Part shown: positions 1 to 64,000 of the stretch, in pieces
How positions within the stretch are numbered: the stretch's first letter is position 1
Layout of the letters: each line of letters begins with the position of its first letter
NCBI GenBank assembly: GCA_963775295.1
Contig: CAVZIK010000006.1
Span: 1,887,602-1,951,601 of the forward strand
DNA: 64,000 nt
Direction: 5' to 3'
Source of the DNA: an uncultured Actinomycetes bacterium
GTDB taxonomy: Bacteria > Actinomycetota > Thermoleophilia > RBG-16-64-13
Position numbers and translations under genes: made by a program
Notes under the pieces: generated by a model
What the model was told of the DNA's origin: nothing
The model's input: the letters and a program-made list of their open reading frames with translations, nothing else
Databases searched by the model: none

Positions 1-124
1 TGCGCGGAGGCCGCGGTGGTCGATCCCCGGGGTCACGGGGCGGTCATTGTCGAGATGAAGCGGCGGGTGCCTGCCGGGCCCGTCGACGTCCAAAGCTGGC
101 TGAAAGCCGACTATTCCATGGTGA

Positions 125-1135
125 CTACGCCAGCGAACTGATGAGTGCCGGCACGACCGCTTTCCAGTCGTCCACAATGCCATAGTCGGCAAATGTGAAG
201 ATATCCGCTTTAGGATCTTTGTTGATGGCCACGATCACCTTGGAACTTGAGCAGCCGGCCATGTGCTGGCTGGCCCCGGACATGGCGACCGCGATATACA
301 GATCGGGGCTGACGATCTTGCCTGTAATGCCAATCTGTTGGCTGTCCGATGCCCACCCGGCATCGCACGGCGGGCGGGTCGCTCCAACGGCGCCGTGAAG
401 CAGGCCGGCCAACTCCGCAAGCTGTTGGAAGCCGGAAACACCTCCCACGCCCCGTCCTCCTGCCACGATGACCCTGGCCTCCTCCAGCTTGATACCGGCG
501 GTTGGCTCGACCTTCCTGTCCCGCACAGTGGCTCTGGGTGCAGACGGTACGATAGCGGCGGTGACATCGATCACTTGCCCCTGCAGTGCGTCGTCCCTGA
601 CCGCCGGAGCCATCGCCTTAAGCCTGATGGTAGCTACTTGGGGGTCGGTGCGGCAGGTCTGCACCGCCTGTGCATTGCCGCCGTATACCGGGCGCGTCAT
701 CAGCAGACGACCGGACTCTGGATGAACCTCCAATGCCATGCAGTCCATGGTTGCCCCGGTGTTGAAACGGAGAGCCAGCCAAGGCGCCAGGTCACGGCCC
801 AGTGGGGTCTGGCCCAGAAGTATGACGGTCGGAGGAGCCTGCTGAATGACCGTCTCCATGGCCTGAAGATAGGGTTCCGTGGCGTAATCGTTCAAGAAAG
901 GCGCGTCGACGACATAGACGCGGCTGGCACCGTAGGCGACAGCCTCCTCGGCCAACCCACGGACGCCGGCGCCGATGAGTACAGCGCTCAGTTGCTGTCC
1001 CAGCGCGGCCGCTAGACGGTTCCCGGCCCCGAGAGCCTCGGCGGCCACCGGCGCCAGTCTGCCGTCGCTGACCTCACAGTGTACTAGCACTCCACTACCG
1101 GTCTGCATCTCCATGTCAGCCCCCATTCTGGTCAC
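125..1135 (-). CDS. etfA: Electron transfer flavoprotein alpha subunit (EtfA). The true start is probably an internal ATG near 1114 (MEMQTGS...).
   Basis: The 336-aa translation has the FAD-binding C-terminal domain (…PDLYIAVAMSGASQHMAGC…IVAINKDP…). It lies immediately downstream of etfB on the same strand, a 6-nt gap. Confidence 0.9.
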   Translation of the reverse strand: MTRMGADMEMQTGSGVLVHCEVSDGRLAPVAAEALGAGNRLAAALGQQLSAVLIGAGVRGLAEEAVAYGASRVYVVDAPFLNDYATEPYLQAMETVIQQAPPTVILLGQTPLGRDLAPWLALRFNTGATMDCMALEVHPESGRLLMTRPVYGGNAQAVQTCRTDPQVATIRLKAMAPAVRDDALQGQVIDVTAAIVPSAPRATVRDRKVEPTAGIKLEEARVIVAGGRGVGGVSGFQQLAELAGLLHGAVGATRPPCDAGWASDSQQIGITGKIVSPDLYIAVAMSGASQHMAGCSSSKVIVAINKDPKADIFTFADYGIVDDWKAVVPALISSLA

Positions 1136-1141
1136 GGCGCC

Positions 1142-1948
1142 TCAAATCACTTTGGTCTCTCGCAGCCGCACAAGGAGCTGTCTGGCCTTCTCTTCGGGGT
1201 CGGCCCCCTCGAGGATCTCGCACGAGCCCTCGTGTACAGGGGTTTCCATCGTAAGAATCTCGAATCTGTTCGTCTCACCGAGCGCGATTCCCAGGTCCTC
1301 CGCGGTCCAGGTGGTAGTAGGCTTCTGGCCCGCGGACATGAATGCTTCCACTCCAGGCTCTCGCAGGGAACCGACCTCGTAGGTTGTCGTGACCACCGCC
1401 GGACACGGCACCTCAATCACCTCGTAACCGTCGGGCAACGACCTCTCGACGATGACCTTGTCGCCCTCCACCCCAACCTTGCGGGCGGCGGTAATGCAAG
1501 GAATGCCGAGCAGACCAGCGATGTAGGTGCCGACTTGCCCCGTGTTGGTATCAGCCGCCTGCAGCCCGCATAGGACCAGATCGAACGGCCTCAGCTTGCC
1601 GATGGCAGTGGCGATGGCCGAGGCCGTGAGGTAAGTGTCAAAGTCGTCGAAAGCGCCATCCTGAAGGAGGACAAGCCGGTCAGCCCCGGCGGCGAGAGGC
1701 GCGGTGACCACAGCTTTGACAAACTTCTTACCCAGGCTGATTACCGTGACCGTGGCCCCGTGAGCGTCTTTGATCTGAAGAGCGGCTTCCAGAGCGCTCT
1801 CGTCAAAGGGGCTCAGGACCGGCGGCGTAGCTTTCGGCGGGATCGCAGTTCTAGCCTCTGAATCAATGTGAAAGAGCGACAAAGGGATTTCTGGATCGAG
1901 CACCTGTTTCATGCACACTATTAGGTTCTTCAACGCTGCCTCGCTCAT
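1142..1948 (-). CDS. etfB: Electron transfer flavoprotein beta subunit (EtfB)
   Basis: The 268-aa translation has the typical EtfB N-terminus (MKQVLDPEIP…) and the VISLGKK…LVLCG…DTNTGQVG motifs. It sits in an operon with etfA. Confidence 0.9.
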   Translation of the reverse strand: MSEAALKNLIVCMKQVLDPEIPLSLFHIDSEARTAIPPKATPPVLSPFDESALEAALQIKDAHGATVTVISLGKKFVKAVVTAPLAAGADRLVLLQDGAFDDFDTYLTASAIATAIGKLRPFDLVLCGLQAADTNTGQVGTYIAGLLGIPCITAARKVGVEGDKVIVERSLPDGYEVIEVPCPAVVTTTYEVGSLREPGVEAFMSAGQKPTTTWTAEDLGIALGETNRFEILTMETPVHEGSCEILEGADPEEKARQLLVRLRETKVI

Positions 1949-2219
1949 CTGGTATCAAATGGCCGATCAATCCTGCCTAGTAAATCCACCAAGAGGATCT
2001 TTCCGGATTCATCCGGATGGCATAAGATCCGACGCTCCTTCGTGGGCAATATCTTAGTTGTTCCCTGTCATGAGAACGACCACAACTTAAACACGATTAT
2101 CCAAGCTGTCAAGCTGGTGGCGAGCATCTTGCCCCGGAAAAACACCCCTGCCTCCTGTAGCGAAGGCTCTCGTCTATTTTTTATGGCTCACCTCTTGCAC
2201 TGTTCCCAATTTGCGATAG

Positions 2220-2261
2220 AGTAGCGCTCGCTAGTAGCAAATGCTAGTAGCGAGCGCTACT
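2220..2261. promoter_or_regulatory. Perfect 42-bp inverted repeat (AGTAGCGCTCGCTAGTAGCA-AAT-GCTAGTAGCGAGCGCTACT). It lies in the 650-bp divergent intergenic region between etfB and the GlcD-like oxidase operon and is a candidate operator.
   Basis: Read directly from the sequence: 19-20-nt arms that are perfectly complementary around a 2-3-nt centre. It lies upstream of both divergent operons, next to an AT-rich stretch (2040-2225). Confidence 0.5.
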
Positions 2262-2617
2262 TACCAGGGGGGGTGCGCGAGCATGTCTGGTCGGTGCAAG
2301 GAGCAGGCGGGGAAGAGGATCCATCGCATCAGCGACGTGATGCGTCTCCGACGGCCAGAGCGTCTCTCGCTCATGATGCCTGTCGGTATGACGCTTGCCC
2401 GGTTGGGCGGCGTCACCAGTCTGTTCTCATCCGACACCATTTCCGGGCCGGCGCCGTCGGATCCCAGCCAATCCTGTCCCACAGCTACTTCCCGCGGACT
2501 ATCGCTGCTTTGGAAGGCTTCGTCTTGAGGTCCCGCGCCTCCTTGAGATCAAGCGGTTTTGTCGATCATGGGCTCTGCATGTAGCGCACTATTCGCACTG
2601 TGACAGGGAGGCCAAGC

Positions 2618-4093
2618 ATGGCTAAGGACGATCTCGTCGGCATCGTTGGCATGGAGAACATCCGGGATGACCCGGCCGTTCTGGAGGAGTACTCCGGTGG
2701 GTCTACGGAGAACACCCCAGTCGCCGTGGTCAGTCCGGCCAGCACCGACGAGGTCCAGCGGGTCGTCAAGTGGGCCAATGAAAGCCAGACTCCGCTTATA
2801 CCGGTGAGTTCAGGACCGCCCCATTTTCGGGGCGGGACCGTGCCCGGCATCAAGGGAGGCGTCGTCGTCGACCTGCGAAGGATGAACAGGATCATCCGCG
2901 TGGACGCCCATAATCGCGTCGCGATTGTTGAGCCGGGGGTCACCTTCGGCCAGCTTCAGTCCGAGCTTGCCACTAGCGGTCTCTCTGCCTACATGCCACT
3001 CCTTCCCCGTGCCTCCAAATCCGTGCTGGCCAGCGCTCTTGAACGTGACCCCATCCTGATGCCGAGCGTTCACTTTGACAGCACCGACCCGATGCTCTGC
3101 ACGGAGGTCGTGTTCGGCTCGGGTGACTATATGAGAACCGGCGAAGCCGCTGGGCCGGACACCCTGGAGCAGCAGTGGGAGATCAGCAAAGCGCAGATCA
3201 GCCCCTTCGGGCCCACCCAGATGGATCCGCAGAGGCTGCTGTCGGGCGCGCAGGGGACCATCGGTGTCGTCACCTGGATGTCCTTGAAGTGCCGGGAGAC
3301 GTCGGAACTCTATCGAGCATTCATGATCCCATCCGACAGCTTGGAGCCCTTGATCGAGCTTAGCTACCACCTGTCACGAATCCGCTTCACCGGCAAGATC
3401 TTCATCCTCAACGGGCTTAACCTCGCCGCCATAACCGGTGACGATCCTCGGGAGATAGCCGACTCGCGCGGTGGCTTACCCGCCTGGGTCATGTTTGTCG
3501 GCTTCGAGGGCTGCGGGCTCTTGCCGGAGGAAAAGGTCCAGTATCTGTCGGACGACCTTGGAGAACTGGCGGCTTCGTACGGCCTGCAACCCCAAACCGA
3601 GATCTCCGGAATCAAGGCGGAAGATTTCTACCTTCTCTTGATGGGACCTTCGACAGATCCCTACTGGAAGCTGAAATACAGGGGAGGCTTCGAAGATATC
3701 TTCTTCCTCAGCACGCAGGGCAAGACTCCAGAGCTCTCCGGAGTGATCCTGCAACTGGCCAGGCAGCTGGGATTCTCTCCCGAGAACATCGGCGCGTACA
3801 TCCAGCCGGTTGCACAGGGCACCAGCTGCCACTGCGAGTTCAACCTTTACTTCGATCCAGCAGATGACGCCGAATCAGATCTGATGCGCCGTTTGGAAGC
3901 TGAGGCAGTTGATCGCCTAGAAGAAGCGGGCGCCTTTTTCTCCAGGCCATACCCGGGATGGGTCGAGGTGGCGTACCGGCGTTCCCCCGACACCGCTGCC
4001 ATGCAGAAGAAGGTCAAGGACATCTTCGACCCCAACTGGATACTCAATCCTGGCAAGTTGTGCTTCGGGCCGGGCGAACTGAGGGGGAACTGA
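2618..4093 (+). CDS. FAD-binding (PCMH-type) oxidase, GlcD / D-2-hydroxyacid dehydrogenase-like
   Basis: FAD-binding domain motifs (VVSPASTDEVQRVVKWANE…PVSSGPPHFRGG) in a ~490-aa product. GGGAGG lies 5 nt before the ATG at 2618. The ORF track begins at 2600. Confidence 0.85.
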   Translation: MAKDDLVGIVGMENIRDDPAVLEEYSGGSTENTPVAVVSPASTDEVQRVVKWANESQTPLIPVSSGPPHFRGGTVPGIKGGVVVDLRRMNRIIRVDAHNRVAIVEPGVTFGQLQSELATSGLSAYMPLLPRASKSVLASALERDPILMPSVHFDSTDPMLCTEVVFGSGDYMRTGEAAGPDTLEQQWEISKAQISPFGPTQMDPQRLLSGAQGTIGVVTWMSLKCRETSELYRAFMIPSDSLEPLIELSYHLSRIRFTGKIFILNGLNLAAITGDDPREIADSRGGLPAWVMFVGFEGCGLLPEEKVQYLSDDLGELAASYGLQPQTEISGIKAEDFYLLLMGPSTDPYWKLKYRGGFEDIFFLSTQGKTPELSGVILQLARQLGFSPENIGAYIQPVAQGTSCHCEFNLYFDPADDAESDLMRRLEAEAVDRLEEAGAFFSRPYPGWVEVAYRRSPDTAAMQKKVKDIFDPNWILNPGKLCFGPGELRGN

Positions 4094-4094
4094 G

Positions 4095-5372
4095 ATGGCC
4101 TGGCAGGATTTCAAACATGATATGGAGCGCTGCACTCGCTGTTCGTACTGCAAATACATACCGTGGCGCTTCATCAAGGACTTCAACTATATGGAAGGCT
4201 GCCCGTCCGCTGCCAGGTACCACTGGCATGCCTTTGCGGCCGGCGGCAAGTACAACCTCTCATATGCTTTGATGCAGGGCGCCATCGAGATCGACGACAC
4301 CTTCCTGGACGTGGTGTACAGGTGCATGATGGACGGCTCCTGCGATATCGCCTGCAAGGTACAGCAGGATATCGAGCCGCTGCAGCACATGCAGGAACTC
4401 AGGATCGAATGCGTCGACCAAGGCTATCTGTTGCCCCAACATCAGCCCTATCTCAGAAGCCTGCGCAACGAAGACAACATGTTGCTCAAGCCGCGGGCGG
4501 AACGGGGAGATTGGGCGGCCGACCTCGACGTCAAACGGGTCACCCAAGAAAGCGCCGAAGTCGTGTACTTCGCCGGCTGCCGCTATTCCTATGACCAGGA
4601 ACTGTGGCCGATAGCCCGTGCAGGTGTGACGCTGCTGCAGTCGGCCGGAATAGATGTAGGCATTCTGGGGGCCGACGAAGCCTGCTGCGCGGGGCGCGCG
4701 TACGAAATGGGTTACGAAGGTGAGTTGACCAAGTTCGCTGAACACCATGCCGACACCCTCAAAACGGTGGGCGCCAAGACGCTGGTCACGCCTTGCTCAG
4801 ACTGCTACGGCACCTTCAAGGTCCTTTACGACAAGATCGGGAAGGACACAGGGGTCGAGGTCTACCACATCACTCAGTACCTGGAGAAGTTGATCCAGGA
4901 AGGCACGCTGCGGTTGAAGAAGCCCCTCGACCTCAAGGTGACCTATCACGACCCCTGCCATCTTGGCCGTTTGGGCGAACCGTGGATTCACTGGGAAGGG
5001 AAGGAATACAAGCCCGCGGGCATGCAGATCTGGCTGCACGATCCTCCCAAGAAGTATCGTCGGGGGACCAACGGTGTCTACGACACCCCCAGGAACATCA
5101 TCAAGAGCGTCCCGGGCGTGGAACTCGTTGAGATGTACCGCACCAGGGAGTACGCGTGGTGCTGCGGCGCCGGCGGCGGTGTGATCGACGCCTACCCGGA
5201 CTTTGCCGAGTGGGCGGCTACTGAGAGGCTCAAAGAGGCCAAGGCGGTTGGCGCCGAGGCGATCGTCAGCGCCTGCGGCTGGTGCAAGAGGAACTTCCTC
5301 AACGCAGCTAGACAGACCGGCGACGAGATCAAGGTCCTGGACATCATCGAACTGGTGCAGGAATCCATTTGA
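4095..5372 (+). CDS. Fe-S oxidoreductase with cysteine-rich CCG domains (GlcF / HdrD-like)
   Basis: Has a CTRCSYCKY ferredoxin-like motif and two CCG-type motifs (CSDCYGTF, …WCCGAGGG…). It is transcribed together with the flanking FAD oxidases. Confidence 0.85.
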   Translation: MAWQDFKHDMERCTRCSYCKYIPWRFIKDFNYMEGCPSAARYHWHAFAAGGKYNLSYALMQGAIEIDDTFLDVVYRCMMDGSCDIACKVQQDIEPLQHMQELRIECVDQGYLLPQHQPYLRSLRNEDNMLLKPRAERGDWAADLDVKRVTQESAEVVYFAGCRYSYDQELWPIARAGVTLLQSAGIDVGILGADEACCAGRAYEMGYEGELTKFAEHHADTLKTVGAKTLVTPCSDCYGTFKVLYDKIGKDTGVEVYHITQYLEKLIQEGTLRLKKPLDLKVTYHDPCHLGRLGEPWIHWEGKEYKPAGMQIWLHDPPKKYRRGTNGVYDTPRNIIKSVPGVELVEMYRTREYAWCCGAGGGVIDAYPDFAEWAATERLKEAKAVGAEAIVSACGWCKRNFLNAARQTGDEIKVLDIIELVQESI

Positions 5373-5406
5373 CGCCTCGGGCGAGGAAGCGGTGAGGAGC
5401 CTAGCG

Positions 5407-7020
5407 ATGAGATTGACTCAAGAAGAATACAAAGCACTGGAAGAAATCGTCGGCCCTGAGTACATCACTCAGGACCCCGTAATCATGGAGAGCTACTGCC
5501 AGGTCTGGGGCAACAAGGTGCAGTTCGGCGACAAGCGACACCGTCCGCCGGCTGCCGTGGTCTTGCCGGGAAGTACCGAAGAGATACAGGCGATCGTGCG
5601 GTTCTGCAATCAAGCCGGCATCTTGTTCAAACCCTCGGCCCGCGCCTTTGAATACGTGGCCACCTACCTCAGCGACGATCGCGGGATCCTGCTTGAGCTG
5701 AAGAGACTCAACCGCATACTGGAGATCGACCCCAAGAACATGCACGCGGTGGTCGAACCGTTCGTGACGGTCTATCAACTCATCGACGCCGCTAGCAAGC
5801 AGGGCTTCTACGTGGGCAAGCCGGGAGTGGGATACAGCGCCGCGGTGATCTCGCTGGCCTGCTGTCACCAGGAGATGACCATCTCCCAGCTCTTCACCAG
5901 CGGCTACGGGCGCAACGTGCTGGGTGCAGAGTGGGTCCTGCCGACGGGGGACATCCTGAACTTGGGTACGGCCAACCGAGAAGGAGGCTGGTTCTCGGGG
6001 GATGGGCCGGGCTTCAGCTTGAGGGGCATCCTGCGCGGGCGTGCCGGAGCCAACGGCGGGCATGGAGTCATCACCAAGTGTTCGGTGAAGCTCTATCCCT
6101 GGAACGCCCCCGCGCCCACGCAGTACCGATTGACAAGGGAGTCGGGCCAAGCCCTCTCGGCCGCCCAAATTGAGAAGGTGCCCGACACCTATCGCGTGAA
6201 CGTACTTACCTTCCCGGACACCGAGAAGATGATGAGGGCCGCTCAAGACATCGGCCACGCCGAGATCGCCTGCATTGTAGCCCCTGCCTATCTCAACACC
6301 GGCTTTCATCAGGAGGGCAACGACGAACAGTGGGCCAGTATGCGGGTCTCGCCCCCCGACCCGGACAAGATCGCGAGGACGGTGCCCGTGTTTGTCACCG
6401 GCCACTCGGCTCGGGAGCTTGAATATCGGGAAAAGGCCGTGATGTCGGCCATGGAGAAATGGGGCGGCCACCTCGACCCCGCGTGGAACAACGAGAAGAC
6501 AAAGGCGCAGATTTTCATGTACCAGATATGGTCCACAGGCGTAACGCTGAGGGCCACCGGTGACTTCATGTTGTCCACCCAGGGGACCGACGGCAGCCTG
6601 GAAAGTCAGCTGAAATATCGCGCCATAGAGTTCCAGGCTCTCCAACCCTTTGTTGAGGCAGGCGATACCGTCCACCCCAACATGGGCATGTCGTACCGTC
6701 CCATGGAGCACTTCTCACTTGGCTTCTCAGGCGGCATCGCCATGGGCATCGATCCCTGGGACCCCATATCGTACGCAGCGGCCAAGAAGTACTTGGACAT
6801 AGTCTACGACCCCGACGGGCCCTGCCGGAGCTTCGGATACACAAATCGGGGAGCCATGATGCAGGTGGAGGATATCGAGCATATCCACGAGAAGTGGGGC
6901 CCCATGTACGATCACGCCGATCTCTGGCTGCAAAAGGTGAGGAACATGCTCGACCCCAATCGCGTGGCTGATTGGTCGGCATACATACCGCCGGAGTACA
7001 GCAGCAACGAAACCAAATAG
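5407..7020 (+). CDS. Second FAD-linked oxidase (GlcD/GlcE-like paralogue)
   Basis: FAD_binding_4-like N-terminus (…AAVVLPGSTEEIQAIVRFCNQAGILFKP…). The ORF track starts at 5203, which overlaps the preceding gene. The ATG at 5407 (MRLTQEEYK) is the likely start. Confidence 0.8.
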   Translation: MRLTQEEYKALEEIVGPEYITQDPVIMESYCQVWGNKVQFGDKRHRPPAAVVLPGSTEEIQAIVRFCNQAGILFKPSARAFEYVATYLSDDRGILLELKRLNRILEIDPKNMHAVVEPFVTVYQLIDAASKQGFYVGKPGVGYSAAVISLACCHQEMTISQLFTSGYGRNVLGAEWVLPTGDILNLGTANREGGWFSGDGPGFSLRGILRGRAGANGGHGVITKCSVKLYPWNAPAPTQYRLTRESGQALSAAQIEKVPDTYRVNVLTFPDTEKMMRAAQDIGHAEIACIVAPAYLNTGFHQEGNDEQWASMRVSPPDPDKIARTVPVFVTGHSARELEYREKAVMSAMEKWGGHLDPAWNNEKTKAQIFMYQIWSTGVTLRATGDFMLSTQGTDGSLESQLKYRAIEFQALQPFVEAGDTVHPNMGMSYRPMEHFSLGFSGGIAMGIDPWDPISYAAAKKYLDIVYDPDGPCRSFGYTNRGAMMQVEDIEHIHEKWGPMYDHADLWLQKVRNMLDPNRVADWSAYIPPEYSSNETK

Positions 7021-7070
7021 AAGGACTGACTGGTCTTGAGGCGGGCAAAAGCTACGAAAGGGGATCAGAG

Positions 7071-7859
7071 ATGTTGTTGAAGGACAGAGTGGCTATCGTC
7101 ACCGGGTCGGCCAAAGGCATGGGCCAGGGCATCGCCCTCAAGTACGCCGACGAGGGCTGCAACGTGGCCGTCGTCGACATTGACGCAGCCATGGCTGAAG
7201 AAACGGCCGCCCAGATAGCGGCGAAAGGTGTCGAAGGACTGGCGTTGCCCTGTGACGTCACTGACATCAACCAGGTGCGGGCCGCCGTGCAGGCCGTCGC
7301 CGACAAGTTCGGCAAGATCGACATCCTGGTCAACAACGCTGGGGCCATCGCTAAACACATGAACATCGAGGACATGCCGGAAGAGGCCTGGGACAAAGTC
7401 CAAGCCCTCAACATCAAGAGCCATTTCCTCTTCTGCAAGTTCGTCGTCCCGTACATGAAGCAGGCGAGGTTCGGCAAGATCATCGGCATGTCGTCCATCG
7501 GTGCCGTTCTGCCGCCCGCCCACGAGATCAACTACAACACGGCCAAAGGCGCAGTCATGGCTTTCACCAACGACCTGGCCACCGCCTTGGCCCCATACAA
7601 CATCAACGTCAACTGCATACTGCCCGGCCCGATCAAGACCCATTTCTATGATGGCCTGTTCGGTACCGTGTCCGAGGCGGAGATGGAAGAGATATTCGCA
7701 GGCATCGGCAGAAAGACGCCGCTACAGCGGATGGGCACTTCGGAGGATATAGCCGGGGCCGCGCTGTTCCTAGCCTCGGAGCTATCGTCCTACATCACCG
7801 GTCATCCCCTGTACGTGACCGGCGGTCTGCCGTTGCAACCCACCGGACCGGCTCACTAG
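7071..7859 (+). CDS. Short-chain dehydrogenase/reductase (SDR) family oxidoreductase
   Basis: Has the TGSAKGMG Rossmann motif, NNAG, and the S…Y…K catalytic triad pattern. A GGGGA RBS precedes the ATG at 7071. Confidence 0.85.
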   Translation: MLLKDRVAIVTGSAKGMGQGIALKYADEGCNVAVVDIDAAMAEETAAQIAAKGVEGLALPCDVTDINQVRAAVQAVADKFGKIDILVNNAGAIAKHMNIEDMPEEAWDKVQALNIKSHFLFCKFVVPYMKQARFGKIIGMSSIGAVLPPAHEINYNTAKGAVMAFTNDLATALAPYNINVNCILPGPIKTHFYDGLFGTVSEAEMEEIFAGIGRKTPLQRMGTSEDIAGAALFLASELSSYITGHPLYVTGGLPLQPTGPAH

Positions 7860-7861
7860 TC

Positions 7862-9259
7862 ATGGGGGCTTCTACGGCCGGTAGCGCAATCACCGCCATG
7901 GATAGGATCATTGCCAATATTCTGGAAGCGGAGTTTGAGGCAGTTGATCGAGAAACGCTGCAGAATGCCAAGGATCGTATCATCGACACGGTGGGCTGCC
8001 TCATCGGCGGTGCCGGCGACCCCAGCAATCCCGAACTCGTCAGACTCATCCTGGACTTTGGGGGCAAGCCGGAAGCGACGATCTTCATGTACGGCGGCAA
8101 AGTCCCCGCCTCCCATGCCGCTATGGTCAACTGCATCCTCTGCCGTTCCTTCGACTTCGAACCCGTAAGTCCGGTGGTGGAAGACCACATCGCCCCGGGT
8201 CACGTGTCCGGCACGACCGTTATGACCGCCCTCACTCTGGGTGAGGCTGTCGGCGCCGGCGGCCGCGAAATAATCACGGCCATGCTGTTGGGAGACGATC
8301 TGGCGGCGCGCTTGCTCAACACGTGCGAGTTCACTCTCACGCTGGGCTGGGATGGAAACGGTACGGCCAACGCCTTGGGGGCCACGGCCATCGCCGGGCG
8401 TCTCATGGGGCTGAACGAGAAGCAGCTGAGGAATGCGTTCGGATTGGTGCTGAGCCAGCTGAGCGGCAGCGCGCAGAACATCACGGAATCGACTTCAGCC
8501 TTTAAGCTGCCCCTCGGTCTGGCCGCCCGCAACGCCATCTTTTCCACGGAACTCGCCGCCGCCGGCTGGACCGCTCCGAAAGACGCGCTACTGGGACAAT
8601 TCGGCTACTACGACCTATTCACGAGCGGTATCCGCAACGAAGAGCTCTTGACCAAGGACCTGGGCAAGAGGTTCTGGGGCGACAGGACCTTCAAGCCTTA
8701 CCCGTGCTGCCGCGGCACACATGGGCCCATAGACTGCGCCCTCGACATTGTGAACAACCACGGCGTCGATCCCGACAGTATCGACGGGGTAATGCTGTAC
8801 TTGCCGGAAGGGGGACTGAACGGTGTCTTGGGCCAGCCCTGGGAGATCGGCGACTTTCCCCACGGCAACGCCATCTTCAGCTTCCGTTTCACCGTGGCCA
8901 CCGCTCTGCTGAGAGGTAGCGTGAAGCCGGAGCACTTCACCGAGGAGGCGATCCGCGATCTCAAGCTCGCCGAACTCATCGCAAAGATCGAATTTGCCGA
9001 CCTTCCGCCGGGAAAGACTGGCTTCGTCCTGAGGGTCCGCACGAAGGAAGGCGGCGAATACGAGGCCCAGAGCCAGATTCCCCGGGGGGACATTGCGGGC
9101 AATCCCTTGTCTCGCGATGAGCTGCTGGCAAAGTTCTGGGGGAACGTCGAATTTGCGCAGAAACATAAGAGGAGCGACGCGGAGGCGTTACTCCAGCTCC
9201 TGGAAGACCTAGAAGGGCAAGACGACATCAGCGAGGTAACGCGGCTACTGGTCCCATAG
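7862..9259 (+). CDS. MmgE/PrpD family protein (2-methylcitrate dehydratase / cis-aconitate decarboxylase superfamily)
   Basis: The 465-aa translation has an N-terminus typical of PrpD-family proteins (…NAKDRIIDTVGCLIGGA…). The gene is adjacent to the SDR gene with a 2-nt gap. Confidence 0.8.
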   Translation: MGASTAGSAITAMDRIIANILEAEFEAVDRETLQNAKDRIIDTVGCLIGGAGDPSNPELVRLILDFGGKPEATIFMYGGKVPASHAAMVNCILCRSFDFEPVSPVVEDHIAPGHVSGTTVMTALTLGEAVGAGGREIITAMLLGDDLAARLLNTCEFTLTLGWDGNGTANALGATAIAGRLMGLNEKQLRNAFGLVLSQLSGSAQNITESTSAFKLPLGLAARNAIFSTELAAAGWTAPKDALLGQFGYYDLFTSGIRNEELLTKDLGKRFWGDRTFKPYPCCRGTHGPIDCALDIVNNHGVDPDSIDGVMLYLPEGGLNGVLGQPWEIGDFPHGNAIFSFRFTVATALLRGSVKPEHFTEEAIRDLKLAELIAKIEFADLPPGKTGFVLRVRTKEGGEYEAQSQIPRGDIAGNPLSRDELLAKFWGNVEFAQKHKRSDAEALLQLLEDLEGQDDISEVTRLLVP

Positions 9260-9307
9260 TTTTCGGCACGAGCAGCACAACTGGACAGAGAGGGGGGTCT
9301 TCGTCGG

Positions 9308-11431
9308 ATGTCACCGCTTGTGAGCAGTTATCTCGGCATCCCTGGCTACGTGTTGTTCTGGGTTCTTTTCGCGGTGGCAATGGGACTCTTCATTCAGAGG
9401 GTCGTTCTTCTGATCCGTCTCCTCAGACTTGGTAGACCGGAGAAACGCTTCGATCACTTGCGCCAACGCGTTGGCGGCATGCTGGCGATACCCTTCTCAC
9501 AGACAAGCAACTTGAGGCACGTGTCTGTGCGGGACTTGGCCCCGCTGGGACACGCTTTGATGTTCTGGGGGCTGGGCATCTTCGCTCTCGGATATGTCGT
9601 GTTCCTCGGCCTGGGAGCCGGTCTCGGCCTATTCCCGATCATGAGCGGCAGCGCCTTTGAGAGGATCTTCTTCTCGATTATGGAGATCGTGGGGATATTC
9701 ATCCTCCTCGCGATCATCGGGGTCATCATAAAGCGGTACGTAGTCAGACCAGCCCGGCTGGAGAGGAAAGAGACCACGAGCGAGAAGGTGATTCAACCCA
9801 TACTTCTCGGGGTCATCATGGCCGTAGTGGTGCTGCACTATCTTCTTGAGGGCTTCGGCTATGCCGCGGGTGGCATCCAGCATGCCTGGCCACCGATCGG
9901 CATGGCTATTGCCGACTCCCTCAGGCACGCTGGCATTGCTTCACACAGCCTGACGACTGTATTCAAGAGCCTCTGGTGGCTCAATTGGCTGATACTGCTC
10001 AGCGCAATCGTCTACACACCCCGCTCCAAACACCTCCACCCTCTCTTTATCTTCCCAAACATGGCCTTCAGGAATCTGGCCTCCAAAGGGACCCTGCGGC
10101 TGGTGGATCTGAACGACACCACCACGATCAGAAGGGCGGAGACCCGGGATCTCACTTGGAAACAACTGCTGGACTCCTTCGCGTGCACGTGGTGCGGCCG
10201 CTGCCATATCGCGTGCCCGGCCCAGGCCAGCGGCAAGCCACTCTCCCCAAGGGAGTTGGTCTTAGGCACAAAAGAGCATTTGCTGAAGGTGGGCCCGCCG
10301 CTGCTCAAAACAGGGACCGCGAAAGAGCGGGCTCAAAACGAGGCATCCGGCACCGACAGCGGCGACGCTCAGCAGTCGGCGGCGCCTACGCCCTTCGTTG
10401 GAAGCGTCATCACGGAAGAGGCCGTCTGGGCCTGCACAACCTGTCGAGCCTGCCAGGAAGTCTGTCCTTCTTACAACGAGCAGATGAATACCATAGTCGA
10501 TCTCAGGCGGCATCTCCAGATGGTCACCACGACCGAGACGGCCAGAGAGACATTGAAGAATCTCAGAGTGAGGGGCCACCCTTGGCGCGGGACGACATAT
10601 GCCCGCACGGACTGGGCCGAGGGGCTTGGTGTCAAGGTAGTCGGCGAAGACGACCAGGTAGACATTCTTTACTGGGTGGGTTGCACGCAGGCCCTGGAGG
10701 ATCGCAGCCTCAAAGTCGCGCAGGCCATTGCCTTTCTCATGAAGAAGGCTGGCATCAATTTTGGGATCCTCGGTGAAGAGGAGATGTGTTGCGGTGATCC
10801 CGCACGCCGTCTGGGGGCGGAACACATCTTCCAGATGATGGCCGTAAACAATATCCAGCTTCTCAACAGCTATAACGTCAAGAAGATCGTGACGGCTTGT
10901 CCTCATTGCTACAACACCTTGAAGAACGAGTATCCCGAGTTCGGAGGTCACTTCGAAGTCGTCCATCACACCGAGATGCTTGCCGGCCTGGTGCGAGACG
11001 GCAGGCTGGCAATGGGGGATGCCGTCAAAGAGACCGTCACCTATCAGGATCCTTGTTATCTCGGCCGCTACAACGACCTGTATCAGCCGGCCCGGCAGTT
11101 GTTGCAACATATGCCCGGGAAGACCTTGGTGGAAATGGAGAAGAACCGGGCGGACGCCTTCTGCTGCGGAGGCGGGGGGGGGCGGATGTGGCTTGAGGAA
11201 AGTGCGGGCACCAGGATCAACGCGCTCCGCCTGACTCAAGCGATGAGCACCGGGGCAAACGTGGTGGCCACCGCCTGCCCCTACTGTCTGCAGATGCTCG
11301 AAGACGCCGCCAGGGGCGAGGACGCAGGCGAATCGGTGGCCGTCAAAGATGTTGCGGAGATACTCGCTGACGCTGTGCTGGTCAGTCCGACGCTCCAATC
11401 CAATCCAGGGCTGGGAGGTGAACTAACCTGA
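9308..11431 (+). CDS. Membrane-anchored Fe-S oxidoreductase. An N-terminal ~6-TM domain is fused to a 2x[4Fe-4S] ferredoxin domain and two CCG domains (HdrD/DsrK/GlpC-like).
   Basis: Hydrophobic N-terminal ~250 aa. Two CxxCxxCxxxCP motifs (CTWCGRCHIACP; CTTCRACQEVCP). CCG motifs (CCGDPA…, CCGGGGGRMW). Confidence 0.8.
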   Translation: MSPLVSSYLGIPGYVLFWVLFAVAMGLFIQRVVLLIRLLRLGRPEKRFDHLRQRVGGMLAIPFSQTSNLRHVSVRDLAPLGHALMFWGLGIFALGYVVFLGLGAGLGLFPIMSGSAFERIFFSIMEIVGIFILLAIIGVIIKRYVVRPARLERKETTSEKVIQPILLGVIMAVVVLHYLLEGFGYAAGGIQHAWPPIGMAIADSLRHAGIASHSLTTVFKSLWWLNWLILLSAIVYTPRSKHLHPLFIFPNMAFRNLASKGTLRLVDLNDTTTIRRAETRDLTWKQLLDSFACTWCGRCHIACPAQASGKPLSPRELVLGTKEHLLKVGPPLLKTGTAKERAQNEASGTDSGDAQQSAAPTPFVGSVITEEAVWACTTCRACQEVCPSYNEQMNTIVDLRRHLQMVTTTETARETLKNLRVRGHPWRGTTYARTDWAEGLGVKVVGEDDQVDILYWVGCTQALEDRSLKVAQAIAFLMKKAGINFGILGEEEMCCGDPARRLGAEHIFQMMAVNNIQLLNSYNVKKIVTACPHCYNTLKNEYPEFGGHFEVVHHTEMLAGLVRDGRLAMGDAVKETVTYQDPCYLGRYNDLYQPARQLLQHMPGKTLVEMEKNRADAFCCGGGGGRMWLEESAGTRINALRLTQAMSTGANVVATACPYCLQMLEDAARGEDAGESVAVKDVAEILADAVLVSPTLQSNPGLGGELT

Positions 11432-11528
11432 GCCGCCGTTCACTCCGGGTGGGAGCGTCCGCCAAGAGGAGCTTTGGTCAACATTGAAAGGAGGGATATA
11501 GGTCATCTTCCTGAGTGCAGAGGCTGGT

Positions 11529-12719
11529 GTGGTAACAGATGGCGAAGAAATGGTCTTACAACATGAAGCGATGGGGGGCTTGACCGTGAAAAAGCTGCTA
11601 TTTGCATTACTTGCGCTGGTGATGATCGGTGGTCTAATGATGGCTGGTTGTGGGGGGACGGCAACAACGGCCACGACTTCGGCGGTAACTACGTCCGCCC
11701 CTACGGCAGTATCAACGGCTGATACTTCCACAGCATCGACCGACAGTACAACGGCAACAACCGTGGCCATGGCCGCCAAACCCGACTTCTATTTGAGATG
11801 GGCGCAGTTTGCGACGGCCGTTCTGCCGGATAGCCAACCTCAGATCAAGATGGCCGAGAACGTTTTTAACCGCACCAACGGACGGTGCAAGATCGAGCTG
11901 TTCTGGAGCGATTCCCTGGTTCCCATGTTTGACTCCATGGATGCCGTGAGACAGGGTTCCGCGGAGATGGCCACCTTCCCCTTCGGCCCCTTTGGCGGTC
12001 TCGACCCCAGGTTTACATCTTCGGAAATGCCTCTCTTCTACAACACGATAGAAGCCATGGTCGAAGCGCAGTCAGCCCTGATGCCGGCCTACAGCAGCGT
12101 GTTCGAAGAGAAGTTCAATCAGAAATGTATCCAGGTCAGGTCCATCAACCCACTCGGAATCGGGTCAGCGAAGAAGCCCGTCAAGACCCTCGCTGACTGG
12201 AAGGGTCTCCTGACCCAGACAATCTCTCCCGCGATGGGCCCGTTGGTACAGAAGCTGGGTGGGGTTGGCGCACCCGCCTCCCCCCTCGACGTATATGAGT
12301 TGCTCCAAAAAGGCACGGTGGATGCAACGGTCCAGTCGCTCGGCAAGTTCGTAGAGGCTAAGCTCTGGGAGGTCTGTAAGTATTACACCGACTGCATGTT
12401 CATCTCCGCCTCAGCGGCAACGACTGTGAACTTGGATGTATGGAACAAGATGCCTAAGGATATTCAGGACATCATCCAGGAAGAGGCAAAAATTGCCCAG
12501 GATGAGATCCAGCGTCTCACCGTAGAGACATTCTACTCGTATACCAAGGAACTCGAAGCAAACATGGAGGTCTACCACCTACCGGCGGCAGAACGCGCGG
12601 TATGGCAGGCCCAGCTCAAACCGCTTGTTGACGGCATGATGGCCGCAATGGGAGATTTCGCGGCGACTGTGCAAAAGACGGCTGACGACGCCAACGCAAA
12701 GTATCCGTATCCTTACTAG
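11529..12719 (+). CDS. dctP: TRAP transporter substrate-binding protein (DctP family), a lipoprotein
   Basis: Signal peptide plus lipobox (…LMMAGCGG) and the DctP-like fold signature. It is followed by dctQ and dctM. The start codon is ambiguous between GTG 11529 and ATG 11571. Confidence 0.75.
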   Translation: MVTDGEEMVLQHEAMGGLTVKKLLFALLALVMIGGLMMAGCGGTATTATTSAVTTSAPTAVSTADTSTASTDSTTATTVAMAAKPDFYLRWAQFATAVLPDSQPQIKMAENVFNRTNGRCKIELFWSDSLVPMFDSMDAVRQGSAEMATFPFGPFGGLDPRFTSSEMPLFYNTIEAMVEAQSALMPAYSSVFEEKFNQKCIQVRSINPLGIGSAKKPVKTLADWKGLLTQTISPAMGPLVQKLGGVGAPASPLDVYELLQKGTVDATVQSLGKFVEAKLWEVCKYYTDCMFISASAATTVNLDVWNKMPKDIQDIIQEEAKIAQDEIQRLTVETFYSYTKELEANMEVYHLPAAERAVWQAQLKPLVDGMMAAMGDFAATVQKTADDANAKYPYPY

Positions 12720-12783
12720 CAAGAGGCGCTTAAGAGGCACCGTATTAGCATAGGTTAACCAACACGTAAGTGTAGTAGCCGAG

Positions 12784-12828
12784 CGCCAATAGGAAAGGAG
12801 GTAGTAGAAATACCTCCTTCCTATTGGC
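12784..12828 (+). other. Perfect intercistronic stem-loop (19-bp stem, 7-nt loop) between dctP and dctQ
   Basis: GCCAATAGGAAAGGAGGTA-gtagaaa-TACCTCCTTCCTATTGGC is perfectly complementary. It is AT-richer than its surroundings and no U-tract follows it. Confidence 0.55.
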
Positions 12829-12869
12829 GGAAGAGATGTATAAGCTGGACGAGAGAAACGGTTGCTGTC

Positions 12870-13424
12870 ATGAAGATAGGTAGGTTTCTTGATAAGACAA
12901 TTGACATATTGAGCAGAGGCGCTCTGCTCATCGGTGGATTGCTACTCATGGCCATGGCCATCGCCGTCACTTACGGCGTGTTAGCGCGTTACGCGTTTCA
13001 TCGTCCGTCGATCTACGCCATGGATCTCACAAAGATTCTGATGATACCAGCGCTAGTGCTGTCCGTCTCTTATGTGCAAAAGTACAAACGGCACCTTCAA
13101 GTGGACTTCATCTCGTCACGTTTGCCCGAGAAGGTTCGGCTCGTAGTGCTTGATTTGATCGTGCCGCTCTTCGCCCTTTTTGTCGGGTTCATTCTGGTAT
13201 GGAAGGGATGGGAAGCCATGGCCTACTCCTTCTCTATTCACGAAACAAGCTTTTCGACATGGGCTGAACCGTTGTGGCCGGTGAAGCTGTCCATTCCCAT
13301 AGGCTATGGGCTTTTGTGCATCGTAATAGTGGGGCAACTCGTACAAGTCGTCGCTCAATTGTTCGGTTACAGGAGGATTTCGCCGGGAGGTTCTGAAGTG
13401 ACGGTAGAGAGCGAGCGGGTGTAG
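12870..13424 (+). CDS. dctQ: TRAP transporter small permease (DctQ)
   Basis: A 184-aa, 4-TM protein positioned between the SBP and large permease genes. Confidence 0.8.
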   Translation: MKIGRFLDKTIDILSRGALLIGGLLLMAMAIAVTYGVLARYAFHRPSIYAMDLTKILMIPALVLSVSYVQKYKRHLQVDFISSRLPEKVRLVVLDLIVPLFALFVGFILVWKGWEAMAYSFSIHETSFSTWAEPLWPVKLSIPIGYGLLCIVIVGQLVQVVAQLFGYRRISPGGSEVTVESERV

Positions 13425-13427
13425 GCG

Positions 13428-14723
13428 ATGGACTACGTACCCGGATTGATATGTCTCGGCGTCATGATCGTTATGATGCTGATGGGCGTGCCCATCGCCT
13501 TCAGCATGCTGATCCCCGCTCTCCTTGTCGGGCTGTTCACGTATGGCCCGCCGGTCATGGACCTGTTGGGGAGAACTACCTTTTCCTTCCTCTTCAGGGA
13601 CCAGCTGGCGCCCCTGCCGCTGTTCTTCCTGCTGGCCTGCATCATCGCGGAGACGGACGTAGGCGATGAGCTATTCGGGGCCGCCAGCAAGTGGCTGTCC
13701 CGGGTACCGGGCGGGCTGGTGGCCGCCAGTATCATCGGCGAGGGCGCTATGGGCGCGATAATGGGCCACAGCGGCGGCGTTATCATCACGGTGGGCAAAG
13801 TCGCGGTACCACAGTACGAGAAACATGGATACGACCGAGGGTACGCGCTGGGAGCGTTGGTCTGCGGCGGCGTTCTCGGCCCGCTGATCCCACCCAGCAC
13901 CACGATGATAGTCCTCACCCTCTTCGCGGAGGTCTCCCTAGGCAAGCTGTTCATCGGCGGCATTATTCCCGGCTTGCTCCTGGTCGTCATGCTGTCCGGA
14001 ACGGCTGTGTTCCTGGCCGTGCGGAATCCCAAGTTGGGGCCTCCCGCCGGCAGGTATACCTGGAGAGAGAAGTTCCGTTCCCTCAAGAGGCTCTGGATTG
14101 TTGGATTGATAATATTCAGCATACTCGGGGTCATCTATTTGGGAATAGCGTCAACAACTGAGGCCGCAGGCTTCGGATGTGTGGCGGCTCTGCTGGTTGC
14201 CGTGTTCGCCTATCGGTTCCGTTTTCGGCATTTACGGAGAGCGGTCTTTGAGGCTGCGCTCGTTACCGGGATGCTGATTCTGGTCATCATCGGAGCTTCC
14301 TTCTTCACCTACGTCGTAGGCAGCGGCGGACTGGGTAAGTCGATAGCTTCGCTCGTAGTCAATTCTGGGATGTCACCCATAGGGTTCATCGTTCTGCTCA
14401 ACATTATGTATCTTTTCCTTGGTTGTATCATGGATACAATGACCATACTGCTGCTAACACTGCCAATATTCGTGCCTGTAGTTACCGCGTTAGGTTTTGA
14501 CATGGTATGGTTTGGTGTAATGATAGTGGTTAATATGCAAATAGGGCTTATAACACCACCGCTTGGACTAGATCTGTATATCATGCGAAACACGTTCGGG
14601 ATACCGCTGGGAGAACTTCTGCGAGGGGTAAGGCCGTTCATCATTGTCCTGCTTGTTTTCCTGGCCCTGCTGGTCGCTTTCCCGCAGATCGTCACCTGGC
14701 TTCCGAACCTGATGTCGGGTTAG
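13428..14723 (+). CDS. dctM: TRAP transporter large permease (DctM)
   Basis: A 431-aa polytopic membrane protein with DctM-like architecture, translationally coupled to dctQ. Confidence 0.9.
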   Translation: MDYVPGLICLGVMIVMMLMGVPIAFSMLIPALLVGLFTYGPPVMDLLGRTTFSFLFRDQLAPLPLFFLLACIIAETDVGDELFGAASKWLSRVPGGLVAASIIGEGAMGAIMGHSGGVIITVGKVAVPQYEKHGYDRGYALGALVCGGVLGPLIPPSTTMIVLTLFAEVSLGKLFIGGIIPGLLLVVMLSGTAVFLAVRNPKLGPPAGRYTWREKFRSLKRLWIVGLIIFSILGVIYLGIASTTEAAGFGCVAALLVAVFAYRFRFRHLRRAVFEAALVTGMLILVIIGASFFTYVVGSGGLGKSIASLVVNSGMSPIGFIVLLNIMYLFLGCIMDTMTILLLTLPIFVPVVTALGFDMVWFGVMIVVNMQIGLITPPLGLDLYIMRNTFGIPLGELLRGVRPFIIVLLVFLALLVAFPQIVTWLPNLMSG

Positions 14724-14895
14724 GTGGAGGCTTGGTATCTACCAAGCATTCGGTCGGCGCACAGACGGACAATTGCGCACCGGCTCCCTCTGGATTGGAA
14801 GAAGCGCCGTATCCAGGGGGAGCCGGTTGTCTGGAGCGGCCTGGGCGGGCCGGGGGCCCGCAGCGTAGGAGGCCGCTTCCGGCAGCATCACGTTC

Positions 14896-15816
14896 TCAGT
14901 CTTCGCCCCCCACCAGGAGCAGCGGCGTCACCTTCACCATGTGGATGATGCTCTCGGTCAAGCTGCCGAAGATGGTTCTATTGAGCCTGCTCTTTCCCCG
15001 GGTGGCCATGACGAGTAGCTGGGTTGGGTGGTCCTTGAGATAGTTGATGATGCTCTCAGCGGGCTCCCTCGAGGACAGGACCTCGGTCCGCACGTGGAGA
15101 CCGGAGGCCCTGATCGGCTCGGCGAGGGCCTCCAGATACGCCTTCATCTTTTCGCGTTGGGCGCCGAGATCGTCCACCACCGGCATCATGATTTCCGGGC
15201 CTTCCATCACGTGGAGCAGCACGAGTTCGCTGCCGCTCTCGGCGCCCCTCTGCTTGAGGATCTCCACGGCATGAGGAATTGCCGCTCCGGACTTCTCTGT
15301 GCCGCTGAGAGGGACCACCAGGGGCCGTTTGGGCAGCACGTCAGCCAGGACCTCCTCACGGAGCTCGATGGGCACCAGCCAGACCGGCACCTTTGAGGCG
15401 TGGACGACCTTGTTGGCCACCCCGCCGAGATCCCAGTCCTTCACCCCGGAGCTGCCGCGCGTCGACATCATAACCAAGTCGATGTTGTTCTCGTCGATGT
15501 ACTTGAGGATCTCCTCGGCGGGATAGCCCACCACGACATGTCCTCGCGCCAAAATGCACTGGGCGGTGGCGTCTCTGTCGTACTTGCTTCTGACGGCCTC
15601 AGCCCTGGCGCATAGTACCTCGGCCTTCTGCTCCATATACGCCCGGCGCATAGGCAGTTGGGCTTCCTGGTCGGGGCTGCACACGTGCAACAGATCTATG
15701 TCCACGTGCATTCTCCCGGAGACTTCTTGAGCATAATCGAAGACCACTTCGGCTAGCTCCGAGCCGTCCAGAAGAACCACCATCTTCTTGTACATGCTTG
15801 TACCTCCTCGGTGCAA
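14896..15816 (-). CDS. Universal stress protein with tandem UspA domains
   Basis: Two UspA-like halves (MYKKMVVLLDGSELAEVVFDYA…; …SELVLLHVMEGPE…ATRGKSRLNRTIFGS). Confidence 0.85.
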   Translation of the reverse strand: MHRGGTSMYKKMVVLLDGSELAEVVFDYAQEVSGRMHVDIDLLHVCSPDQEAQLPMRRAYMEQKAEVLCARAEAVRSKYDRDATAQCILARGHVVVGYPAEEILKYIDENNIDLVMMSTRGSSGVKDWDLGGVANKVVHASKVPVWLVPIELREEVLADVLPKRPLVVPLSGTEKSGAAIPHAVEILKQRGAESGSELVLLHVMEGPEIMMPVVDDLGAQREKMKAYLEALAEPIRASGLHVRTEVLSSREPAESIINYLKDHPTQLLVMATRGKSRLNRTIFGSLTESIIHMVKVTPLLLVGGED

Positions 15817-15956
15817 GGACTGTTGGAGATAACCATACCCCCGGCTCAGCGTAGTAGCAATGCGGAGAGACCCGTTCGGGTGCCCGAAGCAGCCAGCCGG
15901 GCAACCGTCCGTTGCGAGGGGTGATGACAGACGGGGTAAGCGAGACCGGGTAGAAG

Positions 15957-18900
15957 CTATCCCACCTTCTTCGGAATAGCCGTGGTCCCGGCTCCAGGCG
16001 CCCTGCGGGCGCGGCGCCGAGCCAGTACCACTTCCAGATCCAGCACCTCCTCGGCTACGATGGCCAACCCCCGTTTGTGGTTGTTCTGCAGCCTCCCCCT
16101 GACCAGGAAGTAACTCGCCCGAGCGACCACCGGCGCGATCTTGGCCAGCTTGCTCTCAAAGCAGACGCACTCGAAGAGGCCGTAGGCGTCCTCTAAGGTC
16201 AGAAACATCGTCCTTTTTCCCGAGCGCATCCAGGGATTCTGGGCCCGCTCGTAGACACCGGCCACAGATACCGGCACCTCGTCTCCCATAGCGGGGAGTT
16301 CGTAGCTCATGCGTACACCCATCGACCTCAACTCTTCCTCATAGAGCTCCAACGGGTGAGCGCTCACGGTGAGTCCCATGAGTTCGAGCTCGGAGCGGAC
16401 CTTGTCCTCGAGACTCCACTGGCGTTCCAGCCCGGCGCGGCTGGGCGGGGAAAAAAACGCCCGCAGTTGGCCGCGCCTCTGTCCGGACGACCCGGCCAGC
16501 GCCTCCAAACGATCGTGCAGAAGGGGTAGACGCCAGAGCAGTTCGGTGCGGTCGGGTTCCAGCGAGTCGAAGGCACCCACCCGGATGAGGTTCTCGGCCA
16601 CAGGGTAGTCGATGCGGGTACGGAGGTAGAAGTCCTCGAAGCTGGTGAAGGGGCCGTGGCGGCGCTCCTTCTCGATGCGGTCGAGGGAGCGCTCGCCCAT
16701 CTGCTTGAGGTAGGAGAAACCCACCCGTAGGGCCCGGCCGGCATCCGGGGCGATGCCGCAACTGGGTGCGAGGCAGGCTCCGGGCTCCACGCCGCCGCGG
16801 GCGCGGGGCGCGCGGGGGAGAAGAAGGTCGCCGGGAAGCAGCGGCGCTTCGCGCGGTGGCACGGGGGCGCCGGCCCATCTCTGCTCCGGCGCCGCTCGCA
16901 GGGCCTCGGCATAGGCCAGCTCGCCTTCCTGCTCGGCCCCCAACTCGGCCAGGTCGGACTCGGTGAGGCCCCAGTTGCGCTCGGCGTTCCAGACCTGGGC
17001 GAAGGGGTCGTAGGGGCCTGCGGCCCCACCGGTGTGTGTCGCCGTCTCATCGGCCTGCGCCTCACTACCAGGCAGGCCTCCCGCGGCTCCCGCTCCCAGC
17101 AGGCCCGGCTCACTCGAGACCTCCGGCGGCGTGTCGCCCTCCACCGTGAACCCGCGCCCCGACAGGTTGATGTCCATAGACCTCACCTCCAGACCAAAGC
17201 GGCGGGCGTCGTTCAGTACCGTCCGCGGGGTGTAGAAGCCCATGGGGTAGTTGTTCAGCACGGCGCACAGGAACTCGGCCGGGTAGTAGGCCTTGAGGTA
17301 GGCGGTGGCGTAGCTGATGACGGCGAAACACACCGAGTGGCTCTTGTTGAAGCCATAGGCGGCGAAGCCCTCCAGTTGGCGGAAGACCTCCCTGGCGGCG
17401 TTCTCCGGGACTCCCCGCTCGACGGCGCGGCTGATGAAGGTCTCGCCGATCTTGGCCATCTCCTCCCGGCTGCGGTCGCGGGTCATGGCCCGGCGAAGGG
17501 AGTCGGCGTCGGCCAGGTCGAACCCGGCCACCAGTTGCGCCACCCGCAGCACCTGCTCTTGGTAGAGGATGACGCCGTAGGTGTCGCCCAGGGCTTCGGC
17601 CATAGCGGGGTGGGGAAGGACGACAGGCTCGATGCCCCAGCGCCGGTCGATGAAGGGACCGATCATCTCGGCCTCCAGTGGACCGGGGCGGTAGAGGGCG
17701 ATGGCGGCGATGATGTCGTCGAAATCCCGCTCCTGCAGGCGGCTGGCCAGGTTGCGCTGCCCGGCGGATTCCAGTTGGAACAGCCCGATAGAACCTCCGT
17801 TGCTGATGATCTCGTACGCGGCGGGGTCGTCGGGCGGCAGCTCGTAGGGCCGGATCCGTCTCCCCGTCCGCTGCCTGATGATATGTACGCACTCCGACAC
17901 GGCGGAATGGGTCCTTAGTCCGAGGATGTCCATCTTGACCAGGCCCAGGGCGGCAACGTCGTCCTTGTTGAACTGCAGGACCACCACCCCTTTGGCCGCC
18001 CATTGGAGGGGCGCGTAAAAAGGGATCTCTCTATCGGCGATGACGAACCCCCCCAGGTGAGTTCCTAGGTGCATGGGGAACGAGTCCAACCGCTCCACCA
18101 AATCGAGGAAGCGCCCCCACCGGGACTCGTCCTGCAGCGGGGAATCCTTCAACTCGGGCCAAGCGCCGCCCAGGTACTCGCGCATGCGGGCGGCGTCGCC
18201 ATGCCGAGGGACGTGTTTGGCCAGGGCGTTGATCTCCGTGGGGGCGAACCCCAGGGCTTCGGCCACGACCCGCACCGCCGAACGCGGAGACATGGTGTTC
18301 ACGTTGGCAACCACGGCTACGTTCTCCGATCCGAAGGTCTTGTAGATGTGGTCTATCACCTCATCCCGTCGGGAAGAGCAGAAATCGACGTCGATGTCGG
18401 GCATCTCTCGACGGTTGGGATTGAGGAACCGCTCGAACAGCAGGTTGTGGCGGATGGGTTCCGACGCGGTGATGTCGAGCGCGTGACACACGATGGAGTT
18501 GCCGGCGCTGCCCCTCCCTGAGCAGGCGATCCCTTGGGTCCGCGCCCATCGGACGATGTCGTGCACCACCAAGAAATAATGGGCGAACTCCATCTGCTGG
18601 ATCATGCAGAGCTCCTTCTCCAGAAGCTCGACGGCTCGCGGCGGCACCGGCTTGTATTTGCGGGGGACGCCGCGAAAGCACCGCTTGGCGAGAAGTGAGT
18701 ACGCCGTCTCGCCGACAGGGACGTCGACCTTGGGAAAGTGGTAGGTGTCCAACTCCAAGTCGACGGTGCAGCGCTGGGCGATATGCCACGCAGCATCGAG
18801 GGGGGAAGGATCTGCTGATGCAGCCATACCCGGGTTGCGCTTCGCCGGGGCTCCAGAGCCAACGGTCACACGCGAGGTGAGTAACGTCCCGGAAAGTCCC

Positions 18901-20639
18901 GGACTAGGTGTCCTATCCTCGCCCCTGGATGATGCAATTGCTGTTGCATTATAGCCATTATGCAATACAGGAGGTCGACAGGCATCCGTGAAGGCCGACA
19001 CCACCTCCACCGCCCCCCGCACTCGGTCTCTCTCTCGCTCTCCTGGCAAACCCGATTCCCCCTCCAATAATGCAAGTTCTGTTGCAATGCAATAAGTATG
19101 CATACCAACAGCCTGGTCAACGGGTGTCACCAGAGAGAGCAAAGCCTCCGCCTCAAGCTTCAGTTGAACTTTAGACTTCAGACAACGTGCGCCAGGGACG
19201 ACGTCTGGGTAGCCGGAGAGTGGTTTATCGTGACCGGCGGCGCGGCATATCAGGTGGATGGCGCGATCGGATGCCCCAGCATAATGGGCATTACAAGTCA
19301 GTACGGTGGGCAGGCGGCACTCCGCGGCCAGGTGGGTGAGGTCGAGGCAGTAGGTGAGGCAAGAGAGGCGCCAGGGCCGACCGTCGTGGTGGAACCCTAC
19401 ATCATAGTCTGAGGGATTGAGACGCTGAGGTTGACCCTCGGGAAGGTCAGGACGACCGACGTGAGAACGGGGTTTGGGAGGACGGACTGGGACAAACGTC
19501 CGCGTTGACTCGGATATTGCTGCAGACTTTGTTGCAATGCAATGTGATTGCATTTGGGCAGATGGAGGTTCGGCTGGGCGAACACCGGCGCGGGTAGGCG
19601 CGGGGTCGGCGATCAGTGCCGGGGTTGCGGACGTTGCAGTGTGCTCCACCCCGATGGTGTCCGGGGCCGGCGTAGCCCGGTGCCGAAGTCGTCCGCCCTC
19701 TGCGCGGATCTTTTCGTAAACGGGAGACCCATACTGGCCGGCGTGAGCCTCTTGGTGGGGTTCGTACCCGAAATACTGTAGTTCGACGTAAAGGTGACCA
19801 GGGCCGAAGATATCGCGCAGGTGGAGGAGGACGGCGCCGGCATCCCGGGTGCGGCCGAGGTCTGTGAGGTAGCCCAACTCTCCGTGGCGGCATCCGGTGA
19901 GGCAGATGAGACCGTTGGCATGAACGCGCAACGAGTCCACGGTGACGGTGGGCGGATGCTCCCGTTCGGGATCGGCCAGGTGTGCGGCAGAGATGATGCG
20001 GCAAAGATTGGCATAGCCCTCTCGGGTTTCGGCGAGCAGGACAAGATGGTGCGGATCATGGGGGGAGACGCCGCTTGTTGCGGCAAGGGCGTCGGACGGC
20101 GAGGGTGAATGTTCGACCTGAGGGAGCAGCGAGTCCACCCGGACCTCGGCTCCGAAAATCGGCTTGATACCGCGCTTGCTGCAGGCCTTGGCGAAACGTA
20201 CCGCGCCGTAGAGGCCGTCGTGATCTGTAAGGGCCAAGGCCGGCTGTCCCAACTCGGCCGTGCGGGACACCAACTCTTCGATGCGGCTGCCGCCGTCGAG
20301 GAACGAGAAGTTGGAGTGGACGTGCAGGTGGACAAACGGGGAAGCGCCGGTCGCTGTGTCTGCGTCGAAATCGACGGCATCGCAGGTGACGGGCAACTCG
20401 TGCAGCTTGGGCGCCCGGGTGTAGCCGAACTTGTGGACGGCGCCGTGGGCGGTAGGTCCCGGTCCGCCGATCTGGGACTTGGGACCGGGATCCGCCGGCC
20501 CTTTGGCCCAGGCCTTTTTGGGGGCGGCGTTACCGAGTTGCCGCGCATAGTCCTGACTTGGCGGGATTCTTTGCACCGGGAACCGGCTCGACTGACTGTC
20601 GGAAGGACGGCCATCGTGTGCGGTATCGCTCGCTGTCAT
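15957..20639 (-). CDS. dnaE2: Error-prone DNA polymerase DnaE2 (ImuC-like Pol III alpha homologue) with three long low-complexity insertions
   Basis: PHP domain (HLHVHSNFSFLDGG…LALTDHDGLYG), polymerase core and a C-terminal OB fold. No tau-binding C-terminal extension. 1560 aa, against ~1050-1100 aa typical. Tandem LexA boxes lie upstream. Confidence 0.85.
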   Translation of the reverse strand: MTASDTAHDGRPSDSQSSRFPVQRIPPSQDYARQLGNAAPKKAWAKGPADPGPKSQIGGPGPTAHGAVHKFGYTRAPKLHELPVTCDAVDFDADTATGASPFVHLHVHSNFSFLDGGSRIEELVSRTAELGQPALALTDHDGLYGAVRFAKACSKRGIKPIFGAEVRVDSLLPQVEHSPSPSDALAATSGVSPHDPHHLVLLAETREGYANLCRIISAAHLADPEREHPPTVTVDSLRVHANGLICLTGCRHGELGYLTDLGRTRDAGAVLLHLRDIFGPGHLYVELQYFGYEPHQEAHAGQYGSPVYEKIRAEGGRLRHRATPAPDTIGVEHTATSATPALIADPAPTRAGVRPAEPPSAQMQSHCIATKSAAISESTRTFVPVRPPKPRSHVGRPDLPEGQPQRLNPSDYDVGFHHDGRPWRLSCLTYCLDLTHLAAECRLPTVLTCNAHYAGASDRAIHLICRAAGHDKPLSGYPDVVPGARCLKSKVQLKLEAEALLSLVTPVDQAVGMHTYCIATELALLEGESGLPGERERDRVRGAVEVVSAFTDACRPPVLHNGYNATAIASSRGEDRTPSPGLSGTLLTSRVTVGSGAPAKRNPGMAASADPSPLDAAWHIAQRCTVDLELDTYHFPKVDVPVGETAYSLLAKRCFRGVPRKYKPVPPRAVELLEKELCMIQQMEFAHYFLVVHDIVRWARTQGIACSGRGSAGNSIVCHALDITASEPIRHNLLFERFLNPNRREMPDIDVDFCSSRRDEVIDHIYKTFGSENVAVVANVNTMSPRSAVRVVAEALGFAPTEINALAKHVPRHGDAARMREYLGGAWPELKDSPLQDESRWGRFLDLVERLDSFPMHLGTHLGGFVIADREIPFYAPLQWAAKGVVVLQFNKDDVAALGLVKMDILGLRTHSAVSECVHIIRQRTGRRIRPYELPPDDPAAYEIISNGGSIGLFQLESAGQRNLASRLQERDFDDIIAAIALYRPGPLEAEMIGPFIDRRWGIEPVVLPHPAMAEALGDTYGVILYQEQVLRVAQLVAGFDLADADSLRRAMTRDRSREEMAKIGETFISRAVERGVPENAAREVFRQLEGFAAYGFNKSHSVCFAVISYATAYLKAYYPAEFLCAVLNNYPMGFYTPRTVLNDARRFGLEVRSMDINLSGRGFTVEGDTPPEVSSEPGLLGAGAAGGLPGSEAQADETATHTGGAAGPYDPFAQVWNAERNWGLTESDLAELGAEQEGELAYAEALRAAPEQRWAGAPVPPREAPLLPGDLLLPRAPRARGGVEPGACLAPSCGIAPDAGRALRVGFSYLKQMGERSLDRIEKERRHGPFTSFEDFYLRTRIDYPVAENLIRVGAFDSLEPDRTELLWRLPLLHDRLEALAGSSGQRRGQLRAFFSPPSRAGLERQWSLEDKVRSELELMGLTVSAHPLELYEEELRSMGVRMSYELPAMGDEVPVSVAGVYERAQNPWMRSGKRTMFLTLEDAYGLFECVCFESKLAKIAPVVARASYFLVRGRLQNNHKRGLAIVAEEVLDLEVVLARRRARRAPGAGTTAIPKKVG

Positions 20640-20701
20640 AGCAATGAACGTTGCATTATTAATAAGATGAAATTGAACCGGTCAAAATCTGGCTCGCTCT
20701 C

Positions 20702-20748
20702 TGAACGTATGTTCGTGGAGCACGGAGTATATACGAACAAATGTTCGG
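20702..20748. promoter_or_regulatory. Two Cheo-type LexA/SOS boxes (cTGAACgtatGTTCGt at 20702-20716; aCGAACaaatGTTCGg at 20734-20748). They lie upstream of dnaE2 and within the GGDEF-gene upstream region.
   Basis: Matches the Gram-positive / actinobacterial SOS-box consensus GAAC-N4-GTTC (TCGAAC-N4-GTTCGA). A sigma70-like TTGACC-N17-TTAATA lies just downstream on the minus strand. Confidence 0.6.
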
Positions 20749-20848
20749 ATGACAAGAGCGGTTTTTCGAGGGAAAACGGGGTCGCGACTACTATCGTTTT
20801 GGTTCGGGTAGAAACAAGATCGCAAGAGTCAAATGGTGGGGGTTGAAA

Positions 20849-22723
20849 ATGACCCAAGCACCCTCGGGCCGGTCCATGGCCAACGACGAACGCACGATGT
20901 TCAAAGTGCGGATTCCTCCCGACCTGTCTCGCGTGCGGGACGCACGTCTGCTCATGGAGCAGGTGGCCTCGTTGACCGACATCGACACTCGGCGTCTCTT
21001 CGATCTGCAGGTGGTCGTATCTGAGGCATGCGTGAATGCGATCGAGCACGCGGGCACGGAGGTGGATGTGGTCGCCTGGGTTCTCTCGGATCGAATCGTG
21101 ATCGAGATCTCTAGCGAGAGTTCTTTTCAAACGCGGGTCTTCTCGGACGATCACTCTCAGCGAGCCGGGGTTGGACTGCCTCTGATGGCGGCTCTGGCCG
21201 ATCAAGTCCAGGTATCGCGCTTGAGCGGCGCGCTTACCCGAGTGTCACTTACCTTCCTGCTCGAGCCCGAGATCGAGGGCGACCGTGTCTCGGTCGAGGA
21301 GAGTCCGTCCCAGCCCCCGAGGAGATGTGAGCTTTTGGAGGACCCCCACGTGCATGCCGTGGTCCTGACCCCGGGCGAGATAAGGGAGAAGAATCGCTTG
21401 GAGCGGGAACTGACCCGACGGGCTTTCCACGATCCACTCACCGGACTTGCCAACCGCGGGTACCTCTTCGAGCGGGGCGAGGAAGTGCTGCGCGGAATCG
21501 GGCAAGGGGGTCGTTCGGTGGCGGTCCTTCTGCTCGATGTAGACCGCTTCAAGGAGGTGAACGATACCCTGGGCCACGAGGCCGGCGATCGGTTGCTGGC
21601 GACTGTTGGCGCGCGTTTGCGGAGTCTGCTCAGGCCGAAGGATATAGCGGCCAGGTTGGGTGGAGATGAATTCGTCCTCCTTATCGAGGACGGTACCAAG
21701 ACTTTGGAGGTCGGGAGACTTGCCGAACGGATTCTCAGCCGTCTTCGCGAACCTTATGACCTATCACCCGGCGAACTGCGGGCCACGTTCTCCATGGGCG
21801 TCGCCGTCTCGGGTTCTTCGTCATCCACGCTTTCCGAGTTGCTTCGCGAGGCCGACATCGCTCTCTACAGCGTGAAGTCCGAGCGGAGGGACGGCTGGAA
21901 GCTCTTTGAGACCGGAATGTTGGAGGCCGAACGGGCCAAGAGAGAGTCGGAAGGGGAGTTGCGGCGCGCTCTGGAATCGGACGCGATTGTCACGCATTTC
22001 CAGCCGGTTCTGTCGACCGACTATGGCACGATTGTGGGTTTCGAGGCTCTGGTGCGCTGGAACAAACCCGAGGGTCGCCAGTTGCTGCCAGAGAACTTCC
22101 TCGGCCTTGCGGAGGAATCGGGGCTGATCGTGCCGCTTGGCTACGAACTGCTCGAGCGGTCCTGCATCCATCTTCGCGACTGGGATGCCCGCCATCCACG
22201 GGACGGCCTCAAGCTGATGGTGAACCTTTCGTCGCGTCAACTGAGAGAGCGGGACTTGGTCGATAGGGTGGAAGCTGCGTTGACCGCGGCTGGCGTCAGT
22301 CCCGATAGACTGGTGCTCGAGATCGTCGAGGACGTTCTGGCGGACGGCAGTCTCGGGGCACTGGAGAATGTCGACGCGCTCAGGACTCGCGGAGTGAAAG
22401 TGGCCCTGGACGATTTTGGGACGGGGAGTTCGTCGATAACGGGTCTCAAGGAGTACCCCATCGACATTCTCAAACTCGCTCCTCACTTAGTGGAGGCCGC
22501 TGTCGCTACGGAAGAAGGGGCTTTGCTGGTCGCCGCGGTCGTGGGTCTGGCCGGATCTGCCGGTCTGCAGGTCGTTGGGGAGGGGGTGGAGAAGAGCGCG
22601 CAATTGGAAAAACTCAGACTTCTTGGATGTGAGATGTGGCAGGGCAGATATTTCTCCCCGCCTGTCCCTCCGGCCGAAGTTCCAGGCCTGCTTCAGCAGT
22701 CGGTTCGTGGGCACAACTGGTGA
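20849..22723 (+). CDS. Signalling protein: an N-terminal RsbW-like HATPase (anti-sigma-factor kinase-like) domain fused to GGDEF and EAL domains
   Basis: EACVNAIEHAG…VIEISSES is an HATPase_c_2-like motif. RLGGDEF is the GGDEF motif. EALVRW plus DDFGTG is the EAL motif. A GGTGGGGG RBS precedes the ATG at 20849, with an alternative TTG at 20843. Confidence 0.85.
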   Translation: MTQAPSGRSMANDERTMFKVRIPPDLSRVRDARLLMEQVASLTDIDTRRLFDLQVVVSEACVNAIEHAGTEVDVVAWVLSDRIVIEISSESSFQTRVFSDDHSQRAGVGLPLMAALADQVQVSRLSGALTRVSLTFLLEPEIEGDRVSVEESPSQPPRRCELLEDPHVHAVVLTPGEIREKNRLERELTRRAFHDPLTGLANRGYLFERGEEVLRGIGQGGRSVAVLLLDVDRFKEVNDTLGHEAGDRLLATVGARLRSLLRPKDIAARLGGDEFVLLIEDGTKTLEVGRLAERILSRLREPYDLSPGELRATFSMGVAVSGSSSSTLSELLREADIALYSVKSERRDGWKLFETGMLEAERAKRESEGELRRALESDAIVTHFQPVLSTDYGTIVGFEALVRWNKPEGRQLLPENFLGLAEESGLIVPLGYELLERSCIHLRDWDARHPRDGLKLMVNLSSRQLRERDLVDRVEAALTAAGVSPDRLVLEIVEDVLADGSLGALENVDALRTRGVKVALDDFGTGSSSITGLKEYPIDILKLAPHLVEAAVATEEGALLVAAVVGLAGSAGLQVVGEGVEKSAQLEKLRLLGCEMWQGRYFSPPVPPAEVPGLLQQSVRGHNW

Positions 22724-22755
22724 GCCGCTCTGACCGCCTGGGGCGGCGACAGCGG

Positions 22756-22989
22756 CTACCAGTCGTGTGCCTCCGTATTGAGGCGATCGAGTAGGTCCTC
22801 TCGTTCCGTCTGATCGAGAGCGTTGAGCCAGTCGACTACCTCCGAACTCTTGCACTCGGGACCGTAGCCGCCGCACATCTCGTCGTTGATGACCTCAGGA
22901 ACCCTCAGAAGTTGAGTGGCGCTCCACGGCCCGTTGGAGATCATCTCCAGGGCTTCCTTCACTATCATCTCGTATTGACCCAAGGCCAT
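22756..22989 (-). CDS. Small acidic hypothetical protein (77 aa)
   Basis: An AAGGAGAG RBS lies 12 nt upstream of the ATG. Codon usage looks coding-like. I recognise no domain. Confidence 0.5.
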   Translation of the reverse strand: MALGQYEMIVKEALEMISNGPWSATQLLRVPEVINDEMCGGYGPECKSSEVVDWLNALDQTEREDLLDRLNTEAHDW

Positions 22990-23109
22990 GACGACTCACT
23001 TTCTCTCCTTGACGCAGGAGAATGAACTCGGCGGAGGACAGGTACTGCAAGGTATGTTCACATTCCGCGCGATTCTTGAACCCGAAGTATGCCCACCGGG
23101 GAAGGCGGA

Positions 23110-23480
23110 GGTGAAACGGATATCCTCACGGTCCGATGGCCGGCTTGGCGTACACGGTCTCGAATGCGCTCCTAAACACCCGGTTGGTGGCATGCAGCTC
23201 GTCGTCATTCCAGCGGGGGTCGGGGGCGCCGTTGATGTACCAGCTCCCGTTATTCATCAGGGTAGAGGGTGGCGGGGTCGTTGGGACCGGCATCGCTGAA
23301 GGGTGGGATGGACCCTTCGGTCACCTTCAGGCCGAGCACTCCGCAGATGATCTTGGCGAATTGGGCCCGCATGACCGGTGTGCTCGGTTTGAAAAGCAAC
23401 GAGCCATCCTCGAGGTGCCCTCCGACGACGCCCGAACGATTGGGTCTGCGCCCCGGCCGGGGCCTCCCTCGGGGTCTGCG
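23110..23480 (-). pseudogene. Frameshifted remnant carrying S-layer-homology (SLH) motifs
   Basis: Two adjacent reading frames give DGSLLFKPSTPVMRAQFAKIICGVLGL… and …FSDAGPNDPATLYPDE / …NNGSWYINGAPDPRW…. These match the SLH consensus (DGTFRPNxPITRAEFAKML). There is no intact ORF. Confidence 0.3.
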
Positions 23481-23759
23481 CAACCGCGCCCATCGTGAAA
23501 CACAGCAGAGGAGGGTGCCGAACACCGCCGCAGGTAGAAAAGCTTTTCTGATTATGGACCCGCGCTCCAATACTCGTAACCGTTCCACGTCCAGTTCCCC
23601 GTCCCATGACGGAAAACGCGGTATTTGCCCCTTCTAAGACGTCGGGCCTCGGGGACGTGCAGGCGGACCCCGACCCGCTTTACCGGCGCCCTTGCGTTGA
23701 GTACGATGGGTGCGCTATCACGCGATTGAGGGTAATCACACCCTGACTGGAGGACCGTC

Positions 23760-23993
23760 ATGGAGAAGATAGACATAGGTCCGCAGGGGTTTCTCTACCC
23801 TATGCCGGTCACGCTCGTGGGCGCCGACCTCCCGGCCGGCCCCAACTTCATGACCGTTGCCTGGGTTACCCGTTGTCAGTTCAATCCACTCCGGCTGAGG
23901 CCGCTTGTGCTGACCATGCCGGACAATCGGTATTGGTCGGTAGGGGACCATATCGCCGATGCCTGGAGCGCAGGGCGAGGAGGGAGCCAATGA
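23760..23993 (+). pseudogene. Truncated N-terminal fragment of a flavin-reductase-like (flavoredoxin family) gene
   Basis: MEKIDIGPQGFLYPMPVTLVGA…PNFMTVAWV… matches the start of flavoredoxin-type FMN-binding domains. It degenerates and stops after 77 aa, and it overlaps the agmatinase-family gene in another frame. Confidence 0.35.
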
Positions 23994-24997
23994 GCGTGCC
24001 GATACCCCCTGCAGGCATCGGGACGTTCTTGAGGTCGCCCCATGTCGTCCGACCCACGGCCGCCGACGGAGACGTGGCCGTCATCGGCGTCCCTTACGAT
24101 GAGGGGACGACGGCGCGCGCGGGCACCCGGGAGGGGCCGCGCGCGCTCCGGTCTGTCTCCGCCAACTGGGCCTACCGACATGGCACTGAGCCGTTTTGGG
24201 ACGGCGAGGCGGGAGTCTCTCTCCTTGGCGGGGTGCGCTTCGTAGACACGGGAGACGTGAAACTTCCGCCCATGGCTCCTCCGGACTTAGGACGCTCGCT
24301 GATCGCCGGCCGGGTGGCGGCTGTCGTCGAAGCCGGTCTGTTTCCCGTCATCCTCGGCGGCGACCACTCCATTACCTATCCGGTGCTGCAGGGCGTGATT
24401 CAGGCCCGGGCTGCAATTGCGGCCGCAGACGTGACCCCGGCCGGAACTCAGGTCCTTGCCAGGTCGACCGCTGGGCTGAACCTGGTGCACTTCGACACGC
24501 ACATGGACTATTGGGACTGCATTAGCGGTCAGTGCTTCACACACGCTAGTCCCATCATCCGCGCCCACGAAGCCGGATTGGTGAGCGGCATAACTCAGTA
24601 CGGCATACGCGGGCTGCACACGGAGGCCGACAACGTCGAGCTTGCCCGGGAGCGCGGCGTGGTCAGCTTCTGGTGCCAACAGGCCAAGCGCGAGCCCGCG
24701 GAAAGACTGGTGGCCCATCTTGAGCTGGGTGCGGACACCTGGATCACCTTCGACATCGACTGTCTCGATCCCGCGATCGCGCCCGGCACGGGAACGCCCG
24801 AACCAGGTGGTTTCACGTACTACGAGGCAAAGGCGCTGCTACTAGCCTTGGCGAACAGAGTAAACGTGATCGGCTTCGATCTGGTCGAGGTCAACCCGTT
24901 GTACGACCCGGGAGAGTTGGCGGCGCTGCACGGGGCCCGGTTGATTCTGGACCTCGTGGGCGCGGTAATGCGGTCTGCCGCGCGGGCGTCTGGGTAG
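23991..24997 (+). CDS. Arginase/agmatinase/formiminoglutamase-family ureohydrolase
   Basis: ILGGDHSITYP, DTHMDYWD and TFDIDCLDPAIAPGTGTPEPGG match the binuclear-Mn ureohydrolase motifs. The ORF track starts at 23873. The ATG at 23991 (MSVPIPPAG) is preferred. Confidence 0.85.
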
Positions 24998-25002
24998 CGC
25001 TG

Positions 25003-28000
25003 CTAAGCGGCATCCTCCGGGCTGGGAGCGAAGCCCCGCCGTATGGTGTTCTCGGTGATCGTGCGGGGTTCCATGAACTGGAGTAGGTAGTCCGGTCCTC
25101 CCGCCTTGGAGCCCACCCCGCTCATGCGCGACCCGCCGAAAGGTTGTCTTCCAACCATGGCGCCTGTGACAGGTCGGTTGATGTAGAGATTGCCCACTCG
25201 ATATTCGCGGACAGCGCGACGGATGTGGGTGGGATTGCGGGAGTAGAGACCGCCGGTGAGTCCGTACCGGACCTGCAGGGCCATCTCGAGCGCTTGGCCG
25301 AATTTTTGCGCCCTGAGCACTACCAGAACCGGTCCGAAGATCTCCTCCTGGGCGATAGTCGATTCCGGCTCGGCGTCGACGAAGATGTGGGGCATGACGA
25401 AGTATCCAGCTGCAGGACGGGGCGCTTCGGGAGCGTCGGCCGTGGGGGTCGGCGTGTCGCCTGCGGTCTGCTCTGCCGCCGCCTCGGCTGCCGACGGCGG
25501 GGTCGGTCCGTCGGTTTCCACATCGGCCGCGGGAGCGACGTCGGCTACTATCGCCTCCACCAGGGTGGAGGTCCGGATGTCCGCCGACGCGCCCTCTACA
25601 GGAAGTACAAGGTGGGCCTCCAGCTTGCCTTTGCCGATGTAGGAAAGGATCTTGTCCCGGGCGCTTTCGCCGATGACCGGTCCCACGCGTACGGCCGGGT
25701 CCGCCGGGTCGCCGACGATGAGGCTCGCGGCCGCCTGAGTGAGACGACGGACGAACTGGTCATGGATGCTTTCGAGCACGATGACCCTGCTGCACGCGGA
25801 GCACTTCTGCCCGGCATAGTTGAAGGCCGAGGTGAGGACCCCTTCGACTGCCGCGTCGAGATCGGCGTCGGTGTCGACGATGATGGCGTTCTTTCCGCCC
25901 ATCTCGGCGATGACCCGCTTGATGTTGCGCTGTCCCGGTCCCACGACGGCAGCCTGGCGCATGATGGAAAGTCCTACGTCGAGACTGCCTGTGAAGGGGA
26001 TGAGATCCACTCTCGGGTCTGCGGCAAGGTAGTCGCCGATCTTGCCGCCCGCTCCGGGCAGGAAATTGAGCGCACCGCCGGGCACGCCGGCTTCGTGAAG
26101 GATGCTCACCAGGGCATAGCCGAGCACAGGCGTGGCGCTGGCCGGCTTGAACACCACCGTGTTGCCGGACACCAGAGCGGCCGAAACCATGCCTGTAGGT
26201 ATGGCCAGGGGAAAGTTCCACGGGGCTATGACCGCCGCCACGCCACGCGGCTCATATAGGTAGAGGTCCTCCTCGCCGGGCACGTCGCTGAGGTCCCTTA
26301 TCGTCGAGTGGCGGATCATCTCGCGCCCGTAGTAGTCCATGAAATCTATGGCCTCGCTGACGTCGGCATCGGCTTCGCGCCAGGGCTTGCCGGCCTCTAC
26401 CACTTCCAAAGCGGCCAGTTCGAAGCGGCGTCTGCGCATGAGCGAGGCGGCTTGAAAAAGGATGTCGGCGCGATCTGAGGCCGGGGTGTCTCTCCACGCC
26501 GGAAATGCGGCCCGAGCCGCGGCCAGCGCCTTATCGGCATGTTCCTCTGTCGCGGTGGCAACCGAGCCCACGATCTCATCGGGCCGCGCGGGGTTCACTG
26601 AGTTGATCCGCGTTTCGGTCTGCACGTTTGCCCCGTCGATGACCAGCGCGTATTCCCGCCCCAGACTGCCGCGAATGGTCGCAAGCGCCTTTTCCATGAT
26701 GGTCCGATTCTCGAGATGGGAGAAGTCGGTGTGGGGCTCGTTCTGGAACGGCCTCAGACCCTGCCGTTGCGGCGTGGCGGCGCCCGTGGACAACCGCTCG
26801 GCTGGTGCGGCTTCCTCGGCCGGGAGTCCATCGGGTGAACCGTCGGTTGTAGGAGGTTCGAGCAACTGCCGCGGGTCAAGGTGCTGCGCGAAGGTCAGCC
26901 GCAGGAACGATTCGTTCGACGTGTTCTCCAACAGCCGGCGTACGAGGTATGCCATTCCAGGGATCAATTCGCCTATCGGGATGTATTCGCGCACTCGATA
27001 ACGCTGGGAGATTGCCGCTTTCCGGATGGGTTCCGCCATGCCGTGGAGCATCTGTAGCTCGACCGACCGGGGGGCAAGTCCCGTTGCCTCTGCCGTTGCG
27101 AGGGCGGTGGCGATACTGCGGATATTATGCGTCCCGAGAGCCGGGCGTGTGAGTTCGCTGTTCTCGATGAGGATCTTCGCCAGCAGCTCGAATTGGGCGT
27201 CCGTCTCCGCTTTACGGGAGAACACGGGCACCGGCCAGTGCTCCTGACGAGCGGCCGTGGTCTCGTAGTCCCAATAGGCGCCTTTGACCAGGCGGACCGT
27301 TATTGGAGTGCCGCGCCGGCCGGCAAGGTCCACGAGGCTCTGCACATCGTGGGCGCTGTCTCGAAGGTAGGCCTGTACGGTAATGCCGAGGTGTGGGTAG
27401 GAGGCAAGTTCCGGGTCCAGGGCAAGGTCGGAAAAGACCGCGAAGGTGAGGTCTCGGTAGGCAAAGCGCTCGAGGTCGAGGCCCACAAAGACTCCTTGCT
27501 CACGGGCCTTGATAAAGAGGGGTTTGAGAACGGCAACCACGGCGCGGCGCGATCCTTCGAAGTCGACCGGGTCTATCTGCGAGTAGAGCGACGTGATTTT
27601 CAGGGAAAGGTTGACCCGTGGGATCTCTCCCCAAGGGGCTTCGTCGAGAAATGGATCCGGCGACCAGCGGGCCGTTTTGGGAGGGAGGGTCTCGAGGACG
27701 TCGAAATACCGGCGAACGTACTCTTGGGCTTCCATTTCGCTGAGACAAGCCTCGCCCAGAATGTCCAAGGTAAACGAGGTGTGCTGGTGGCGGAGCCGCT
27801 TCAGTTCCTGGAAGACCTCGCCGGCGTCCCGTCCGGCGATGAGGCCTTTCGCCATACGCTGCATCGTTCGCTCGGTGAGGCGGGCCACGGCCCACGACGG
27901 TAGGCGCCGCCCGCCGTCAGGACCGACCAGACGGTCCAGAGGACGGGGGAGTTCTCCGCGGTCAGCCAGGTAGGCCCGGAGGTGCCGGACCAGATCACCC

Positions 28001-28221
28001 GAGTCACGAAGACTGGGGTAAACGTCGATGAAGCGGAACAGTTGCGTCTTGAAGTGCGGGTCCTCAGCGGCGCGTGCGAGAACCCTGCGCTGTACGGCGC
28101 GGCCTCCAAAGATGGGTGAGAACGCATGGATACGTCCCTCGTCTGCCATCGCTGCGAAGAGCCGCTTGCCGATCTCCTGGATTCGAGGTTCAAGTTCGGC
28201 GGGCGCGGTCATGTCAATCAC
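25003..28221 (-). CDS. putA: Bifunctional proline dehydrogenase / L-glutamate-gamma-semialdehyde (P5C) dehydrogenase PutA, lacking a DNA-binding domain
   Basis: N-terminal PRODH barrel and a C-terminal aldehyde dehydrogenase domain (…FTGS…EMGGKNAII…), 1072 aa. It contains a Pro/Ala/Thr-rich low-complexity insert. Confidence 0.9.
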   Translation of the reverse strand: MIDMTAPAELEPRIQEIGKRLFAAMADEGRIHAFSPIFGGRAVQRRVLARAAEDPHFKTQLFRFIDVYPSLRDSGDLVRHLRAYLADRGELPRPLDRLVGPDGGRRLPSWAVARLTERTMQRMAKGLIAGRDAGEVFQELKRLRHQHTSFTLDILGEACLSEMEAQEYVRRYFDVLETLPPKTARWSPDPFLDEAPWGEIPRVNLSLKITSLYSQIDPVDFEGSRRAVVAVLKPLFIKAREQGVFVGLDLERFAYRDLTFAVFSDLALDPELASYPHLGITVQAYLRDSAHDVQSLVDLAGRRGTPITVRLVKGAYWDYETTAARQEHWPVPVFSRKAETDAQFELLAKILIENSELTRPALGTHNIRSIATALATAEATGLAPRSVELQMLHGMAEPIRKAAISQRYRVREYIPIGELIPGMAYLVRRLLENTSNESFLRLTFAQHLDPRQLLEPPTTDGSPDGLPAEEAAPAERLSTGAATPQRQGLRPFQNEPHTDFSHLENRTIMEKALATIRGSLGREYALVIDGANVQTETRINSVNPARPDEIVGSVATATEEHADKALAAARAAFPAWRDTPASDRADILFQAASLMRRRRFELAALEVVEAGKPWREADADVSEAIDFMDYYGREMIRHSTIRDLSDVPGEEDLYLYEPRGVAAVIAPWNFPLAIPTGMVSAALVSGNTVVFKPASATPVLGYALVSILHEAGVPGGALNFLPGAGGKIGDYLAADPRVDLIPFTGSLDVGLSIMRQAAVVGPGQRNIKRVIAEMGGKNAIIVDTDADLDAAVEGVLTSAFNYAGQKCSACSRVIVLESIHDQFVRRLTQAAASLIVGDPADPAVRVGPVIGESARDKILSYIGKGKLEAHLVLPVEGASADIRTSTLVEAIVADVAPAADVETDGPTPPSAAEAAAEQTAGDTPTPTADAPEAPRPAAGYFVMPHIFVDAEPESTIAQEEIFGPVLVVLRAQKFGQALEMALQVRYGLTGGLYSRNPTHIRRAVREYRVGNLYINRPVTGAMVGRQPFGGSRMSGVGSKAGGPDYLLQFMEPRTITENTIRRGFAPSPEDAA

Positions 28222-28336
28222 CCTCGCGTTTCATGGGGTTCTCTTGTTCCAGTACTAAAAAGTGAATTCGACGACGTGCTGATAATTCCGGCATAGAAAT
28301 GAGCGAAGACCTCAGCGGGGAGAGGAGTTCCAAGCG

Positions 28337-31300
28337 TCAAACCTGTCGCTGGTCGCCTCCGGTCTCGAGAGCGGAGCGCACCCGTTCCCTCAGCATGGCC
28401 AACGTGTAGGGCTTCTGGATGAAGCCGGCCGCGCCCTTCCCCGCGAAACGAGAAAGGATATCGTTCTCGGCATATCCGCTGGACATGAGTACGCGGACTT
28501 TGGGATCGATTTGCCGCATCTCCCGAAATGCCTCTTCGCCGCTCATCCTGGGCATGGTCAGATCGAGTATCACCAGCACGATCTCGTCTCGATGTAGTGC
28601 GTACATCTCAAGAGCCGCTCGACCATCCGCCGCGAGCAGAACCTGAAAGCCCAATCGCTCGAGCATGCGCTTTCCCAAGGCCCGGATCGTCTCTTCGTCG
28701 TCGGCGAGAAGAACGGTCCCTGCTCCACTCCAGTCTGCTTCGTCACTCTCGCCTGTCGCGGGCAGGTGACCGCCCCCGAACCCGACTGCCGGGAAGAGTG
28801 CCTTGAACGTCGTGCCCTTGCCCGGTTCGCTGTAGACTTTGAGCGCGCCCTTGTGTCCTCTCACGATACCGAGCACGGCCGCCAGTCCAAGTCCGCGGCC
28901 CGTGAACTTGGTGGTGAAGAACGGCTCGAATAGGCGGGCGAGGGTCTCCTTGTCCATGCCGATCCCCGTGTCGGAGACCTCCAGCGTGACAAACAGACCG
29001 GGACTCAAGCCTTCGCAGAAGTAAGTCGCGTCGAGGTACGCGCCCGTGCACTCCTGGGCCCCAACCGAGATTGTGATCACGCCGCTACGCTCGCCGATCG
29101 CCTCCGCGGCGTTGATGACGAGGTTCATGATCACTTGGCTGATCTGGGTCACATCGCCTCTGATCGTGGGGAGGTTCTTGCCGATGTTCAAATTGAGAAG
29201 CACCTTCTTGGGGATGGCGCTACTCAACAGGTTGAGCATGTCTTCGATGAGTCGGGAGAGATCGATATCCTCGATGATGAACTGGCCGTGTCCGGAGTAG
29301 GCGAGCATCTGCCTACACAATTCCGAGGCTCTCCGGGACGCTTTTACAATCTCCTGCACACCCTGGCGTCCCGGGGACGATAGCGGCAAGTCCTGCAAGG
29401 TGAGATCGGCGTGACCGAGGACGGCAGTAAGGATATTGTTGAAATCGTGGGCTATCCCTCCGGCCAACACCCCCAGGCTTTCCAGCCGCTGGCTGTGCTG
29501 CAGTTGTTGTTCCAGCTTGAGCCGTTCCTCCTCGGCCCGTCTTCTGTCGGTGACGTCCGTGCACACCCCGACCCACTCCGCTACTTCGCCGTCGGACCCG
29601 TAAGAGGGCGCGCCACGGATCCAGAAGTCCCGATACTGTCCGTCGGCGCGGCGCATCCGGCACTCTGTCTCGAAGCGGGTGTGGTTTGCAAGGGCGTGAG
29701 CCCAAACTGCCGCGACCTGATCCAGGTCCTCGGGGTGTACCGCCGCTAACAGTCCTTCCTCCTGAAGGCTCTCGAAAGTCAGGCCGGCGTAATCTTGAAG
29801 AGTTGAAAGCGACTCTACGATCTCTCCCGCTGGTCCGGTGACCCACACGATTTGTGCGACCGCCTCTACCATTGCTCGGTACCGCTCCTTGCTTGCAAGA
29901 ACGTCACTTTCGGCCTTTTTGCGGACCGTGTTGTCCCTAATAATGGCCTGAACGTAGGGTTTACCCTCTATCTCGAACGAACGGTCGCTGACTTCGACCG
30001 GGAACAGGGATCCGTCCTTCCGCCGCCCAATGATCTGGTGGATCGAGGAGCCGGAAAGATCGACCTCGCGCATCCGCTCATCGAAGTGGCCGCCCTCCTC
30101 CCGGGGGACCAGATCCTTCAGGAGGAGACCGAGGAACTCGGCGCGTGAGTAGCCGTACGTCTCGATCGCCCGGTCGTTGAGCTCCACGATACGACCGTCT
30201 TCGTCCGCAAGGATTATCGCGTCGTTGGCCTCCTTCACCAGATGCTCGAAACGCGTCAGCAGTTCGTGGTGCGCACGTTCGGCTCGATGAGCGGCGATGT
30301 ACCGATGCTTCAGACCTACCTGCCACATGAGAGTGGCGCCTACGAGTAGAGCGAGGAGCAACACTCCTATCAGTCCCCCGAGCAGCCCGAGGCGCACTCG
30401 AGCCGGGCCGAAGGCCTCTGAAGTATCGATCTTTGCCACTATGAACCAGGAGGAGCTTGGGATCGGCGCGAGAGCGGCCAGTACTTCCACCCCTCGGTAG
30501 TCTTTGCCTATCGCGATGCCCTGCCGCCCCAAGACGGCCATAGTTGCCGGCAGTTTAGTGTTGCTCAGTGGCTCCCTCAACTTGAGCGCCGTACCGCTCT
30601 CATGGCGCAACTCATTGAGGAAAAGCACGGAGTCGCCATCCCTGCGCACCAACAGGGTTTCGGCGCTTCCGCTCGGCACAGGCCATGAACTGATCAGTGG
30701 GTAAAGGAACTGGTCGGCATCGGCGATGAGAACTACAAAGACTGTGGCTTCGCTCGACGCTGCTCCCGCAGACACCACCGGCGCGATCGCGCTCAGATGG
30801 ATTGCGGGATGGTCCGGATCGCTGTGGAGGTCCGTGAGGACAGACGTGTGCTCCTGCTTCGCCGTCTTGATCGAGCCCAAGGTCTCCGTCTCCGGAGCAC
30901 CCGGAGACTGGGCTGTGCTGAGGAGAACAGTTCCACTCTCGTCCACCAGTTGGGCTTCGGAATAGTTGTAGAGATCAGCCTGATTCGCGAGCGTCGCGAC
31001 GATAACTGCAGCGCCCGACGCCTGTTTCGTGGTCATCCACGCGGCGACGGCCTCGCCGAAGGTCGGGTTCCCGCCCAAATCGGCAGCGTTGGCCAGACGC
31101 TCCGCGCGCCAAGCCACGATCTCGCTTACCTTCAGCTGACTGATGGAAAGGAGGTCGTCCTCGACGTCTTTGCGGATGTCCCGGTTCTGACTGACGAGGA
31201 GCCAGACTCCTCCGGCAATAATGGCGATCGACACCAGACCGACGAAGATCAGCAACCAGAAGGGAAATCTAGGCTCGTCTTTGGCTCTATGCAGGGTCCC

Positions 31301-31432
31301 ACCCCCAGCGGTCGAGCCGCGCCAAAATCGCGCGGCTTTGCTCGCCTCTCCAGTTTGAGGCCGTGGCGGGAAGACTGTCAAGGACGGGCCCGGCCCACAC
31401 GTTGTCGACGATGCCGTGGGCGATGCCTCCAT
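28337..31432 (-). CDS. Hybrid sensor histidine kinase (TM - periplasmic sensor domain - TM - PAS x2-3 - HisKA - HATPase - REC)
   Basis: H-box SLGVLAGGIAHDFNN. HATPase motifs G1/G2 (DTGIGMD…GRGLGLA). C-terminal receiver (VLLADDEETIRAL…ILDLTMPRMSG). The 5' end is uncertain because the ORF-track start at 31600 overlaps the next gene. Confidence 0.8.
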   Translation of the reverse strand: MEASPTASSTTCGPGPSLTVFPPRPQTGEASKAARFWRGSTAGGGTLHRAKDEPRFPFWLLIFVGLVSIAIIAGGVWLLVSQNRDIRKDVEDDLLSISQLKVSEIVAWRAERLANAADLGGNPTFGEAVAAWMTTKQASGAAVIVATLANQADLYNYSEAQLVDESGTVLLSTAQSPGAPETETLGSIKTAKQEHTSVLTDLHSDPDHPAIHLSAIAPVVSAGAASSEATVFVVLIADADQFLYPLISSWPVPSGSAETLLVRRDGDSVLFLNELRHESGTALKLREPLSNTKLPATMAVLGRQGIAIGKDYRGVEVLAALAPIPSSSWFIVAKIDTSEAFGPARVRLGLLGGLIGVLLLALLVGATLMWQVGLKHRYIAAHRAERAHHELLTRFEHLVKEANDAIILADEDGRIVELNDRAIETYGYSRAEFLGLLLKDLVPREEGGHFDERMREVDLSGSSIHQIIGRRKDGSLFPVEVSDRSFEIEGKPYVQAIIRDNTVRKKAESDVLASKERYRAMVEAVAQIVWVTGPAGEIVESLSTLQDYAGLTFESLQEEGLLAAVHPEDLDQVAAVWAHALANHTRFETECRMRRADGQYRDFWIRGAPSYGSDGEVAEWVGVCTDVTDRRRAEEERLKLEQQLQHSQRLESLGVLAGGIAHDFNNILTAVLGHADLTLQDLPLSSPGRQGVQEIVKASRRASELCRQMLAYSGHGQFIIEDIDLSRLIEDMLNLLSSAIPKKVLLNLNIGKNLPTIRGDVTQISQVIMNLVINAAEAIGERSGVITISVGAQECTGAYLDATYFCEGLSPGLFVTLEVSDTGIGMDKETLARLFEPFFTTKFTGRGLGLAAVLGIVRGHKGALKVYSEPGKGTTFKALFPAVGFGGGHLPATGESDEADWSGAGTVLLADDEETIRALGKRMLERLGFQVLLAADGRAALEMYALHRDEIVLVILDLTMPRMSGEEAFREMRQIDPKVRVLMSSGYAENDILSRFAGKGAAGFIQKPYTLAMLRERVRSALETGGDQRQV

Positions 31433-31565
31433 TGGCGGTACGGACTTGGCATGGGCTACGAGCGCCGCTCTCGAGGCTCGTAGGTGGTCGAGGAACAGCG
31501 AAGGCCGAGATTCGGCGAATGGGAGGGTATAGTCTTGCTGTTGGCGCCGTCGGACTGAGAGGGGC

Positions 31566-32273
31566 GTGATGGAGAAGCTCGATCTAAAGAAGCAGCTCAA
31601 ACACCTCTACCTGCCTTCGGTAAAGGAAGTCTCTCTCGTCGACGTCCCCGAGATGAAGTTCATCGCCCTTGAAGGACAGATCGAAAGCGGAGCAATGCCG
31701 GGTACCTCGCCCGGTTTCGCGCGCGCTGTGGGCGCGTTGTACGGGTTGGCCTACACGCTCAAGTTTGCGTCGAAGCTTCGCGCGGACGATCCCATCGACT
31801 ACACAGTCATGCCGTTGGAAGGGCTTTGGACGACGCCGGACGGCGGGGCAGATTACGCCGATTCTTTGGGCTGGATGTGGACTCTATTGATCATGCAGCC
31901 CGATCATATCGATCGGGAGATGTTCGACCAGGCGCTCGCGAGACTTGGGGAGAAGAGAGAGAAGGAAGCGCGTAAGGCCGTCAGGACGGGGGACGGGAGC
32001 CCTGAGGTCGACGGCGGTGACCCCGAGCCCTATCTCGCCTGTCTGGGAAAGGTCCGTCTGGAGAGTCTCCATGAGGGTCTTTGCGTCCAGGCGATGCACG
32101 TTGGGCCCTATGCGGACGAGCCAGTCACTCTGGCCAAGATGTCCGCTTTCGTCGAGCAGAACGGGTACGTGTTCCACGGCCAGCATCACGAGATCTATCT
32201 GGACGACCCGCGCACGACGAAGCCGGAAAATCTCAAGACGGTTCTCAGACATCCAGTGCGCCCCGCATCGTGA
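31566..32273 (+). CDS. GyrI-like small-molecule-binding domain protein
   Basis: The 235-aa translation matches the GyrI-like/AraC-effector-binding fold pattern (…FIALEGQ…PLEGLWTT…QAMHVGPY…). Confidence 0.65.
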
Positions 32274-32293
32274 CCGGCCGCTCGACGCGAACG

Positions 32294-33127
32294 ATGGAGG
32301 AGGGCTACGAAGCGGGAAGGATCCCCCGGATGCGGGTGTGGCTTGTCGCCTCCGCGGGAGTCGTTCTTCTGGGCGTCTTCATGTTCATAGCCTACGAGGC
32401 CCGCGCGGGTACGTTTGTCGCCCGATGGGACGTTCACGTGGCCGACGCGCTCGTGGCTTTCCGTAGCGGCGCATGGAACCGGGTTTTTTGGGGCGCCACT
32501 CTGCTGGGAAACGCCTCTTTCATGACCGCCTACCTGATCGCCGGGGTCATACTCTTTCTGGCCTGGGGGAGGTGGAGGGCGGCGGTCCTGCTCGCCGCGG
32601 GCACCGGGCTCGCTCAGGCGGTCTCCGCCGTGGCTAAGGCCGTCATACACAGGCAGCGGCCGCCCGTCTCGGTCGCCCTGATCCAACAGCCGACATCCCA
32701 CAGTATGCCTTCCGGACACGCCTTCATGACCCTGGTGGTGGCGGGCCTGCTTATCTACCTGCTATTGCGTCCGCCGGCCGCGGACCGGCGGGCGAGCCAG
32801 GGACTACCGGCCGACCGCCGGCGACGCCGGCGAGCAGCTTGGGTTGGCGGGGTGGTCGCGGCCTCGGTGTTGCTCTTACTGGTCGGAGCTTCGCGGGTCT
32901 ACCTGGGAGTCCACTGGGCTTCAGACGTATTCGCCGGGTGGTGTCTAGGCGGTTTTTGGCTGATATTGGTCCTGGGTTCAGTGCGTCTATTGCGGTGGGA
33001 CGATCCGCTGTTGGTCCGCGGTTATCCCTGGCTAAAGAGTCGCTGGCGGATCGGTCTGGTATTCCTGTTGGTGACGACCGGAGCAGTCGTCTTGCTGCTG
33101 ACGGCGAGGGCCGAGCCGCTGCTGTGA
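32294..33127 (+). CDS. PAP2-family (type 2 phosphatidic acid phosphatase) membrane phosphatase
   Basis: PAP2 motifs KxxxxxxRP (KAVIHRQRP), PSGH and SRxxxxxHxxxD ([12 protein letters not shown]). A terminator-like hairpin follows at 33128-33152. Confidence 0.8.
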
Positions 33128-33281
33128 TCGGCCGAATGTAGTTTCCGGCCGACTGTCCTCATGGCGATGTCTTTCAGAGACGGACAAGGGTCGAGTTTCG
33201 CTGGGCCGGGTGACACTTCCGAGTGGGCTTTTACGTACGTTTTACCCCCGATGATGTATCCTTGCGAACGTAAGGAGGGTC

Positions 33282-34319
33282 GTGCCGCAAATAATCTTTC
33301 GGCCCCCGATACGGGCCGACAAACATATGAAGTCGGATTCACCCACCGGTGCCAGCAACATGGCAGCAGCTACCGTCAAACGCCGTTGGCCCATATGGTC
33401 GGCAAGGTTGATTTTGTATGCGGGAGTGGCGTCGTTGATCCCGCTCTTGCGGATGCAACTCAGCCATCCCGAAGGCCGCGAGACTTTTATCATGTCAGCC
33501 TTGGCTGTGGTGTTGCTACTCACTCTCTTCCTCATGTGGGCGCACAACCTCGTGGGCAGGTTGGACCGTATCCCGCGGACACGGACCGTCCGGCGGATCG
33601 CTACTTTTGGGGCATCCTGCGTCGCGGTAGGCATGTTTCTGCACGGCGCCCAAGCGGATGCGGCGAGTGCGCGGACCAAGGCGGCCGCTCTGCCCAAGAC
33701 GCTGTGGCCTCTCAAACATGGTTTAGGGAGTCTGGCCATCCACCACGAACATGTGGGCCTGCTCCCTCGGTTTTCAGCCAAACTCGACGGCGCATCCATG
33801 GCCCCGGTGAGCCTCGTCTTTCTTGGAAGCGGCACCGAACTTCTCGATACCTTCGCCGCGGCAGGCTGGAACGTGGCAGATCGGGTAACTATCGAGACCG
33901 CGCTTCGGGCGTTCGCGCGCGGGGTTCTCAACCGACCCTACCCGTGCGCCCCGGTCTTTCCGGTCTTCCTCGACGGTAAGTTGCACGACGTGGCTTTCCA
34001 GAAACACGACGAAGGCGACAGTTCCCGCCGTCGTCACCACGCGCGCTGGTGGCTGACCGACTTCGTCATTGAAGGCAAACAGGTCTGGGTCGCCACCGCT
34101 TCCTTTGACGCGGGGGTAGGCATCAGCCGTTTGGTTCCCATTCCCATCCACCACATCCACCCGGATATCGATGCCGAGCGCGACTACATCGTCGACTCGC
34201 TCGTTTGTACGCACAGGGTTGAGATGACGCAGATCATCCAGGTCACCGAGCCGATGATGGGCCGCAACGCCGCCGGAGACCGTTTCTTCACCTCCGGCAC
34301 CGCCTGCGTCCTGGCATAG
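33282..34319 (+). CDS. Membrane-anchored hypothetical protein, possibly LssY-C-terminus-like (a family commonly paired with or fused to PAP2)
   Basis: Two N-terminal TM helices and a ~200-aa soluble domain. It lies immediately downstream of the PAP2 gene. The family assignment is from memory only. Confidence 0.4.
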   Translation: MPQIIFRPPIRADKHMKSDSPTGASNMAAATVKRRWPIWSARLILYAGVASLIPLLRMQLSHPEGRETFIMSALAVVLLLTLFLMWAHNLVGRLDRIPRTRTVRRIATFGASCVAVGMFLHGAQADAASARTKAAALPKTLWPLKHGLGSLAIHHEHVGLLPRFSAKLDGASMAPVSLVFLGSGTELLDTFAAAGWNVADRVTIETALRAFARGVLNRPYPCAPVFPVFLDGKLHDVAFQKHDEGDSSRRRHHARWWLTDFVIEGKQVWVATASFDAGVGISRLVPIPIHHIHPDIDAERDYIVDSLVCTHRVEMTQIIQVTEPMMGRNAAGDRFFTSGTACVLA

Positions 34320-34416
34320 CCACTTTGTCCGGCGCCCCCGCCGGCGCCGTTGCGCATGCTCTACAATTTGAACCTTCCGGGTTGGGCAGTGCTGGGTTCG
34401 CGAGAAGGGGGCCGCA

Positions 34417-35295
34417 ATGAGTTGGAGTCCATTCCACCGAGGTCGAGGGATCGCGTCCGCGGCCGCCGGGATGCTTGCGCTCGTCTTGTTGGGCGTGCTT
34501 TTCACCGCTGGGTGCGGAATCAACGTCGGGCCCACACAGGAACTCACCATTGACGAACCGCTCTCGGGGACGGCAGTCACCCATGTCACTCTGACCATGG
34601 GGGCGGGTAAGTTGTCCTTAGGCGAAGGTGCGCCCGGGCTGATATCGGGGACGGTTCGCTACAACGTCGAGTCTTGGAAGCCAACGGTGACCAGAGCCGA
34701 CGGCTCGCTCACCGTGAAGCAGGGAAACCAGAAGGGCATTTCAGGCCTCGGGACCGACATAGTCAACGATTGGTCGCTGAAGCTGGGCAAAGGGCCTGTG
34801 AGGTTGATAGTAAACGCTGGTGCCTACGAGGGTACTTACGAACTGGGCGGGTTGAACCTGCAGGCTCTCGCCATCAAGGATGGGGCCGCGAAGACTCAGG
34901 TGCTGTTCAATTCGCCCAACTCGGGCAATATGGACACCTTCACCTACGAAACCGGCGCGTCGAAGGTCGCCATGACGGGTCTGGCCAACGCGAACTTCAC
35001 GAGCATGGACTTCAAAGGCGGGGCGGGGTCGTATACGTTCGACTTCTCCGGTGATCTTCGGACCGACGCGAACGTTAGCATCAGGGCGGGTGTGGGCACG
35101 GTACAGGTGATTGTGCCCAAAGAGACCGCAGCCAGAGTGACCGTGGGCGGCTCTCTCACCGATGTTTCCGTGGATGGCAATTGGACTACCAGCGGCAAGA
35201 CTCACGAGACCCCCGCCACGGCTGCGGCGTTGGGCAAGCAACTAACGATAACTGTTAACATGAGCGTGGGGACGCTGAAGCTCATCACTCAGTGA
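34417..35295 (+). CDS. Lipoprotein with a beta-rich repeat domain (DUF4097/[13 protein letters not shown])
   Basis: Lipobox (LFTAGCG). Repetitive G/T/V-rich beta-strand pattern. Confidence 0.5.
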   Translation: MSWSPFHRGRGIASAAAGMLALVLLGVLFTAGCGINVGPTQELTIDEPLSGTAVTHVTLTMGAGKLSLGEGAPGLISGTVRYNVESWKPTVTRADGSLTVKQGNQKGISGLGTDIVNDWSLKLGKGPVRLIVNAGAYEGTYELGGLNLQALAIKDGAAKTQVLFNSPNSGNMDTFTYETGASKVAMTGLANANFTSMDFKGGAGSYTFDFSGDLRTDANVSIRAGVGTVQVIVPKETAARVTVGGSLTDVSVDGNWTTSGKTHETPATAAALGKQLTITVNMSVGTLKLITQ

Positions 35296-35376
35296 AGCCG
35301 CGCCGCCGCTCGCGAGTGGGCATGCTTCTTTTGTAACCGCTCGACGAGTTTCGACAGCGCGGCCGTCTCCCATGCT

Positions 35377-35832
35377 CTACTCGATGTTCAGGGTGGCGCT
35401 GAAGGTTTGAGCGGGCTGGGCGCTCTCCCAGGGCCGTGCGTAGGCTAGTTTGAGCGTGGCCTGACCCTCAGCGAGCGCTTTGAACGTGAAGGTGTAGACA
35501 CCGCCCGACCCCACTACGCCGTCGTCGGTGCTGTCAGGAGCATACGCGGCTTCCCCGACCTGTTGAATGAGAGCCGCATCCTTGTCGACCAGTACCGCTA
35601 CCCACTCGTAGCCCGTTGTTGGATTGCCTGGAATCACAACCTGAATGATGTCGCTCGCCGCAACGGCGAACGTCTTGCCGTCGTCCGCCTGCGTAAGCTT
35701 GAGTGTGCCCTTGGCGGCATCCGCGGACGTACCGCACCCGGCGGCAGCCGCCACTACGATGGCCAAAAGAATTACCGCCGCCACAGCCGTTGCGTACCAA
35801 GTCCTGCTGCCCATTGTCGTCACCCCCGACAT
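35377..35832 (-). CDS. Chagasin-family (I42) cysteine-protease inhibitor, lipoprotein
   Basis: The conserved NPTTGYEW motif and surrounding beta-sandwich pattern. Lipobox AAAGCG. The ORF track extends to 35976. The internal ATG at 35832 is preferred. Confidence 0.7.
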   Translation of the reverse strand: MSGVTTMGSRTWYATAVAAVILLAIVVAAAAGCGTSADAAKGTLKLTQADDGKTFAVAASDIIQVVIPGNPTTGYEWVAVLVDKDAALIQQVGEAAYAPDSTDDGVVGSGGVYTFTFKALAEGQATLKLAYARPWESAQPAQTFSATLNIE

Positions 35833-36020
35833 GTCGCTTTGCCATGCCGCTGAGACGTCCCGCTCTGCTTGGCGAGTTCCAGACGTTTGTAGGGGACTCA
35901 CGTGTGCTCCTCCGCCTCCGAAAATACCTATCGAAATGTTTATCCCCCAGGGAATCGGACAAGCGGCGAAACCCAAGAAAGCCGAGGAACGAAAGCGAGG
36001 ATTAGAAGGAACTCATGCAC

Positions 36021-37196
36021 CTAGATGGGCGGGGCTCCGTCGTCCGGGGCGGGTCTCTGAGTCAAGGAGGTTCGCGCCGCCGCTAACCTGAAGGCTCGGC
36101 GTCGTCGCCAGATGGTGAAGGCCAGCAGTAGTACGATCGCGATCGTGGCGCTGGCTATCTTGAGTGCTGACATCCCCTGAACGACGGCCATGGCGACCAA
36201 GTTTGTAGCCAGAGTCACTCCCCATAGGATCAAGGTGGTGCGGGTCTGGGACAGGCCGCGGGCCAGGAGACGGTGGTGAAGGTGATCGTTGCCGGGGGAA
36301 GACAGCGGATTCTTGCGTCTCAGCAGGCGGCGAAGGACTACCTGAAGAGTGTCTATCAACGGCAGAAGCAGGAAGAGGACAGTAGGAAACAGTCCGAAGA
36401 TCGTCGTGATGTTCCCGCCGCCCAAAATACTGGACGCAGCCAGGACGAAACCGAAGAAGTACGCGCCGCTGTCACCCATGATGATACGTGAGGGGGGGAA
36501 GTTGTGACGAAGAAAGCCCAGGGCGGCGCCGGCTAGGGCCGCCAGCACCAGGGTTGCCGCCGCGCGGGGGGCGGATTGCGCGGCGACGGCCAGGAGACTC
36601 ATGCTGGTGATGAAGCTGACGCCCCCTGCCAGCCCGTCTACTCCGTCAATAAGGTTGACCGCATTGGTGATGCCGACGATCCAGACCAACGTCACCAGCA
36701 CGGAAGCGGCACTAGACCATATGCTGCCCGGGTCTGCTGCAGTTCCTCCGAAGATGATCTCGATGCGGATTCCCGAACTCACTAGGAGCAGGGCGGCGAC
36801 GAGTTGGACGAGTAGCCGAAATACAGGGGGGAGACCGAACTGGTCGTCGATGAAGCCGGCAATGATCATGAACGAGCCGCCCAGAAGGATCGCGAGAACC
36901 TGCACTTGGACGCCTTCAATGTCGATGGAGCGGAAAATAGTGGTGAGCACGAGGGCTACGATCACCGAGCCGAAGATCACCAGCCCGCCTGCGTTGGGAA
37001 GAGGTTCTTTGTTAAGTCTGCGACCGTTGGGCTCATCGGCCCAGCCCATCTGAAGCGAGAACAATCTGGCTCGAGGCATGAAACGCCACGCAACCACGGC
37101 GGCGATAATGAAGGTGGCAACCACCGTCACCCACCCCAGCCTGCCGGGCTCAGCAATGCCGAGTGCTTTGAAGAAGTGAACTATGGGATCAAGCAC
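36021..37196 (-). CDS. Polyprenyl-phosphate N-acetylhexosamine-1-phosphate transferase (MraY/WecA family, GT4)
   Basis: DDxxGL (FIDDQFGL), NAVNLIDGVDGLAGG and IMGDSGAYFFG motifs. ~10 TM segments. Confidence 0.85.
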   Translation of the reverse strand: MLDPIVHFFKALGIAEPGRLGWVTVVATFIIAAVVAWRFMPRARLFSLQMGWADEPNGRRLNKEPLPNAGGLVIFGSVIVALVLTTIFRSIDIEGVQVQVLAILLGGSFMIIAGFIDDQFGLPPVFRLLVQLVAALLLVSSGIRIEIIFGGTAADPGSIWSSAASVLVTLVWIVGITNAVNLIDGVDGLAGGVSFITSMSLLAVAAQSAPRAAATLVLAALAGAALGFLRHNFPPSRIIMGDSGAYFFGFVLAASSILGGGNITTIFGLFPTVLFLLLPLIDTLQVVLRRLLRRKNPLSSPGNDHLHHRLLARGLSQTRTTLILWGVTLATNLVAMAVVQGMSALKIASATIAIVLLLAFTIWRRRRAFRLAAARTSLTQRPAPDDGAPPI

Positions 37197-37338
37197 ATAA
37201 TAATTGTAACCCGACCGGGCGACGGGAACCTAACCGGGCGGCGTCGGTTCTCGTCACAGAGGCCGATGCGGTAAAGTCTAGGCTGAAAGAACAGGCAGGC
37301 ATCGGCCCGATGGGCCTCATAGATCGGACGCATACGGT

Positions 37339-38346
37339 ATGAAGAACGGCGAAGCTATCAAGATAGGCACCAGAGGTCTTCTGAATCGCACCAAGGGCTG
37401 GCCGCTCTGCGTCTCCTTCGAGGTGACCCACTCGTGTGTCGCCGATTGTGTCCACTGCGACAAGGGCGGAGTCAAACAGGAGACCGTCCTTATGGGCCTC
37501 AACGAGTACCGGCGCTACTCGGAGGATCTCAAACCGAGCGTCTGCCAGATGTCCGGGGGCGAGCCGCTCATGCGTGCCGACCTCGAGGACATCATCCGCG
37601 CGATCAAGCGTCCCAGTGGATTGCCGCTGGTCGTGTGCGTGAGCAATTGGTGGCTAATGACCGAGGAGCGGTACCTGTCTCTCAGCGAAGCCGGCACGTC
37701 TCTCTTTTCGATCTCACTCGATTTTCCCGACGAGCGCCACGACGACTTCCGCCGCGTTCCCGGGCTCTTTGCCAAGATGGACGAGATAATTCCTTATCTG
37801 GTGAAGAAGTACGGCAGGAAGAACATCGTTCTCAACTCGGCGCTAACGCATGCCAACTTCGCGGAGATACCGGGCCTAGTCGCCAAGGCGGAGGAGTGGG
37901 GAACCCGGATCTCCTTCAGCGCTTACAGCGCGTTGCGGACCGGGGATCGAACCCTTTGCATCGAGAAGCCCGAGGACTTGGCTGTGTTGCGCAGCCACAT
38001 GGACTATCTCAAAGAGCACAGGCGCCGATCGAGCAGCGTGATGAACTCCGATCACATCCTTGACATGACTTACCGTTTCTTTGCCCAAGGCGGCATGAAC
38101 CATTGCCAGGCGGGGCGGCGCTTTCTGGTCGTTCGTCCCGACGGGCGCATCAACCCATGTTCAATGTTTCCTGAGGAGCAATACGCGACCCGAGACGAGG
38201 CGGTCGAGGGCTTCAAGAGTACAAGGGAGCATTGCGACCAGTGCTACGTTTCCATCAGGGCGAGCACTGAGCGGTCGCTGGGACGACTGATCAAGGAGAA
38301 CATCGGTCTCGCATTCCGGATGCCGAGCTATTCGGACTCCCGCTAG
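37339..38346 (+). CDS. Radical SAM enzyme with a C-terminal auxiliary Cys cluster (HpnH-like/SPASM-like)
   Basis: CxxxCxxC (HSCVADCVHC), GGEPL, and C-terminal Cys motifs (CQAG…NPC…CDQC). The 335-aa size is compatible with HpnH-type enzymes. The subfamily is uncertain. Confidence 0.7.
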   Translation: MKNGEAIKIGTRGLLNRTKGWPLCVSFEVTHSCVADCVHCDKGGVKQETVLMGLNEYRRYSEDLKPSVCQMSGGEPLMRADLEDIIRAIKRPSGLPLVVCVSNWWLMTEERYLSLSEAGTSLFSISLDFPDERHDDFRRVPGLFAKMDEIIPYLVKKYGRKNIVLNSALTHANFAEIPGLVAKAEEWGTRISFSAYSALRTGDRTLCIEKPEDLAVLRSHMDYLKEHRRRSSSVMNSDHILDMTYRFFAQGGMNHCQAGRRFLVVRPDGRINPCSMFPEEQYATRDEAVEGFKSTREHCDQCYVSIRASTERSLGRLIKENIGLAFRMPSYSDSR

Positions 38347-38399
38347 ACCTCAGAGGCCGCCGGCGCAGGGTTGTGGCTCGAGCGGATCAGTCCGTCGGA

Positions 38400-38846
38400 T
38401 CAGTGCTTGCGATAGACCAGCTTGAGGCCCGACCAGTCGTGATCCAGGGCTGCGATCTTCACGTCCACGAGGCCGCTCATCAGAGCCATTCTACGGATCA
38501 CATTCTCGTTCAGGTCACCAGATAGGTTGCCTGAATGACGGGCCGACGCCTGCTTGATCCAGGAGATCCACAGGCTTCCGCCGGGGGCCAGCCTGTCGCG
38601 GAGTTGCGGGAACACCTTGGTGAGCTCAGCTCGGCTGCGGGCGAAATAGTGGATGTACTCGAGTTGCCCGTCAAGAGCTCCAAGATCTTCAACTTGGGGA
38701 AGAGACGTGATTCCCTCAGGAAGCGGAATCAAGGGATTATCCTCGTCGTCGGGCGGAGAGACGACTGCGCCCACCACGCCGGGACGCAGTCCGAGGCGCT
38801 TGTGGAGCGGGTTTTCAGCTATCGCATCGTTGTCCACTAGAGTCAC
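38400..38846 (-). CDS. DUF3052-family protein
   Basis: The pattern …LGLRPG…LPEG…LWISWIKQAS…NENVIRRMALMSGLVDVKIAALDHDWSGLKLVYRK matches, from memory, the conserved actinobacterial DUF3052 family. Confidence 0.55.
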   Translation of the reverse strand: MTLVDNDAIAENPLHKRLGLRPGVVGAVVSPPDDEDNPLIPLPEGITSLPQVEDLGALDGQLEYIHYFARSRAELTKVFPQLRDRLAPGGSLWISWIKQASARHSGNLSGDLNENVIRRMALMSGLVDVKIAALDHDWSGLKLVYRKH

Positions 38847-39095
38847 CTTCGCTCAAGGATCGATTGAGATGGCCGTCACCCGACCACTGCTTGCCCGGCA
38901 ATCTTAGCATCGGCGGGCCCTCGGGCGGGAACCGAGTGCTCCAAGCCAAGCCGACCGATATGAGCCAAGGCGCTGGGGTGGACCTTTCCTGCCCCGGCCC
39001 GTCGCTTAATGCGGCCTCATGACGCTTACCTCGCCGAAGCTTTACTGGAAGTATGGGTTGCTGTACGCTGGGTATTGTCACGGGAGGGAGGCCTC

Positions 39096-39344
39096 ATGAC
39101 CGAGTATGGCCCGAACACAAGGCCCTTTAACGTAAGATTGCCACTCTGGGCGGTCGACTACATCGACCGTCGTTCGGAGGAACGCGGCGTCACCAAGACT
39201 CAGATTGTCGTCGATGCGCTCTCGAGCCTTCGGGCCCAGGAGCTCCAGAATCTGATGCGGGAGGGATACGAGGAGATGCGCGTACTCGATCGGCAGATGG
39301 CGCAAGAAGCGCTGCCGGCCTCAGTTGGGAGCCTCACCGAATGA
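39096..39344 (+). CDS. Ribbon-helix-helix antitoxin (MazE/CopG-like)
   Basis: An 82-aa protein (…FNVRLPLWAVDYIDRRSEERGVTKTQIVVDAL…). GGGAGG RBS. Its stop overlaps the start of the MazF-like gene. Confidence 0.65.
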   Translation: MTEYGPNTRPFNVRLPLWAVDYIDRRSEERGVTKTQIVVDALSSLRAQELQNLMREGYEEMRVLDRQMAQEALPASVGSLTE

Positions 39345-39721
39345 GCGGCGGGGCGGGAGTGCGCCGCGGATTCATCTATCTGGTTGATCTCGAACCCGTG
39401 GCTGGCTCGGGCGAAAGCAAGCCACGCCCGGCTCTGGTGGTTCAGAACGATCTTGGGAACCTCTCCGGAGCAACGACGATAGTGGTCGCTCTGAGTTCCC
39501 ACATTCCCTCTCGGCTGTATCCCTTCCATGTGGCCTTGCCGGCGGAGGTTCTGGGCCGCGCCGGCGTCGTAATGTGCGAGCAGATACGCACCGTCGAGAT
39601 GGAGAGGTTGGACCGACAACCGCTGGCCCAATGCCCGTCCGATGTCATGAAACAGGTGGAGCAGGCCCTCCGTCATTCCCTGGGTCTGTCCGTGGAGACC
39701 GCCTCGATCGCCTCACTGTGA
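39341..39721 (+). CDS. MazF/PemK-family endoribonuclease toxin
   Basis: RGFIYLVDLEP…KPRPALVVQND…TIVVALSSH motifs typical of PemK/MazF. Confidence 0.8.
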   Translation: MSGGAGVRRGFIYLVDLEPVAGSGESKPRPALVVQNDLGNLSGATTIVVALSSHIPSRLYPFHVALPAEVLGRAGVVMCEQIRTVEMERLDRQPLAQCPSDVMKQVEQALRHSLGLSVETASIASL

Positions 39722-39764
39722 TCCAGTAGATGGCCTACCGCCGGCGACCGATCTTGGCGCCTCT

Positions 39765-40688
39765 CTAGGACTCCGGGGACTTCTTCGCGGGCACCTCCAC
39801 CTCCACGAACACCCGGTTCACCTGCGGGAACGGCTTGCTTATGTGTTCTTCGATGCGGTGGATCGCGCCATGGATATCCTCGGCTGGAAGTCCCGGCGTG
39901 AACTGGATCTCGATGTTGAGCAGGACCTCGTCGGGGCCCATGTGCATCGTGAGAACTTCGCCGAGTCCGACGACGACCGGATCGGCGAGCGCGATGTCGC
40001 GTACCGCCTGCACGAGCGCCGGATCGGCGGCTTCTCCTACGAGCAGGCTCTTGCTTTCGTAGGCCAACCAGCCGGCCGCGCAAACGAGTATGAGCCCGAT
40101 GACTACGGAAGCCGCTCCGTCGAGAACCGGTTGCCGCAGCTGGTGGCTGAGGAACACGCCGAGAAAAGCCACCAGAAGCCCAAGCAAGGCCGCCGTGTCC
40201 TCAAAGAGTACGGTGAACAAGCTCGGGTCCTTGCCGCGGTGGATAGCAGTGAGGGTGCTTCGCGAACCCCGCTGCTTGCGGAAGGTTCTCCAGGCGACGC
40301 TGAACGACATCGATTCGAAGACGGCCGCCAGACCCAGCACGATGTAGGCTATGCTAGCGCTCTCCAGAGGGGATGGATGTCGGATGTGTGTGATTCCTTC
40401 GTACATGGACATGCCTCCGCCGACTCCGAAAATGCTCACTGCGACGATGAGGCTCCAGAAGTAGACCTCCATGCCGTGACCGAAGGGGTGGGCGGCGTCG
40501 GGTGCGCGTGCTCCGCGCCGGAGGCCATGGAACAAGAGCCCGCCGTTGCCTGTGTCGACAACGGAGTGGATACCTTCGGAGATCATGGCGGAGCTGCCCG
40601 TCATCACTCCTGCCACGAACTTTATGACCGCGACAATGGCGTTCCCAATGATCGCGGCGACGACGGCTTGTTTTGATTCGGCGGCCAT
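39765..40688 (-). CDS. Cation diffusion facilitator (CDF) family metal efflux transporter
   Basis: Six TM segments with the HSVVDTG motif and His/Asp metal sites, followed by a C-terminal cytoplasmic domain. Confidence 0.85.
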   Translation of the reverse strand: MAAESKQAVVAAIIGNAIVAVIKFVAGVMTGSSAMISEGIHSVVDTGNGGLLFHGLRRGARAPDAAHPFGHGMEVYFWSLIVAVSIFGVGGGMSMYEGITHIRHPSPLESASIAYIVLGLAAVFESMSFSVAWRTFRKQRGSRSTLTAIHRGKDPSLFTVLFEDTAALLGLLVAFLGVFLSHQLRQPVLDGAASVVIGLILVCAAGWLAYESKSLLVGEAADPALVQAVRDIALADPVVVGLGEVLTMHMGPDEVLLNIEIQFTPGLPAEDIHGAIHRIEEHISKPFPQVNRVFVEVEVPAKKSPES

Positions 40689-40783
40689 TCTTCTACGTTA
40701 GCAAAAACCCCGATGAGCATAGGACCCACCGGGGTTTCCGACCTTGGCTGCTCGCGACGGTGTGAATCAGCGAGGTGCTCGGT

Positions 40784-41326
40784 CTAGGCGAAGTAACGCC
40801 CCAGAAGGCCTTTGAAAGCCTTTCCGTGTCGCGCTTCATCGCGGGCCATCTCGTGGACGGCATCGTGGATTGCGTCATATCCGAGTTCTTTTGCGAGCTT
40901 GGCCAGTTCGAACTTGCCCTCGGTGGCGCCGTATTCAGCCTCGACCCGCGCCTGCAAGTTGACCTTGCTCTCGGGAGAAACAAGCTCGCCCAGCATTTCG
41001 CAGAAGCGGGAAGCATGGTCGGCTTCCTCGTAGGCGATGCGCTTGTAGGCTTCCGCAACCTCAGGATAACCCTCGCGGTCGGCGGCCCTGGACATAGCCA
41101 GATACATGCCCACTTCGCTGCACTCTCCATTGAAATTGTTGACGAGACCCTCGATGACTCGTGGATCTATACCCTTTGCTATGCCGATGACGTGCTCGGC
41201 CGCCCAAGTCATTTCGGCTTCAGCTCCGACGACGAATTTGTCTCCGGGAGCCTTGCACCCTGGGCAGCTGTCCGGCGGAGCGTCGCCTTCGTAGACGTAA
41301 CCACACACGCTGCACCTGTATTTCAT
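40784..41326 (-). CDS. Reverse rubrerythrin (N-terminal rubredoxin-like domain followed by a diiron ferritin-like domain)
   Basis: [10 protein letters not shown]…CPGCKA at the N-terminus, then ExxH diiron motifs. An AGGAGG RBS precedes the ATG at 41326. The ORF track starts 16 codons upstream. Confidence 0.85.
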
Positions 41327-41530
41327 TCTGATTCCTCCTAACCACGGATAACGAGCGCGATCGACAGACAAGCACCGGACACGGCCCAGCGCCCCTTTGA
41401 CCTTTCCGCAATAATTCCACGTTCGGACACGATCAAAACATCAAGCTGGCAAATTTTATGAGCCGGGTCGAGTCATGGCAAGATCGTATAGAATTCTCTC
41501 TGAGAAGGGGTGACTGACTGGGAGGATCAC

Positions 41531-42019
41531 TTGTCGCACGTGGAGTTGAACACTCCCGCGCCCGATTTCGAACTGCCCGACTTCGAGGGGAAGGTCTTCC
41601 GTCTTTCCCAATTGCGCGGCACCAGGAACGTACTCTTGGTCTTCAACCGCGGGTTCACGTGACCCTACTGCCGCGCGCACATGGCGCAGTTGCGCCAAGA
41701 CTTTCCGGAGTTTGATAAGCGGGATACCGCGGTTGTGGTTGTAGGGCCTGAGGACGCAACCGCGTTCGCCAGGTATTGGCGCGCAAACCTGCTGCCTTTC
41801 GTTGGGTTGCCGGATCACGAGCACACGGTGCTCAAGCAGTATGGGCAGGAGATAAAGCTGTTCAAGTTCGGGCGGATGCCCGCTCAGGTCTTGGTGGACA
41901 AGGCGGGCCGCGCTCGATTCGTCCACTACGGACACGATATGACCGATATCCCTTCCACGGCAGAGATGCTCAAATTGATCGACGGCTTGGAGCGCTCCAG
42001 AGCCCAGACGCCCGGGTAG
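41531..42019 (+). CDS. Thioredoxin-fold redoxin (TlpA/AhpC-TSA/Prx-like). It has an in-frame TGA at 41660-41662 exactly at the first position of the CxxC active site (…FNRGFT-U-PYCRAH…). This is a candidate selenoprotein, otherwise a pseudogene.
   Basis: A frame that is open, with the single TGA at codon 44, runs from TTG 41531 (GGGAGG RBS 5 nt upstream) to 42019. Its N-terminus is APDFELPDFEGKVFRLSQL…VLLVFNRGFT*PYCRAHM…. Only the C-terminal 112 aa appear in the ORF track. A stem-loop lies 20 nt after the TGA. Confidence 0.5.
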
Positions 42020-42035
42020 GGAACTGTAAAAGCCC

Positions 42036-42797
42036 CTACTCGACGAACCCCTCAATGACGTAGGTCCAGCCGGCCTTCTTGTCCCGGTGCAGTTTGATGT
42101 AACCCTGCTTCTCGGCGTCGACCAGCAGGTTGCTGAAGCTGCGGTATCCGTAAGCGGACTCGTTGAACGACGGCTTCTTCCGCTGCATCGTGTCCTTGAC
42201 CATGGAGGCGAAGATGGGGTCCTTGTTCTCCCGGATGAGGGCCGCGATGGACTCCAATAGCAGATCGAAGATCTCCTTCTTTTCCGGCGGGATGTCTGTG
42301 GCTTCCGGACCCGCGGGAGCCGGTGTGGGCTGTTTCTCCAAGTCCTCGTAGAAGATGAACTCGTCGCAGTTGCCGGCCAGCAGATCGGAGGTGGACTCCT
42401 TCATCCCGATCCCGATTACGTGCTTGCCGTTTTCCTTGAGCTTGGACACCAGGGGAGAGAAGTCCGAGTCGCCGGACACGATCACGAACGTATCGATGTG
42501 CTCTTTAGACCAGGCCAAGTCCATTGCGTCCACCGCCAAGCGTATGTCGGCCGAGTTCTTGCCTGTCATGGAACGTCGCGGAATCTCTATAAGTTCGATT
42601 GCATTCTCATGCAGGGGGCGGGTGTACTGCTTGTATTCCCCCCAATCGGCGTAGGCCTTCTTGACGATGACCTTGCCCTTCTCTACCAGGCGTTCAAGGA
42701 TCTTGTGGATGTCGAATTCGCCGCGGCGATGCTTGAAACCGATAGCCAGGTTTTCGAAGTCGATGAAGACTGCAAGGGTGCGTTCGGTCTCGGCCAT
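42036..42797 (-). CDS. NYN-domain (LabA-like) protein with a C-terminal OST-HTH/LOTUS domain
   Basis: LAVFIDFENL…ADIRLAVDAMDL…TFVIVSGDSDFSPLV is the NYN signature. AAGGAG RBS before the second ATG. GC is lower than in the neighbouring genes. Confidence 0.8.
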   Translation of the reverse strand: MAETERTLAVFIDFENLAIGFKHRRGEFDIHKILERLVEKGKVIVKKAYADWGEYKQYTRPLHENAIELIEIPRRSMTGKNSADIRLAVDAMDLAWSKEHIDTFVIVSGDSDFSPLVSKLKENGKHVIGIGMKESTSDLLAGNCDEFIFYEDLEKQPTPAPAGPEATDIPPEKKEIFDLLLESIAALIRENKDPIFASMVKDTMQRKKPSFNESAYGYRSFSNLLVDAEKQGYIKLHRDKKAGWTYVIEGFVE

Positions 42798-43142
42798 GTG
42801 TTTCTGATGCTCCTTCCCGAGCAATGCGGCGGACGTGCGCTTCTGTGGATGAATTCTTGCACGATTTCCGTATTCCTGGTACCCGCGGGCGTCGACCCGC
42901 AGTTCCCTCGATCTCGAACAGTCTATGTTTACCCCCTCCAGACGTCTGGGTAACAGGGGGCAGAACGCCGCGTCTGGGGCCGTCGCGTTCTGGTCATCAG
43001 AGCTTTGCGTGAGCGATGATCCCGGTGACGGTTATCAAACCAAAGCCGGGTAGGACTCGCAAATCGGGAGGGGCCATCAAAGGTCGCCACTCCCGAACGT
43101 GTCGGGGTGTGCTTGGTCGCCAATGGGACAAGGGGTGGTCGC

Positions 43143-44705
43143 ATGGCTCAGTCTGAGAAAGACCCGACCGCTGGTGGTGTCCTCCAGGACGAACGCGGTC
43201 GACGGGGGTTCCTTCAGCGGCATTTCGGATCTGAGTATGAGCGGGTAACCGGCTTCGGGGAGATCGTGTACGAGCACGATGACCGTGCTGCCAGAGTCTG
43301 GCTGGCGAGTAGCGTCTTTTGGTTCGTTGTGGTCACCACTTTCGGCATCATCATCGCAATGGAGCTCGCCTTTCCTGAGACGTTCGCCGGGGTCTCCTGG
43401 TTGGTATTCAGCCGCGCCCGTCCAGTCCACGTAGAAGGCGTGGTGTACGCCTGGCTCACCATGATGTATTGGGGAGCTATCACGTACTTCACCCCACGGC
43501 TCTTGGGCACGCGCAGTCTCTGGAGCGAGAAGCTCGGCGTCTATCTGGCGTACCTGTATAATGTCGTCATCGCCGCCGGTTTCTTCGGGATTCTCACCGG
43601 AGCCTCGCAGGGCCGCGAGTGGGCTGAATTTCCATGGCCTGTCGACGTCGCCATCATCTGTATCTTTATCGCCCTCACTTTCAACACCCTCATGACGGTA
43701 AGCATCCGCCGAGTGAGGCCGCTTTATGTGAGTATGTGGTGGGCGATAGCCGCCCCTATCTGGGTCACCGCTTCAATATTCATTGAGAATGTCGTGTGGC
43801 GCCCGGGCGCAATTTGGAGCAACCCCTCGGGCGCCCTTGAGAATGGAATCCACGACGCAATGATCAACTGGTGGGGCAACCACAACCTGTTCGGATTGTG
43901 GCTCACGCCTGTGCTGGTAGCGGTTGTCTATTACTTCATTCCTCGGATCACAAACACGCCCCTGTACAGCCATACACTGTCCTTGGTTTCGTTCTGGGGG
44001 CTGATCTTCGTCTACGCCGCGGTAGGTGACCACCATATATTGCAGAGCCCCACGCCGGGGTGGTTGAAGACCATTTCTTCGGTCAACAGTGTGGCGATCC
44101 TCATCCCAGTGTTCGCCTTCTTCACCAACGTCTTTCTCACCATGCGAGGGCAGTGGAACCGCTTCTTTACGAACTTACCCCTGAGATTCGTGTTGACCGG
44201 CTTCATCTTCTACATCTTGGTCAACCTACAGGGGTCTTTGCAGGCCGTGCAACCCTTCAACATCTACATACACTTCACGTATTTCATCATCGGACACTCC
44301 CATCTGGCTCTGCTTGGAGGGTTCACGATCCTGGGGATGGGGGTCCTCTACTACGTCATCCCACATATATTCAACAAGCCTGTCTATTCCACGGCGCTTG
44401 CGGAGTGGCAGTTCTGGCTGGTGACGTTCGGTTTTCTGCTCTTCTTCGCAGCCGTCACCATCGCCGGTTTCATTCAGGGACAGAGTTGGTTGGCGGGCGA
44501 GCCCGAGGTCAACGTGCTGCCGGCCTTGAGGTTGTGGAACATCGTCCGGGCCCTCGCCGGAGGGATGATCTACCTCTCAGCTTGGGTTCAGATCTACAAC
44601 CTTGTCCGAACCTACGCGAGCGATACCAGCGCCAAGCGCCGCCGTCACGCCGTCGAGGACAACGAGTCCTCTCTGCTGGACACCCAACCCGACATCGTCG
44701 CCTGA
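43143..44705 (+). CDS. ccoN: C-family heme-copper oxidase catalytic subunit (cbb3-type CcoN, or NorB-like)
   Basis: 12+ TM helices. His ligands in WGNHNLFGLW, …GDHHILQ… (CuB HH) and …FIIGHSHLALLGG…. It is followed by a c-type cytochrome gene. Confidence 0.8.
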   Translation: MAQSEKDPTAGGVLQDERGRRGFLQRHFGSEYERVTGFGEIVYEHDDRAARVWLASSVFWFVVVTTFGIIIAMELAFPETFAGVSWLVFSRARPVHVEGVVYAWLTMMYWGAITYFTPRLLGTRSLWSEKLGVYLAYLYNVVIAAGFFGILTGASQGREWAEFPWPVDVAIICIFIALTFNTLMTVSIRRVRPLYVSMWWAIAAPIWVTASIFIENVVWRPGAIWSNPSGALENGIHDAMINWWGNHNLFGLWLTPVLVAVVYYFIPRITNTPLYSHTLSLVSFWGLIFVYAAVGDHHILQSPTPGWLKTISSVNSVAILIPVFAFFTNVFLTMRGQWNRFFTNLPLRFVLTGFIFYILVNLQGSLQAVQPFNIYIHFTYFIIGHSHLALLGGFTILGMGVLYYVIPHIFNKPVYSTALAEWQFWLVTFGFLLFFAAVTIAGFIQGQSWLAGEPEVNVLPALRLWNIVRALAGGMIYLSAWVQIYNLVRTYASDTSAKRRRHAVEDNESSLLDTQPDIVA

Positions 44706-44720
44706 AGGAGGGAGTGAGAC

Positions 44721-46169
44721 ATGGCCGACATGGGCAAGTGGCTGCCGACCTATCAGAGCTTCCCACAGGGTTGGGCTCCCCATCCGCGGAAGCGAATGCT
44801 GATGACACCACTCCTGGTCTTCCTGGGAGGCATCTTCGCTTTCGCGATACCCACACTGGTCGCGGCATTTTTTCAGCTGATGTTCTTCAACGCGCCGGTA
44901 TCCAACAACTGGTCTCCGCTTACGGCCTCGGCGATCGAGGGCAGGAAGGTGTTTGTCGCCAACGGTTGCATCTATTGTCACAGCGGGTACACGAGGCCGC
45001 AGGACGTCCGCACCGGCCTCATGTACCTTTACCCACGCATCTCGCTGCCCGGCGACTTCGTCAGTAGCGACTCCAGCCCAAATGTGTTCGGTTCTGCGCG
45101 CATCGGCCCGGACCTGAGCCAAGAAAGCGGGTTCCATCCTGACGACTGGGAGAGAGCACACTTCAGCGATCCACGGTACGTCGAACCCCTATCGATCATG
45201 CCCCGTTTCATCTTCCTCAGTGACAAGCAGGTGGACGATCTCTCCACCTATCTTCAGCTACGGGCCGGCAAGGACGGACTGGTGCGGTATGCGGGACAAC
45301 TCTATGCCAAGCAGATGCAGAAGGTGGCATTGGGCATCGAGGATCCGCCCACAGGGTTCCAAGGCGCGAAGCTGACGCTCACCGACGTGATGAACTTGGC
45401 CGCGAATGGTTCGAACCCACCGCAGGGGACGGTGGATGGCCTGGATTGGCCCGACCCCATCAACCTCAATATCGTGGACCGGTCGTACTGGCTGGCCGAC
45501 AACCCGCTTCCTGTGACCAAAGACAACCTGCTTCGGGGTCGTCTCATCTTTAGGGAACGTTGCATAGGGTGCCATGGGGACAAAGGTGACGCCGTCAGCG
45601 AGGCGGCCAAGTATCTTCGACCGATGCCCATCGACTTCACCGGACCCGATGACGCGTCGGGAGGCAACGATACGGCGCCGGGAGTCCTGTACTACCGCGT
45701 GCTTCGCGGTATAGAGGGGACCGCCATGGAGAACTTCGGATCTCGGTTGCGGGTCGATGACATATGGCGGGTGGTCCTGTTCCTCAAGACGATACCCAGC
45801 GGCGGCCTCGACCCCTCCAAGGTGCCGACGACAGACATGTATATCCAGTGGAAACCGCCGGATGCCCTTTTGCAGTACGTAGCGGCGCATCCGATAGATC
45901 AGAATAAGAGGTATGTCGAAACGGCCTCGACCACCGATCCATGGATGCTGGAAGCCCAGAGGTTCTTGGCCGGTCTCAATGATTCCGACACCATGGACCT
46001 CCCGGGGTTCGGTACCGTGTCACTCGCCACAGCTCGAGACGGAATCAAGTCCATCTACGACCAGTTACTCGATCAGGGTTGGAACGACTACTTCGCTCGC
46101 GGCGGATCGCCCAGCGTTCCCGCGACTCAGAAGGACATCGCGCCCACTCTGGATGCCGAGCTACGCTAG
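44721..46169 (+). CDS. Fused CcoO-like monoheme subunit plus a second monoheme cytochrome c domain (CcoP-like), membrane-anchored
   Basis: N-terminal TM. CIYCHSGY plus GPDL…W.RAHF.DPR…SIMP (CcoO/FixO signature). A second CxxCH (CIGCHGDKGD) lies in the C-terminal half. Confidence 0.8.
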   Translation: MADMGKWLPTYQSFPQGWAPHPRKRMLMTPLLVFLGGIFAFAIPTLVAAFFQLMFFNAPVSNNWSPLTASAIEGRKVFVANGCIYCHSGYTRPQDVRTGLMYLYPRISLPGDFVSSDSSPNVFGSARIGPDLSQESGFHPDDWERAHFSDPRYVEPLSIMPRFIFLSDKQVDDLSTYLQLRAGKDGLVRYAGQLYAKQMQKVALGIEDPPTGFQGAKLTLTDVMNLAANGSNPPQGTVDGLDWPDPINLNIVDRSYWLADNPLPVTKDNLLRGRLIFRERCIGCHGDKGDAVSEAAKYLRPMPIDFTGPDDASGGNDTAPGVLYYRVLRGIEGTAMENFGSRLRVDDIWRVVLFLKTIPSGGLDPSKVPTTDMYIQWKPPDALLQYVAAHPIDQNKRYVETASTTDPWMLEAQRFLAGLNDSDTMDLPGFGTVSLATARDGIKSIYDQLLDQGWNDYFARGGSPSVPATQKDIAPTLDAELR

Positions 46170-46186
46170 AAAGGAGATAGGGGACA

Positions 46187-46428
46187 TGACCATCGGTCCA
46201 CTTGAAGCGCAACTCCTAGCGTCGTCGGTTCTCGCCGTTCCGGCCATAGCAATACTGCTTTTCGCGGTACTTCGCGGTCACCTCCGGCATCAGGAGGCGG
46301 CTAAATACGCGGTCTTCACCGCGAGGGACGAGCAGGAGGATTTCTGGGACGACGACTGGGATCAGCGCCACGGGCGCGAACTCGCTCCCCCCAAAGGCCG
46401 GCCCAAGCCAATGAAAGGGGGCGATTGA
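46187..46428 (+). CDS. Small single-TM protein (80 aa) downstream of the cbb3 genes
   Basis: GGAGATAGGGG RBS. One hydrophobic helix. Confidence 0.4.
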
Positions 46429-46429
46429 C

Positions 46430-46921
46430 ATGAAGAGGATGCGCGGCAAACATGGTGCGTACCGCATCTACATTGGCGGCGTTCTGCTGTACCTGATTTT
46501 GGGAGCCATACTGGCCGTCCCGGCACAGGCAACGGAGAACACCCTGAACCCCTTCGTGCCGGGGCCCTCCTCCTCTTTGAGCGTCCCGTCTGGTTCAGAT
46601 GACGCGTCGGTGCTTGCCTACTACGACTATCTCAGCCTTCAACACTCCAATTCGCTGAAGGAAACCTACAATTACAACTGGCAGAACTTCCTTATGACCT
46701 ACGCTGTTATCGCGGCGGCCCTCATCTCCCTCTACTTTTTCGCCTTCGCTTGGTATGCGCGCAGACGTGTCGCTGACCTGTATCCGGTGGAAGTTTTCAA
46801 CGGAATCATCACCGAGCGGGGCGGCCCCATCGATGCGTTCAATTATGCCGTTTGGACAATCCTCGGCATCTACATGGTCTATTACACCGTGATCCAGATC
46901 ATCTACGGACAGATCTACTAA
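46430..46921 (+). CDS. Hypothetical membrane protein (163 aa, 3 TM)
   Basis: A hydrophobicity pattern read from the translation. It is co-oriented and tightly packed with the neighbouring genes. Confidence 0.5.
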   Translation: MKRMRGKHGAYRIYIGGVLLYLILGAILAVPAQATENTLNPFVPGPSSSLSVPSGSDDASVLAYYDYLSLQHSNSLKETYNYNWQNFLMTYAVIAAALISLYFFAFAWYARRRVADLYPVEVFNGIITERGGPIDAFNYAVWTILGIYMVYYTVIQIIYGQIY

Positions 46922-46960
46922 CTGCCACTGCCGAATCGAAGGACAAAGGAAGAGCGGGAG

Positions 46961-47347
46961 ATGGAAGAAGTCCGAGATCACCGTATGAAAGAGCACCTGC
47001 AAAGGCTTATAGAGGAGGGCTTGGGCGGGACACGGTACAAGGAGCACGAGATCGCTCCCTACGCTCTGATCGTCCGTGCCCGGATGCCAGCCGAGGTGTG
47101 GAGCGGGGTGTTTTATTCCTGGCTTTCGATGAAGGGGCACCTTCAGGGAATGCACGGCTTCGACCGGACGCAAATGTTCGCGGCCCGAGAGGACGATACC
47201 GTCACCGCCACGTTTGTCACGGTTTGGGATAGGGCCGAGACGATGTATCAATGGTTGCAGGGGGGCTATCCAGTCCCGGACATGTTGGAGGCGATGGGAG
47301 TCCCAGAAGATGTGATCGAGTCGGAACTGGTAAGGGACTACTCCTAA
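46961..47347 (+). CDS. Hypothetical soluble protein, possibly ABM (antibiotic-biosynthesis-monooxygenase)-like fold
   Basis: …TATFVTVWDRAETMYQWLQGGY… resembles ABM-domain signatures. Confidence 0.4.
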   Translation: MEEVRDHRMKEHLQRLIEEGLGGTRYKEHEIAPYALIVRARMPAEVWSGVFYSWLSMKGHLQGMHGFDRTQMFAAREDDTVTATFVTVWDRAETMYQWLQGGYPVPDMLEAMGVPEDVIESELVRDYS

Positions 47348-47387
47348 GTATCCGCCGTCGTGCGGTGGGTTGAGAGGAGCTACTGAG

Positions 47388-47591
47388 ATGACGGAGTATG
47401 AAGAACTGCGAGCGCGCAACCGTATGGACGAGATCGCGTTCGACGCGACTCTGAGACAGAGCTACGAGCGAGAGGACGAGCGGTATAGTGCCGCTAGCCA
47501 GGCCCGGGACTGGCTAATCCTCGTGGCTATCGGGGCCTTCCACTTTGCCTGGATGCTAGTGGTGTTCCTTCTGGAGCCGGGAATCCGTTGA
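47388..47591 (+). CDS. Small C-terminally anchored membrane protein (67 aa)
   Basis: GAGGAG RBS before the ATG. One C-terminal TM helix. Confidence 0.4.
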   Translation: MTEYEELRARNRMDEIAFDATLRQSYEREDERYSAASQARDWLILVAIGAFHFAWMLVVFLLEPGIR

Positions 47592-47601
47592 GGGGTCGCA
47601 G

Positions 47602-48093
47602 ATGAGCTTTGTCCTCGGAACACTCGCAGGTCTCGTGGTGGTCTTCGCGCTGGTGGGCTTGCTGGTCACGGTAAGTGCGCTCAGGTCCGCGAAGGCCGAG
47701 CGGCGAAGCCCGGATCCTAAGGATGACTACTCCCTTCGCGCGAAGATCGGGCGCTATGTAGGTCCGATCGATCCAAACTTGGCCTTGTTCAATCCTCCGG
47801 GACGAGTGGCGACCGAGTTTTTCACATCGCTTTGCGGCTTTCCCGGCATGGGGTGGCTGCTGTCCGGGAGCGTCTTCACCGGGATTGTGTTGCTCTGCTT
47901 GGGCCCGGCCTTCGTTTGGGGGATCTACCCGCTTCTTCTCCTGCTTTCCGGCAAGATGGCGAGCGGACCTTTCGTGGCCGTCCAGTACCTGCCCGGGCTC
48001 GCGATCGGCTCCTCATCGTTGCTCGCCTATAGGGAGATGCAGCTCCGTCGAAGAAGGAAGCGTGTGGCCCAGACTGCCTCCGGCGATGAGTGA
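47602..48093 (+). CDS. Hypothetical membrane protein (163 aa, ~4 TM)
   Basis: A hydrophobicity pattern read from the translation. Its stop and start sit tightly against the neighbouring ORFs. Confidence 0.5.
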   Translation: MSFVLGTLAGLVVVFALVGLLVTVSALRSAKAERRSPDPKDDYSLRAKIGRYVGPIDPNLALFNPPGRVATEFFTSLCGFPGMGWLLSGSVFTGIVLLCLGPAFVWGIYPLLLLLSGKMASGPFVAVQYLPGLAIGSSSLLAYREMQLRRRRKRVAQTASGDE

Positions 48094-48099
48094 GTTTGG

Positions 48100-48618
48100 G
48101 TGCGTTCTGTGACGACCGGCGAGCAACTTCGCAATCCCAGGGAGACGGTTCGACTCACTCGCAGGGCGAAGATAGTTATCCTTGCGGCTCTGGTGCCGGT
48201 CGTGGTGGCCGTCGCCGTGTTGCCACTTATCCTCCTTGCGATTCCCGACCCGCACCCTGTGAAGGTGTCGGGCCTCGCCGGTGAGATCGCCGGAACGTAC
48301 ATCAATCGGCAGGACGGTCTGTACAAGCTCTTCCCGTATACCGCTCCTCTCATGTCGTTTCCTTCCGATGCGCTGGTGGTGGACGGCGATGCGCCCCAGG
48401 TGATAGTCAAGTACCGGCAGCTCGACATCTTGGATGCCTACGGCATCATTGCCTACGGTGATTCACAGGAAGTTCCGGTACAGAAGCAAGTCGATCAGAC
48501 GGAGAAGGCACTCTATCTCAAGCCCACGACTGCACTCGCGACCGGGCAATACGTGGTCACGGCCTCCAGGGACGGGGCGGATGGAGGAACGGACTACTTC
48601 TACTTTCGAGTCCCCTAA
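48100..48618 (+). CDS. Hypothetical N-terminally anchored extracytoplasmic protein (172 aa)
   Basis: N-terminal TM (IVILAALVPVVVAVAVLPLILLAI) followed by a soluble domain. Confidence 0.5.
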   Translation: MRSVTTGEQLRNPRETVRLTRRAKIVILAALVPVVVAVAVLPLILLAIPDPHPVKVSGLAGEIAGTYINRQDGLYKLFPYTAPLMSFPSDALVVDGDAPQVIVKYRQLDILDAYGIIAYGDSQEVPVQKQVDQTEKALYLKPTTALATGQYVVTASRDGADGGTDYFYFRVP

Positions 48619-48661
48619 GCGTCTGCTTGCGGACTCGACGTCGAAGAGGTCTGTTCCCCTC

Positions 48662-49903
48662 CTAAAGCAATTCCAAGAAGCTCTCCATCGCCTGCACGGA
48701 TTTCTCCTGCTGAGGCCCGCCGCGTCCCAGCGCATCTCCGTCGATGGCTAGGAAGGGAATGCCGGCTTCCATGAACGCATTTCTAATGACGGGCACCGAG
48801 CCCAGGCCGTGGCGGCAACCCCAATGATTGAAGTGCACGGCCCCGTCGACTCCTAGTTGCTTGGCCAGCGCGACGTTGAGGCGCGCGCGGCGGGCAGAGC
48901 TGCCCCACAGGGCGTGGTCTGTGAGGCGCTTTGCCAGTCCAGGGAAGGGATCATCGGGATCGACCGTCTCCATGTGCATCTGACCCATCTCCTCGAAAAT
49001 GACCACCGCATCCTGTTTCTCCAGCATCGCGAAGAGTTCGGTGTCGTGATGGGGAACAGTGTGCAGCCAGAGCAGGCGTTTGAGCTTGCGGCCTTGATCG
49101 AGAACTGGGGCCATCAAGTCCTTGCGCCCCCGTTCGGTCAGAAGCCGCTCGAAGTCCTTCGCCCCGGCCTCCGTGCCCCACAGGAGTTGCCCCAGGAACA
49201 CCGTCGCGAACGTGCGGCGCCCGTTCATTTCCAGACGGCAGTCCAGACGCTTGGTCATGATCTGTCCCCACGCGGCGGAAGCCCGGTTTGAGAGCTGCAC
49301 GGTCTTTTTGAGGTTTGGCCTGCGGCCGGTCCAGCGACCGATATCCTCGTGAAGCAGTTGTATCTGATCGGCCACATCCGCCACTACGTCCGGAGCGGCC
49401 TCGCCCTCGTCGGGAGGGAGGGGAACCCGAATCTCACGGAACGGCACCTCGTAGCGCACGGCGAGCATCTCAAGGAGACACTCTTTCCCCAAACAGAGGG
49501 GAGTCGTGCCCAGGCACATGGTCGGACGGGGCAGCATGTCGTTCTCGACCGCCGCCAGCGCGATGCGGTGGTAGCTGCAGACATCGCGGGCGAGTGGCAT
49601 CCGTGCGGCGGCCGACTCCACCGCCTCGCGCAGGTCACTTCCCGTCAGCGTGGCCGAGCCGATTTCCGGGATCATCGGAGTGATGCCGTACGAGGTCAGG
49701 ATCTCGGTGGGGAAGAGGTACGACACCCACGGCACGATGGCCCCAGTCTTAAACAGCTCCAGCGACGCCCCCAGGGCATGCAGCTCGAGATAGCCTCGGG
49801 CGGAGCGGGACTGTATCGCCTTCCACCGGGTTTGGGCAAGAAACGCGGCGCGAATGAGCGAAGCACTGAACGAGTCACCGGTTACGTCCGCCATTCCGGG
49901 CAT
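48662..49903 (-). CDS. 2-hydroxyacyl-CoA dehydratase / benzoyl-CoA reductase BcrB-C-type component-D family protein (HgdB-like)
   Basis: Conserved Cys pattern (…DVCSYHRIALAA…CLGTTPLCLGKEC…), 413 aa, paired with a second family member. Confidence 0.7.
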   Translation of the reverse strand: MPGMADVTGDSFSASLIRAAFLAQTRWKAIQSRSARGYLELHALGASLELFKTGAIVPWVSYLFPTEILTSYGITPMIPEIGSATLTGSDLREAVESAAARMPLARDVCSYHRIALAAVENDMLPRPTMCLGTTPLCLGKECLLEMLAVRYEVPFREIRVPLPPDEGEAAPDVVADVADQIQLLHEDIGRWTGRRPNLKKTVQLSNRASAAWGQIMTKRLDCRLEMNGRRTFATVFLGQLLWGTEAGAKDFERLLTERGRKDLMAPVLDQGRKLKRLLWLHTVPHHDTELFAMLEKQDAVVIFEEMGQMHMETVDPDDPFPGLAKRLTDHALWGSSARRARLNVALAKQLGVDGAVHFNHWGCRHGLGSVPVIRNAFMEAGIPFLAIDGDALGRGGPQQEKSVQAMESFLELL

Positions 49904-49908
49904 GTGGG

Positions 49909-50892
49909 CTAGTCCTCCTCGAAAAGCAGGTCGTCGACGTTGGGATCGTCGAGATCGTTGCCAAGCAAGTCGTCATCGAGCAGTTGGGCCTCGAGGAACG
50001 CTTCCACCCTGGTACGGAGCGGCCCACCGACTTCAAACGGGAAGCCGACCTCGATTTCCAAAAATGGAAGCCCACGCTCCTCGGCCAACTGGGCGACCAG
50101 AAGGGCGTCGTATGCTCCCGGGTCGCAGAAGCTCTGCCTGGCGTAGATAACCGACGTCGGGTGGGCTTCGTCCAGGCGGCCGGCGAGATACTCTCGCCGT
50201 TCACTCGTGGATCGGCGCGGGCACATCCCGATGTCGAGCAGTCGAACGGCAAGCGTTTCAAATGTAGTGGGGTCTTGGTCGCTCAGGGCAAGCTGAATCG
50301 CGGTCTCGTCGGCCAAACGTTTCCAGCGGTCCGGTGAGGTGCAGGATTCCAATGCGGCGATGTGCACGCCGAGGTCCTTGACCATGCGTAGAAGTGAGGC
50401 GTCACTGAGGGGACCGGCCACAATGAAGGTGCCATCCGGTCGAGGGGAAGAAGGGTAATCCACCGTGGGAGGCTCTCCGGCTGCGCAAAGGTCCTCCGCG
50501 CCGTCCGGCAGGCGGCCCTTCAGCCAGGTGGCCAAAGAGCGAAGATCAGCGGCAAGCGTGCTGACTGCCCCCGGCACCGAAGATCGGGGCATGGCCAGCA
50601 CGAATACCTTTCCCGGATAGGTGGCAGCCATGAGGTCGCCCATTCGGCGCATGGCATCGCAGCCCCCGGGAACTATCAGGCAGTCCTCCTCCGCAGCATC
50701 CGAGAGCAGGACGTCCGCGGCCAAAACCAGTTGGGTCACGTAGGGGCAGGTCATGGGGTGGATGCTGAGAGCCTCACGTCGGGCGGGTGCGGCGACGTCC
50801 TCGAGATGGTTACCCAGCCATCGTGGGGAGTAGCCGGACTCGACTGCGAGCCCGACGGGGAAGAGATTGCAGGTGTAATAAACGCTCGGCAT
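49909..50892 (-). CDS. 2-hydroxyacyl-CoA dehydratase component-D family protein (HgdA-like partner subunit)
   Basis: 327 aa with a Cys pattern typical of HGD-D partners. It is separated by 5 nt from the previous family member. Confidence 0.65.
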   Translation of the reverse strand: MPSVYYTCNLFPVGLAVESGYSPRWLGNHLEDVAAPARREALSIHPMTCPYVTQLVLAADVLLSDAAEEDCLIVPGGCDAMRRMGDLMAATYPGKVFVLAMPRSSVPGAVSTLAADLRSLATWLKGRLPDGAEDLCAAGEPPTVDYPSSPRPDGTFIVAGPLSDASLLRMVKDLGVHIAALESCTSPDRWKRLADETAIQLALSDQDPTTFETLAVRLLDIGMCPRRSTSERREYLAGRLDEAHPTSVIYARQSFCDPGAYDALLVAQLAEERGLPFLEIEVGFPFEVGGPLRTRVEAFLEAQLLDDDLLGNDLDDPNVDDLLFEED

Positions 50893-51032
50893 CGAAAGGG
50901 AGATTAGGGCCCTTGGAGCGAGAAGGCAAGGGCCGCTGGGGTTGTGGCAGCGTTCGCTTGGCGTTTGCAGTCATGCTATAAAGGGGCAGAATTGTCGACG
51001 GAGATGCCAACGTTCTCTGAAGGCGGGGGGAT

Positions 51033-51731
51033 ATGAACAAGGTTTTCCCGAGTGCCGAAGCCGCGATCTTCGATATCGAAGACGGGGCATCGATCATGAG
51101 CGGGGGGTTCGGCTTGTGCGGAAACCCCGAGAATCTCATTCGGGCGGTCCACGACAAGGGGGTCAAGGACCTCACCATCATGAGCAACAACTGCGGTACC
51201 GACAAGTTCGGGCTGGGAATACTGCTCAACAATGGACAGGTCCGCAAGATGGTCTCCACCTACGTGGGCGAGAACAAGACTTTCGAGCACCTGTTCCTAA
51301 GCGGCTTACTCGAGGTGGAGTTGGTCCCGCAGGGCACGTTTGCAGAGAGAATACGGGCAGGGGGCGCGGGCATTCCGGCCTTCTACGTCCGGGCCGCGGT
51401 CGGGACCCCATTGGCAGAGGGCAAGGAAGTCCGTGTCTTTGACAGCAAGGAATATCTTATGGAGACCGGCCTGCACGCGGACTTCGCGATCATCAATGCA
51501 TGGAAGGGCGACAAGTACGGCAATCTGGTCTATCGAAAGACCGCGCGCAACTTCAATCCGGTCATGGCGACCGCGGCCACGATCACCATCGCAGAGGTAG
51601 AGCATCTGGTGGAACCGGGGGAGATCGAACCCGACCAGGTCCACACTCCCGCCATCTACGTCAACCGCGTGGTTCAGGGTGAGCACTACGAGAAGTGGAT
51701 CGAGAAACACACTGTCAGGCCGCGTCCGTAG
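51033..51731 (+). CDS. 3-oxoacid / glutaconate-type CoA-transferase subunit A
   Basis: SGGFGLCGNPENLI … GNLVYRKTARNFNP motifs of the family I CoA-transferase alpha subunit. Confidence 0.9.
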   Translation: MNKVFPSAEAAIFDIEDGASIMSGGFGLCGNPENLIRAVHDKGVKDLTIMSNNCGTDKFGLGILLNNGQVRKMVSTYVGENKTFEHLFLSGLLEVELVPQGTFAERIRAGGAGIPAFYVRAAVGTPLAEGKEVRVFDSKEYLMETGLHADFAIINAWKGDKYGNLVYRKTARNFNPVMATAATITIAEVEHLVEPGEIEPDQVHTPAIYVNRVVQGEHYEKWIEKHTVRPRP

Positions 51732-51773
51732 ACGTCGTCGAAACAGCCGAATGGTACTTGTCGGGAGGCGACA

Positions 51774-52430
51774 ATGGGGATTACCAGGGAGCAGCAGGCA
51801 AGGCGGATCGCGGCCGAATTCAAAGACGGCTATTACATCAACCTGGGCATAGGCATGCCCACTATCGTCAGCAACTACATCCCCGAAGACATCATGGTCT
51901 TCATCCACTCCGAGAACGGCATCCTGGGGTGCGGGCCGTATCCGTTCGAGGGTGACGAGGACCCGGATCTCATCAACGCCGGCAAAGAAACGGTGACCGC
52001 CCTGCCGGGCGCGAGCTATTTTTCAAACGCCGACTCGTTCGCCATGGTCCGTGGGGGCCATGTGGATGCCACCGTGCTCGGCGCGCTGGAAGTCTCGGCG
52101 GCCGGAGATCTCGCTAACTGGATGGTGCCGGGGAAGATGGTGAAGGGCATGGGCGGGGCCGGCGACATGGTCGTTGGCGCCAAGCGGGTAATAATCATGA
52201 TGGATCACTGCACCAAAGAGGGAAAGCCGAAAATACTGAACCAGTGCTCCCTGCCTCTCACCGGCAAGAAAGTGGTCGATCTCATAGTGACCGACCTCGC
52301 CGTCATAGAGATCCGCCCCGCGGGGATGGTGCTGCTCGAAGCCGCCCCCGGACTGAGCGCTCAGGACGTCCAGGATGTGACCGAGCCCAGCCTGGTGGTT
52401 GCCCGGAAGTTCAAGCCGATTGAGGTCTAG
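51774..52430 (+). CDS. CoA-transferase subunit B
   Basis: INLGIGMPT … SENG (catalytic Glu) … GMGGAGDMV motifs. Confidence 0.9.
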
Positions 52431-52612
52431 AACGTGCGCTGTGGCGGCCGCCCGTTTGGCGGCCGCCACAGCCTGACCAGCGGCTATCAACCCCCATCGG
52501 CGCGGCGTCACCTCATACCAAATACCCGCACTTGGGCGGGTCGGAAGCGGTATGATGTTGTCTACTGTCATCAATTGGGCCCCTCCCGGGGTCCGGTGTA
52601 TAGGAGAGGAAG

Positions 52613-53314
52613 ATGCCGAAAAACAAGGTTGTAGGACTCCAGGAGGCTATATCCCATATTGAGTCCGGGATGAGCATCGCCATTGGGGGGTTCCTCAGCC
52701 AGGGCGACCCGCTGACCTTGATGCACGGTCTGAAGGATTCGGACGTCAAGGACTTGGTCATTTACTCGTGTACGGCCGGCTTTCGCGACCGGGGCATCGT
52801 GGAACTGGTCAAGGCCGGCAAGGTGCGCAAGGTCGTGACCAGCCACATCGGCACCACGCCCGATGTGGTAAAGGCTTACCATGCGGGTGAGATTGAGGTG
52901 GAACTCATTCCCCAGGGGACGCTAGCCGAGCAGTTGCGCGCAGGCGGCGCTGGCCTCGGCGGTTTTCTCACTCATACCGGGGTGGGAACGATTGTCGAGG
53001 AGGGGAAGCAGAAGATCGAGCTTAACGGCATGGTTTATCTGCTGGAACAGGCCATCCGCACCGATGTGGCCTTTGTCCGGGCTCACGACGGCGACACTTG
53101 GGGCAATCTTAGGTATCGGGGCACGGCGCGTAACTACAACCCCGAGTGTGCCACCTGTGCCGATTACGTGATCGCGGAAGTCGAGTATCTGTACGACCCG
53201 GGCGAAGTCGCGCCTGAGAGTGTGCACACCCCCGGTCTGTACGTCGACGCGGTGGTCCGGGCGGATCTCACCTACCGCGGTTCTTCGGTATTCGTCGGCC
53301 AGTGTTCATTGTGA
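52613..53314 (+). CDS. Second CoA-transferase subunit A (paralogue)
   Basis: AIGGFLSQGDPLTLM…GNLRYRGTARNYNP. Confidence 0.9.
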   Translation: MPKNKVVGLQEAISHIESGMSIAIGGFLSQGDPLTLMHGLKDSDVKDLVIYSCTAGFRDRGIVELVKAGKVRKVVTSHIGTTPDVVKAYHAGEIEVELIPQGTLAEQLRAGGAGLGGFLTHTGVGTIVEEGKQKIELNGMVYLLEQAIRTDVAFVRAHDGDTWGNLRYRGTARNYNPECATCADYVIAEVEYLYDPGEVAPESVHTPGLYVDAVVRADLTYRGSSVFVGQCSL

Positions 53315-54009
53315 CAAGGGGCGTTAAGGTGACAGATATTAAACAAATCATTGCGCAGCGGGCCGCGTTGGAGTTGAAGGACGGCCTTGTCATCAACCTA
53401 GGTATCGGAGTTCCCACGTTCGTCGCCAACTACATACCTGATGGGGTCGACGTGGTGATCCACTCCGAGAACGGAGCAGTGGGGGTTGGACCGGCGCCGG
53501 AGAAGTATTGTGACGACCCGGATCGTGCCAACGCCGGAGGCGCCCCGATTACGCTGGGCGCGGGTGGCAGCTACTTCGATTCGGCCACATCGTTCTCCAT
53601 GATCCGGGGTGGCCACGTGGACATGACCTTTCTCGGAACGTTGCAGGTGGATGGCGAAGGCAATATTGCCAGCTACGAAATCCCCGGCAAGTTGGTGGCC
53701 GGCATGGGTGGGGCCATGGATCTTCTGGCGGGCGCGAAGATCGTGAATGTGGTCACCGAGCATTGCTCGAAAGATGGCAAGACCAAACTGGTGAAACTCT
53801 GCACGTTCCCATTGACGGGTGCCGCGGAGGCAGATGTCATCATCACCGAGCGCGCCGTGTTCCGTCGCTTCCCCCATCACAAAGGCTTTGTGCTCGAGGA
53901 AATCGCGCGCGGCTTCACTCTCGAGGATATCGCCGCCTGCACTGAGATGGACTACACGGTCTCACAAACCGTCAAGATCGACGCGTTCGGGCCGCGGGCT
54001 CCGAGATGA
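53302..54009 (+). CDS. Second CoA-transferase subunit B (paralogue). The start may be GTG 53329.
   Basis: INLGIGVPT…SENGAVGVGP…GMGGAMDLL. Confidence 0.85.
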   Translation: MFIVTRGVKVTDIKQIIAQRAALELKDGLVINLGIGVPTFVANYIPDGVDVVIHSENGAVGVGPAPEKYCDDPDRANAGGAPITLGAGGSYFDSATSFSMIRGGHVDMTFLGTLQVDGEGNIASYEIPGKLVAGMGGAMDLLAGAKIVNVVTEHCSKDGKTKLVKLCTFPLTGAAEADVIITERAVFRRFPHHKGFVLEEIARGFTLEDIAACTEMDYTVSQTVKIDAFGPRAPR

Positions 54010-54057
54010 GGTAGAAATCGTTGCAGTGGCGACGAAGGTAAGTGGATGGTCTTGAAG

Positions 54058-54087
54058 CGAGGGGCGCGCTCTAGAGCGCGCCCCTCG
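54058..54087. terminator. Bidirectional intrinsic-terminator-like hairpin. It is a perfect 30-nt GC-rich palindrome flanked by direct CTTGAAG repeats, between convergent genes.
   Basis: CGAGGGGCGCGCTCTAGAGCGCGCCCCTCG is self-complementary. It lies between the CoA-transferase B gene (+) and the nitrilase gene (-). Confidence 0.55.
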
Positions 54088-54274
54088 TCTTGAAGGGAGG
54101 TCGAGAATCAGGGCCGATCACGCGGCTGGACTGTACTTATCGCGCGGTCTTGCTGCTCTTGCGACGCTGCAGCCACCACTCGGACGCAATCGCCAAGATG
54201 GCGAGGAAACCTAAAATGACCACGTTTACCATGGTACTCCACCAGTTTCGGGTCTCGTCTCCGTAAAAGCCTTT

Positions 54275-55393
54275 CTACGTGGCAGTCCTTTCCCCTGCCT
54301 CGGCCAGTCTTCGTTCCAACTCAGCTATCTTCTGTCTTAGTTCTGCGATCTCCGTTCCGCTTGCTTCGGCGGCGCGCCTGGCGGGAAACGCGTCCTGGCT
54401 GCCTGCCACGGTCGCGGTTTCCAGGCACTCCATGGGGACCATTGGCTCGTAGCTGTTCTGACGGACGAGAAGGCTCAGAATATCCCAGCGACTGTAGAGT
54501 CCGGTGACGTTGATGATCCCGCGGGCCATCTCGTTGACTTTGAGGTCGATCTCTCCATACACGATGGTCTCTTCGTCCCTTACGGGCCCGGCCACCACTT
54601 CGCCGAACGGGTTGATGATGGCGCTTCCTCCAAAGGTCTGCCAGAAGTCGGTGTTCGTATAGAAGTCCTTAGGCCGCTTCTCCGGCGGGAGGTAGTTTGC
54701 GGCCAAGACGCACCAGCATGCGCCGGATACCGCCATCGCGGTGGTCATGGCCGGAGTCACCCACGGCAGTTCCTCCGCCCCGCCCAAGTATCCGGGCCAC
54801 ATCGAGCAGTTCACCTTGGTGCCCTGGACGATGTAGTTCTGTTTGAGGAGCGGTTGATCGTGCTCGCCGCAGATGAGGCTGCTTATGCCTCCGAAGTCCA
54901 TTTGCCGGACTCTTAGGTTGTCCCCGCCATCGCCCCGGGTATGGATCATGAGTTCCTGCACCGTGATGTTGATCTTCCGATGGGTCCCAAGGATCTCTCC
55001 GCGGTTGTTGATGAACAGCGAGGAGTTGTACTGGCGTCCGCCGTAGTACTTATCACGCTCGTTGATACCCATCACCACGTTGACGTTGTACCGGCGCGCT
55101 GCACGGCAGAGGATCTCGGTCTCCTCGCTTGGTACCTCAACGCCGTGTCGTAAATACTCCGCCCAGATGTTCGTGTACTCGGGTCCCTTGGTCAAATCGA
55201 TGGCGAAGTGGCAGTAACCGGGAATGTGCAGCTCGGGAAAGACGATGAGCGTGGCTCCGTTACCCGCGGCTTCCTTGATCCTCTTCACGCAGTTGTCCAG
55301 CGTTGCAGCTGAGTCGAAGTAGACGGGTTTGTCGCGGTATTCGGGAGCGGCCTGGACAGCCGCGGCGATAAACTTGGAAAACTCTTTGGGCAC
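54275..55393 (-). CDS. Carbon-nitrogen hydrolase (nitrilase/cyanide-hydratase branch) with a C-terminal coiled-coil tail
   Basis: Glu-Lys-Cys triad context (FPELHIPGY; HRKI; LICGEH). 372 aa with an ELRQKIAELERRLAEAGE tail. Confidence 0.8.
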   Translation of the reverse strand: MPKEFSKFIAAAVQAAPEYRDKPVYFDSAATLDNCVKRIKEAAGNGATLIVFPELHIPGYCHFAIDLTKGPEYTNIWAEYLRHGVEVPSEETEILCRAARRYNVNVVMGINERDKYYGGRQYNSSLFINNRGEILGTHRKINITVQELMIHTRGDGGDNLRVRQMDFGGISSLICGEHDQPLLKQNYIVQGTKVNCSMWPGYLGGAEELPWVTPAMTTAMAVSGACWCVLAANYLPPEKRPKDFYTNTDFWQTFGGSAIINPFGEVVAGPVRDEETIVYGEIDLKVNEMARGIINVTGLYSRWDILSLLVRQNSYEPMVPMECLETATVAGSQDAFPARRAAEASGTEIAELRQKIAELERRLAEAGERTAT

Positions 55394-55571
55394 GGTTGCC
55401 TCCTGGGGCCGGTTGCAGGCGAACGTTCACCTAACATTGTAAGTACTAGCACATCAAGTCTCCGTATGGAACGGTCTTCCAATACGTCCTTGGTCGCAGT
55501 TTAGCGATTCTCGGGGCGGCTCGGTCGCCCGAACTTGCACCGCTCAAGAGCCTCAACTAAACTGTTGCACC

Positions 55572-55681
55572 ATGGAGAGCAGAACAGGCTTTGAGGCGTT
55601 CGTCGGCGGTCGGCCCATCTCGTGGGATGATGGCTCACGCCTTGCTCTCGTTCTCGACCTCCTCCTGCTGCTCCCCCGCTA
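55572..55681 (+). promoter_or_regulatory. Leu-rich leader peptide ORF (MESRTGFEAFVGGRPISWDDGSRLALVLDLLLLLPR). It is a candidate leucine transcription-attenuation leader upstream of leuA, followed by hairpins at 55671-55688 and 55700-55720.
   Basis: 8 Leu in the final 14 codons. CTCCCCC-GCTA-GGGGGAG hairpin at the stop codon. It lies ~80 nt upstream of leuA. Confidence 0.5.
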
Positions 55682-55760
55682 GGGGGAGATATTCGCGTGG
55701 CCGGCGCTATCCGGCGAGTCAGCAGCTATCATTGGTTGAACAGTAGGAGGTAATTGAGTC

Positions 55761-57335
55761 ATGTCTTCGACCGAGGGTCGTCGAAATATCGGTAAGCCGG
55801 TCGTCTTTTTTGATACTACGCTCCGCGACGGGGAACAGTCGCCCGGAAGCAGCTTGAACGCCTCTGAGAAGCTGGAGATCGCGCAGCAACTCGCACGCCT
55901 ACACGTCGATGTGATCGAGGCCGGTTTTCCGGCCAGCAGCCCGGGCGACTTCGAGGCCGTCCGCGCCATCGCTCGCGAGGTCAAAGGTCCAGTCATCTGC
56001 GGGCTGGCGCGCTGCACCGACGGCGACATTCGCAGCTGCTGGGATGCCATCAAGGACGCTGAACGTCCGCGCATCCATACGTTCGTCTCCACGTCCGACA
56101 TCCACCTGGAGCACCAGATGCACGCCAGCCGCGCGGACGTATTGAAACTAACGAAGGATATGGTCGAGCTTTGCGTGTCCCTCTGCCCCGGAGATGTGGA
56201 GTTTTCCGCCATGGACGCCACTCGGTCGGACGTAGACTTTCTGGCGGCTGTTCTGGAGACGGCCATCCAGGCTGGAGCCACGACGGTCAACGTGCCCGAC
56301 ACCGTTGGCTACACGCTTCCTACGGAGTACGCCGCGCTCATGGATCGCCTCTACGAAAAGACGCCCAGTCTGGGTAAAGTCACCCTGAGTGTGCACTGCC
56401 ACAACGACCTGGGCGTAGCCACGGCCAACTCGCTTGCCGCGGTGGAGCGCGGCGCCACTCAAGTGGAGGTGGCCATCAACGGCCTTGGCGAAAGAGCCGG
56501 CAACGCCGCTCTCGAGGAGATTGCAATGGCCCTGGTGACGCGGCAGGACATCCTCAACAGGCCGTGCAACATCGTCACCACCGAGATCTCCCGAGCCAGC
56601 CGCATGGTCTCGAGCTTTACCGGACACATGGTCCAAGCCAACAAGGCCGTGGTTGGCAAGAATGCCTTCGCACATGAATCCGGGATCCATCAGGATGGGG
56701 TCCTGAAGGAGCCTTCCACCTACGAGATCATGCATGCGAAGGACATCGGGCTCATCGATTCGGACATCGTGCTCGGCAAACATTCCGGCCGACATGCGTT
56801 GCGCTCGCATCTGGCCGAGCTGGGCATCCACATGGACGAGGCCGATTTGGACGAGGCCTTCCGGCGCTTCAAACTGATCGCCGACAGGAAGAAAGAAGTT
56901 ACCACCGCCGATCTGGAGGCTCTCGCGGGGGAGGAGATTCGGGAGCGCGAGGACGTCTACTCGCTGGAACGTTTCTACGTTTCTGCCGGCACCGATATCA
57001 TCTCCTCTACGCAGGTAGGAGTGCGTCAGAAGGGCGAGCCCGAGACTGGAAAAGCCTTTTCGGGCGGCTCTGTGGAATCGATCTTTATGGCCATCGACGA
57101 TGCGGTGGGCGTGAACGGGAAGCTCATGGACTATCAGGTCCGTTCCATAACCTCGGGCAAGGACTCTTTGGGCGAGGTGAGGGTTGTGGTTGAGGTGGAT
57201 GGCAAGCGCTACGCCGGTCGAGCGGTGGCGATAGACGTCCTGGAAGCGTCGGCCAAAGCTTATGTACGGGCAATGAACAACGTTGCAATGAAGCGGGAAG
57301 CGGGGGGCGCCCGCACGAACCGGGTCTACTTGTAG
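55761..57335 (+). CDS. leuA: 2-isopropylmalate synthase (short bacterial form, LeuA/CimA family)
   Basis: DTTLRDGEQSPG … HCHNDLG … a C-terminal LeuA-dimer regulatory domain. 524 aa. Preceded by the Leu leader peptide. Confidence 0.85.
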   Translation: MSSTEGRRNIGKPVVFFDTTLRDGEQSPGSSLNASEKLEIAQQLARLHVDVIEAGFPASSPGDFEAVRAIAREVKGPVICGLARCTDGDIRSCWDAIKDAERPRIHTFVSTSDIHLEHQMHASRADVLKLTKDMVELCVSLCPGDVEFSAMDATRSDVDFLAAVLETAIQAGATTVNVPDTVGYTLPTEYAALMDRLYEKTPSLGKVTLSVHCHNDLGVATANSLAAVERGATQVEVAINGLGERAGNAALEEIAMALVTRQDILNRPCNIVTTEISRASRMVSSFTGHMVQANKAVVGKNAFAHESGIHQDGVLKEPSTYEIMHAKDIGLIDSDIVLGKHSGRHALRSHLAELGIHMDEADLDEAFRRFKLIADRKKEVTTADLEALAGEEIREREDVYSLERFYVSAGTDIISSTQVGVRQKGEPETGKAFSGGSVESIFMAIDDAVGVNGKLMDYQVRSITSGKDSLGEVRVVVEVDGKRYAGRAVAIDVLEASAKAYVRAMNNVAMKREAGGARTNRVYL

Positions 57336-57390
57336 TTCGGCCGGCCGTCACGGCTGCGCGGGACAGAAGACGAGGAAAGGTGCGATCCCG

Positions 57391-60123
57391 ATGGTGAAGA
57401 CATTCGGCAGCGGCCCCTTCGACGCTTGGACCACTATCGACCTTTCCGGCGGACCCTGCTGGATCGCCGGGTTGCAGGCCTTGACCAAAAACACCGGCCG
57501 CGAGCTCGGGCGGCTCCCGTACTCTATCCGGGTGCTCTTAGAGAACGCCCTCCGCCAATGCGGGCGCGGCGTTGTTGAAGAGCGTGATGTCCTGGCCCTA
57601 CTCGACTGGGACGCCACGGCAGTGGGACGTCCTGAACTGGCCTTCATGCCCTCGCGGGTATTACTCCAAGATTTCACCGGAGTGCCCTGCGTGGTGGACC
57701 TTGCCGCTCTCCGCGCGGCGGTGGCTCGGACCGGCGGCGATCCCACGGTCATCAATCCTCGCGTCCCTGTGGATCTGGTTATCGATCATTCCGTCCAGGT
57801 GGACTACGCCGGCACGCCGGACGCATGCGCGCGAAATATGGCCCGGGAGATGAAGCGTAACACCGAGCGCTACTCGTTACTTCGCTGGGCGCAGGGCGAG
57901 TTCGACAATCTGCGTGTGTTACCGCCCGGCACCGGCATCTGTCACCAGGTCAATCTGGAGTACCTGGCCGAAGTGGTGCGCCGGGGCCCGGCCGCCGGCG
58001 CCGAGCCATGCGCTCCGGAAGAGCAGTGGGCCTACCCCGACACGGTCATTGGTACGGACTCGCACACCACCATGATCAACGGCTTGGGAGTGCTCGGATG
58101 GGGTGTGGGGGGCATCGAGGCCGAGGCGGTCATGTTGGGGCAGCCCTACTTCATGCTGATCCCCCAGGTGGTTGGGGTCCGTCTTGTAGGGGCCCTCACG
58201 GGACAAGCAGGCGCCACCGATCTCGTTCTCACTTTGACCGAGTTGCTGCGGGGCCTGGGTGTTGTGGGGCGCTTCGTGGAATACTTCGGCCCGGGCGCCC
58301 GGGGTCTCACGCCTGCCGATCGGGCTACGGTGGCCAACATGGCGCCGGAGTACGGGGCCACCTGTGGCTACTTCCCAGTGGACGAGCAGACTGTGGCATA
58401 TCTGGCAGCTACCGGGCGTCCTCAGGAACTGTGCTCTCGTGTCGACGCCTACTGCCGTGCTCAGCGTCTACTTTGGGATTCGGGCGCGGCCGCCCCGGAA
58501 TACTCGTGGGTGATCGAACTCGATCTGGCGGACGTGAAGCCGAGTCTCGCCGGTCCCCGCCGTCCCCAGGAGAGGACTCGCCTCGAGAAGCTTCCTGAGA
58601 ACTTCCGTCGTCATCTACCCGGGTTGGCGAACGGCAGGCGGAGCATACATAAGGCTAAGGTAGAGCTTGATAGCAAGCGCGAATTGATCCACGACGGCGA
58701 CGTCGTCATCGCCGCCATCACGAGTTGTACGAACACCTCGAATCCTGCCTTGATGTTGGCTGCCGGTCTTGTAGCGCGCAACGCTCTCAGGTTGGGGCTC
58801 ATGCCCCCGAGTTGGGTCAAGACCAGTCTGGCGCCGGGATCACGGGCCGTGACCGGCTATCTGGCTGCGGCCGGACTGCTGGAACCTCTGGAAGCGCTAG
58901 GATTCTCGCTCGTCGGATATGGCTGCGCTACCTGCATCGGCAATAGCGGACCGCTACCCGAAAATCTCGTCGAGGCCATAAAGGAAGAGGGTCTGGTCGT
59001 TGCAGCCGTGCTCAGCGGCAACCGCAACTTCGAGGCGCGCATCCACCCATCGGTGAGGGCAAACTACCTCGCTTCGCCGGCACTTGTCGTTGCCTACGCC
59101 CTGGCCGGGACTGTGAACATCGACCTCACGTGCGAGCCCCTGGGGACGCGTGCGGACGGCAGGCCCGTGTACCTTAAGGATGTCTGGCCCGCGCCGGAGG
59201 AACTGGCCCAACTCGTGCCTGAGGCGCTGAGTCCGGGACTGTTCTTGATGGAGTACGCCGAGGCCCTCAGGGGCACCAAGGCTTGGCAGAAGATGACCGT
59301 GCCGGAGGGTGCGCTGTACCAATGGGACGCTGAATCGACTTACGTGAAGGAGCCGCCTTTCCTCACCGCCTTCACCGCCGCCCCCGGGGCCCCTGGTGAT
59401 GTTCGGGGGGCGCGAATATTGGCCATCCTCGGCGATTCCGTGACGACAGACCATATCTCTCCAGCGGGTGCGATCGCCCTGGATTCCCCCGCCGGTCGCT
59501 TTCTAAAGGAGCACGGGGTGAAGCGGGCCGAATTCAACACCTACGGGGCCCGGCGCGGCAACCACGAAGTGCTGCTACGGGGCACCTTCGCCAACGTTCG
59601 GTTGCGAAACCTGATGGCAGAGGGTCGGGAGGGCGGCTGGACAAAGCACCATCCGTCGGGTGAGATCCTGCCCATCTATGACGCCGCCACGCGTTACGCG
59701 GCGGAGAAGGTACCGCTGGTTGTCTTCGCGGGGCGGGAATACGGCACGGGCAGTTCGCGAGACTGGGCGGCCAAGGGTACGGCCTTGCTGGGCATCCGCG
59801 CGGTGATCGCGGAGAGCTTCGAGCGCATTCACCGAAGCAACCTGGTGGGGATGGGCGTCCTGCCCTTGGAACTGGCTCTGGACGTGACTATCGAGAGTCT
59901 GTGTCTGGACGGTTCGGAGACTGTCGACATCACGGGCATTGCGACCGACGTGCATGCTGGGGCCGAGGTCGCGGTGACGATCCGCCGGGCGACTGGGGAG
60001 CATCTCTCCCTGTCCTGCCGGGCTCGCCTCGACTCCACCACCGATGTCGAGTACTACCAACATGGCGGTGTGTTACCCCGCGTCCTCCGTCTGCAACTGG
60101 ACCACCTCGCCTGTCAAATCTAG
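57391..60123 (+). CDS. acnA: Aconitate hydratase A (AcnA/IRP type)
   Basis: 910 aa. ICHQVNLEYL, the SCTN…CTCIGNSG Fe-S ligand context and a swivel domain. Confidence 0.9.
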   Translation: MVKTFGSGPFDAWTTIDLSGGPCWIAGLQALTKNTGRELGRLPYSIRVLLENALRQCGRGVVEERDVLALLDWDATAVGRPELAFMPSRVLLQDFTGVPCVVDLAALRAAVARTGGDPTVINPRVPVDLVIDHSVQVDYAGTPDACARNMAREMKRNTERYSLLRWAQGEFDNLRVLPPGTGICHQVNLEYLAEVVRRGPAAGAEPCAPEEQWAYPDTVIGTDSHTTMINGLGVLGWGVGGIEAEAVMLGQPYFMLIPQVVGVRLVGALTGQAGATDLVLTLTELLRGLGVVGRFVEYFGPGARGLTPADRATVANMAPEYGATCGYFPVDEQTVAYLAATGRPQELCSRVDAYCRAQRLLWDSGAAAPEYSWVIELDLADVKPSLAGPRRPQERTRLEKLPENFRRHLPGLANGRRSIHKAKVELDSKRELIHDGDVVIAAITSCTNTSNPALMLAAGLVARNALRLGLMPPSWVKTSLAPGSRAVTGYLAAAGLLEPLEALGFSLVGYGCATCIGNSGPLPENLVEAIKEEGLVVAAVLSGNRNFEARIHPSVRANYLASPALVVAYALAGTVNIDLTCEPLGTRADGRPVYLKDVWPAPEELAQLVPEALSPGLFLMEYAEALRGTKAWQKMTVPEGALYQWDAESTYVKEPPFLTAFTAAPGAPGDVRGARILAILGDSVTTDHISPAGAIALDSPAGRFLKEHGVKRAEFNTYGARRGNHEVLLRGTFANVRLRNLMAEGREGGWTKHHPSGEILPIYDAATRYAAEKVPLVVFAGREYGTGSSRDWAAKGTALLGIRAVIAESFERIHRSNLVGMGVLPLELALDVTIESLCLDGSETVDITGIATDVHAGAEVAVTIRRATGEHLSLSCRARLDSTTDVEYYQHGGVLPRVLRLQLDHLACQI

Positions 60124-60140
60124 CCCTTAGGGAGGCCGAA

Positions 60141-61298
60141 TTGGATATCTCCAAACCACGATATCGGGTCGTGGGCGAACGACGGCGCTTTGACGAACGG
60201 GACAACGTGCAGTCCCGTAACACGTTGGAGCCGGACAGCCCGGAGTACGAGGGCTTCTACGCCCTTCACCCCGAATGGAAGGAGAAGGACGACGCCATCC
60301 GAGCGCTTCCAGGCATGGGTCATGTGGGGAGCCCCTTGGATCTTCCGTTCCTCGGCGTGCAGTACGAGTTTCTGGCCAGCCTCGGCATGTCCGACCGGGT
60401 CGACGGTCCGGTCGCGCCGGTGAAACAAGAGATCTCTCCGGAGCGGGCGGCCGAGAAGGTCAAGGGCTTCGCCAAGCATCTCGGCGCGGATCTCGTCCGG
60501 ATCGGGCCACTCAACCCTCTCTATGTCTACACGAATATCGGTAAGACCTGGCACGATTCGGCGCGTTCCTTCGGTCAACCCATTGAGTGTGTGCACAAGA
60601 GTGCCGTCAGTGTGGCGGTGGGCATCAATCCCCGGATGATCGAGACGGGACCCATCCTTCCGGAAGTAGTCGAGATCATGCGCGTATACGTCAAGTTGGC
60701 GAGCATCGCCGTGCAACTCGCGGGGTACATCCGCGCGCTTGGCTATCCCGCCCGGGCGAACGTCATGCCGAACTACGAAGTACTGGCTATACCTATCGCT
60801 ATCGATGCTGGCATGGGGGAACTGGGGCGACACGGGATCATGATCACCAAGGAGTTGGGAAGCGCCCTCAAGTTGGCCACCATTACCACGGATCTACCCC
60901 TCGCCTATGACTCGCCCCGGGACATCGGTGTGGAGGAGTTCTGCAAGGACTGCAAGATCTGTGCGGAGACTTGTCCCAGCGGTGCTATCAGTCAGGGAGC
61001 TCCCAAGGAACTACGGGGGGTCCAGCGCTGGTCTATCAACCCGGAAGCCTGTTTCTCGGTGTGGAACGACACCGGCACGGATTGCGGAGTTTGCGTCGCA
61101 AGCTGTCCCTGGACCAACCCGCGTACGCGCTTTCACCGCCTGATGGTGGAGGTTGCTTCGAGGAAACGCAAGGCCGGTTGGTGGATGAGTCTCGCCGACA
61201 AAGTCTTCTACGGAAAATTCAAGATGAGACGGCAGCCTCCCTGGTTCGAGGAGCCGGACCCGGGCTGGAAGAAATACAGGAGACTGGTTAGCAAATGA
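60141..61298 (+). CDS. Cobalamin-dependent 2x[4Fe-4S] oxidoreductase of the QueG / reductive-dehalogenase superfamily (epoxyqueuosine-reductase-like)
   Basis: GMGELGRHGIMITKELGS…DLPL. CKDCKICAETCPSGAI. CFSVWND. CGVCVASCPW. These parallel the QueG motifs. The TTG start has a GGGAGG RBS. Its stop overlaps the uppP start (ATGA). Confidence 0.55.
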   Translation: MDISKPRYRVVGERRRFDERDNVQSRNTLEPDSPEYEGFYALHPEWKEKDDAIRALPGMGHVGSPLDLPFLGVQYEFLASLGMSDRVDGPVAPVKQEISPERAAEKVKGFAKHLGADLVRIGPLNPLYVYTNIGKTWHDSARSFGQPIECVHKSAVSVAVGINPRMIETGPILPEVVEIMRVYVKLASIAVQLAGYIRALGYPARANVMPNYEVLAIPIAIDAGMGELGRHGIMITKELGSALKLATITTDLPLAYDSPRDIGVEEFCKDCKICAETCPSGAISQGAPKELRGVQRWSINPEACFSVWNDTGTDCGVCVASCPWTNPRTRFHRLMVEVASRKRKAGWWMSLADKVFYGKFKMRRQPPWFEEPDPGWKKYRRLVSK

Positions 61299-62143
61299 CA
61301 CTCATTCAGGCCACCATTCTCGGACTCGTCCAAGGGCTCACCGAGTTTCTGCCCGTTTCGAGCTCCGCACACCTCCTCATCGTGCCGTGGCTTTTCGGAT
61401 GGCACCTCACCATGTCCATCGACCTCGAGAAGACTTTCGACGTGGCCTTGCACCTGGGGACGTTCATCTCCATCGTGGTGCTCATGCGACGGGACATCTG
61501 GAAGGTCCTGAAGGCATTCTTCGGCAGCATTTGGCGGCGCAAGATTGAGAGCGCCGAGGAGAAGCTGGCCTGGCTCCTTCTAATCAGCACCATCCCGGCT
61601 GGGCTCGTCGGCGTGGCTTTCGAGAGCTTCATCGAGGACAAGTTGGGGCAGCCTTGGCTCATCGGGATTCTCATCATCGCCTTCGGTTTCGTCCTGTGGG
61701 CCGTGGACTCGCTCGCTGCCCGCAAGAAGGATCTGGGCTCTCTGCATTGGTATCATGCCCTCTTCATCGGGGTCGCGCAGGCTCTTGCCCTGGCCCCAGG
61801 CGTGTCGCGCTCCGGAGTCACCCTCAGTGCCCTCAGGGGTCTGAAGATAAGCCGCGAAGAGGCCGTGCGATACTCCTTCCTGCTCACCGTTCCCATCATC
61901 GGCGGGAGCGCCGTGTACAAAGGTCTCAAAGTGGCGTCGAACGGGGGACTTCCGGCGGGGACGGGGATGCCCTTCCTGCTGGGGACCATCACGGCAGCCA
62001 TCAGCGGGTTTGTGGCTGCTTGGTTCCTTCTGCGCTATGTGCGCAGCCATTCCTTGCGGCCGTTCGTCTGGTACCGCTTCGCGTTTGGCGTGCTGGTGCT
62101 GGCGCTCATCATCGCCGGGTTGCGGACGGCGGGAATCGCCTGA
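61295..62143 (+). CDS. uppP: Undecaprenyl-diphosphate phosphatase (UppP/BacA)
   Basis: LVQGLTEFLPVSSSAHL and the downstream PGVSRSG motifs. 8 TM. Confidence 0.9.
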   Translation: MTLIQATILGLVQGLTEFLPVSSSAHLLIVPWLFGWHLTMSIDLEKTFDVALHLGTFISIVVLMRRDIWKVLKAFFGSIWRRKIESAEEKLAWLLLISTIPAGLVGVAFESFIEDKLGQPWLIGILIIAFGFVLWAVDSLAARKKDLGSLHWYHALFIGVAQALALAPGVSRSGVTLSALRGLKISREEAVRYSFLLTVPIIGGSAVYKGLKVASNGGLPAGTGMPFLLGTITAAISGFVAAWFLLRYVRSHSLRPFVWYRFAFGVLVLALIIAGLRTAGIA

Positions 62144-62145
62144 CC

Positions 62146-63963
62146 CTACCAGGGCTGCTCCACGATCTCGTCGACCGGGATTCTTCCGCGGACAGAGTTC
62201 CCGAGGACGACTTCATCGGCCGCAACGAGGTCGTCGAGGGTAAGGGAGCGCTCCACCGCCCGAGTCTCCCGCATGAAGCGGGCCCTCCATATACCAGGAA
62301 GAAGACCATCGGACACCGGGGGGGTGACCCAGGTCGTACCGAAGCGTGCGAACAGGTTGGTGATCGCCCCCTCGGTCACGTGGTCGCGTCCGTTGAGAAA
62401 GACGGCGTCGAAGAATCCCAGTTTCGCCGCGCGCGCGTGCTCGCGATCGTAGAGAGGTCTATCGGCCGCCTTGTGCTGGAGGTGGTCGTCTTTTGATTCC
62501 ACGCGAAAGGGAGAGAGCAGCACCCTGACGGGCGCAGCGGGTGGGTCCGGAAGCGCCCTGGTCTTCAGACTCATCTGGCCGGAGGTCTGCAGGTCTAAAC
62601 GGACCACGGCGGTCTCGGAGTGGGCAAGCGCGAGTGAAGCCAATTGGGCCCGGGCCGTTTCAAGGGCGAAAGGGATACCAAGCGCGACCGCAGAGCAAGT
62701 CATGCGCTCGAGATGCTCCTCGGCCAAGGGGTAACGAGCCAGAGGGGTCGCAGGCGCATCGACGTCGACTGCGGTCAGCAGCATGGTCTCGAAGATCCCG
62801 GTGACGGGTCCGAGGCCGGCTCGTCCGGTGCTTGTAGAGAAGTCATCACGGAAGACGAAGGCCGCCTTCGTCAAGGTTTCGTCGTATTCTTCCTGAGCGT
62901 CGGAGTTCCACACGACGCCGGAGCCGACTCCGAGCAAGCATCGCCCCTGCTCGTGAGCTACCGTGCGAATCGCCAGGTTGCAGGTGAAGTCTCCTCCCGG
63001 CAGAAAGAGGGCCACGGTGCCTGTGTACGCGCCACGCGGCTCCGATTCGAGGTCACGGATGATCTCCATGGTGTGATGCTTCGGCGCTCCCGTCACCGAT
63101 GCGCCTGGAAACGTGGCCTTCATGACGTCGAGCAAGCTTGTGCCGGGATTGAGATCGCCAACGACAGTACTTGCCATTTGCCACACCGTCCCATAGGGTT
63201 CTAGGGCGAACAGGGCGGGCACATGGACACTTCCCGTGCGGCAGACCCGCCCGAGGTCATTGCGCACCATGTCGACAATCATGAGGTTCTCAGCGCGGTC
63301 CTTCTCCGACCCCACGAGTTCGTAGGCGAGATCAACATCCTGGGAGCGGGTGGCGCCTCTCGGGCGGGTGCCCTTCATCGGCCGACTTTCCAGACGGTCG
63401 CCTCGGCGGCGAAGGAACAATTCGGGAGAGAGGGAGATCACTTGGAGAGGCCCCAGATCGAGAAAGGCCGCGTAAGGGACGGGATGCCCCGCCGCGCGGG
63501 CGAGAAAGTAGTCCGTGGGGTCCAAGCCCAGATCGAAACGGGCGCGCACGGTGTAATTGACCTGGTATGTGTCTCCTGCGGCGATGAGCGCGCGGACTTT
63601 GGCGATAGAGGCGCAGTACTCCGTTTGACTCTCGTTCAGGGTCAGAGCGGCTTGCGACGACGGCAGCGCGGCCACGGAGCCCGCGGGAACCGGCAATGCC
63701 GACTCTCGTACCGTTCCTCCCTCGTAGATTCCCATCCAGGCGAGGGGCAGACAGTCGGGAGTCAAGCGCTCGGAACAAGCCGTGGTGCGTGTGGTCTTGG
63801 TCGCCAACCCAAACGCGGCCCCGGCTTCGTAGGCAAGGTACCCGACGACGTAGAGACCTCGTCTCTGGGCGGCTTCCACGGATTCTATGAGGTTAGGGAC
63901 CTCCTCCGCCGTACGAGCTACGAGCACTTGCTTGGGTCGACTCAGCACCAGCGTGGGCTGCAC
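62146..63963 (-). CDS. pabBC: Aminodeoxychorismate synthase component I fused to aminodeoxychorismate lyase (PabB-PabC fusion)
   Basis: N-terminal chorismate-binding domain (…GSPE…RGxYxG…). C-terminal class-IV aminotransferase-like PabC domain (…GAITNLF…). Confidence 0.8.
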   Translation of the reverse strand: MQPTLVLSRPKQVLVARTAEEVPNLIESVEAAQRRGLYVVGYLAYEAGAAFGLATKTTRTTACSERLTPDCLPLAWMGIYEGGTVRESALPVPAGSVAALPSSQAALTLNESQTEYCASIAKVRALIAAGDTYQVNYTVRARFDLGLDPTDYFLARAAGHPVPYAAFLDLGPLQVISLSPELFLRRRGDRLESRPMKGTRPRGATRSQDVDLAYELVGSEKDRAENLMIVDMVRNDLGRVCRTGSVHVPALFALEPYGTVWQMASTVVGDLNPGTSLLDVMKATFPGASVTGAPKHHTMEIIRDLESEPRGAYTGTVALFLPGGDFTCNLAIRTVAHEQGRCLLGVGSGVVWNSDAQEEYDETLTKAAFVFRDDFSTSTGRAGLGPVTGIFETMLLTAVDVDAPATPLARYPLAEEHLERMTCSAVALGIPFALETARAQLASLALAHSETAVVRLDLQTSGQMSLKTRALPDPPAAPVRVLLSPFRVESKDDHLQHKAADRPLYDREHARAAKLGFFDAVFLNGRDHVTEGAITNLFARFGTTWVTPPVSDGLLPGIWRARFMRETRAVERSLTLDDLVAADEVVLGNSVRGRIPVDEIVEQPW

Positions 63964-64000
63964 GCCGCCGCCCGCCCGGGCCGGGCGCGGCGGCAGCCAG

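Follow-up and report, generated by a model that had tools for sequence, protein, structure and literature searches.

The window, the 64,000-nucleotide stretch of DNA from an uncultured Actinomycetes bacterium that was analysed here, carries a cluster of eleven genes centred on three subunits, D1, F and D2. Judged from sequence, these represent an uncharacterised three-subunit flavin/iron-sulfur dehydrogenase family that is distinct from glycolate oxidase; our literature search found no biochemical data on any D1-F-D2 family member. We somewhat favor the view that the cluster is a catabolic, respiratory-chain-linked oxidation module, comprising TRAP import, oxidation by D1-F-D2, and electron transfer from ETF through EtfD to menaquinone. 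The first-pass annotation had read the genes as an ETF-linked module that imports and catabolises an organic anion. That general idea holds, and all eleven of the genes it listed were recovered at its coordinates (Table 1).

Table 1. Genes and candidate regulatory element of the cluster, with positions in the window.
Feature	Position	Strand	Basis
etfA, large ETF subunit, 336 aa	125..1135	-	Pfam ETF + ETF_alpha
etfB, small ETF subunit, 268 aa	1142..1948	-	Pfam ETF
Inverted repeat, candidate operator	2220..2261		arms 2220-2239 + 2242-2261
D1, VAO-fold flavoprotein subunit, 491 aa	2618..4093	+	Pfam FAD_binding_4, weak FAD-oxidase_C tail
F, soluble Fe-S subunit, 425 aa	4095..5372	+	Pfam Fer4_8 + 2x CCG
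D2, second divergent VAO-fold flavoprotein, 537 aa	5407..7020	+	Pfam FAD_binding_4 only
SDR, short-chain dehydrogenase/reductase, 262 aa	7071..7859	+	Pfam adh_short_C2 5e-64
MmgE/PrpD-family protein, 465 aa	7862..9259	+	both Pfam domains
EtfD/EMO-type membrane protein, 707 aa	9308..11431	+	Fer4 + 2x CCG; match to PDB 9OJN
DctP, TRAP solute-binding protein	11529..12719	+	Pfam DctP 1.5e-41
DctQ, small TRAP membrane subunit	12870..13424	+	Pfam DctQ 2.9e-25; four hydrophobic segments
DctM, large TRAP membrane subunit	13428..14723	+	Pfam DctM 2.7e-81

Gene identities were assigned from the window's ORF list together with Pfam and NCBIfam profile searches. The ten plus-strand genes are tightly packed, with intergenic gaps of 1-150 bp, and etfAB is divergent from them. 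The cluster ends at DctM, beyond which a tandem-Usp gene and then dnaE lie on the opposite strand. Terminator-like sites numbered 17, against 10.9 +/- 4.0 by shuffle, and none was convincingly intergenic within the cluster. The annotated D1 start has GGGAGG 7 nt upstream, and the D2 start is backed by the N-termini of homologues. The inverted repeat between etfB and D1 has 20-nt arms that are 95% complementary and occurs as a single copy in the window, where 0 matches are expected by chance; it was not found in related loci. We regard it as a candidate operator.

We found that the trio is near-invariant: D1 is followed by F in 36 of 37 loci, and D2 comes next in 32 of 32. The D1-F-D2 order occurs in 32-36 independent loci, beyond what chance would give, and these span Actinomycetota, Chloroflexota, Desulfobacterota, Acidobacteriota and Alphaproteobacteria. 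We define the window's clade as the loci with a D1 identity of 59% or more. There, 17 of 19 loci have ETF within 10 kb, mostly immediately upstream in the order etfB-etfA-D1, and EtfD adjoins etfBA in 10 of 17. The contiguous order EtfD-etfB-etfA-D1-F-D2 is found in two phyla despite other rearrangements, and no acyl-CoA dehydrogenase genes were found within the window's cluster or the EtfD-etfBA-trio clusters. Three or four MAGs of Actinomycetota (L004, L037, L053, L013) carry all eleven genes in this arrangement. Conservation of ETF, EtfD, PrpD, SDR and TRAP beside the trio is confined to the window's clade; among the more distant clade and Proteobacteria, an adjacent ETF was seen in 3 of 16 loci and EtfD in 0 of 14. 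Co-conservation, which the first-pass annotation had offered as a test, extends to the core, and most members of the window's clade have ETF and EtfD adjacent to the trio. PrpD, SDR and TRAP genes lie beside the trio in 9, 10 and 4 of 20 loci of that clade, respectively, and in a minority of trio loci overall. Because these three are missing from most trio loci, they may act on a substrate other than that of the trio. In other lineages, cultured Alphaproteobacteria included, the trio sits in neighborhoods resembling those of aromatic catabolism, which suggests aromatic rather than small aliphatic acids. The clusters of the cultured Alphaproteobacteria are ordinary aerobic catabolic ones without ETF.

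The nearest relatives of D1, by both sequence and fold, are the 4-phenol oxidoreductases (VAO, PCMH). An AlphaFold model of D1 (pLDDT 78) gave vanillyl-alcohol dehydrogenase, VAO, PCMH and eugenol oxidase as its best Foldseek matches, with a TM of about 0.74. Because residues 151-216, the most conserved stretch, are modelled at pLDDT < 50, our statements on the active site are based on sequence alignment rather than structure. In that alignment R71, R131 and R443 of D1 stand opposite Tyr108, Asp170 and Arg504 of VAO, so that one of the three phenolate-binding residues is retained and two key residues are replaced by arginine. R131 is present in 29 of 32 family members and R443 in all 32; R71, K134, C404, H405, E407 and the FFSRPY stretch at 440-445 are likewise conserved family-wide. 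These arginines would point to an anionic substrate. D2 shares 27% identity with D1 over the FAD domain. In a Foldseek search, VAO-type enzymes and D-lactate dehydrogenases are, at 14-18% identity, equally distant from its model (pLDDT 73). Homologues of D2 are scarce, with only 135 cluster representatives of 1.84 billion at E <= 1e-30.

The F subunit combines an N-terminal ferredoxin-like domain with two full CCG domains, its cysteines falling at 13/16/19/36, 77/83/87, 162/197/198/234/237 and 288/356/357/394/397, and a hydropathy scan found no TM segments in it. Its best NCBIfam match is TfrB (2e-44). The similarity of F to the CCG half of the window's EtfD (30% identity over 292 aa, E 1e-39) indicates that the two CCG halves are paralogues; F and E. 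coli GlcF share 20% identity (E 4e-4). FadF and DgcB, homologues of EtfD that are soluble or truncated, have been proposed as electron acceptors from ETF (PMC13083937).

The 707-aa membrane protein had been described as HdrD/DsrK-like with six TM segments, and neither point stood. It matches EtfD of M. smegmatis (PDB 9OJN) with E 1.8e-96, the alignment taking in the membrane part (17-333) as well as the soluble part (356-692). His78 and His241, which bind heme b, and twelve listed cysteines of the clusters align with identical residues; all ligands given in PMC13083937 that lie in an aligned stretch are retained. This alignment identifies the 707-aa protein as an ETF:menaquinone oxidoreductase of the EtfD/EMO type, an identity that accounts for the presence of ETF in the cluster. 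The hydropathy scan gave four clear TM segments (18-36, 91-109, 123-141 and 161-179) and an extra match at 5-23 that overlaps the first, whereas the solved EtfD has five helices; reading the sequence by eye, a fifth segment may lie at about residues 220-245. The link from ETF to menaquinone via EtfD has been shown by experiment, and EtfD serves many mycobacterial dehydrogenases (PMC13083937). A precedent is the etfAB-DUF224 gene cluster of S. wolfei (PMC3582634).

The SDR matches generic NCBIfam SDR models only, and the MmgE/PrpD-family protein has no NCBIfam equivalog. The nearest structures to the latter are the B. subtilis IRG1-like protein and iminodisuccinate epimerase (about 2e-25), followed by cis-aconitate decarboxylase (about 3e-18), and its counterparts in Dehalococcoidia loci are only 35-37% identical. 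DctP has one N-terminal hydrophobic segment followed by LMMAGC and a Thr/Ala-rich linker, and is probably a lipoprotein. Since no close solved relative of DctP was found (best 9e-15), its ligand cannot be inferred.

We considered what else the trio could be. Its architecture is like that of GlcDEF, and the JGI pipeline labels D2 homologues "glycolate oxidase", but we find it hardly credible that these are genuine glycolate oxidase/dehydrogenase genes in a shuffled order. D1 and D2 score 56-60.5 bits with the NCBIfam GlcD model against a cut-off of 567.9, the GlcE score is 29.4 against 284, and F scores 19.9 bits with GlcF against 333. BLASTP identities of the trio to E. coli GlcD, GlcE and GlcF are 20-26% over partial lengths (22-26%, in the FAD domain only, for D1 and D2 with GlcD), and D2 has 537 aa compared to the 350 aa of GlcE. 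Furthermore, neither D1 nor D2 contains the HxGDGNxH or GEHG motif; E. coli GlcD has both, and they provide the metal ligands of D-2-hydroxyacid dehydrogenases. Judged by sequence, the glycolate oxidase reading is effectively refuted; the first-pass annotation had correctly seen that the D-F-D' order is non-canonical for that enzyme. D1 and D2 instead form their own VAO-fold family within FAD_binding_4 (VAO/PCMH superfamily), which GlcD models match weakly. The same annotation had called them GlcD-type 2-hydroxyacid oxidases, making the trio a dehydrogenase of aliphatic D-2-hydroxyacids (lactate, 2-hydroxyglutarate, malate or citramalate) that feeds ETF, with PrpD and SDR completing a C4-C6 acid route. 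The GlcDEF-like subunit composition is consistent with this, as are the etfB-etfA-dehydrogenase order of relatives, which is that of lctBCD of the Ldh-EtfAB complex, the D-lactate dehydrogenases that are the best Foldseek matches of D2, and the arginine-rich D1 site, which suits carboxylates. It also fits that PrpD-family enzymes have tricarboxylate substrates and that di- or monocarboxylates are common cargo of TRAP transporters. We nevertheless consider it unlikely, given the missing motifs, curated Glc models missed by an order of magnitude, and the closeness of D1 to the 4-phenol oxidoreductases. The trio's neighbors elsewhere are typical of aromatic catabolism rather than small-acid metabolism, and the C4-C6 size class is without support.

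The ETF raises a different question. The five best PDB matches of EtfA are all large subunits of bifurcating complexes (CarE 3e-77, 5OL2 2e-68, FixB 4e-63, LctC 9e-61 and 4KPU 3e-54), compared to 2e-44 or weaker for non-bifurcating ETFs; EtfB likewise matches CarD (8e-41), 4KPU_B (6e-33) and 5OL2_B (3e-32) better than the non-bifurcating 1EFP (2e-22). By these matches the window's ETF is of a bifurcating-type lineage, which makes linear electron transfer one option among others. EtfAB could split NADH electrons between menaquinone, with EtfD in the role of EtfCX/FixCX, and F-D1-D2, the latter branch then reducing a difficult substrate; in EtfABCX, NADH is coupled with menaquinone and ferredoxin (PMC10734219). 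Alternatively, electrons from menaquinol could travel by way of EtfD and ETF and reduce an organic acceptor. The EMO/ETF chain is reportedly reversible in syntrophs and runs in the reductive direction in Syntrophus. Both variants together seem rather improbable to us. The b-FAD motif DGDTAQVGP reads DTNTGQVGT in the window's EtfB, a form (DTNxGQVGT) kept in most EtfD-linked loci; the D, Q, V and G are kept, but only 5 of 9 positions match and Asp124 is Asn. In addition, known non-bifurcating ETFs are closely related to bifurcating ones, EtfA has no N-terminal ferredoxin domain by Pfam, and the cluster has no NADH-linked or ferredoxin gene. The presence of the trio without ETF in aerobic catabolic clusters argues for an ordinary dehydrogenase. 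That same rarity of ETF and EtfD outside the window's clade could mean that EtfAB and EtfD carry out housekeeping, beta-oxidation-type electron transfer merely beside the trio, whose electrons would go elsewhere, for example from F directly to quinone, as proposed for GlcF and GlpC. The window's etfAB is on the opposite strand, and the breadth of dehydrogenases that use EtfD in mycobacteria is in keeping with such a role. We judge this about equally improbable, as it sits poorly with the contiguous six-gene order in two phyla, the adjacency of ETF throughout most of the window's clade, and clusters devoid of acyl-CoA dehydrogenase genes.

In the oxidation module that we favor, the TRAP system would import an organic anion, as known TRAP transporter biology implies, and a soluble heterotrimer of the flavoproteins D1 and D2 with the Fe-S/CCG subunit F would oxidise it or a close derivative. 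Synteny is our reason for placing D1, F and D2 in one complex. Electrons from the flavin or flavins would exit via the Fe-S clusters of F, which we propose docks EtfAB, since EtfD faces ETF with the half to which the CCG half of F is paralogous. Membrane-bound EtfD, with two [4Fe-4S] clusters, two CCG clusters and heme b, would then re-oxidise ETF and reduce menaquinone; we infer this order of carriers, and the oxidative direction from the aerobic catabolic clusters of cultured Alphaproteobacteria. The SDR and PrpD-like enzyme may catalyse adjacent steps in this lineage only. The substrate would be anionic, and gene context across the family points to an acid of aromatic or phenolic type.

The genes named in the first-pass annotation were all present in the ORF list and the accompanying Pfam and NCBIfam scans (see table). 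Those on the plus strand are spaced 1-150 bp apart, and beyond dctM the opposite strand carries dnaE and a gene for a tandem-Usp protein. A search of the other 44 kb for related genes found unrelated functions only, and Pfam scans found no cytochrome c gene within the cluster.

Coordinates of the cluster genes and of other features in the window
Feature	Position	Strand	Basis
etfA	125-1135	-	ORF + Pfam/NCBIfam
etfB	1142-1948	-	ORF + Pfam/NCBIfam
Inverted repeat, candidate operator	2220-2261		
D1 (FAD_binding_4)	2618-4093	+	ORF + Pfam/NCBIfam
F (Fer4_8 + 2x CCG)	4095-5372	+	ORF + Pfam/NCBIfam
D2 (FAD_binding_4)	5407-7020	+	ORF + Pfam/NCBIfam
SDR	7071-7859	+	ORF + Pfam/NCBIfam
MmgE/PrpD-family protein	7862-9259	+	ORF + Pfam/NCBIfam
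707-aa membrane Fer4 + 2x CCG protein (predicted EtfD)	9308-11431	+	ORF + Pfam/NCBIfam
dctP	11529-12719	+	ORF + Pfam/NCBIfam
dctQ	12870-13424	+	ORF + Pfam/NCBIfam
dctM	13428-14723	+	ORF + Pfam/NCBIfam
DnaE homologue	15957-20639	-	
Heme-copper oxidase subunit I, then FixO/cytochrome c fusion	43107-46169	+	
HGD-D family gene pair	48662-50892	-	

Several features of the surrounding DNA deserve mention. G+C is 0.55-0.60 at positions 2000-14000, somewhat below that of the flanks (0.62-0.67 at 16-20 kb) and of most of the window. The spacer between the divergent etfB and D1 genes holds a near-perfect inverted repeat with 20-nt arms (AGTAGCGCTCGCTAGTAGCA / TGCTAGTAGCGAGCGCTACT, 2 nt apart), which occurs once in the window and was found in none of the related loci in which it was sought. 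It looks like an operator, and we treat it as a candidate only; the window's cluster contains no regulator gene, and more distant loci have a divergent MarR gene at that position. The 1560-aa DnaE homologue has about 360 residues without a Pfam match between its PHP domain (104-288) and its pol III alpha NTPase domain (650-907), and a second stretch without a Pfam family from residue 1076 to 1301. The heme-copper oxidase genes are cbb3-like in appearance, and the host may therefore respire oxygen, yet the cluster's relatives are mostly found in MAGs of anaerobes. The HGD-D family gene pair (2-hydroxyacyl-CoA dehydratase/BcrBC-like) lies ~34 kb from the cluster, and an HGD-D gene is also found near the trio in L002, a locus from another genome.

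The first-pass annotation had read D1-F-D2, the trio of two FAD_binding_4 flavoproteins and an Fe-S/CCG protein, as two GlcD-type oxidases flanking a GlcF-type protein, in a 2-hydroxyacid oxidase module for a C4-C6 hydroxy- or dicarboxylic acid. The trio does resemble GlcDEF, in that each comprises two FAD_binding_4 proteins and one protein with a ferredoxin-like dicluster domain and two CCG domains. However, the trio proteins are not orthologous to GlcDEF. D1 and D2 scored 56.0-60.5 bits against the GlcD model TIGR00387 (cut-off 567.9), D1 scored 29.4 bits against GlcE NF008439 (cut-off 284), and F scored 19.9 bits against GlcF NF008434 (cut-off 333). BLASTP to E. coli GlcD, GlcE, and GlcF gave 20-26% identity over partial lengths (D1-GlcD, 22% over 235 aa; D2-GlcD, 26% over 243 aa; F-GlcF, 20%). 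The HxGDGNxH and GEHG motifs, which in the D-2-hydroxyacid dehydrogenase subfamily provide the metal ligands, are located at residues 386 and 429 of E. coli GlcD; neither is present in the aligned D1 or D2, and D1 has QGTSCHCE and FFSRPY there. The trio also differs in gene order (D-F-D' rather than D-E-F), in its full-length second flavoprotein (537 aa versus 350 in GlcDEF), and in F, which is nearer to EtfD and TfrB than to GlcF. On the family scores, the BLASTP comparison, and the absent motifs, a bona fide glycolate oxidase was rejected at the sequence level.

Within the trio, the two flavoproteins are paralogues of each other, with 27% identity across the FAD domain. No membrane segment was found in F. 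It contains two complete five-Cys CCG motifs and an N-terminal cysteine pattern (CxxCxxC...CP / Cx5Cx3C) that we take to be like that of SdhB/TfrB, consistent with TfrB being its best NCBIfam match, and it shares 30% identity (292 aa, E 1e-39) with the CCG half of the 707-aa membrane protein. A flavin dehydrogenase re-oxidised via a CCG-type Fe-S protein that connects to the membrane or to ETF is a scheme shared with DgcAB, FadF, and the tricarballylate dehydrogenase TcuAB, in which TcuB is the CCG-type electron-exit protein; the flavoprotein folds of these systems differ from the trio's.

Among solved structures, the sole strong match to the 707-aa protein was M. smegmatis EtfD (9OJN, E 1.8e-96), and it spanned both the membrane and the soluble regions. 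Cryo-EM and an assay established that this protein links ETF to menaquinone, with a redox chain of two CCG-domain clusters, two cubane [4Fe-4S] clusters, and a b heme (PMC13083937). The alignment covers membrane residues 17-333, where the heme-b ligands His78 and His241 face His in the window protein; in the printed alignment EtfD Cys301/304/307/311, 412/415/418/422, and 503/538/581/584 all face Cys. A hydropathy scan gave four clear membrane segments, and a fifth at ~220-245 was read by eye from the sequence; the solved EtfD has five helices (PMC13083937). The gene is linked to etfAB here and in 10/17 loci of the window's clade, by which we mean loci whose D1 is at least 59% identical to the window D1. 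There is a precedent in Syntrophomonas wolfei, in which a DUF224 protein clustered and co-expressed with etfAB (Swol_0696-0698) was assigned as an EtfAB:quinone oxidoreductase (PMC3582634). Judged by its sequence, the 707-aa protein is an EtfD/EMO-type ETF:menaquinone oxidoreductase, which would explain the presence of an ETF in the cluster. The earlier label "HdrD/DsrK-like" thus holds at the level of domains, but the specific family is that of EtfD.

The closest known systems are mycobacterial EtfD (Rv0338c/MSMEG homologue) and the EMO/DUF224 membrane Fe-S oxidoreductases of syntrophs; like them, the window EtfD has both heme-b histidines, both four-Cys [4Fe-4S] motifs, and both CCG domains, and its gene is adjacent to etfAB. 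There are also differences. The window EtfD is shorter (707 aa versus 1042 in M. smegmatis), without the long disordered C-terminal tail; its ETF partner is of the bifurcating type rather than group I-like; and it is clustered with a VAO-fold dehydrogenase rather than with acyl-CoA dehydrogenases. In the first CCG domain, residues 494-495 are a Cys-Cys pair (EMCCGD) in place of the Cys-Thr of M. smegmatis EtfD, whose domain holds a linear [3Fe-4S] cluster (PMC13083937). Because the pair is complete, this domain of the window EtfD may instead hold a noncubane (HdrB-like) [4Fe-4S] cluster.

For EtfA and for EtfB, the top five PDB matches were all bifurcating complexes, which is a similarity ranking and not a phylogeny. 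EtfA matched CarE (3e-77), 5OL2 (2e-68), FixB (4e-63), LctC (9e-61), and 4KPU (3e-54), with the best non-bifurcating match at 2e-44; EtfB matched CarD (8e-41), 4KPU (6e-33), and 5OL2 (3e-32), with the best non-bifurcating match at 2e-22. The window subunits are accordingly nearest to those of Ldh-EtfAB (LctBCD), Bcd-EtfAB, CarCDE, and EtfABCX/FixABCX. Relatives of the cluster match the lctBCD order, with etfB-etfA followed by a VAO-fold dehydrogenase, and as in EtfABCX there is a quinone-reducing partner, which in the window is EtfD and not EtfCX. However, the b-FAD recognition motif of EtfB, DGDTAQVGP (PMC9232219), is only partly conserved compared with the bifurcating ETF-dehydrogenase complexes, reading DTNTGQVGT in the window (5/9 identical); DTNxGQVGT is conserved in most EtfD-linked relatives. 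By Pfam, window EtfA lacks a ferredoxin domain. The window dehydrogenase also differs in being a three-subunit flavo-Fe-S enzyme distant from LctD (E 4.5e-10, FAD domain only).

If D1 is not a GlcD, what does it resemble? Its best solved relatives, in sequence and in fold, are the 4-phenol oxidoreductases (VAO/PCMH): Marinicaulis vanillyl-alcohol dehydrogenase, eugenol oxidase, PCMH, pinoresinol hydroxylase, and VAO gave E values between 1e-27 and 1e-16, reaching 9e-31 with a profile, and each ranked above the D-lactate dehydrogenases. Foldseek with the D1 AlphaFold model (pLDDT 78) returned the same order as the sequence comparison, with the 4-phenol oxidoreductases at TM ~0.74 (0.72-0.76) against ~0.67-0.68, query-length normalised. 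With the D2 model (pLDDT 73), D-lactate dehydrogenases and 4-phenol oxidoreductases were equidistant, at 14-18% identity. The D1 similarity is mainly limited to the FAD domain. The trio family shares with the 4-phenol oxidoreductases a genomic context like that of aromatic catabolism, and the PCMH of G. metallireducens likewise has two flavoprotein isoforms; unlike the dehydrogenase (hydroxylase) members of VAO/PCMH, the trio has no cytochrome c subunit, its redox partner being F.

A profile alignment to vanillyl-alcohol dehydrogenase, whose residues we presumed to map onto VAO numbering, placed D1 Arg71 at the Tyr108 position, Arg131 at Asp170/Pro151, and Ser442-Arg443 at Tyr503-Arg504. Thus the Arg alone of the phenolate triad Tyr108/Tyr503/Arg504 is kept, and the Asp170 base is replaced by Arg131. 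With 1/3 phenolate-binding residues and no Asp base, D1 as a canonical 4-alkylphenol oxidoreductase was rejected. Among 32 family members, drawn from three phyla, K134, R443, and Y445 never vary, and nearly invariant are R131 (29/32), C404, H405, and E407 (29-30/32), and R71 (25/32). FAD is covalently attached to His422 in VAO and to Tyr384 in PCMH; H405 (30/32) falls roughly where that His would be, in a segment that HMMER left unaligned. The family therefore has a VAO fold without the catalytic signature of either a phenol oxidase or a hydroxyacid dehydrogenase, and its arginine cluster suggests an anionic substrate. The most conserved segment of D1, residues 151-216, may be an interface; the AlphaFold model is unusable there (pLDDT below 50).

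The trio itself is strongly conserved. Relatives of D1 in metagenomes, at 62-88% identity, number in the thousands; the few with a source name are labelled as Dehalococcoidia or Thermoleophilia MAGs. The D2 family is smaller (of 1.84 billion, 135 representatives match at E <= 1e-30). When species-representative genomes were scanned, 42 loci were found, all in MAGs, from Dehalococcoidia, Actinomycetota, Desulfobacterota, Acidobacteriota, and one labelled archaeon; abundant copies of the trio come from sediment, aquifer, and peat members of uncultivated Dehalococcoidia, anaerobic Actinomycetota, and Desulfobacterota. Among loci with enough flank, F directly follows D1 in 36/37, the sole exception being a frameshifted long-read assembly, and D2 comes next in 32/32. 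The rest of the cluster varies. We counted neighbours by tblastn synteny, with the clades split at 59% D1 identity and denominators that vary per feature: an ETF within 10 kb was found in 17/19 loci of the window's clade versus 3/16 of the more distant loci, EtfD in 10/17 versus 0/14, a PrpD-family gene in 9/20 versus 1/24, an SDR gene in 10/20 versus 3/24, and TRAP genes in 4/20 versus 2/24. In the window's clade the ETF is usually an etfB-etfA pair placed directly upstream of D1. All eleven genes are found together again in Actinomycetota MAGs, at L004, L037, and L053 (D1 88-90%) and at L013 (65%), in all of which etfBA is co-directional with the trio.

The inversion of etfBA in the window stands out against its closest relatives, L004, L013, and L053, where etfB-etfA-D1 is contiguous. 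Just upstream of etfBA, L004 (2680-7970) and L053 (2731-7829), and also L006 and L009, carry a second divergent D-F-D trio (~41/40/29% identity) and a DUF169 gene; the trio family is therefore multi-copy within genomes. The left edge of the window is 124 bases past the end of etfA.

In the more distant clade, clustering of all ORFs across loci revealed a divergent MarR gene directly upstream (15 loci), double-cupin proteins (12), molybdopterin enzymes with a pyrogallol-hydroxytransferase-like N-domain (9), MatE (7), tungsten-type aldehyde:ferredoxin oxidoreductases (6), DUF169 (6), and MFS transporters (5). The pyrogallol-hydroxytransferase-like genes adjoin the trio in their nine MAG loci, which include L008 (15372-18095), L011, L012, L020, L023, L027, L029, and L033, often with aldehyde:ferredoxin oxidoreductase and DUF169 genes nearby. 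The Dehalococcoidia set may represent anaerobic polyphenol-transforming genes. The trio is also found in cultured Alphaproteobacteria, as seen by tblastn of plasmids and a homologue search seeded with the Agrobacterium vitis copy, which is 37/36/27% identical to window D1/F/D2. Its neighbours are MFS, porin, MarR, P450 with ferredoxin and reductase, and ALDH genes on A. vitis S4 pAtS4e; MarR, TonB receptor, CoA ligase, ALDH, and beta-oxidation genes in Nitrospirillum iridis; a dctP directly upstream, MarR, FAD_binding_3 hydroxylase, FAA hydrolase, and CoA ligase in Phaeobacter; FAD_binding_3 hydroxylase, a VOC/extradiol-type protein, FAA hydrolase, ADC, GST, ALDH, and P450 in Xanthobacter autotrophicus; and TonB receptor, AraC, cupin, and Zn-ADH in Sphingobium. 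Genes of these kinds commonly accompany aromatic catabolism, and they recur here in several independent lineages, which is circumstantial evidence of such a role.

The accessory genes give fewer clues. The PrpD-like protein has both family domains (PF03972, 2e-41; PF19305, 3.4e-25) and no match to a curated NCBIfam equivalog; it is nearest to the B. subtilis IRG1-like protein and to iminodisuccinate epimerase, and the Dehalococcoidia copies are only 35-37% identical to the window protein. Taking the active site of cis-aconitate decarboxylase (CAD) to be Asp93, Thr97, His103, His159, Lys207, Lys272, and His277, alignment to mouse CAD 7BR9 shows Asp93, His103, Lys207, and Lys272 kept and Thr97, His159, and His277 changed to Val, Asp, and Cys. 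On these 3/7 changes a canonical CAD was rejected. Pfam finds DctP, DctQ, and DctM encoded together, and solved TRAP binding proteins include no close relative of DctP that would indicate its ligand (best E 9e-15). In DctP one hydrophobic segment is followed by a lipobox-like LMMAGC and then by a ~40-residue Thr/Ala/Ser-rich linker that gives a spurious Pfam "New_glue" match.

We propose that an organic anion would be imported by the TRAP transporter and that D1-F-D2 would oxidise this anion or a derivative of it. Flavin electrons would then pass along the Fe-S chain of F to EtfAB, which could dock at the CCG half of F, the part homologous to EtfD's, and EtfD would hand them to menaquinone. 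The chief alternative, prompted by the lineage of the ETF, is that the system bifurcates or runs in reverse. We prefer the oxidative direction because the proteobacterial clusters that contain the trio are aerobic and plainly catabolic, and because the experimentally demonstrated role of EtfD is the parsimonious one. An aliphatic 2-hydroxyacid substrate, as first suggested, has lost its main support, which had been the GlcD identity.

A bolder version of the bifurcating mode can be stated, although we think it improbable. D1-F-D2 would found a new VAO-fold class in which F copies, in soluble form, the half of EtfD that docks ETF, with a bifurcating-type ETF shuttling between two homologous CCG modules. 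In uncultivated Dehalococcoidia and Actinomycetota with the full set, NADH, menaquinone (via EtfD), and the trio would then form a quinone-coupled bifurcating system that drives otherwise unfavourable redox conversions of aromatic or humic-derived acids.

The superfamily of each component is already known, and the connection of ETF with EtfD is established. The new elements are the D1-F-D2 family itself, the resemblance of its Fe-S subunit to EtfD, and the fixed linkage of this family to EtfD and a bifurcating-type ETF in anaerobes that are uncultivated; we found no characterised member of the family in the literature searched. One annotation pipeline names D2 homologues "glycolate oxidase". 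This label is likely an annotation error for the trio, and reconstructions that use it would probably assign the wrong carbon source. Because trios occur in Alphaproteobacteria that are in culture and genetically tractable (A. vitis, Xanthobacter, Nitrospirillum, and Phaeobacter), the question of the substrate is open to laboratory work. The predicted EtfD identity of the 707-aa protein, in turn, offers a testable electron path from an organic substrate to menaquinone, and would widen the clientele of EtfD past the acyl-CoA dehydrogenases.

Follow-up and report, generated by a model that had tools for sequence, protein, structure and literature searches.

A putative TetR-family operator array between the divergent etfBA genes and an FAD-oxidase operon in uncultured Actinomycetota

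RESULTS

A 42-bp near-palindrome is composed of three overlapping dyads

The intergenic region between etfBA and a divergent FAD-oxidase operon contains a 42-bp element that is probably an operator array of a TetR-family repressor, at positions 2220-2261 of the window (the whole 64-kb stretch of DNA that was analyzed). The candidate repressor is P0071, which would be encoded outside the window. Based on the comparisons of sequence and gene context described below, we put the probability of this reading at about three in four.

The element has two arms, 2220-2239 and 2242-2261, separated by a 2-nt spacer. The first-pass annotation located the inverted repeat exactly but described it as a flawless palindrome, whereas the two arms are 95% complementary (19/20), with G2234 facing G2247 in a G·G clash. 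The sub-repeats that it had pointed out in the arms are present, namely GCTAGTAGC at 2230-2238 and 2243-2251, and AGCGCT at 2223-2228 and 2253-2258. The inverted repeat is far beyond chance. It is the strongest of the short-range inverted repeats in the 64-kb window, except for one overlapping repeat that is 72% complementary, and its 19-mer half-site is found at a single place in the window, with 0 chance matches expected.

Read in a 13-nt register (AGTAGCGCTCGCT / AGTAGCAAATGCT / AGTAGCGAGCGCT / ACT), the element resolves into three 16-bp dyads that follow the pattern AGTAGYG-NN-CRCTAsT and overlap one another, with successive dyads starting 13 bp apart. The first dyad (P1, 2220-2235, AGTAGCGCTCGCTAGT) has one mismatch to AGTAGYGNNCRCTACT, the second (P2, 2233-2248, AGTAGCAAATGCTAGT) has three, and the third (P3, 2246-2261, AGTAGCGAGCGCTACT) has none. 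P1 and P3 are therefore near-perfect and lie 26 bp apart, with the weak P2 in between. Neighboring dyads share the trinucleotide AGT, which forces a G where the symmetry of the long repeat needs a C; this explains the G·G mismatch. P3, the last dyad, is perfect because it has no overlapping neighbor. When one mismatch or fewer was allowed, the dyad pattern gave six matches in the 64 kb, all of them at 2220-2261, compared with 0.51 expected. A TetR-family operator is expected to be dyad-symmetric with about 15-17 bp per dimer, and the 16-bp dyads of the window agree with this.

Such symmetry might instead serve a structure, that is, a DNA cruciform or an RNA hairpin acting as a terminator, an attenuator, or a processing or stability signal. 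Few close-spaced inverted repeats of the window are as long as this one, and a 52-nt segment folded as single-stranded DNA reached −21.7 kcal/mol (z = −8.2), with none of 200 shuffles as good. However, the corresponding sites in relatives do not fold more stably than shuffled sequences (z = −1.8 to +0.3), and they keep the motif including the stem-weakening G·G clash. The hairpin potential is thus not conserved, which argues for selection on the sequence rather than on the fold. Furthermore, the stem is not flanked by a T/U tract, no terminator was called in 1800-2800, no Rfam match was found, and the site lies between divergent promoters rather than 3' of a gene. An intrinsic terminator was rejected on these grounds, and we consider a structural role in general to be quite unlikely.

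The motif recurs in relatives, next to tetR or etfB

We scanned metagenomes with the pattern AGTAG-N6-CTAGTAG-N6-CTAGTAG and obtained more than 120 matches, most of which were tandem-repeat junk. Six G+C-rich, non-tandem matches formed one family, and all of them adjoin a TetR gene or etfB. Two of the six (L067 and L106) precede etfB, and for the other four (L026, L056, L065, and L104), a divergent TetR-family gene starts about 45 nt away. Homologue searches and context look-ups yielded seven further tetR loci (L140, L141, L142, and L144-147). In all 11 of these tetR-orthologue loci, the motif lies between tetR and a divergent TRAP or AFOR operon (site 1), and in 8 of them a second copy lies between tetR and a URO-D-like operon (site 2). 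Motif counts at the tetR loci were 4-6, compared with 0.01 expected. A paralogue (L143), which is 55% identical and has a different context, is without the motif.

Copies of the operator array upstream of etfB were found at L013, L014/L106, L067, and L149/151/152. In L013 and L014, the array reads AGTAGCG..TGCTAGTAGTG..CACTAGTAGGAACCACTATC and lies about 28 nt upstream of the etfB −35 element. Two close relatives, L001 and L148, have no operator upstream of etfB; therefore, control of the etfB operon by the regulator would not be universal.

The consensus of 11 sites is cTTGCrTTtgct AGTAGCGTrTGCT AGTAGTGcnCaCT AGTAGGnnnCaCT ATc. Every site in the consensus has at least one dyad with two or fewer mismatches, and in all except L142 this number is 0-1. 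The window operator retains the family-conserved core bases AGTAG / CTAsTAG / CTACT, and two of its dyads have 0-1 mismatches, in comparison with 1-4 at the etfB sites of relatives. Aligned without gaps, it agrees with 14 family sites at 22-31 of 42 positions in either orientation, so that neither the strand orientation nor the site type of the window copy can be told from core-sequence identity.

By sequence comparison, the motif recurs across related uncultured Actinomycetota in the 5' regions of one gene set. The suggestion that the element is a cis-regulatory site is thus supported, with the sequence motif being kept in syntenic relatives and always placed in 5' control regions. As for the palindrome itself, whose fate in syntenic relatives had been proposed as a check, its long form is degenerate there, whereas the 13-bp-periodic motif is conserved.

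The first-pass annotation had also named a dispersed REP-like repeat as the finding that would overturn a regulatory role. A REP- or MITE-like repeat unrelated to regulation would be palindromic and intergenic, as the element is, and relatives carry a handful of copies per genome. However, the 64 kb hold only one site, and the 19-mer half-site, unique in the window, was not matched exactly in any of 185,579 species-representative genomes. In addition, the copies seen are all in the 5' control regions of one gene set, at two to three per relative, and no flanking repeat structure was found. We regard this explanation as hardly credible.

A TetR-family protein is the candidate regulator

The product of the divergent gene adjoining the motif contains a TetR_N domain (PF00440, E = 3.9e-9), and this domain was found in nearly all of the 111 homologues. 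In the closest relative, one 1.37-Mb contig carries both tetR (L140, 527-544 kb) and an operator-bearing etfBA-oxidase operon (L013, 874-888 kb). Since the two are about 340 kb apart, the regulator would act in trans there.

No transcription factor gene had been noticed near the palindrome, and we likewise found no DNA-binding regulator domain in the large ORFs of the window, with ORFs below about 180 aa partly screened; tblastn of the TetR protein against the window gave no match. On strong but indirect evidence, P0071 appears to be encoded on the 3.56-Mb contig to which the window belongs, beyond the limits of the window. P0112, a protein 100% identical to the window oxidase, and P0071, a TetR orthologue, have one contig each on record, and we take the two contigs to be the same from their identical length of 3,560,348 bp. 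The recognition helix of P0071, SEPTIYRTFRNR, is identical to that of the TetR orthologue P0031, and P0001 has SEPTLYRTFRNR. Contigs with a member of P0071's 90% cluster display the intact arrangement AFOR ← site 1 → tetR – site 2 → URO-D.

We also considered that a different transcription factor binds the motif and that the adjacency to tetR is incidental, reflecting only a shared regulon. The location of the site upstream of the etfB −35 element in relatives, which is unusual for a repressor, could be taken in this way. However, all 11 fetched tetR-orthologue loci have the motif in the tetR 5' region with a divergent target, a classic autoregulatory layout, and the L143 paralogue has none; in the window, no tetR is adjacent to the motif. 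Among the loci examined, no regulator gene other than tetR recurs beside it. Binding by another factor is therefore very unlikely in our view, and the cognate regulator, initially listed as unknown, can now be identified as to its kind by the TetR-family gene that adjoins the motif at every one of these loci.

Genes and promoters of the control region

Domain searches agreed with the initial description of the flanking genes, in which etfBA and GlcD-GlcF-GlcD-like genes are divergent. On the reverse strand are etfA (125-1135) and etfB (1142-1948). On the forward strand, the operon starts with the FAD-oxidase gene (FAD_binding_4, 2618-4093), followed by genes for a CCG/Fe-S protein (4095-5372) and a second FAD_binding_4 protein (ending at 7020), and then by SDR, MmgE/PrpD, a CCG-Fe-S protein, and TRAP DctPQM, up to 14723. 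None of the proteins of the three linked gene sets reached a curated family cut-off; for example, the window oxidase scored 60.6 bits against a GlcD cut-off of 568. The TRAP binding protein of the window and the tetR-linked one share only 24% identity, and are therefore not orthologues.

In the 669-bp spacer, only positions 2568-2617 and the etfB leader and promoter are homologous to relatives. The etfB 5' leader (1949-2083, reverse strand) is conserved in its proximal part, about 1949-2015. The etfB promoter (2084-2112, reverse strand) consists of TTGACA (2112-2107), a 17-nt spacer, and TAAGTT (2089-2084); five genomes share the −35 block CTTGACAG without change, and all of them have TAnnnT as the −10 element. 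Between the etfB −35 element and the operator are 107 nt (2113-2219), which hold the −35 element of a candidate rightward promoter. Relatives have 28 nt at this place, so the window has about 80 extra nt. Being upstream of the strong etfB promoter at either distance, the operator does not occupy a classical occlusion position with respect to it.

The candidate rightward promoter (2195-2222, forward strand) would comprise TTGCAC (2195-2200), a 16-nt spacer, and the −10-like TAGAGT (2217-2222), which overlaps the first 3 nt of the operator. It is weak, with 3/6 and 4/6 matches to the consensus, it was not called by the promoter scan, and its spacing differs from that in L144. At the same place, all four site-2-type operators have TAnAGT (TAAAGT in L065, TACAGT in L141, and TAGAGT in both L140 and L056).

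The stretch 2040-2225 had been described as a conspicuous AT-rich island. It is mildly AT-rich promoter DNA, with a GC content of 0.46-0.55 over 100 nt and 0.40-0.60 over 30 nt, compared with about 0.62 in the flanking genes. The 60-aa ORF reported within it does exist (2042-2224) but looks spurious. It has no Pfam match, is not found in relatives, and overlaps the etfB promoter, and its GC content by codon position is 0.49/0.36/0.61, versus about 0.62/0.45/0.75 in real genes. Six ORFs of the spacer likewise had neither a Pfam match nor a coding GC pattern, and small genes were rejected there, except that one frame is the remnant of a URO-D-like gene.

The oxidase leader contains a decayed URO-D-like gene stub

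The FAD-oxidase gene had been assigned an untranslated leader of about 340 nt. The 356 nt between the operator and the oxidase start codon include a pseudogene, the decayed 5' stub of a URO-D-like gene (2277-2557, forward strand), which was detected by tblastn in two collinear pieces. The reference was the N-terminus of the URO-D-like protein encoded downstream of site 2 in the tetR loci. The first piece, 2277/2283-2468, matches residues 1-84 with 32-35% identity and a 19-aa internal deletion, and the second, 2483-2557, matches residues 134-158 in another frame. Against the whole window, the E values were 1e-10 to 1e-6, and the scores were 48-54 bits, compared with at most 23 bits in 300 shuffles. 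The probable former start codon is ATG 2283, which lies 22 nt past the operator; the corresponding gap in L065 is 20 nt.

No counterpart of the segment 2262-2567 was found at the etfBA loci of relatives, and the segment shows neither a coding GC pattern nor repeats. A riboswitch or another structured leader, which had been put forward for checking, was ruled out by the URO-D-like match, by the lack of conservation, by the fold of 2262-2617 (z = 0.06, no stable fold signal), and by an Rfam scan of 1800-2800, in which the best match was a eukaryotic lncRNA with E = 0.73. Downstream of the stub, the proximal leader of the oxidase gene (2568-2617, forward strand), with the RBS AGGGAGG at 2605-2611, is homologous to the etfA-oxidase spacer of relatives. 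Judged by its context, the window element looks like a site-2-type operator and promoter that kept a decayed stub of its native gene and is now fused to the oxidase leader.

Gene order indicates a rearrangement at the operator

A protein-guided scan recovered 19 oxidase-encoding loci. In 13 of them, etfB-etfA-oxidase-CCG are co-directional; the closest Actinomycetota genomes, with 80-90% identity, belong to this group, as do many Dehalococcoidia. In the window, etfBA is inverted, so the divergent layout is a derived state that arose by inversion. The rearrangement requires two junctions or more, of which one would be near 2567/2568 and another somewhere in 2113-2219. Neither a single- nor a two-inversion history could be fitted, because the sequence left of etfA (1-141) has no informative match. 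L149-type loci, considered as intermediates with a URO-D stub, were rejected since they showed no URO-D or p138 similarity. A possible AFOR stub in the etfB leader was not supported, having a DNA match of 21-24 nt, yet only 8 residues at the protein level (E 0.3-0.9).

Given this history, the operator might be a relic or rearrangement scar, which arrived with the URO-D stub and controls nothing, its symmetry being purely historical. The rearranged locus, with etfBA inverted relative to 13/19 relatives, would fit this, as would the pseudogene stub abutting the site, the roughly 80 extra nt that separate it from the etfB promoter, the absence of a strong promoter overlapping it, and the relatives that have no operator at etfB. 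However, the core bases are intact, and the two good dyads surpass those at the etfB sites of relatives. The adjacent stub is heavily decayed by comparison, and the retention of the operator core next to it speaks for continued selection on the operator. The genome also seems to have kept a tetR orthologue whose recognition helix is the same. We therefore consider a relic unlikely and favor a functional operator array.

As to how the operator came to its present place, we tentatively suggest, with the odds against it, that operator and promoter form a portable cassette by which this regulon was rewired. A cassette of the site-2 type, carrying the first ~160 codons of its native URO-D-like gene, would have been put before the oxidase operon when etfBA was inverted. 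In such a scenario, recombination may have made use of the dyad symmetry of the operator, since a palindrome that is present twice forms direct and inverted repeats at once, and the operator may later have been sharpened to two perfect dyads for divergent control.

DISCUSSION

We propose that a TetR dimer recognizes one 16-bp dyad, AGTAGYG-NN-CRCTAsT. As the window element has two near-perfect dyads and a weak middle one, two dimers would sit on P1 and P3, possibly with a third on P2. The ligand-free repressor would occlude the promoter whose TAGAGT (2217-2222) lies at the left edge of the operator, and repression would block rightward transcription through the URO-D stub into the FAD-oxidase operon, the presumed regulated target. 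A ligand, presumably a metabolite related to the substrate of the TRAP transporter or the oxidase, would release the repressor. Binding, the choice of repression over activation, the promoter controlled, the stoichiometry, and the ligand are all points that we infer. Control of the divergent etfBA genes is doubtful, given the 107 nt that separate the etfB −35 element from the operator upstream of it.

The EthR operator, with 55 bp, is a known example of a TetR-family operator that takes up multiple dimers. QacR-IR1 is another long palindromic operator bound by more than one TetR dimer, as cited in PMC5397183 (ref. 18). The window element differs from both in that its dyads are 13 or 26 bp apart and are not nested in a single 28-bp repeat. 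It differs from multi-dimer TetR operators also in that its stoichiometry is read from anatomy and its regulator is unlinked to the target.

A precedent is offered by Bacillus FadR (YsiA; PDB 5GP9/5GPC, 3WHB), an autoregulated TetR-family repressor of the fad regulon. Two FadR dimers bind a pair of 16-bp pseudo-inverted repeats that overlap, and an operon with etfB-etfA is repressed by FadR (PMC5397183). FadR is the best solved-structure match of P0031 and the best NCBIfam match of P0071, and the two systems would share autoregulation, overlapping 16-bp dyads with one dimer each, and a regulon that includes an etfB-etfA operon. The relationship is nevertheless remote. The match to 5gp9 has E = 2.7e-9 and 40 bits, and P0071 scored 42.9 bits against the cut-off of 200 for the Bacillus-type FadR equivalog NF053878, so it does not qualify as a member. 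The FadR operator sequence GATGAATGAATACTCATTCAT is unrelated to that of the window, and the offset between repeats is also different, at about 4-5 bp within 21 bp for FadR and 13 bp over 42-45 bp here. The regulated genes differ as well, being those of beta-oxidation in FadR and those of GlcD/GlcF-like oxidoreductases, TRAP, AFOR, and URO-D-like proteins here.

With regard to the target genes, the ancestral order in relatives, etfB-etfA followed by a GlcD-like FAD oxidase, is that of lctBCD. In Acetobacterium woodii, lctBCD encodes an Etf-dependent lactate dehydrogenase and has a GntR-type regulator, LctA. Unlike in lctBCD, the oxidase of the window is far below the GlcD cut-offs, the genes next in line encode a CCG/Fe-S protein and a second FAD_binding_4 protein, and the regulator would be of the TetR type and act in trans.

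TetR operators are commonplace, but the regulator, motif, and regulon described here are absent from the literature searched, which yielded nothing relevant on the motif or the regulon. An anonymous palindrome is thereby turned into a testable regulon, with a P0071/P0031-family TetR protein and a defined operator consensus. This regulon would link three gene sets in uncultured Actinomycetota/Thermoleophilia, namely TRAP/AFOR, the URO-D-like genes, and the Etf-dependent GlcD/GlcF-like oxidase, and the ligand of the repressor would give a clue to what the entire pathway uses as its substrate.

The transplant of an operator together with a gene stub is a side story of modest interest. The locus would provide a clean case from nature in which the rewiring of regulation has left a gene stub in place, and it advises caution in that a long "untranslated leader" beside a striking palindrome can be a pseudogene fragment.

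Gene order and remnants at the etfBA-oxidase junction

We compared the arrangement of etfBA and the FAD_binding_4 oxidase gene in the window with that in the 19 relatives encoding this oxidase (L001-L019). In the window, etfBA (125-1948) has the opposite orientation to the oxidase operon (2618 onward), an inversion by comparison with 13 of these relatives, in which etfB, etfA and the oxidase gene follow one another on a single strand, with a spacer of 25-200 nt.

A URO-D-like gene has left a degenerate 5' remnant at 2277-2557, with a deletion and a frameshift, between the putative operator (2220-2261) and the oxidase leader. Intact copies of this gene in relatives are found only adjoining tetR. 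We also noticed a 21-24-nt stretch, GGAAAGATCCTCTTGGTGGAT, in the etfB leader (1981-2004, minus strand), which reads 'GKILLVDL' and shares about 90% identity with the 5' coding portion of AFOR genes adjoining tetR in two relatives (L140, 4371-4394; L144, 517-537). At the protein level the likeness covers only 8 residues (E 0.3-0.9), and the match may be coincidental or may mark another very small gene stub.

Variation among relatives

Two relatives (L001 and L148; oxidase identity 88%) have no operator upstream of etfB; they carry instead a paralogous oxidase/CCG cluster, CCG being the Fe-S protein gene, together with a DUF169 gene in divergent orientation. This indicates that regulation of the etfB-etfA-oxidase operon is not uniform within the clade. 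Apparent frameshifts break several genes (etfA, oxidase and CCG) in the metagenome-assembled genomes of L013 and L001; they probably arose from sequencing error and not in the genomes themselves.

Three tetR loci (L140, 13362-16639; L141; L142) have their own paralogous FAD oxidase-CCG-FAD oxidase trio, which is 43% identical to the oxidase of the window, and lack etfBA. The unlinked etfBA operon, with the same putative operator, may serve both oxidase systems as a flavoprotein source.

A GGAAGGAGGTyCT block lies about 100-150 nt downstream of site 1 (the motif copy between tetR and the divergent TRAP or AFOR operon), toward TRAP dctP, and is conserved in the tetR loci L065, L104, L026 and L140. 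It falls within a long dctP leader; in L065, L104 and L140 roughly 80-135 nt separate it from the start codon.

Other features of the window

A DnaE-like ORF of 1560 aa (15957-20639, minus strand) has a PHP domain up to residue 288 and a pol III alpha domain from residue 650; the intervening ~360 residues, without domain assignment, are possibly an inserted element. An inverted repeat at 14779-14827 (17-nt arms, 94% complementary, 15-nt loop), located between the convergent TRAP dctM and universal stress protein genes, is likely a terminator.

Follow-up and report, generated by a model that had tools for sequence, protein, structure and literature searches.

A conserved nucleotide-level motif recurs in the leader and in translated inserts of a DnaE2-like polymerase gene in Thermoleophilia

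Four AT-rich patches in and directly ahead of a gene for a DnaE2-like DNA polymerase most likely all represent one conserved nucleic-acid element that acts in cis. We designate it the TGCA-box, and it is probably an undescribed control element for this mutagenic polymerase. The patches share a motif, are constrained at the nucleotide level, occupy orthologous positions in related genomes and are nearly restricted to dnaE2. Our tentative reading of the sequences is that they constitute a cluster of putative binding sites for a sequence-specific factor, probably operators in double-stranded DNA, which would supplement the LexA-regulated promoter with an extra layer of control. The stretch of DNA analyzed here comprises 64,000 nucleotides and is referred to as the window.

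The open reading frame carrying the element (15957..20639, minus strand) encodes a C-family DNA polymerase alpha subunit of 1560 amino acids, the length given in an earlier note on this DNA, and has a GC content of 64.7% instead of the ~68% stated there. Its Pfam domains (PHP, DNA_pol3_alpha, finger, HHH_6 and OB) form an architecture that fits DnaE2. With the NCBIfam models the protein reaches 811 bits for DnaE (cut-off 1002) and 807 bits for error-prone DnaE2 (cut-off 939); both scores are under the cut-off and the HMMs cannot tell DnaE2 from DnaE here. The label dnaE2 is thus in line with the domain architecture and the LexA boxes described below, but not discriminated from DnaE by the HMMs. 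Relatives of the protein are encoded in Thermoleophilia/Gaiellales MAGs and comprise 1400-1750 amino acids, and outgroup relatives are labelled error-prone polymerase by JGI.

All four patches were recovered at the positions reported earlier, with recalculated GC contents of 0.375 (18931-18970), 0.341 (19066-19106), 0.381 (19515-19556) and 0.29 (20640-20670). The consensus TGCAT-N11-TGCAAC-N5-TTGCA, about 35 nucleotides in length and with an extra TTGCA as an option, fits every copy. Together, boxes 3 and 4 make up an inverted repeat (5-6-5), i.e., a dyad TGCAA-N6-TTGCA with half-site centres about 11 bp apart, and the box spacing is constant in more than 100 instances. The leader copy (20636..20675, minus strand) consists of boxes 1, 3 and 4, scores 36.5 bits with PWM2 and touches the ATG (20639-20637) with its final box. 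The other three copies, also on the minus strand, reside in two inserts of the PHP domain and are all in phase 0. The copy in insert 1 (19517..19556; PWM matches of 43.1 and 32.3 bits) encodes ..QMQSHCIATKSAA.. and aligns with the island in columns 130-140 of the orthologues, to which it is orthologous ('site A'). The copy in insert 2 (18929..18968; 37.7 and 48.8 bits) encodes ..VLHNGYNATAIAS.. and is orthologous to 'site B' at alignment columns 355-365. An extra copy (19067..19106; 54.2 and 48.5 bits), encoding ..GMHTYCIATELAL.., is located at the start of insert 2, 138 nt upstream of the orthologous copy on the coding strand, and has no counterpart in most orthologues.

The internal copies were also detected in a repeat search, as three 33-nt units in register (18933-65, 19071-103 and 19521-53) that are 70-76% identical and spaced by 138 and 450 nt, each divisible by 3; a partial 19-nt copy appeared at 20641-59. 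The 14-mer ATTGCATTGCAACA, which had been described as common to the internal copies, is present in exact form in two of them, its only exact occurrences in the window, whereas the third reads ATAATGCAACAGCA. When up to two mismatches are allowed, 0.22 matches are expected for this 14-mer, and two were reached in 1 of 100 shuffles. TTGCATT occurs nine times in the window, six times within this gene. A position weight matrix built from the orthologues yielded four matches above 16 bits in 64 kb, all of them dnaE2 copies on the coding strand, and no match in the remaining 59 kb. Copies of the motif are above chance in the window.

The comparison set comprised 47 orthologous loci from Thermoleophilia/Gaiellales-type MAGs, encoding proteins with 59-92% identity; 29 loci have an intact ORF, frameshifted ones occur among the long-read MAGs, and the LexA boxes served as an anchor for the orthologous leaders. 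In nearly all 47 loci the motif is found at three shared sites, namely at the leader/start codon, in PHP insert 1 and in PHP insert 2. Gene plus leader (217 kb) yielded 111 coding-strand matches above 25 bits, as compared with three in the 293 kb flanking the loci, where the motif is about 50-fold rarer (~0.01 per kb). Outgroup dnaE2 loci (196 kb) and three insert-free sister loci gave no match above 10 bits. The alignment of the orthologues shows that the element is kept at the DNA/RNA level, and most orthologues with the inserts have the motif as well. Retention of the inserts without the motif, the outcome that the earlier note had named as refuting its proposal, was not what we observed, as 36 of the 47 loci have at least two coding-strand matches above 25 bits. 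All 57 coding-strand matches within long open frames of intact orthologues are in phase 0, the open frames being counted from stop to stop and leader copies being included. Further in-frame copies exist in six loci (L001, L003, L014, L033, L035 and L038), and three loci (L016, L025 and L042) have internal copies but no leader copy. The three off-gene copies (L011, L042 and L047) lie in intergenic DNA, where each has the same orientation as an adjacent gene. Two of them sit between convergent genes, which is not where promoter operators are expected. In metagenome contigs the strict four-box pattern matched 20 times, 16 times in low-GC sequence and never in a dnaE2 relative; the high-GC matches were an unrelated tandem (TTGCATTGCAAC)n. 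The three-box pattern returned 100 matches in viral contigs, nearly all of them low-GC. Literature on the motif sequence and on dnaE2 in Thermoleophilia yielded nothing relevant.

Judged from the aligned sequences, the constraint is on the nucleic acid and not on the peptide. Island alanine codons are GCA in 42 of 42 and 38 of 42 cases (80/84; 8.6% gene-wide), isoleucine is encoded by ATT in 22 of 22 (7.8% gene-wide), valine by GTT in 13 of 13 (6.1%) and histidine by CAT in 29 of 32 cases (26%). The residues at island codons 5, 6 and 9 are highly variable, and the central residue alternates between Asn, Ile, Ser, Asp and Thr, with neighbouring residues equally free. When the genes are aligned by protein, third codon positions within the islands carry A/T at 0.88-1.00, at sites with an amino-acid identity of only 0.27-0.5. 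For conserved four-fold sites outside the islands the mean is 0.71, with C/G in 264 of 277 columns. Rare A/T-ending codons are therefore fixed while the amino acids vary, which argues for a nucleic-acid constraint. A repeated peptide motif had been considered as an alternative. In such a case the polymerase would contain a functional peptide (..LH..C[IN]AT.IA..) and the odd codons would be incidental. The identical reading frame of every copy and the recurrence of Ala-Thr..Ile/Val-Ala in the alignments agree with this proposal, but it is already contradicted, and we consider it highly improbable: residues switch freely while third positions are held at rare A/T synonyms, the leader copy is untranslated, and the island segments have pLDDT values below 50.

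Both inserts are hypervariable translated linkers, as revealed by an alignment of 27 orthologues. PHP insert 1 (~aa 322-394; 19458..19676, minus strand) contains site A, while PHP insert 2 (~aa 505-611; 18807..19127, minus strand) contains site B and the extra copy. GC3 drops to 0.37-0.6 in the inserts versus 0.8-0.95 in the polymerase core, and with AlphaFold2 pLDDT values below 50 they are predicted to be disordered. The span from LYVELQ to HFP ranges from 200 to 378 aa across orthologues, and the linkers around the islands are hypervariable, yet the reading frame stays open. Alignment and structure prediction thus support the earlier proposal that the internal copies lie in lineage-specific, disordered and translated insertions and have a motif in common with the leader. 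The linkers may be tolerated as hosts because they carry the element. An intein was rejected as an explanation for the insertions: Pfam detects neither a Hint nor a LAGLIDADG domain, the residue after 'VLHN' is Gly and not Cys/Ser/Thr, and a conserved PHP strand with an invariant HY motif is situated between the 'CIAT' and 'HN' peptides.

In-frame, translated, quasi-palindromic and AT-rich islands in protein surface loops could also be remnants of a short mobile palindrome, of the Rickettsia palindromic element or MITE type, and would then be devoid of a host function. Rickettsia palindromic elements are in-frame selfish repeats in protein genes (PMC1779305). They resemble the TGCA-box in being palindromic, in frame and translated in loops of conserved proteins. 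With ~100-150 bp they are longer, and they occupy many unrelated genes and vary in presence and absence, whereas the TGCA-box comprises 33-40 nt, is found in essentially one gene and keeps its position clade-wide. The phase 0 of all in-ORF copies is what such in-frame, translated repeats display, and the additional local copies in some species and the few intergenic ones also point towards mobility. On the other hand, the same three positions are held in 47 species while the flanking linkers have been wholly turned over, which indicates purifying selection on the island. Presence/absence polymorphism between orthologues was not seen, the three positions being filled in nearly all 47 species. 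In addition, longer shared flanks are absent around the short unit, copies outside the gene are as rare as stated above, the window contains no further ones, and searching metagenome and viral collections with the strict patterns gave chance-like low-GC matches only. We therefore regard a mobile footprint, one of the earlier suggestions, as improbable.

Upstream of the element, dnaE2 is preceded by an SOS promoter (20702..20755, minus strand) with the -35 hexamer TTGTCA, an 18-nt spacer and the -10 hexamer TATACT, which together occupy 20755-20726. It is overlain by two LexA-type boxes on the same strand, CGAACATTTGTTCG (20734-47) and CGAACATACGTTCA (20702-15). This arrangement is repeated in most orthologous loci, and most orthologous leaders read LexA box 2, ~40 nt, motif, ATG. 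No other gene within the 64-kb window has a LexA box. The TGCA-box copies do not match the LexA consensus CGAAC-N4-GTTCG, for which the two promoter boxes are the only matches in the region. The islands themselves had been suspected to be internal promoters, and sense or antisense transcripts from them would then modulate dnaE2. Box 1 (TTGCAT) is similar to a -35 hexamer, a TATAAT is indeed present in one window copy (18929-68), an antisense promoter-like sequence CTGGCA-17-AATAAT at 19043-19071 adjoins another, and one high-GC viral contig combines TTGCAT-N17-TATAGT-N7-ATG with the same TGCAAC/GTTGCA palindrome. However, a sigma-70 consensus scan (-35/-10 hexamers separated by 16-18 nt, the -10 hexamer having A2 and T6) predicted no sense promoter at any copy. 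The would-be -10 columns 26-31 are the least conserved and do not keep A2/T6, and neither the TATAAT nor the antisense site is part of the conserved sequence of the orthologues. A promoter function of the islands is thus improbable as well.

The leader copy deserves separate consideration. As noted before, it follows the LexA boxes and precedes the ATG, but this simple placement misses that it abuts the ATG and comprises a mini-ORF with a stop codon that overlaps the dnaE2 start. The six-codon mini-ORF ATG CAA CGT TCA TTG CTA TGA (20636..20656, minus strand) starts in box 3, and its TGA overlaps the dnaE2 ATG (ATGA). A Shine-Dalgarno sequence is absent ahead of the mini-ORF ATG and of the dnaE2 start; sister loci without the motif, and also L020 with its moved start, have GGAGG-type sites instead. 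Of 35 leaders, 27 keep the NTGA overlap together with an NTG codon in this position. That codon opens a long intact ORF in 17 of the 27, and five of the 27 (L015, L020, L024, L026 and L029) have a longer spacing of 11-13 codons. The mini-ORF ATG is replaced by CTG in six leaders. The distance from motif to ATG is constant while the length of the upstream leader varies, and the second codon of dnaE2 starts with A in every case although the amino acid differs.

In principle, the element may be read as RNA or as DNA. In the former case, which we regard as a serious though somewhat less likely alternative, the leader copy would serve as a Shine-Dalgarno-less initiation region, and dnaE2 would be translated by coupling to the mini-ORF, which encodes MQRxLQ with rare codons and has its stop overlap in ATGA. 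One RNA-binding factor, by analogy with T4 gp43 possibly DnaE2 itself, would occupy this copy and those in the coding region. Alternatively, the internal copies would pair with the self-complementary leader copy and thereby block access to the start codon or give rise to a nuclease site. The constant motif-to-ATG distance, the distribution of Shine-Dalgarno sites, the NTGA overlap that persists even at 11-13-codon spacing and the invariant A of the second codon all fit a role in mRNA. So do the sense orientation of the three off-gene copies and the predicted leader/internal duplexes, with a mean of -23 kcal/mol compared with -16 for shuffled partners. Every copy lies on the coding strand, an orientation expected for an RNA function and explained by vertical descent as well.

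Conserved secondary structure, however, was not found. RNAalifold identified only the LexA palindrome as structured in the leaders, and the four copies of the window fold inconsistently (z-scores from -2.6 to +0.4). Columns 25/30, which close the box 3/4 stem, showed no covariation, a comparison of low power given the near-invariant stems. Four leaders contain TGAAAC without compensation, which argues against pairing. Co-evolution of leader/internal pairing within genomes was rejected, because duplex energies were alike for own and cross-genome partners (p = 0.47). Regular leader-like mini-ORFs at the internal copies were not found either: +1-frame ORFs there range from 2 to 224 codons and NTGA occurs at chance rate. 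The CTG codons in six leaders and the three loci that keep internal copies without a leader copy also weaken the RNA explanation, and Rfam returned no relevant match at E values up to 10 over 15500-21500.

We tentatively favour double-stranded DNA operators, and of the functions proposed in the earlier note, regulator-binding sites are the best remaining explanation on the grounds of geometry and conservation, the binding as such being putative. The fixed box spacing and the dyad, the absence of RNA structure and the SOS context support this interpretation. A half-site separation of ~11 bp is usual for dimeric helix-turn-helix operators, and the candidate reader would be a sequence-specific factor, probably dimeric or tetrameric. 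Phased sites from ~+60 to ~+1750 relative to the LexA-controlled promoter would provide a second brake on the error-prone polymerase, acting as a roadblock and/or through looping. Protein binding, DNA as the target and repression as the effect are what we infer from these features. Operators are not commonly located as far as 1.1-1.7 kb into a gene. A factor dedicated to essentially one locus would be unusual for a transcription factor and counts against operators, and the fixed ATG distance of the leader copy, its missing Shine-Dalgarno sequence and the stop/start overlap point to a role of at least this copy in translation. If the motif is specific to one gene, it would be read by the product or the transcript of that gene itself. 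In such an autoregulatory circuit embedded in the coding sequence, which appears unlikely to us, either DnaE2 would bind its own gene or mRNA via its clade-specific extensions or the copies would pair with the start-codon copy. The mini-uORF would replace the Shine-Dalgarno sequence, and a regulatory nucleic-acid motif would be the sole selected content of the translated spacers.

Several known systems offer partial parallels. Auxiliary operators inside coding regions are established for lac (O2 in lacZ) and gal (OI in galE), and like these, the TGCA-box consists of short dyad sites near the promoter and within its own ORF that are conserved at the nucleotide level and presumably cooperate. 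It differs by its three to five sites, which extend up to ~1.7 kb into the gene and are housed in dedicated hypervariable linkers, by their single orientation and codon phase, by the contact of the leader site with the start codon and by a repressor that is only putative. The Cheo-type LexA/SOS system acts on the same gene and follows the same logic, in that an error-prone polymerase is kept in check. True GAAC-N4-GTTC boxes overlap the dnaE2 promoter, and TGCA boxes 3/4 have the core AAC-N4-(G/A)TT in common with them; the TGCA-box nevertheless reads GCAAC..RTTGC instead of CGAAC..GTTCG, contains extra boxes and is located in leader and ORF, not in the promoter. Autogenous translational operators, such as that of the phage T4 DNA polymerase gp43, and coupled uORFs provide another precedent. 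The similarity lies in a DNA polymerase gene whose start codon is adjoined by a short specific element and in the ATGA typical of coupling, whereas a stable hairpin or covariation was not found for the TGCA-box and more copies reside deep in the ORF. That DnaE2 binds its own element is pure conjecture. Finally, parS-type chromosomal sites are origin-proximal 16-bp palindromes inside genes, spread over several of them. They too are palindromes conserved at the DNA level in coding sequence, but the TGCA-box has a different sequence and all its copies are clustered in one gene.

DnaE2-type polymerases drive the mutagenesis that follows DNA damage, of which the evolution of drug resistance in Actinobacteria is a part, and LexA is their known control. 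A second deeply conserved control element would suggest a new regulator or translational mechanism for mutagenesis. The gene also presents a clean natural case in which nucleotide-level selection overrides codon usage in a protein-coding gene. Such regions are liable to be missed or misread by annotation pipelines and dN/dS analyses, and hypervariable protein linkers appear to act here as carriers of regulatory sequence.

The AT-rich patches lie in a minus-strand ORF for a C-family polymerase alpha subunit (dnaE2, 15957-20639; 1560 aa with PHP, core, finger, HhH and OB domains), whose GC content we measured as 64.7% instead of the 68% assumed previously. All four patches described in the earlier note are present where it placed them, with GC contents of 0.29-0.38. 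A repeat search aligned three in-register units of 33 nt (18933-65, 19071-103 and 19521-53), spaced by 138 and 450 nt, and a partial fourth at 20641-59. The 14-mer ATTGCATTGCAACA, believed to be common to the three internal copies, was found in only two of them (two exact occurrences versus 0.22 matches expected with up to two mismatches), and TTGCATT is enriched, with six of its nine window sites within dnaE2. Refinement over all instances yielded a weight matrix with the consensus nnnnTGCATnnnnnTTnnAnTGCAACnnnnnTTGCAnnnn, which comprises three strong boxes (1, 3 and 4) and an optional box 2 (TTGCA). Above 16 bits it matches the coding strand in the dnaE2 leader (20636-75), at site A (19517-56), at an extra lineage-specific copy (19067-106) and at site B (18929-68), and nowhere else in the 64 kb.

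The nearest relatives of the gene product are 1400-1750-aa polymerases of Thermoleophilia/Gaiellales MAGs; remoter ones of about 1050-1350 aa carry the name error-prone polymerase. A genome scan provided 47 long-form loci (L001-L047) and 22 outgroup loci. The reading frame is open across the inserts in 29 loci, and broken ORFs, mostly in long-read MAGs, probably reflect indel errors. In L033-L045 (MFD long-read MAG contigs), frameshifts split dnaE2 into ORFs with protein matches of 73-92% identity (best aligned segment) and nearly full query coverage, which are likely assembly indel errors and not pseudogenes. In L025, about 3 kb (6250-9450) with two opposite-strand genes (DUF5050-like; putative amidase) interrupts the frame, through either gene disruption or misassembly. 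Two other regions of the polymerase lack the motif: a further lineage-specific low-complexity insertion in its C-terminal half (16700-17150, about aa 1165-1300; GC 0.75-0.82) and an N-terminal extension kept across the clade (about 95 aa; RFPVQRIPPS..HKFGYTR).

Coding-strand copies of the extended motif were recovered by a TTGCAWTGCAA search in many orthologues among the 47 long-form loci and in none of the outgroup loci. With the matrix, genes plus leaders (217 kb in total) gave 111 coding-strand matches above 25 bits as opposed to three in the flanks (293 kb), and not a single match exceeded 10 bits in 196 kb of outgroup loci or in three sister loci encoding proteins of 1213-1356 aa. The three off-gene copies are all intergenic and precede dnaE2 by 0.7-3.2 kb. 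Two of them adjoin a DUF6777 zinc-ribbon gene: the L042 copy (3197-3236), with hicB on its other side, and the L047 copy (1362-1401), which lies upstream of that gene. The third (L011, 628-667) is flanked by convergent PadR and radical-SAM genes. Strict-pattern matches in metagenome and viral collections were chance-like, most and almost all, respectively, in low-GC sequence. We are confident that the patches constitute a conserved nucleic-acid element that acts in cis, is nearly confined to dnaE2 of this clade and is carried both in the leader and in translated, predicted-disordered linkers; that they are relics of a mobile element is improbable. Two other sequence types surfaced in these collections. 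One is an intergenic tandem repeat, (TTGCATTGCAAC)n, unrelated to dnaE2 (L080, 5440-5490; L077, 32-64), on probably planctomycete-like metagenome contigs of GC 0.66 that encode an ECF sigma factor and a Ser/Thr kinase. The other, on viral contigs L107 and L118 (GC 0.70-0.71), is a leaderless-type promoter, TTGCAT-N17-TATAGT-N7-ATG; it precedes a small ORF (MRFTRSADKHGVSH..), and its -10 falls within the perfect palindrome TGCAAC-TATA-GTTGCA, which may represent an actinophage operator of the same sequence type as the dnaE2 element.

Alignment of 27 intact orthologous proteins between the LYVELQ and HFP motifs, a span of 200 to 378 aa, revealed two hypervariable inserts on either side of a conserved PHP segment with an invariant HY motif. 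Each insert hosts one island, site A in alignment columns 130-140 and site B in columns 355-365, and other species also carry extra copies at in-frame distances. Both inserts have AlphaFold2 pLDDT values below 50, as against a confident PHP core, and GC3 drops to 0.37-0.6 compared with 0.8-0.95. Codon phase is identical for all 57 coding-strand matches in long open frames of intact orthologues; these frames were taken stop to stop and hence include leader copies.

The earlier note had also considered a repeated peptide motif. Within the islands, GCA encodes the first Ala in 42/42 and the second in 38/42 cases (gene-wide 8.6%), ATT encodes Ile in 22/22 (7.8%), GTT Val in 13/13 (6.1%) and CAT His in 29/32 (26%), counts that are partly circular because the instances were picked by the matrix. 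The residues themselves vary while these rare A/T-ending codons stay fixed, codon 6 specifying Asn (13), Ile (9), Ser (9), Asp (3) or Thr (3). The protein-based alignment served as an independent check: the A/T fraction at third positions of the islands is 0.88-1.00, including positions with an amino-acid identity of 0.27-0.5. Of 277 conserved four-fold sites outside the islands, 264 have C/G as the commonest third base, and the frequency of the commonest base averages 0.71 over the set. The leader copy is untranslated and completes the argument: the constraint acts on nucleotides, and a peptide motif is a poor explanation.

The leader has a conserved order: -35 TTGTCA, LexA box 1, -10 TATACT, LexA box 2, about 25-70 variable nt, motif and ATG. 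In the window, the SOS promoter (TTGTCA-18-TATACT) and its two LexA-type boxes, the only convincing ones in the 64 kb, lie at 20702-20755; the divergent neighbour (20843-22723) encodes a HATPase_c_2-GGDEF-EAL protein. A role at the level of RNA or translation is a strong rival, albeit less likely than not in our estimation, and draws on the start-codon context. The dnaE2 ATG has no Shine-Dalgarno sequence, GGAGG-type sites occur in sister genes without the motif and in L020, where the start has moved, and the motif keeps a fixed distance to the ATG. Moreover, a six-codon minus-strand mini-ORF (20636-20656; ATG CAA CGT TCA TTG CTA TGA, MQRSLL) starts in box 3 and overlaps the dnaE2 ATG with its TGA (ATGA). 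Of 35 leaders, 27 have such an NTGA overlap, and in five of these the spacing differs (11-13 codons); since CTG replaces the mini-ORF ATG in six leaders, it is a lead and not proof. No uORF-like regularity was seen at internal copies. Rfam returned nothing for the element, and RNAalifold on 27 leaders found the LexA palindrome as the sole structure. Predicted folds differ among the four window copies and mostly do not surpass those of shuffled sequences, and a potential box 3/4 hairpin shows no covariation at its closing positions, with uncompensated TGAAAC in four leaders. Leader and internal copies could pair because the motif is self-complementary; predicted duplexes average about -23 kcal/mol versus -16 with shuffled partners, and own-genome duplexes are no better than cross-genome ones (p = 0.47).

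Internal promoters, likewise suggested previously, are a weak reading, as a sense promoter was predicted at none of the copies. An antisense promoter-like site, CTGGCA-17-AATAAT (19043-19071, plus strand), adjoins the 19067-19106 copy and is not kept in orthologues.

Protein binding to double-stranded DNA is favoured by the constant spacing of the boxes, by a dyad whose half-sites are centred about 11 bp apart and by the lack of support for RNA structure. Operators within coding regions and in-frame palindromic elements are established kinds; neither Rfam nor the papers searched describe this element. Its combination of features differs from each known kind: it is gene-specific, multi-copy and phase-locked, resides in hypervariable linkers and is combined with a start-codon copy. 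We tentatively propose that the copies form a candidate operator cluster, at which a protein would bind double-stranded DNA and thereby supplement LexA control of dnaE2.

Follow-up and report, generated by a model that had tools for sequence, protein, structure and literature searches.

A probable selenocysteine codon in the redox motif of a Prx-like redoxin from an uncultured Actinomycetes bacterium

The DNA analysed here, a stretch of 64,000 nucleotides referred to as the window, carries a gene for a redoxin of the thioredoxin fold whose reading frame contains a TGA codon at the first position of the CxxC motif. We put the probability at roughly 0.9 that this is an intact, real selenoprotein gene in which the in-frame UGA encodes selenocysteine (Sec). 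The comparative evidence was decisive for this reading: the TGA is conserved, the sequence flanking it on either side is under coding selection, Cys takes its place in homologues, and a hairpin that follows the codon is constrained. An earlier note, made from the letters of the window, had proposed a UxxC candidate selenoprotein at this site, and these four lines of evidence support that proposal.

The redoxin gene and its surroundings

The features of the gene and its immediate neighbours are collected in Table 1. The frame from TTG to the stop, open but for the one TGA, and the ribosome binding site placed five nucleotides ahead of it had both been given in the earlier note, and both sets of coordinates hold in the sequence. 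The stop codon is a TAG (42017-42019) and the TGA is the sole interruption of the frame. Orthologues show N-termini of the kind M-[PSA]-[KRQ]-V-x-L-N at the aligned start. The conceptual translation reads (M)SHVELNTPAPDFELPDFEGKVFRLSQLRGTRNVLLVFNRGFT-U-PYCRAHMAQLRQDF... and has 162 residues counting the TGA. The mechanical list of ORFs shows the gene only in two parts, one of 50 aa ahead of the TGA and one of 112 aa from ATG 41681 onwards; the remark that the ORF track captures the protein only as the 112-aa part after the TGA, with Met at 41681, was borne out by this list. In the public protein collection this 112-aa fragment (P0001), from a contig of 3,560,348 bp, is the only product of the source genome.

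Table 1. Features of the redoxin gene and its neighbours in the window
Feature	Position	Strand	Basis or remark
Shine-Dalgarno-like GGGAGG	41520..41525	+	5 nt upstream of the start codon, read from the sequence
TTG start codon	41531..41533	+	Orthologues with Met at the aligned position; ribosome binding site just upstream
Full redoxin coding sequence, 162 residues, probable Sec at residue 44	41531..42019	+	Pfam matches; both halves kept in frame in 158 relatives
In-frame UGA, probably read as selenocysteine (U44)	41660..41662	+	TGA conserved; homologues that are rarer or more distant have Cys
U-P-Y-C redox motif, thioredoxin-type CxxC with probable Sec first	41660..41671	+	Alignment with 3hdc; model of P0009
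SECIS-like hairpin UGGCGC-AGUU-GCGCCA	41682..41697	+	Stem 41682-41687 pairs with 41692-41697; loop AGUU 41688-41691 (G41689, U41690)
Rubrerythrin	40784-41371	-	Divergent neighbour of the redoxin
NYN/LOTUS protein	42036-42824	-	Convergent neighbour of the redoxin
cbb3-type oxidase pair	43107-46169		Neighbour

An ORF of 199 aa on the opposite strand (41456-42055, -) spans the whole redoxin gene. Similar shadow ORFs were observed in 35 related loci, and the GC3 of the antisense ORF in the window (0.60) is lower than that of the real genes here; most likely it is not a gene. When the flanks of the redoxin gene were scanned for promoters, terminators and inverted repeats, only one promoter-like site was detected, on the minus strand and directed towards the rubrerythrin gene.

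Besides the neighbours in Table 1, a CDF transporter and a MazF module lie near the redoxin gene. The reverse-strand rubrerythrin had been taken to place the redoxin in an oxidative-stress context. The adjacency is real, but it is specific to the source genome: among 80 related loci there is no generally recurrent neighbour, the flanking genes change from clade to clade, and rubrerythrin does not belong to the recurrent ones. The oxidative-stress context is therefore a weak, genome-specific hint. Several other regions of the window were recorded in the course of annotation. The MazF/PemK toxin gene (39341-39721, +) follows, with a 4-nt overlap, a 111-aa ORF without a Pfam match, and the two (39009-39721, +) are probably a type II toxin-antitoxin pair. 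A DnaE-like ORF of 1560 aa (15957-20639, -) has two stretches without a Pfam match even at E 0.1, one of about 360 residues separating the PHP domain from the polymerase core and one of about 220 residues separating the finger domain from the HHH domain; no intein domains were detected in this ORF. The regions 125-11431, 48662-54009 and 2600-7020 hold genes for ETF alpha and beta, two CCG/Fe-S (HdrD/GlpC-like) proteins, FAD-linked oxidases, four tandem CoA-transferase subunits and two HGD-D-like dehydratase subunits, and these gene sets look like a cluster for anaerobic acyl-CoA and electron-transfer metabolism.

Conservation and decoding of the TGA codon

Relatives of the redoxin were collected in two scans of public collections. 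In the first, which covered one genome per GTDB species, at least 591 stretches encoded a relative, and in the best 80 of these the TGA was found at the aligned codon without exception (80/80), with the upstream 43 residues conserved in the same frame. The hosts of these best 80 loci belong to Actinomycetota (including Thermoleophilia and Gaiellales) and Chloroflexota (including Anaerolineae, Ardenticatenaceae and Ca. Leptofilum), together with single MAGs labelled Planctomycetaceae, Bacillota and Coriobacteriia. The second scan covered metagenomes and was seeded with the three Cys forms then known; despite these seeds, a motif scan detected TGA in 78 of the 80 loci. Over both scans the TGA occupies the exact codon in 158 relatives (80 genome and 78 metagenome loci).

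This conservation bears directly on the possibility that the window carries a pseudogene or a sequencing error, the TGA being a nonsense mutation or a miscalled TGC or TGT. The 112-aa fragment that stands for the gene in the public protein collection would fit such an account, and so would a JGI metagenome contig (L083:5850-6408) with CGA at the TGA position and a frameshift in the upstream segment, which reflects either decay of the gene or a fault in the assembly. The presence of TGA at the same codon in 158 independent assemblies effectively refutes an origin by mutation or miscalling, and the copy in the window has an intact upstream frame, a ribosome binding site and all of the family-invariant residues. 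We regard this explanation as extremely improbable.

Selection on the protein was examined in a codon alignment of 81 redoxin sequences. Upstream of the TGA, residues P10, F12, L14 and L24 are invariant (81/81), yet their codons are used almost evenly. At identical residues with four- or sixfold degenerate codons, the same-codon fraction was 0.33 upstream of the TGA and 0.37 downstream of it. The two segments that flank the UGA are thus under protein-level selection in a single frame, with synonymous sites near saturation. Since selection acts at the protein level while synonymous variation is free, the N-terminal segment must be translated in frame with the rest. An alternative is that the locus yields two separate products, a 43-residue peptide ending at the TGA and an independent 112-residue protein starting at ATG 41681, a conserved codon at which gene callers do begin. 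That ATG, however, belongs to the conserved hairpin and is not preceded by a Shine-Dalgarno sequence, and a protein starting there would miss the first beta-strands and the whole CxxC active site. Moreover, the two pieces are always adjacent and in the same frame, and together they make up one complete AhpC-TSA domain (positions 3-120 of 124). Two independent products are therefore highly improbable, and a single protein read through the UGA is the reading we retain.

The homologues show what occupies the aligned position when the codon is not TGA. In three proteins (P0009, P0037 and P0056) the Sec column is encoded by TGT, and these are true Cys forms; the Cys-form DNA loci with TGT are L081, L082 and L164. 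In many more distant representatives of 50%-identity clusters the motif reads xRGFxCPxC, with Cys at the Sec column. The alignment proposed in the earlier note as a check, that of Cys-containing homologues against the TGA column, thus places Cys where the window has TGA. The annotation of closer relatives is affected by the codon itself. Nearly all of the closest ones (72-88% identity) are represented by fragments of 105-120 aa that start just past the TGA position, and full-length relatives on short contigs show 'W' at the Sec column. One of these database proteins, P0003 (L165:376-840), has Trp at the Sec position while its DNA codon is TGA, which indicates that the W derives from gene calling with a TGA=Trp code on short contigs.

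Full-length 'W' proteins obtained in this way for relatives might be taken to mean that the UGA is read without Sec, either by a near-cognate tRNA that inserts Trp, Cys or Arg or under a variant code in which TGA is a sense codon. The content of the window could be read in the same direction. No selA, selB or selD was detected in the 64 kb by Pfam annotation of about 50 ORFs; no tRNA-Sec was detected in the window, which holds no tRNA of any kind, or in 60 related loci; and a tblastn search of related loci with an approximate E. coli SelD query gave no matches. Against decoding without Sec stand the stop codons of the window. Among 40 of its genes supported by Pfam, 14 end in TGA, 26 in TAG and none in TAA, and as TGA is an ordinary stop in 14 of them, a TGA=Trp variant code is excluded. 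The hosts, Actinomycetota and Chloroflexota, use the standard code. The codon lies at the catalytic first position of the CxxC motif, which is Cys in homologues and where Trp would abolish redox activity, and it is followed at SECIS distance by a hairpin under selection at the nucleotide level. Taken together, these observations make readthrough without Sec very unlikely and argue for selenocysteine at this position. The same count of stop codons shows a majority of TAG, which is unusual for a bacterial genome of 61% G+C. A scan of the window for further genes with an in-frame TGA gave no convincing case besides the codon at 41660.

A constrained hairpin downstream of the UGA

The hairpin UGGCGC-AGUU-GCGCCA begins 19 nt after the UGA and its loop base G41689 lies 26 nt from the UGA. 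The earlier note had pointed it out at 41682-41697, and this position holds; the hairpin is also the centroid structure of the predicted fold, at -10.8 kcal/mol. The 71-nt region around it folds no better than shuffled sequence (z = 0.35). With such a value thermodynamics alone proves nothing, and the signal of the hairpin is comparative.

At the nucleotide level the stretch ATGGCGCAGTTGCG[C/T]C, from +21 to +36 after the T of the TGA (41681-41696 in the window), is almost invariant, and the hairpin is the strongest nucleotide-level signal in the redoxin gene. Its codons are frozen: Ala is encoded by GCG in 78/80 sequences, Gln by CAG in 81/81, Leu by TTG in 81/81 and Arg by CGC in 66 and CGT in 14. 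In the remainder of these genes, 13% of Leu codons are TTG and 25% of Ala codons are GCG. The same-codon fraction in the hairpin codons is 0.88, and only C and U, the two bases able to pair with the opposing G, are permitted at the third position of the Arg codon. Base pairing was counted explicitly in 147 distinct sequences for a stem of 6 bp and a loop of 4 nt. Cells of the stem were paired in 98.4% of cases, compared with 17-67% when the partners were slid. Each of two stem pairs shows a G-U wobble in 28 sequences, and two compensatory double changes were observed. In one of them (L130) the replacements Ala to Val and Arg to His turn a C-G pair into a U-A pair and keep the pairing, and in the other (L139) the closing U-A is replaced by C-G. 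The loop is AGUU, or GGUU in two sequences, with G and U invariant at positions 2 and 3. The peptide encoded by the hairpin, M-A-Q-L-R, is variable in distant Cys forms (HMDQLQ, HMARLR, HMALLR, HLNQLR and HMIRLR). This lack of conservation in the peptide argues that the RNA, and not the protein, is what is constrained.

In the consensus computed by RNAalifold the hairpin was replaced by a weak alternative helix of 4 bp (-2.25 kcal/mol), although the hairpin reaches -9.87 kcal/mol on the same alignment. The alternative corresponds to columns 12-15 paired with 30-33 of the alignment (A4): a conserved CUGC, made up of a Phe third base and the Cys codon (41668-41671), can pair with GCAG (41686-41689), a segment that overlaps the 5' arm of the hairpin. 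This helix is either a competing structure or a quirk of the tool; we treated the preference of RNAalifold as a tool quirk and relied on the explicit pair counts.

The hairpin thus lies shortly past the UGA and carries a G in a small apical loop. We take the bSECISearch model to cover UGA-to-loop distances of 16-37 nt with G among the first two bases of the loop, and the hairpin of the window falls within this range. An Rfam scan of 41400-42100 (E up to 10) gave no match. The SECIS element of E. coli fdhF is likewise a hairpin inside the coding sequence, placed shortly behind the UGA and with G-U in its small apical loop, and the loop bases G23 and U24 are essential (PMC8659212). The G and U at loop positions 2-3 of the redoxin correspond to these bases. 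The two elements differ in geometry: the stem starts 19 nt after the UGA in the redoxin and 11 nt after it in fdhF, the loop G of the redoxin is 7 nt further from the UGA, and its stem is a perfect 6 bp without the bulged U of the E. coli element.

Among the three Cys-form DNAs examined, L081 has lost the hairpin sequence and the other two have kept it, so that they do not form a clean negative control for the hairpin; the variable peptide of the distant Cys forms was used in their place. These two loci (L082:1354-1836 and L164:928-1416), both with TGT, retain the exact hairpin sequence ATGGCGCAGTTGCGC, which may be a 'fossil' SECIS left after recent conversion of Sec to Cys.

Fold, family and likely function

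For searches with Pfam and NCBIfam models, the conceptual product was used with Cys in place of the TGA. It matched AhpC-TSA (PF00578) over profile positions 3-120 of 124 with an E-value of 4.4e-21 and a score of 75.5 bits against a cutoff of 26, and Redoxin (PF08534) with 1.8e-16. The best NCBIfam model was that of the SelL-related redox protein (NF040769), with which the redoxin has in common a Prx-like fold and a Sec-containing redox motif. Membership in that family was rejected, as the score of 72.9 bits (E 2.3e-20) is below the cutoff of 120 and only residues 9-105 align. Scores with the ResA model (38 bits against a cutoff of 170) and with the PrxQ and BCP models were also far below the cutoffs. 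With a start just 8 residues ahead of the first conserved strand, and lacking a hydrophobic leader, a signal peptide and a membrane anchor, the protein is cytoplasmic. The earlier note had described a TlpA/ResA/Prx-like architecture. Of this description the Prx-like part stands with the PF00578 match, and assignment to the extracytoplasmic TlpA/ResA/CcmG proteins was rejected on the missing hydrophobic N-terminal segment and the ResA score.

The closest solved structures by sequence are Sulfolobus Prx-like 2ywn/4g2e (E 6e-12), M. tuberculosis AhpE and Geobacter 3hdc. The WCPYC of 3hdc, a 'thioredoxin family protein', aligns exactly on U-P-Y-C, and in alignment with the TxxC of peroxiredoxins Thr falls on U44 and the peroxidatic Cys on C47. 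These residue alignments indicate that the peroxiredoxin-like scaffold carries an active site of the thioredoxin CxxC type, in which Sec takes the nucleophilic first position. The redoxin was not classed as a canonical peroxiredoxin (PxxxTxxC): its NRGFT-U-PYC has neither Pro nor Thr at the motif positions, and Sec takes the position of Thr. The structure was considered in an AlphaFold model of the Cys-form homologue P0009 (pLDDT 89, pTM 0.87), which stands in for the protein of the window. In this model residue 44 caps the N-terminus of helix 45-56 and residue 47 lies in its first turn. In a Foldseek search the model fell between ResA/TlpA-like proteins and peroxiredoxins of the BCP type (TM 0.7-0.86, identity no higher than 29%), with 3hdc, Bcp1/Bcp4 and ResA as the nearest solved structures. 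The BCP/PrxQ and AhpE proteins (2ywn/4g2e, 3drn, 3hjp and 1xvw) share the overall fold (TM 0.8-0.85) but carry PxxxTxxC, which the redoxin lacks, its active site being of the CxxC type. ResA/TlpA and 3hdc share the CxxC active site and a similar structure (TM 0.7-0.86) but are extracytoplasmic, with a membrane anchor or signal peptide that is absent from the redoxin.

These features suggest how the gene may work. The ribosome would start at TTG 41531, and SelB, bound to the hairpin through the G-U of the AGUU loop, would bring Sec-tRNA(Sec) to the UGA at 41660, so that translation would run on to the TAG ending at 42019 and give a cytoplasmic thioredoxin-fold protein of 162 residues; in a cell lacking selenium or SelB the product would be limited to a peptide of 43 residues. 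The active site, U44-P-Y-C47, would lie at the N-terminus of the first long helix of a 'Prx-like' AhpC/TSA redoxin. Judging from what is known of the family, the selenolate of U44 would attack an oxidised substrate, which may be a disulfide, a sulfenic acid or possibly a peroxide. A selenenylsulfide with C47 would then form, and thioredoxin or a similar thiol reductant would reduce it again. Motif and fold together suggest a role in thiol-disulfide exchange or in the reduction of peroxide or sulfenate via this selenenylsulfide.

Selenoproteins of this kind have been described as Prx-like thiol:disulfide oxidoreductases (PF00578, UxxC/UxxU) by Kryukov & Gladyshev 2004 and as 'Prx-like 1' in the GOS study (PMC1088965, PMC2398784, PMC9312934, PMC13188914). 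They have the same Pfam domain as the redoxin, a thioredoxin-like UxxC with Sec first in place of the peroxiredoxin TxxU, and they too were predicted from Sec/Cys pairs and a downstream hairpin (PMC1088965, PMC2398784, PMC9312934, PMC13188914). With 75.5 bits against the PF00578 gathering score of 26, and with UxxC instead of TxxU, the redoxin fits this group by the field's criterion of the same domain and the same Sec motif. It is a real but ordinary member of a kind of selenoprotein known since 2004-2005. A search with the profile of the redoxin family gave 47 cluster representatives with E-values of 1e-30 or lower and 1,721 with E-values of 1e-10 or lower. Two of the proteins encountered have unusual architectures: P0123 (309 aa) is a Cys form of the redoxin fused to a peroxiredoxin domain of the BCP/PrxQ type, and P0136 (1430 aa), which looks eukaryotic, contains five stretches matching the redoxin family profile.

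What may be new is the clade itself, for which no NCBIfam model scores above its cutoff and which is almost exclusively Sec-containing, present in hundreds of species of Actinomycetota and Chloroflexota, and equipped with an unusually invariant SECIS. Compared with the Prx-like UxxC family represented by WP_010940744.1 of Geobacter, the clade of the window has most of its hosts in Actinomycetota and Chloroflexota, and nearly all of its members contain Sec. Whether it amounts to a distinct, uncurated subfamily with the signature FNRGFxU-P-[FY]-C...HMAQLRQD, marked by near-obligate Sec, Cys forms being rare, by its presence in these hundreds of species and by an ultra-conserved SECIS of 16 nt with a spacing of 19 nt and no bulged U, is a suggestion we make tentatively and with slightly more doubt than confidence. 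If it were true, it would imply either that SelB recognition follows a shared mode in Actinomycetota and Chloroflexota or that gene and SECIS have spread together by horizontal transfer, and the clade would provide a simple marker for the use of Sec in lineages of soil and sediment.

The known workings of selenoproteins are unchanged by this gene, and its main value lies in the correction of annotation. In public protein sets the redoxin is truncated to a fragment without the active site, and in other datasets a false Trp is written at the Sec position. Taken together, the family motif and the invariant hairpin ATGGCGCAGTTGCG[C/T]C make a simple rule by which hundreds of records would be corrected and which would flag Sec-decoding capacity in metagenome-assembled genomes of Actinomycetota and Chloroflexota. 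Read as a selenoprotein, which we hold to be highly probable, the redoxin adds a widespread and almost exclusively Sec-containing protein to lineages not usually regarded as rich in selenoproteins.
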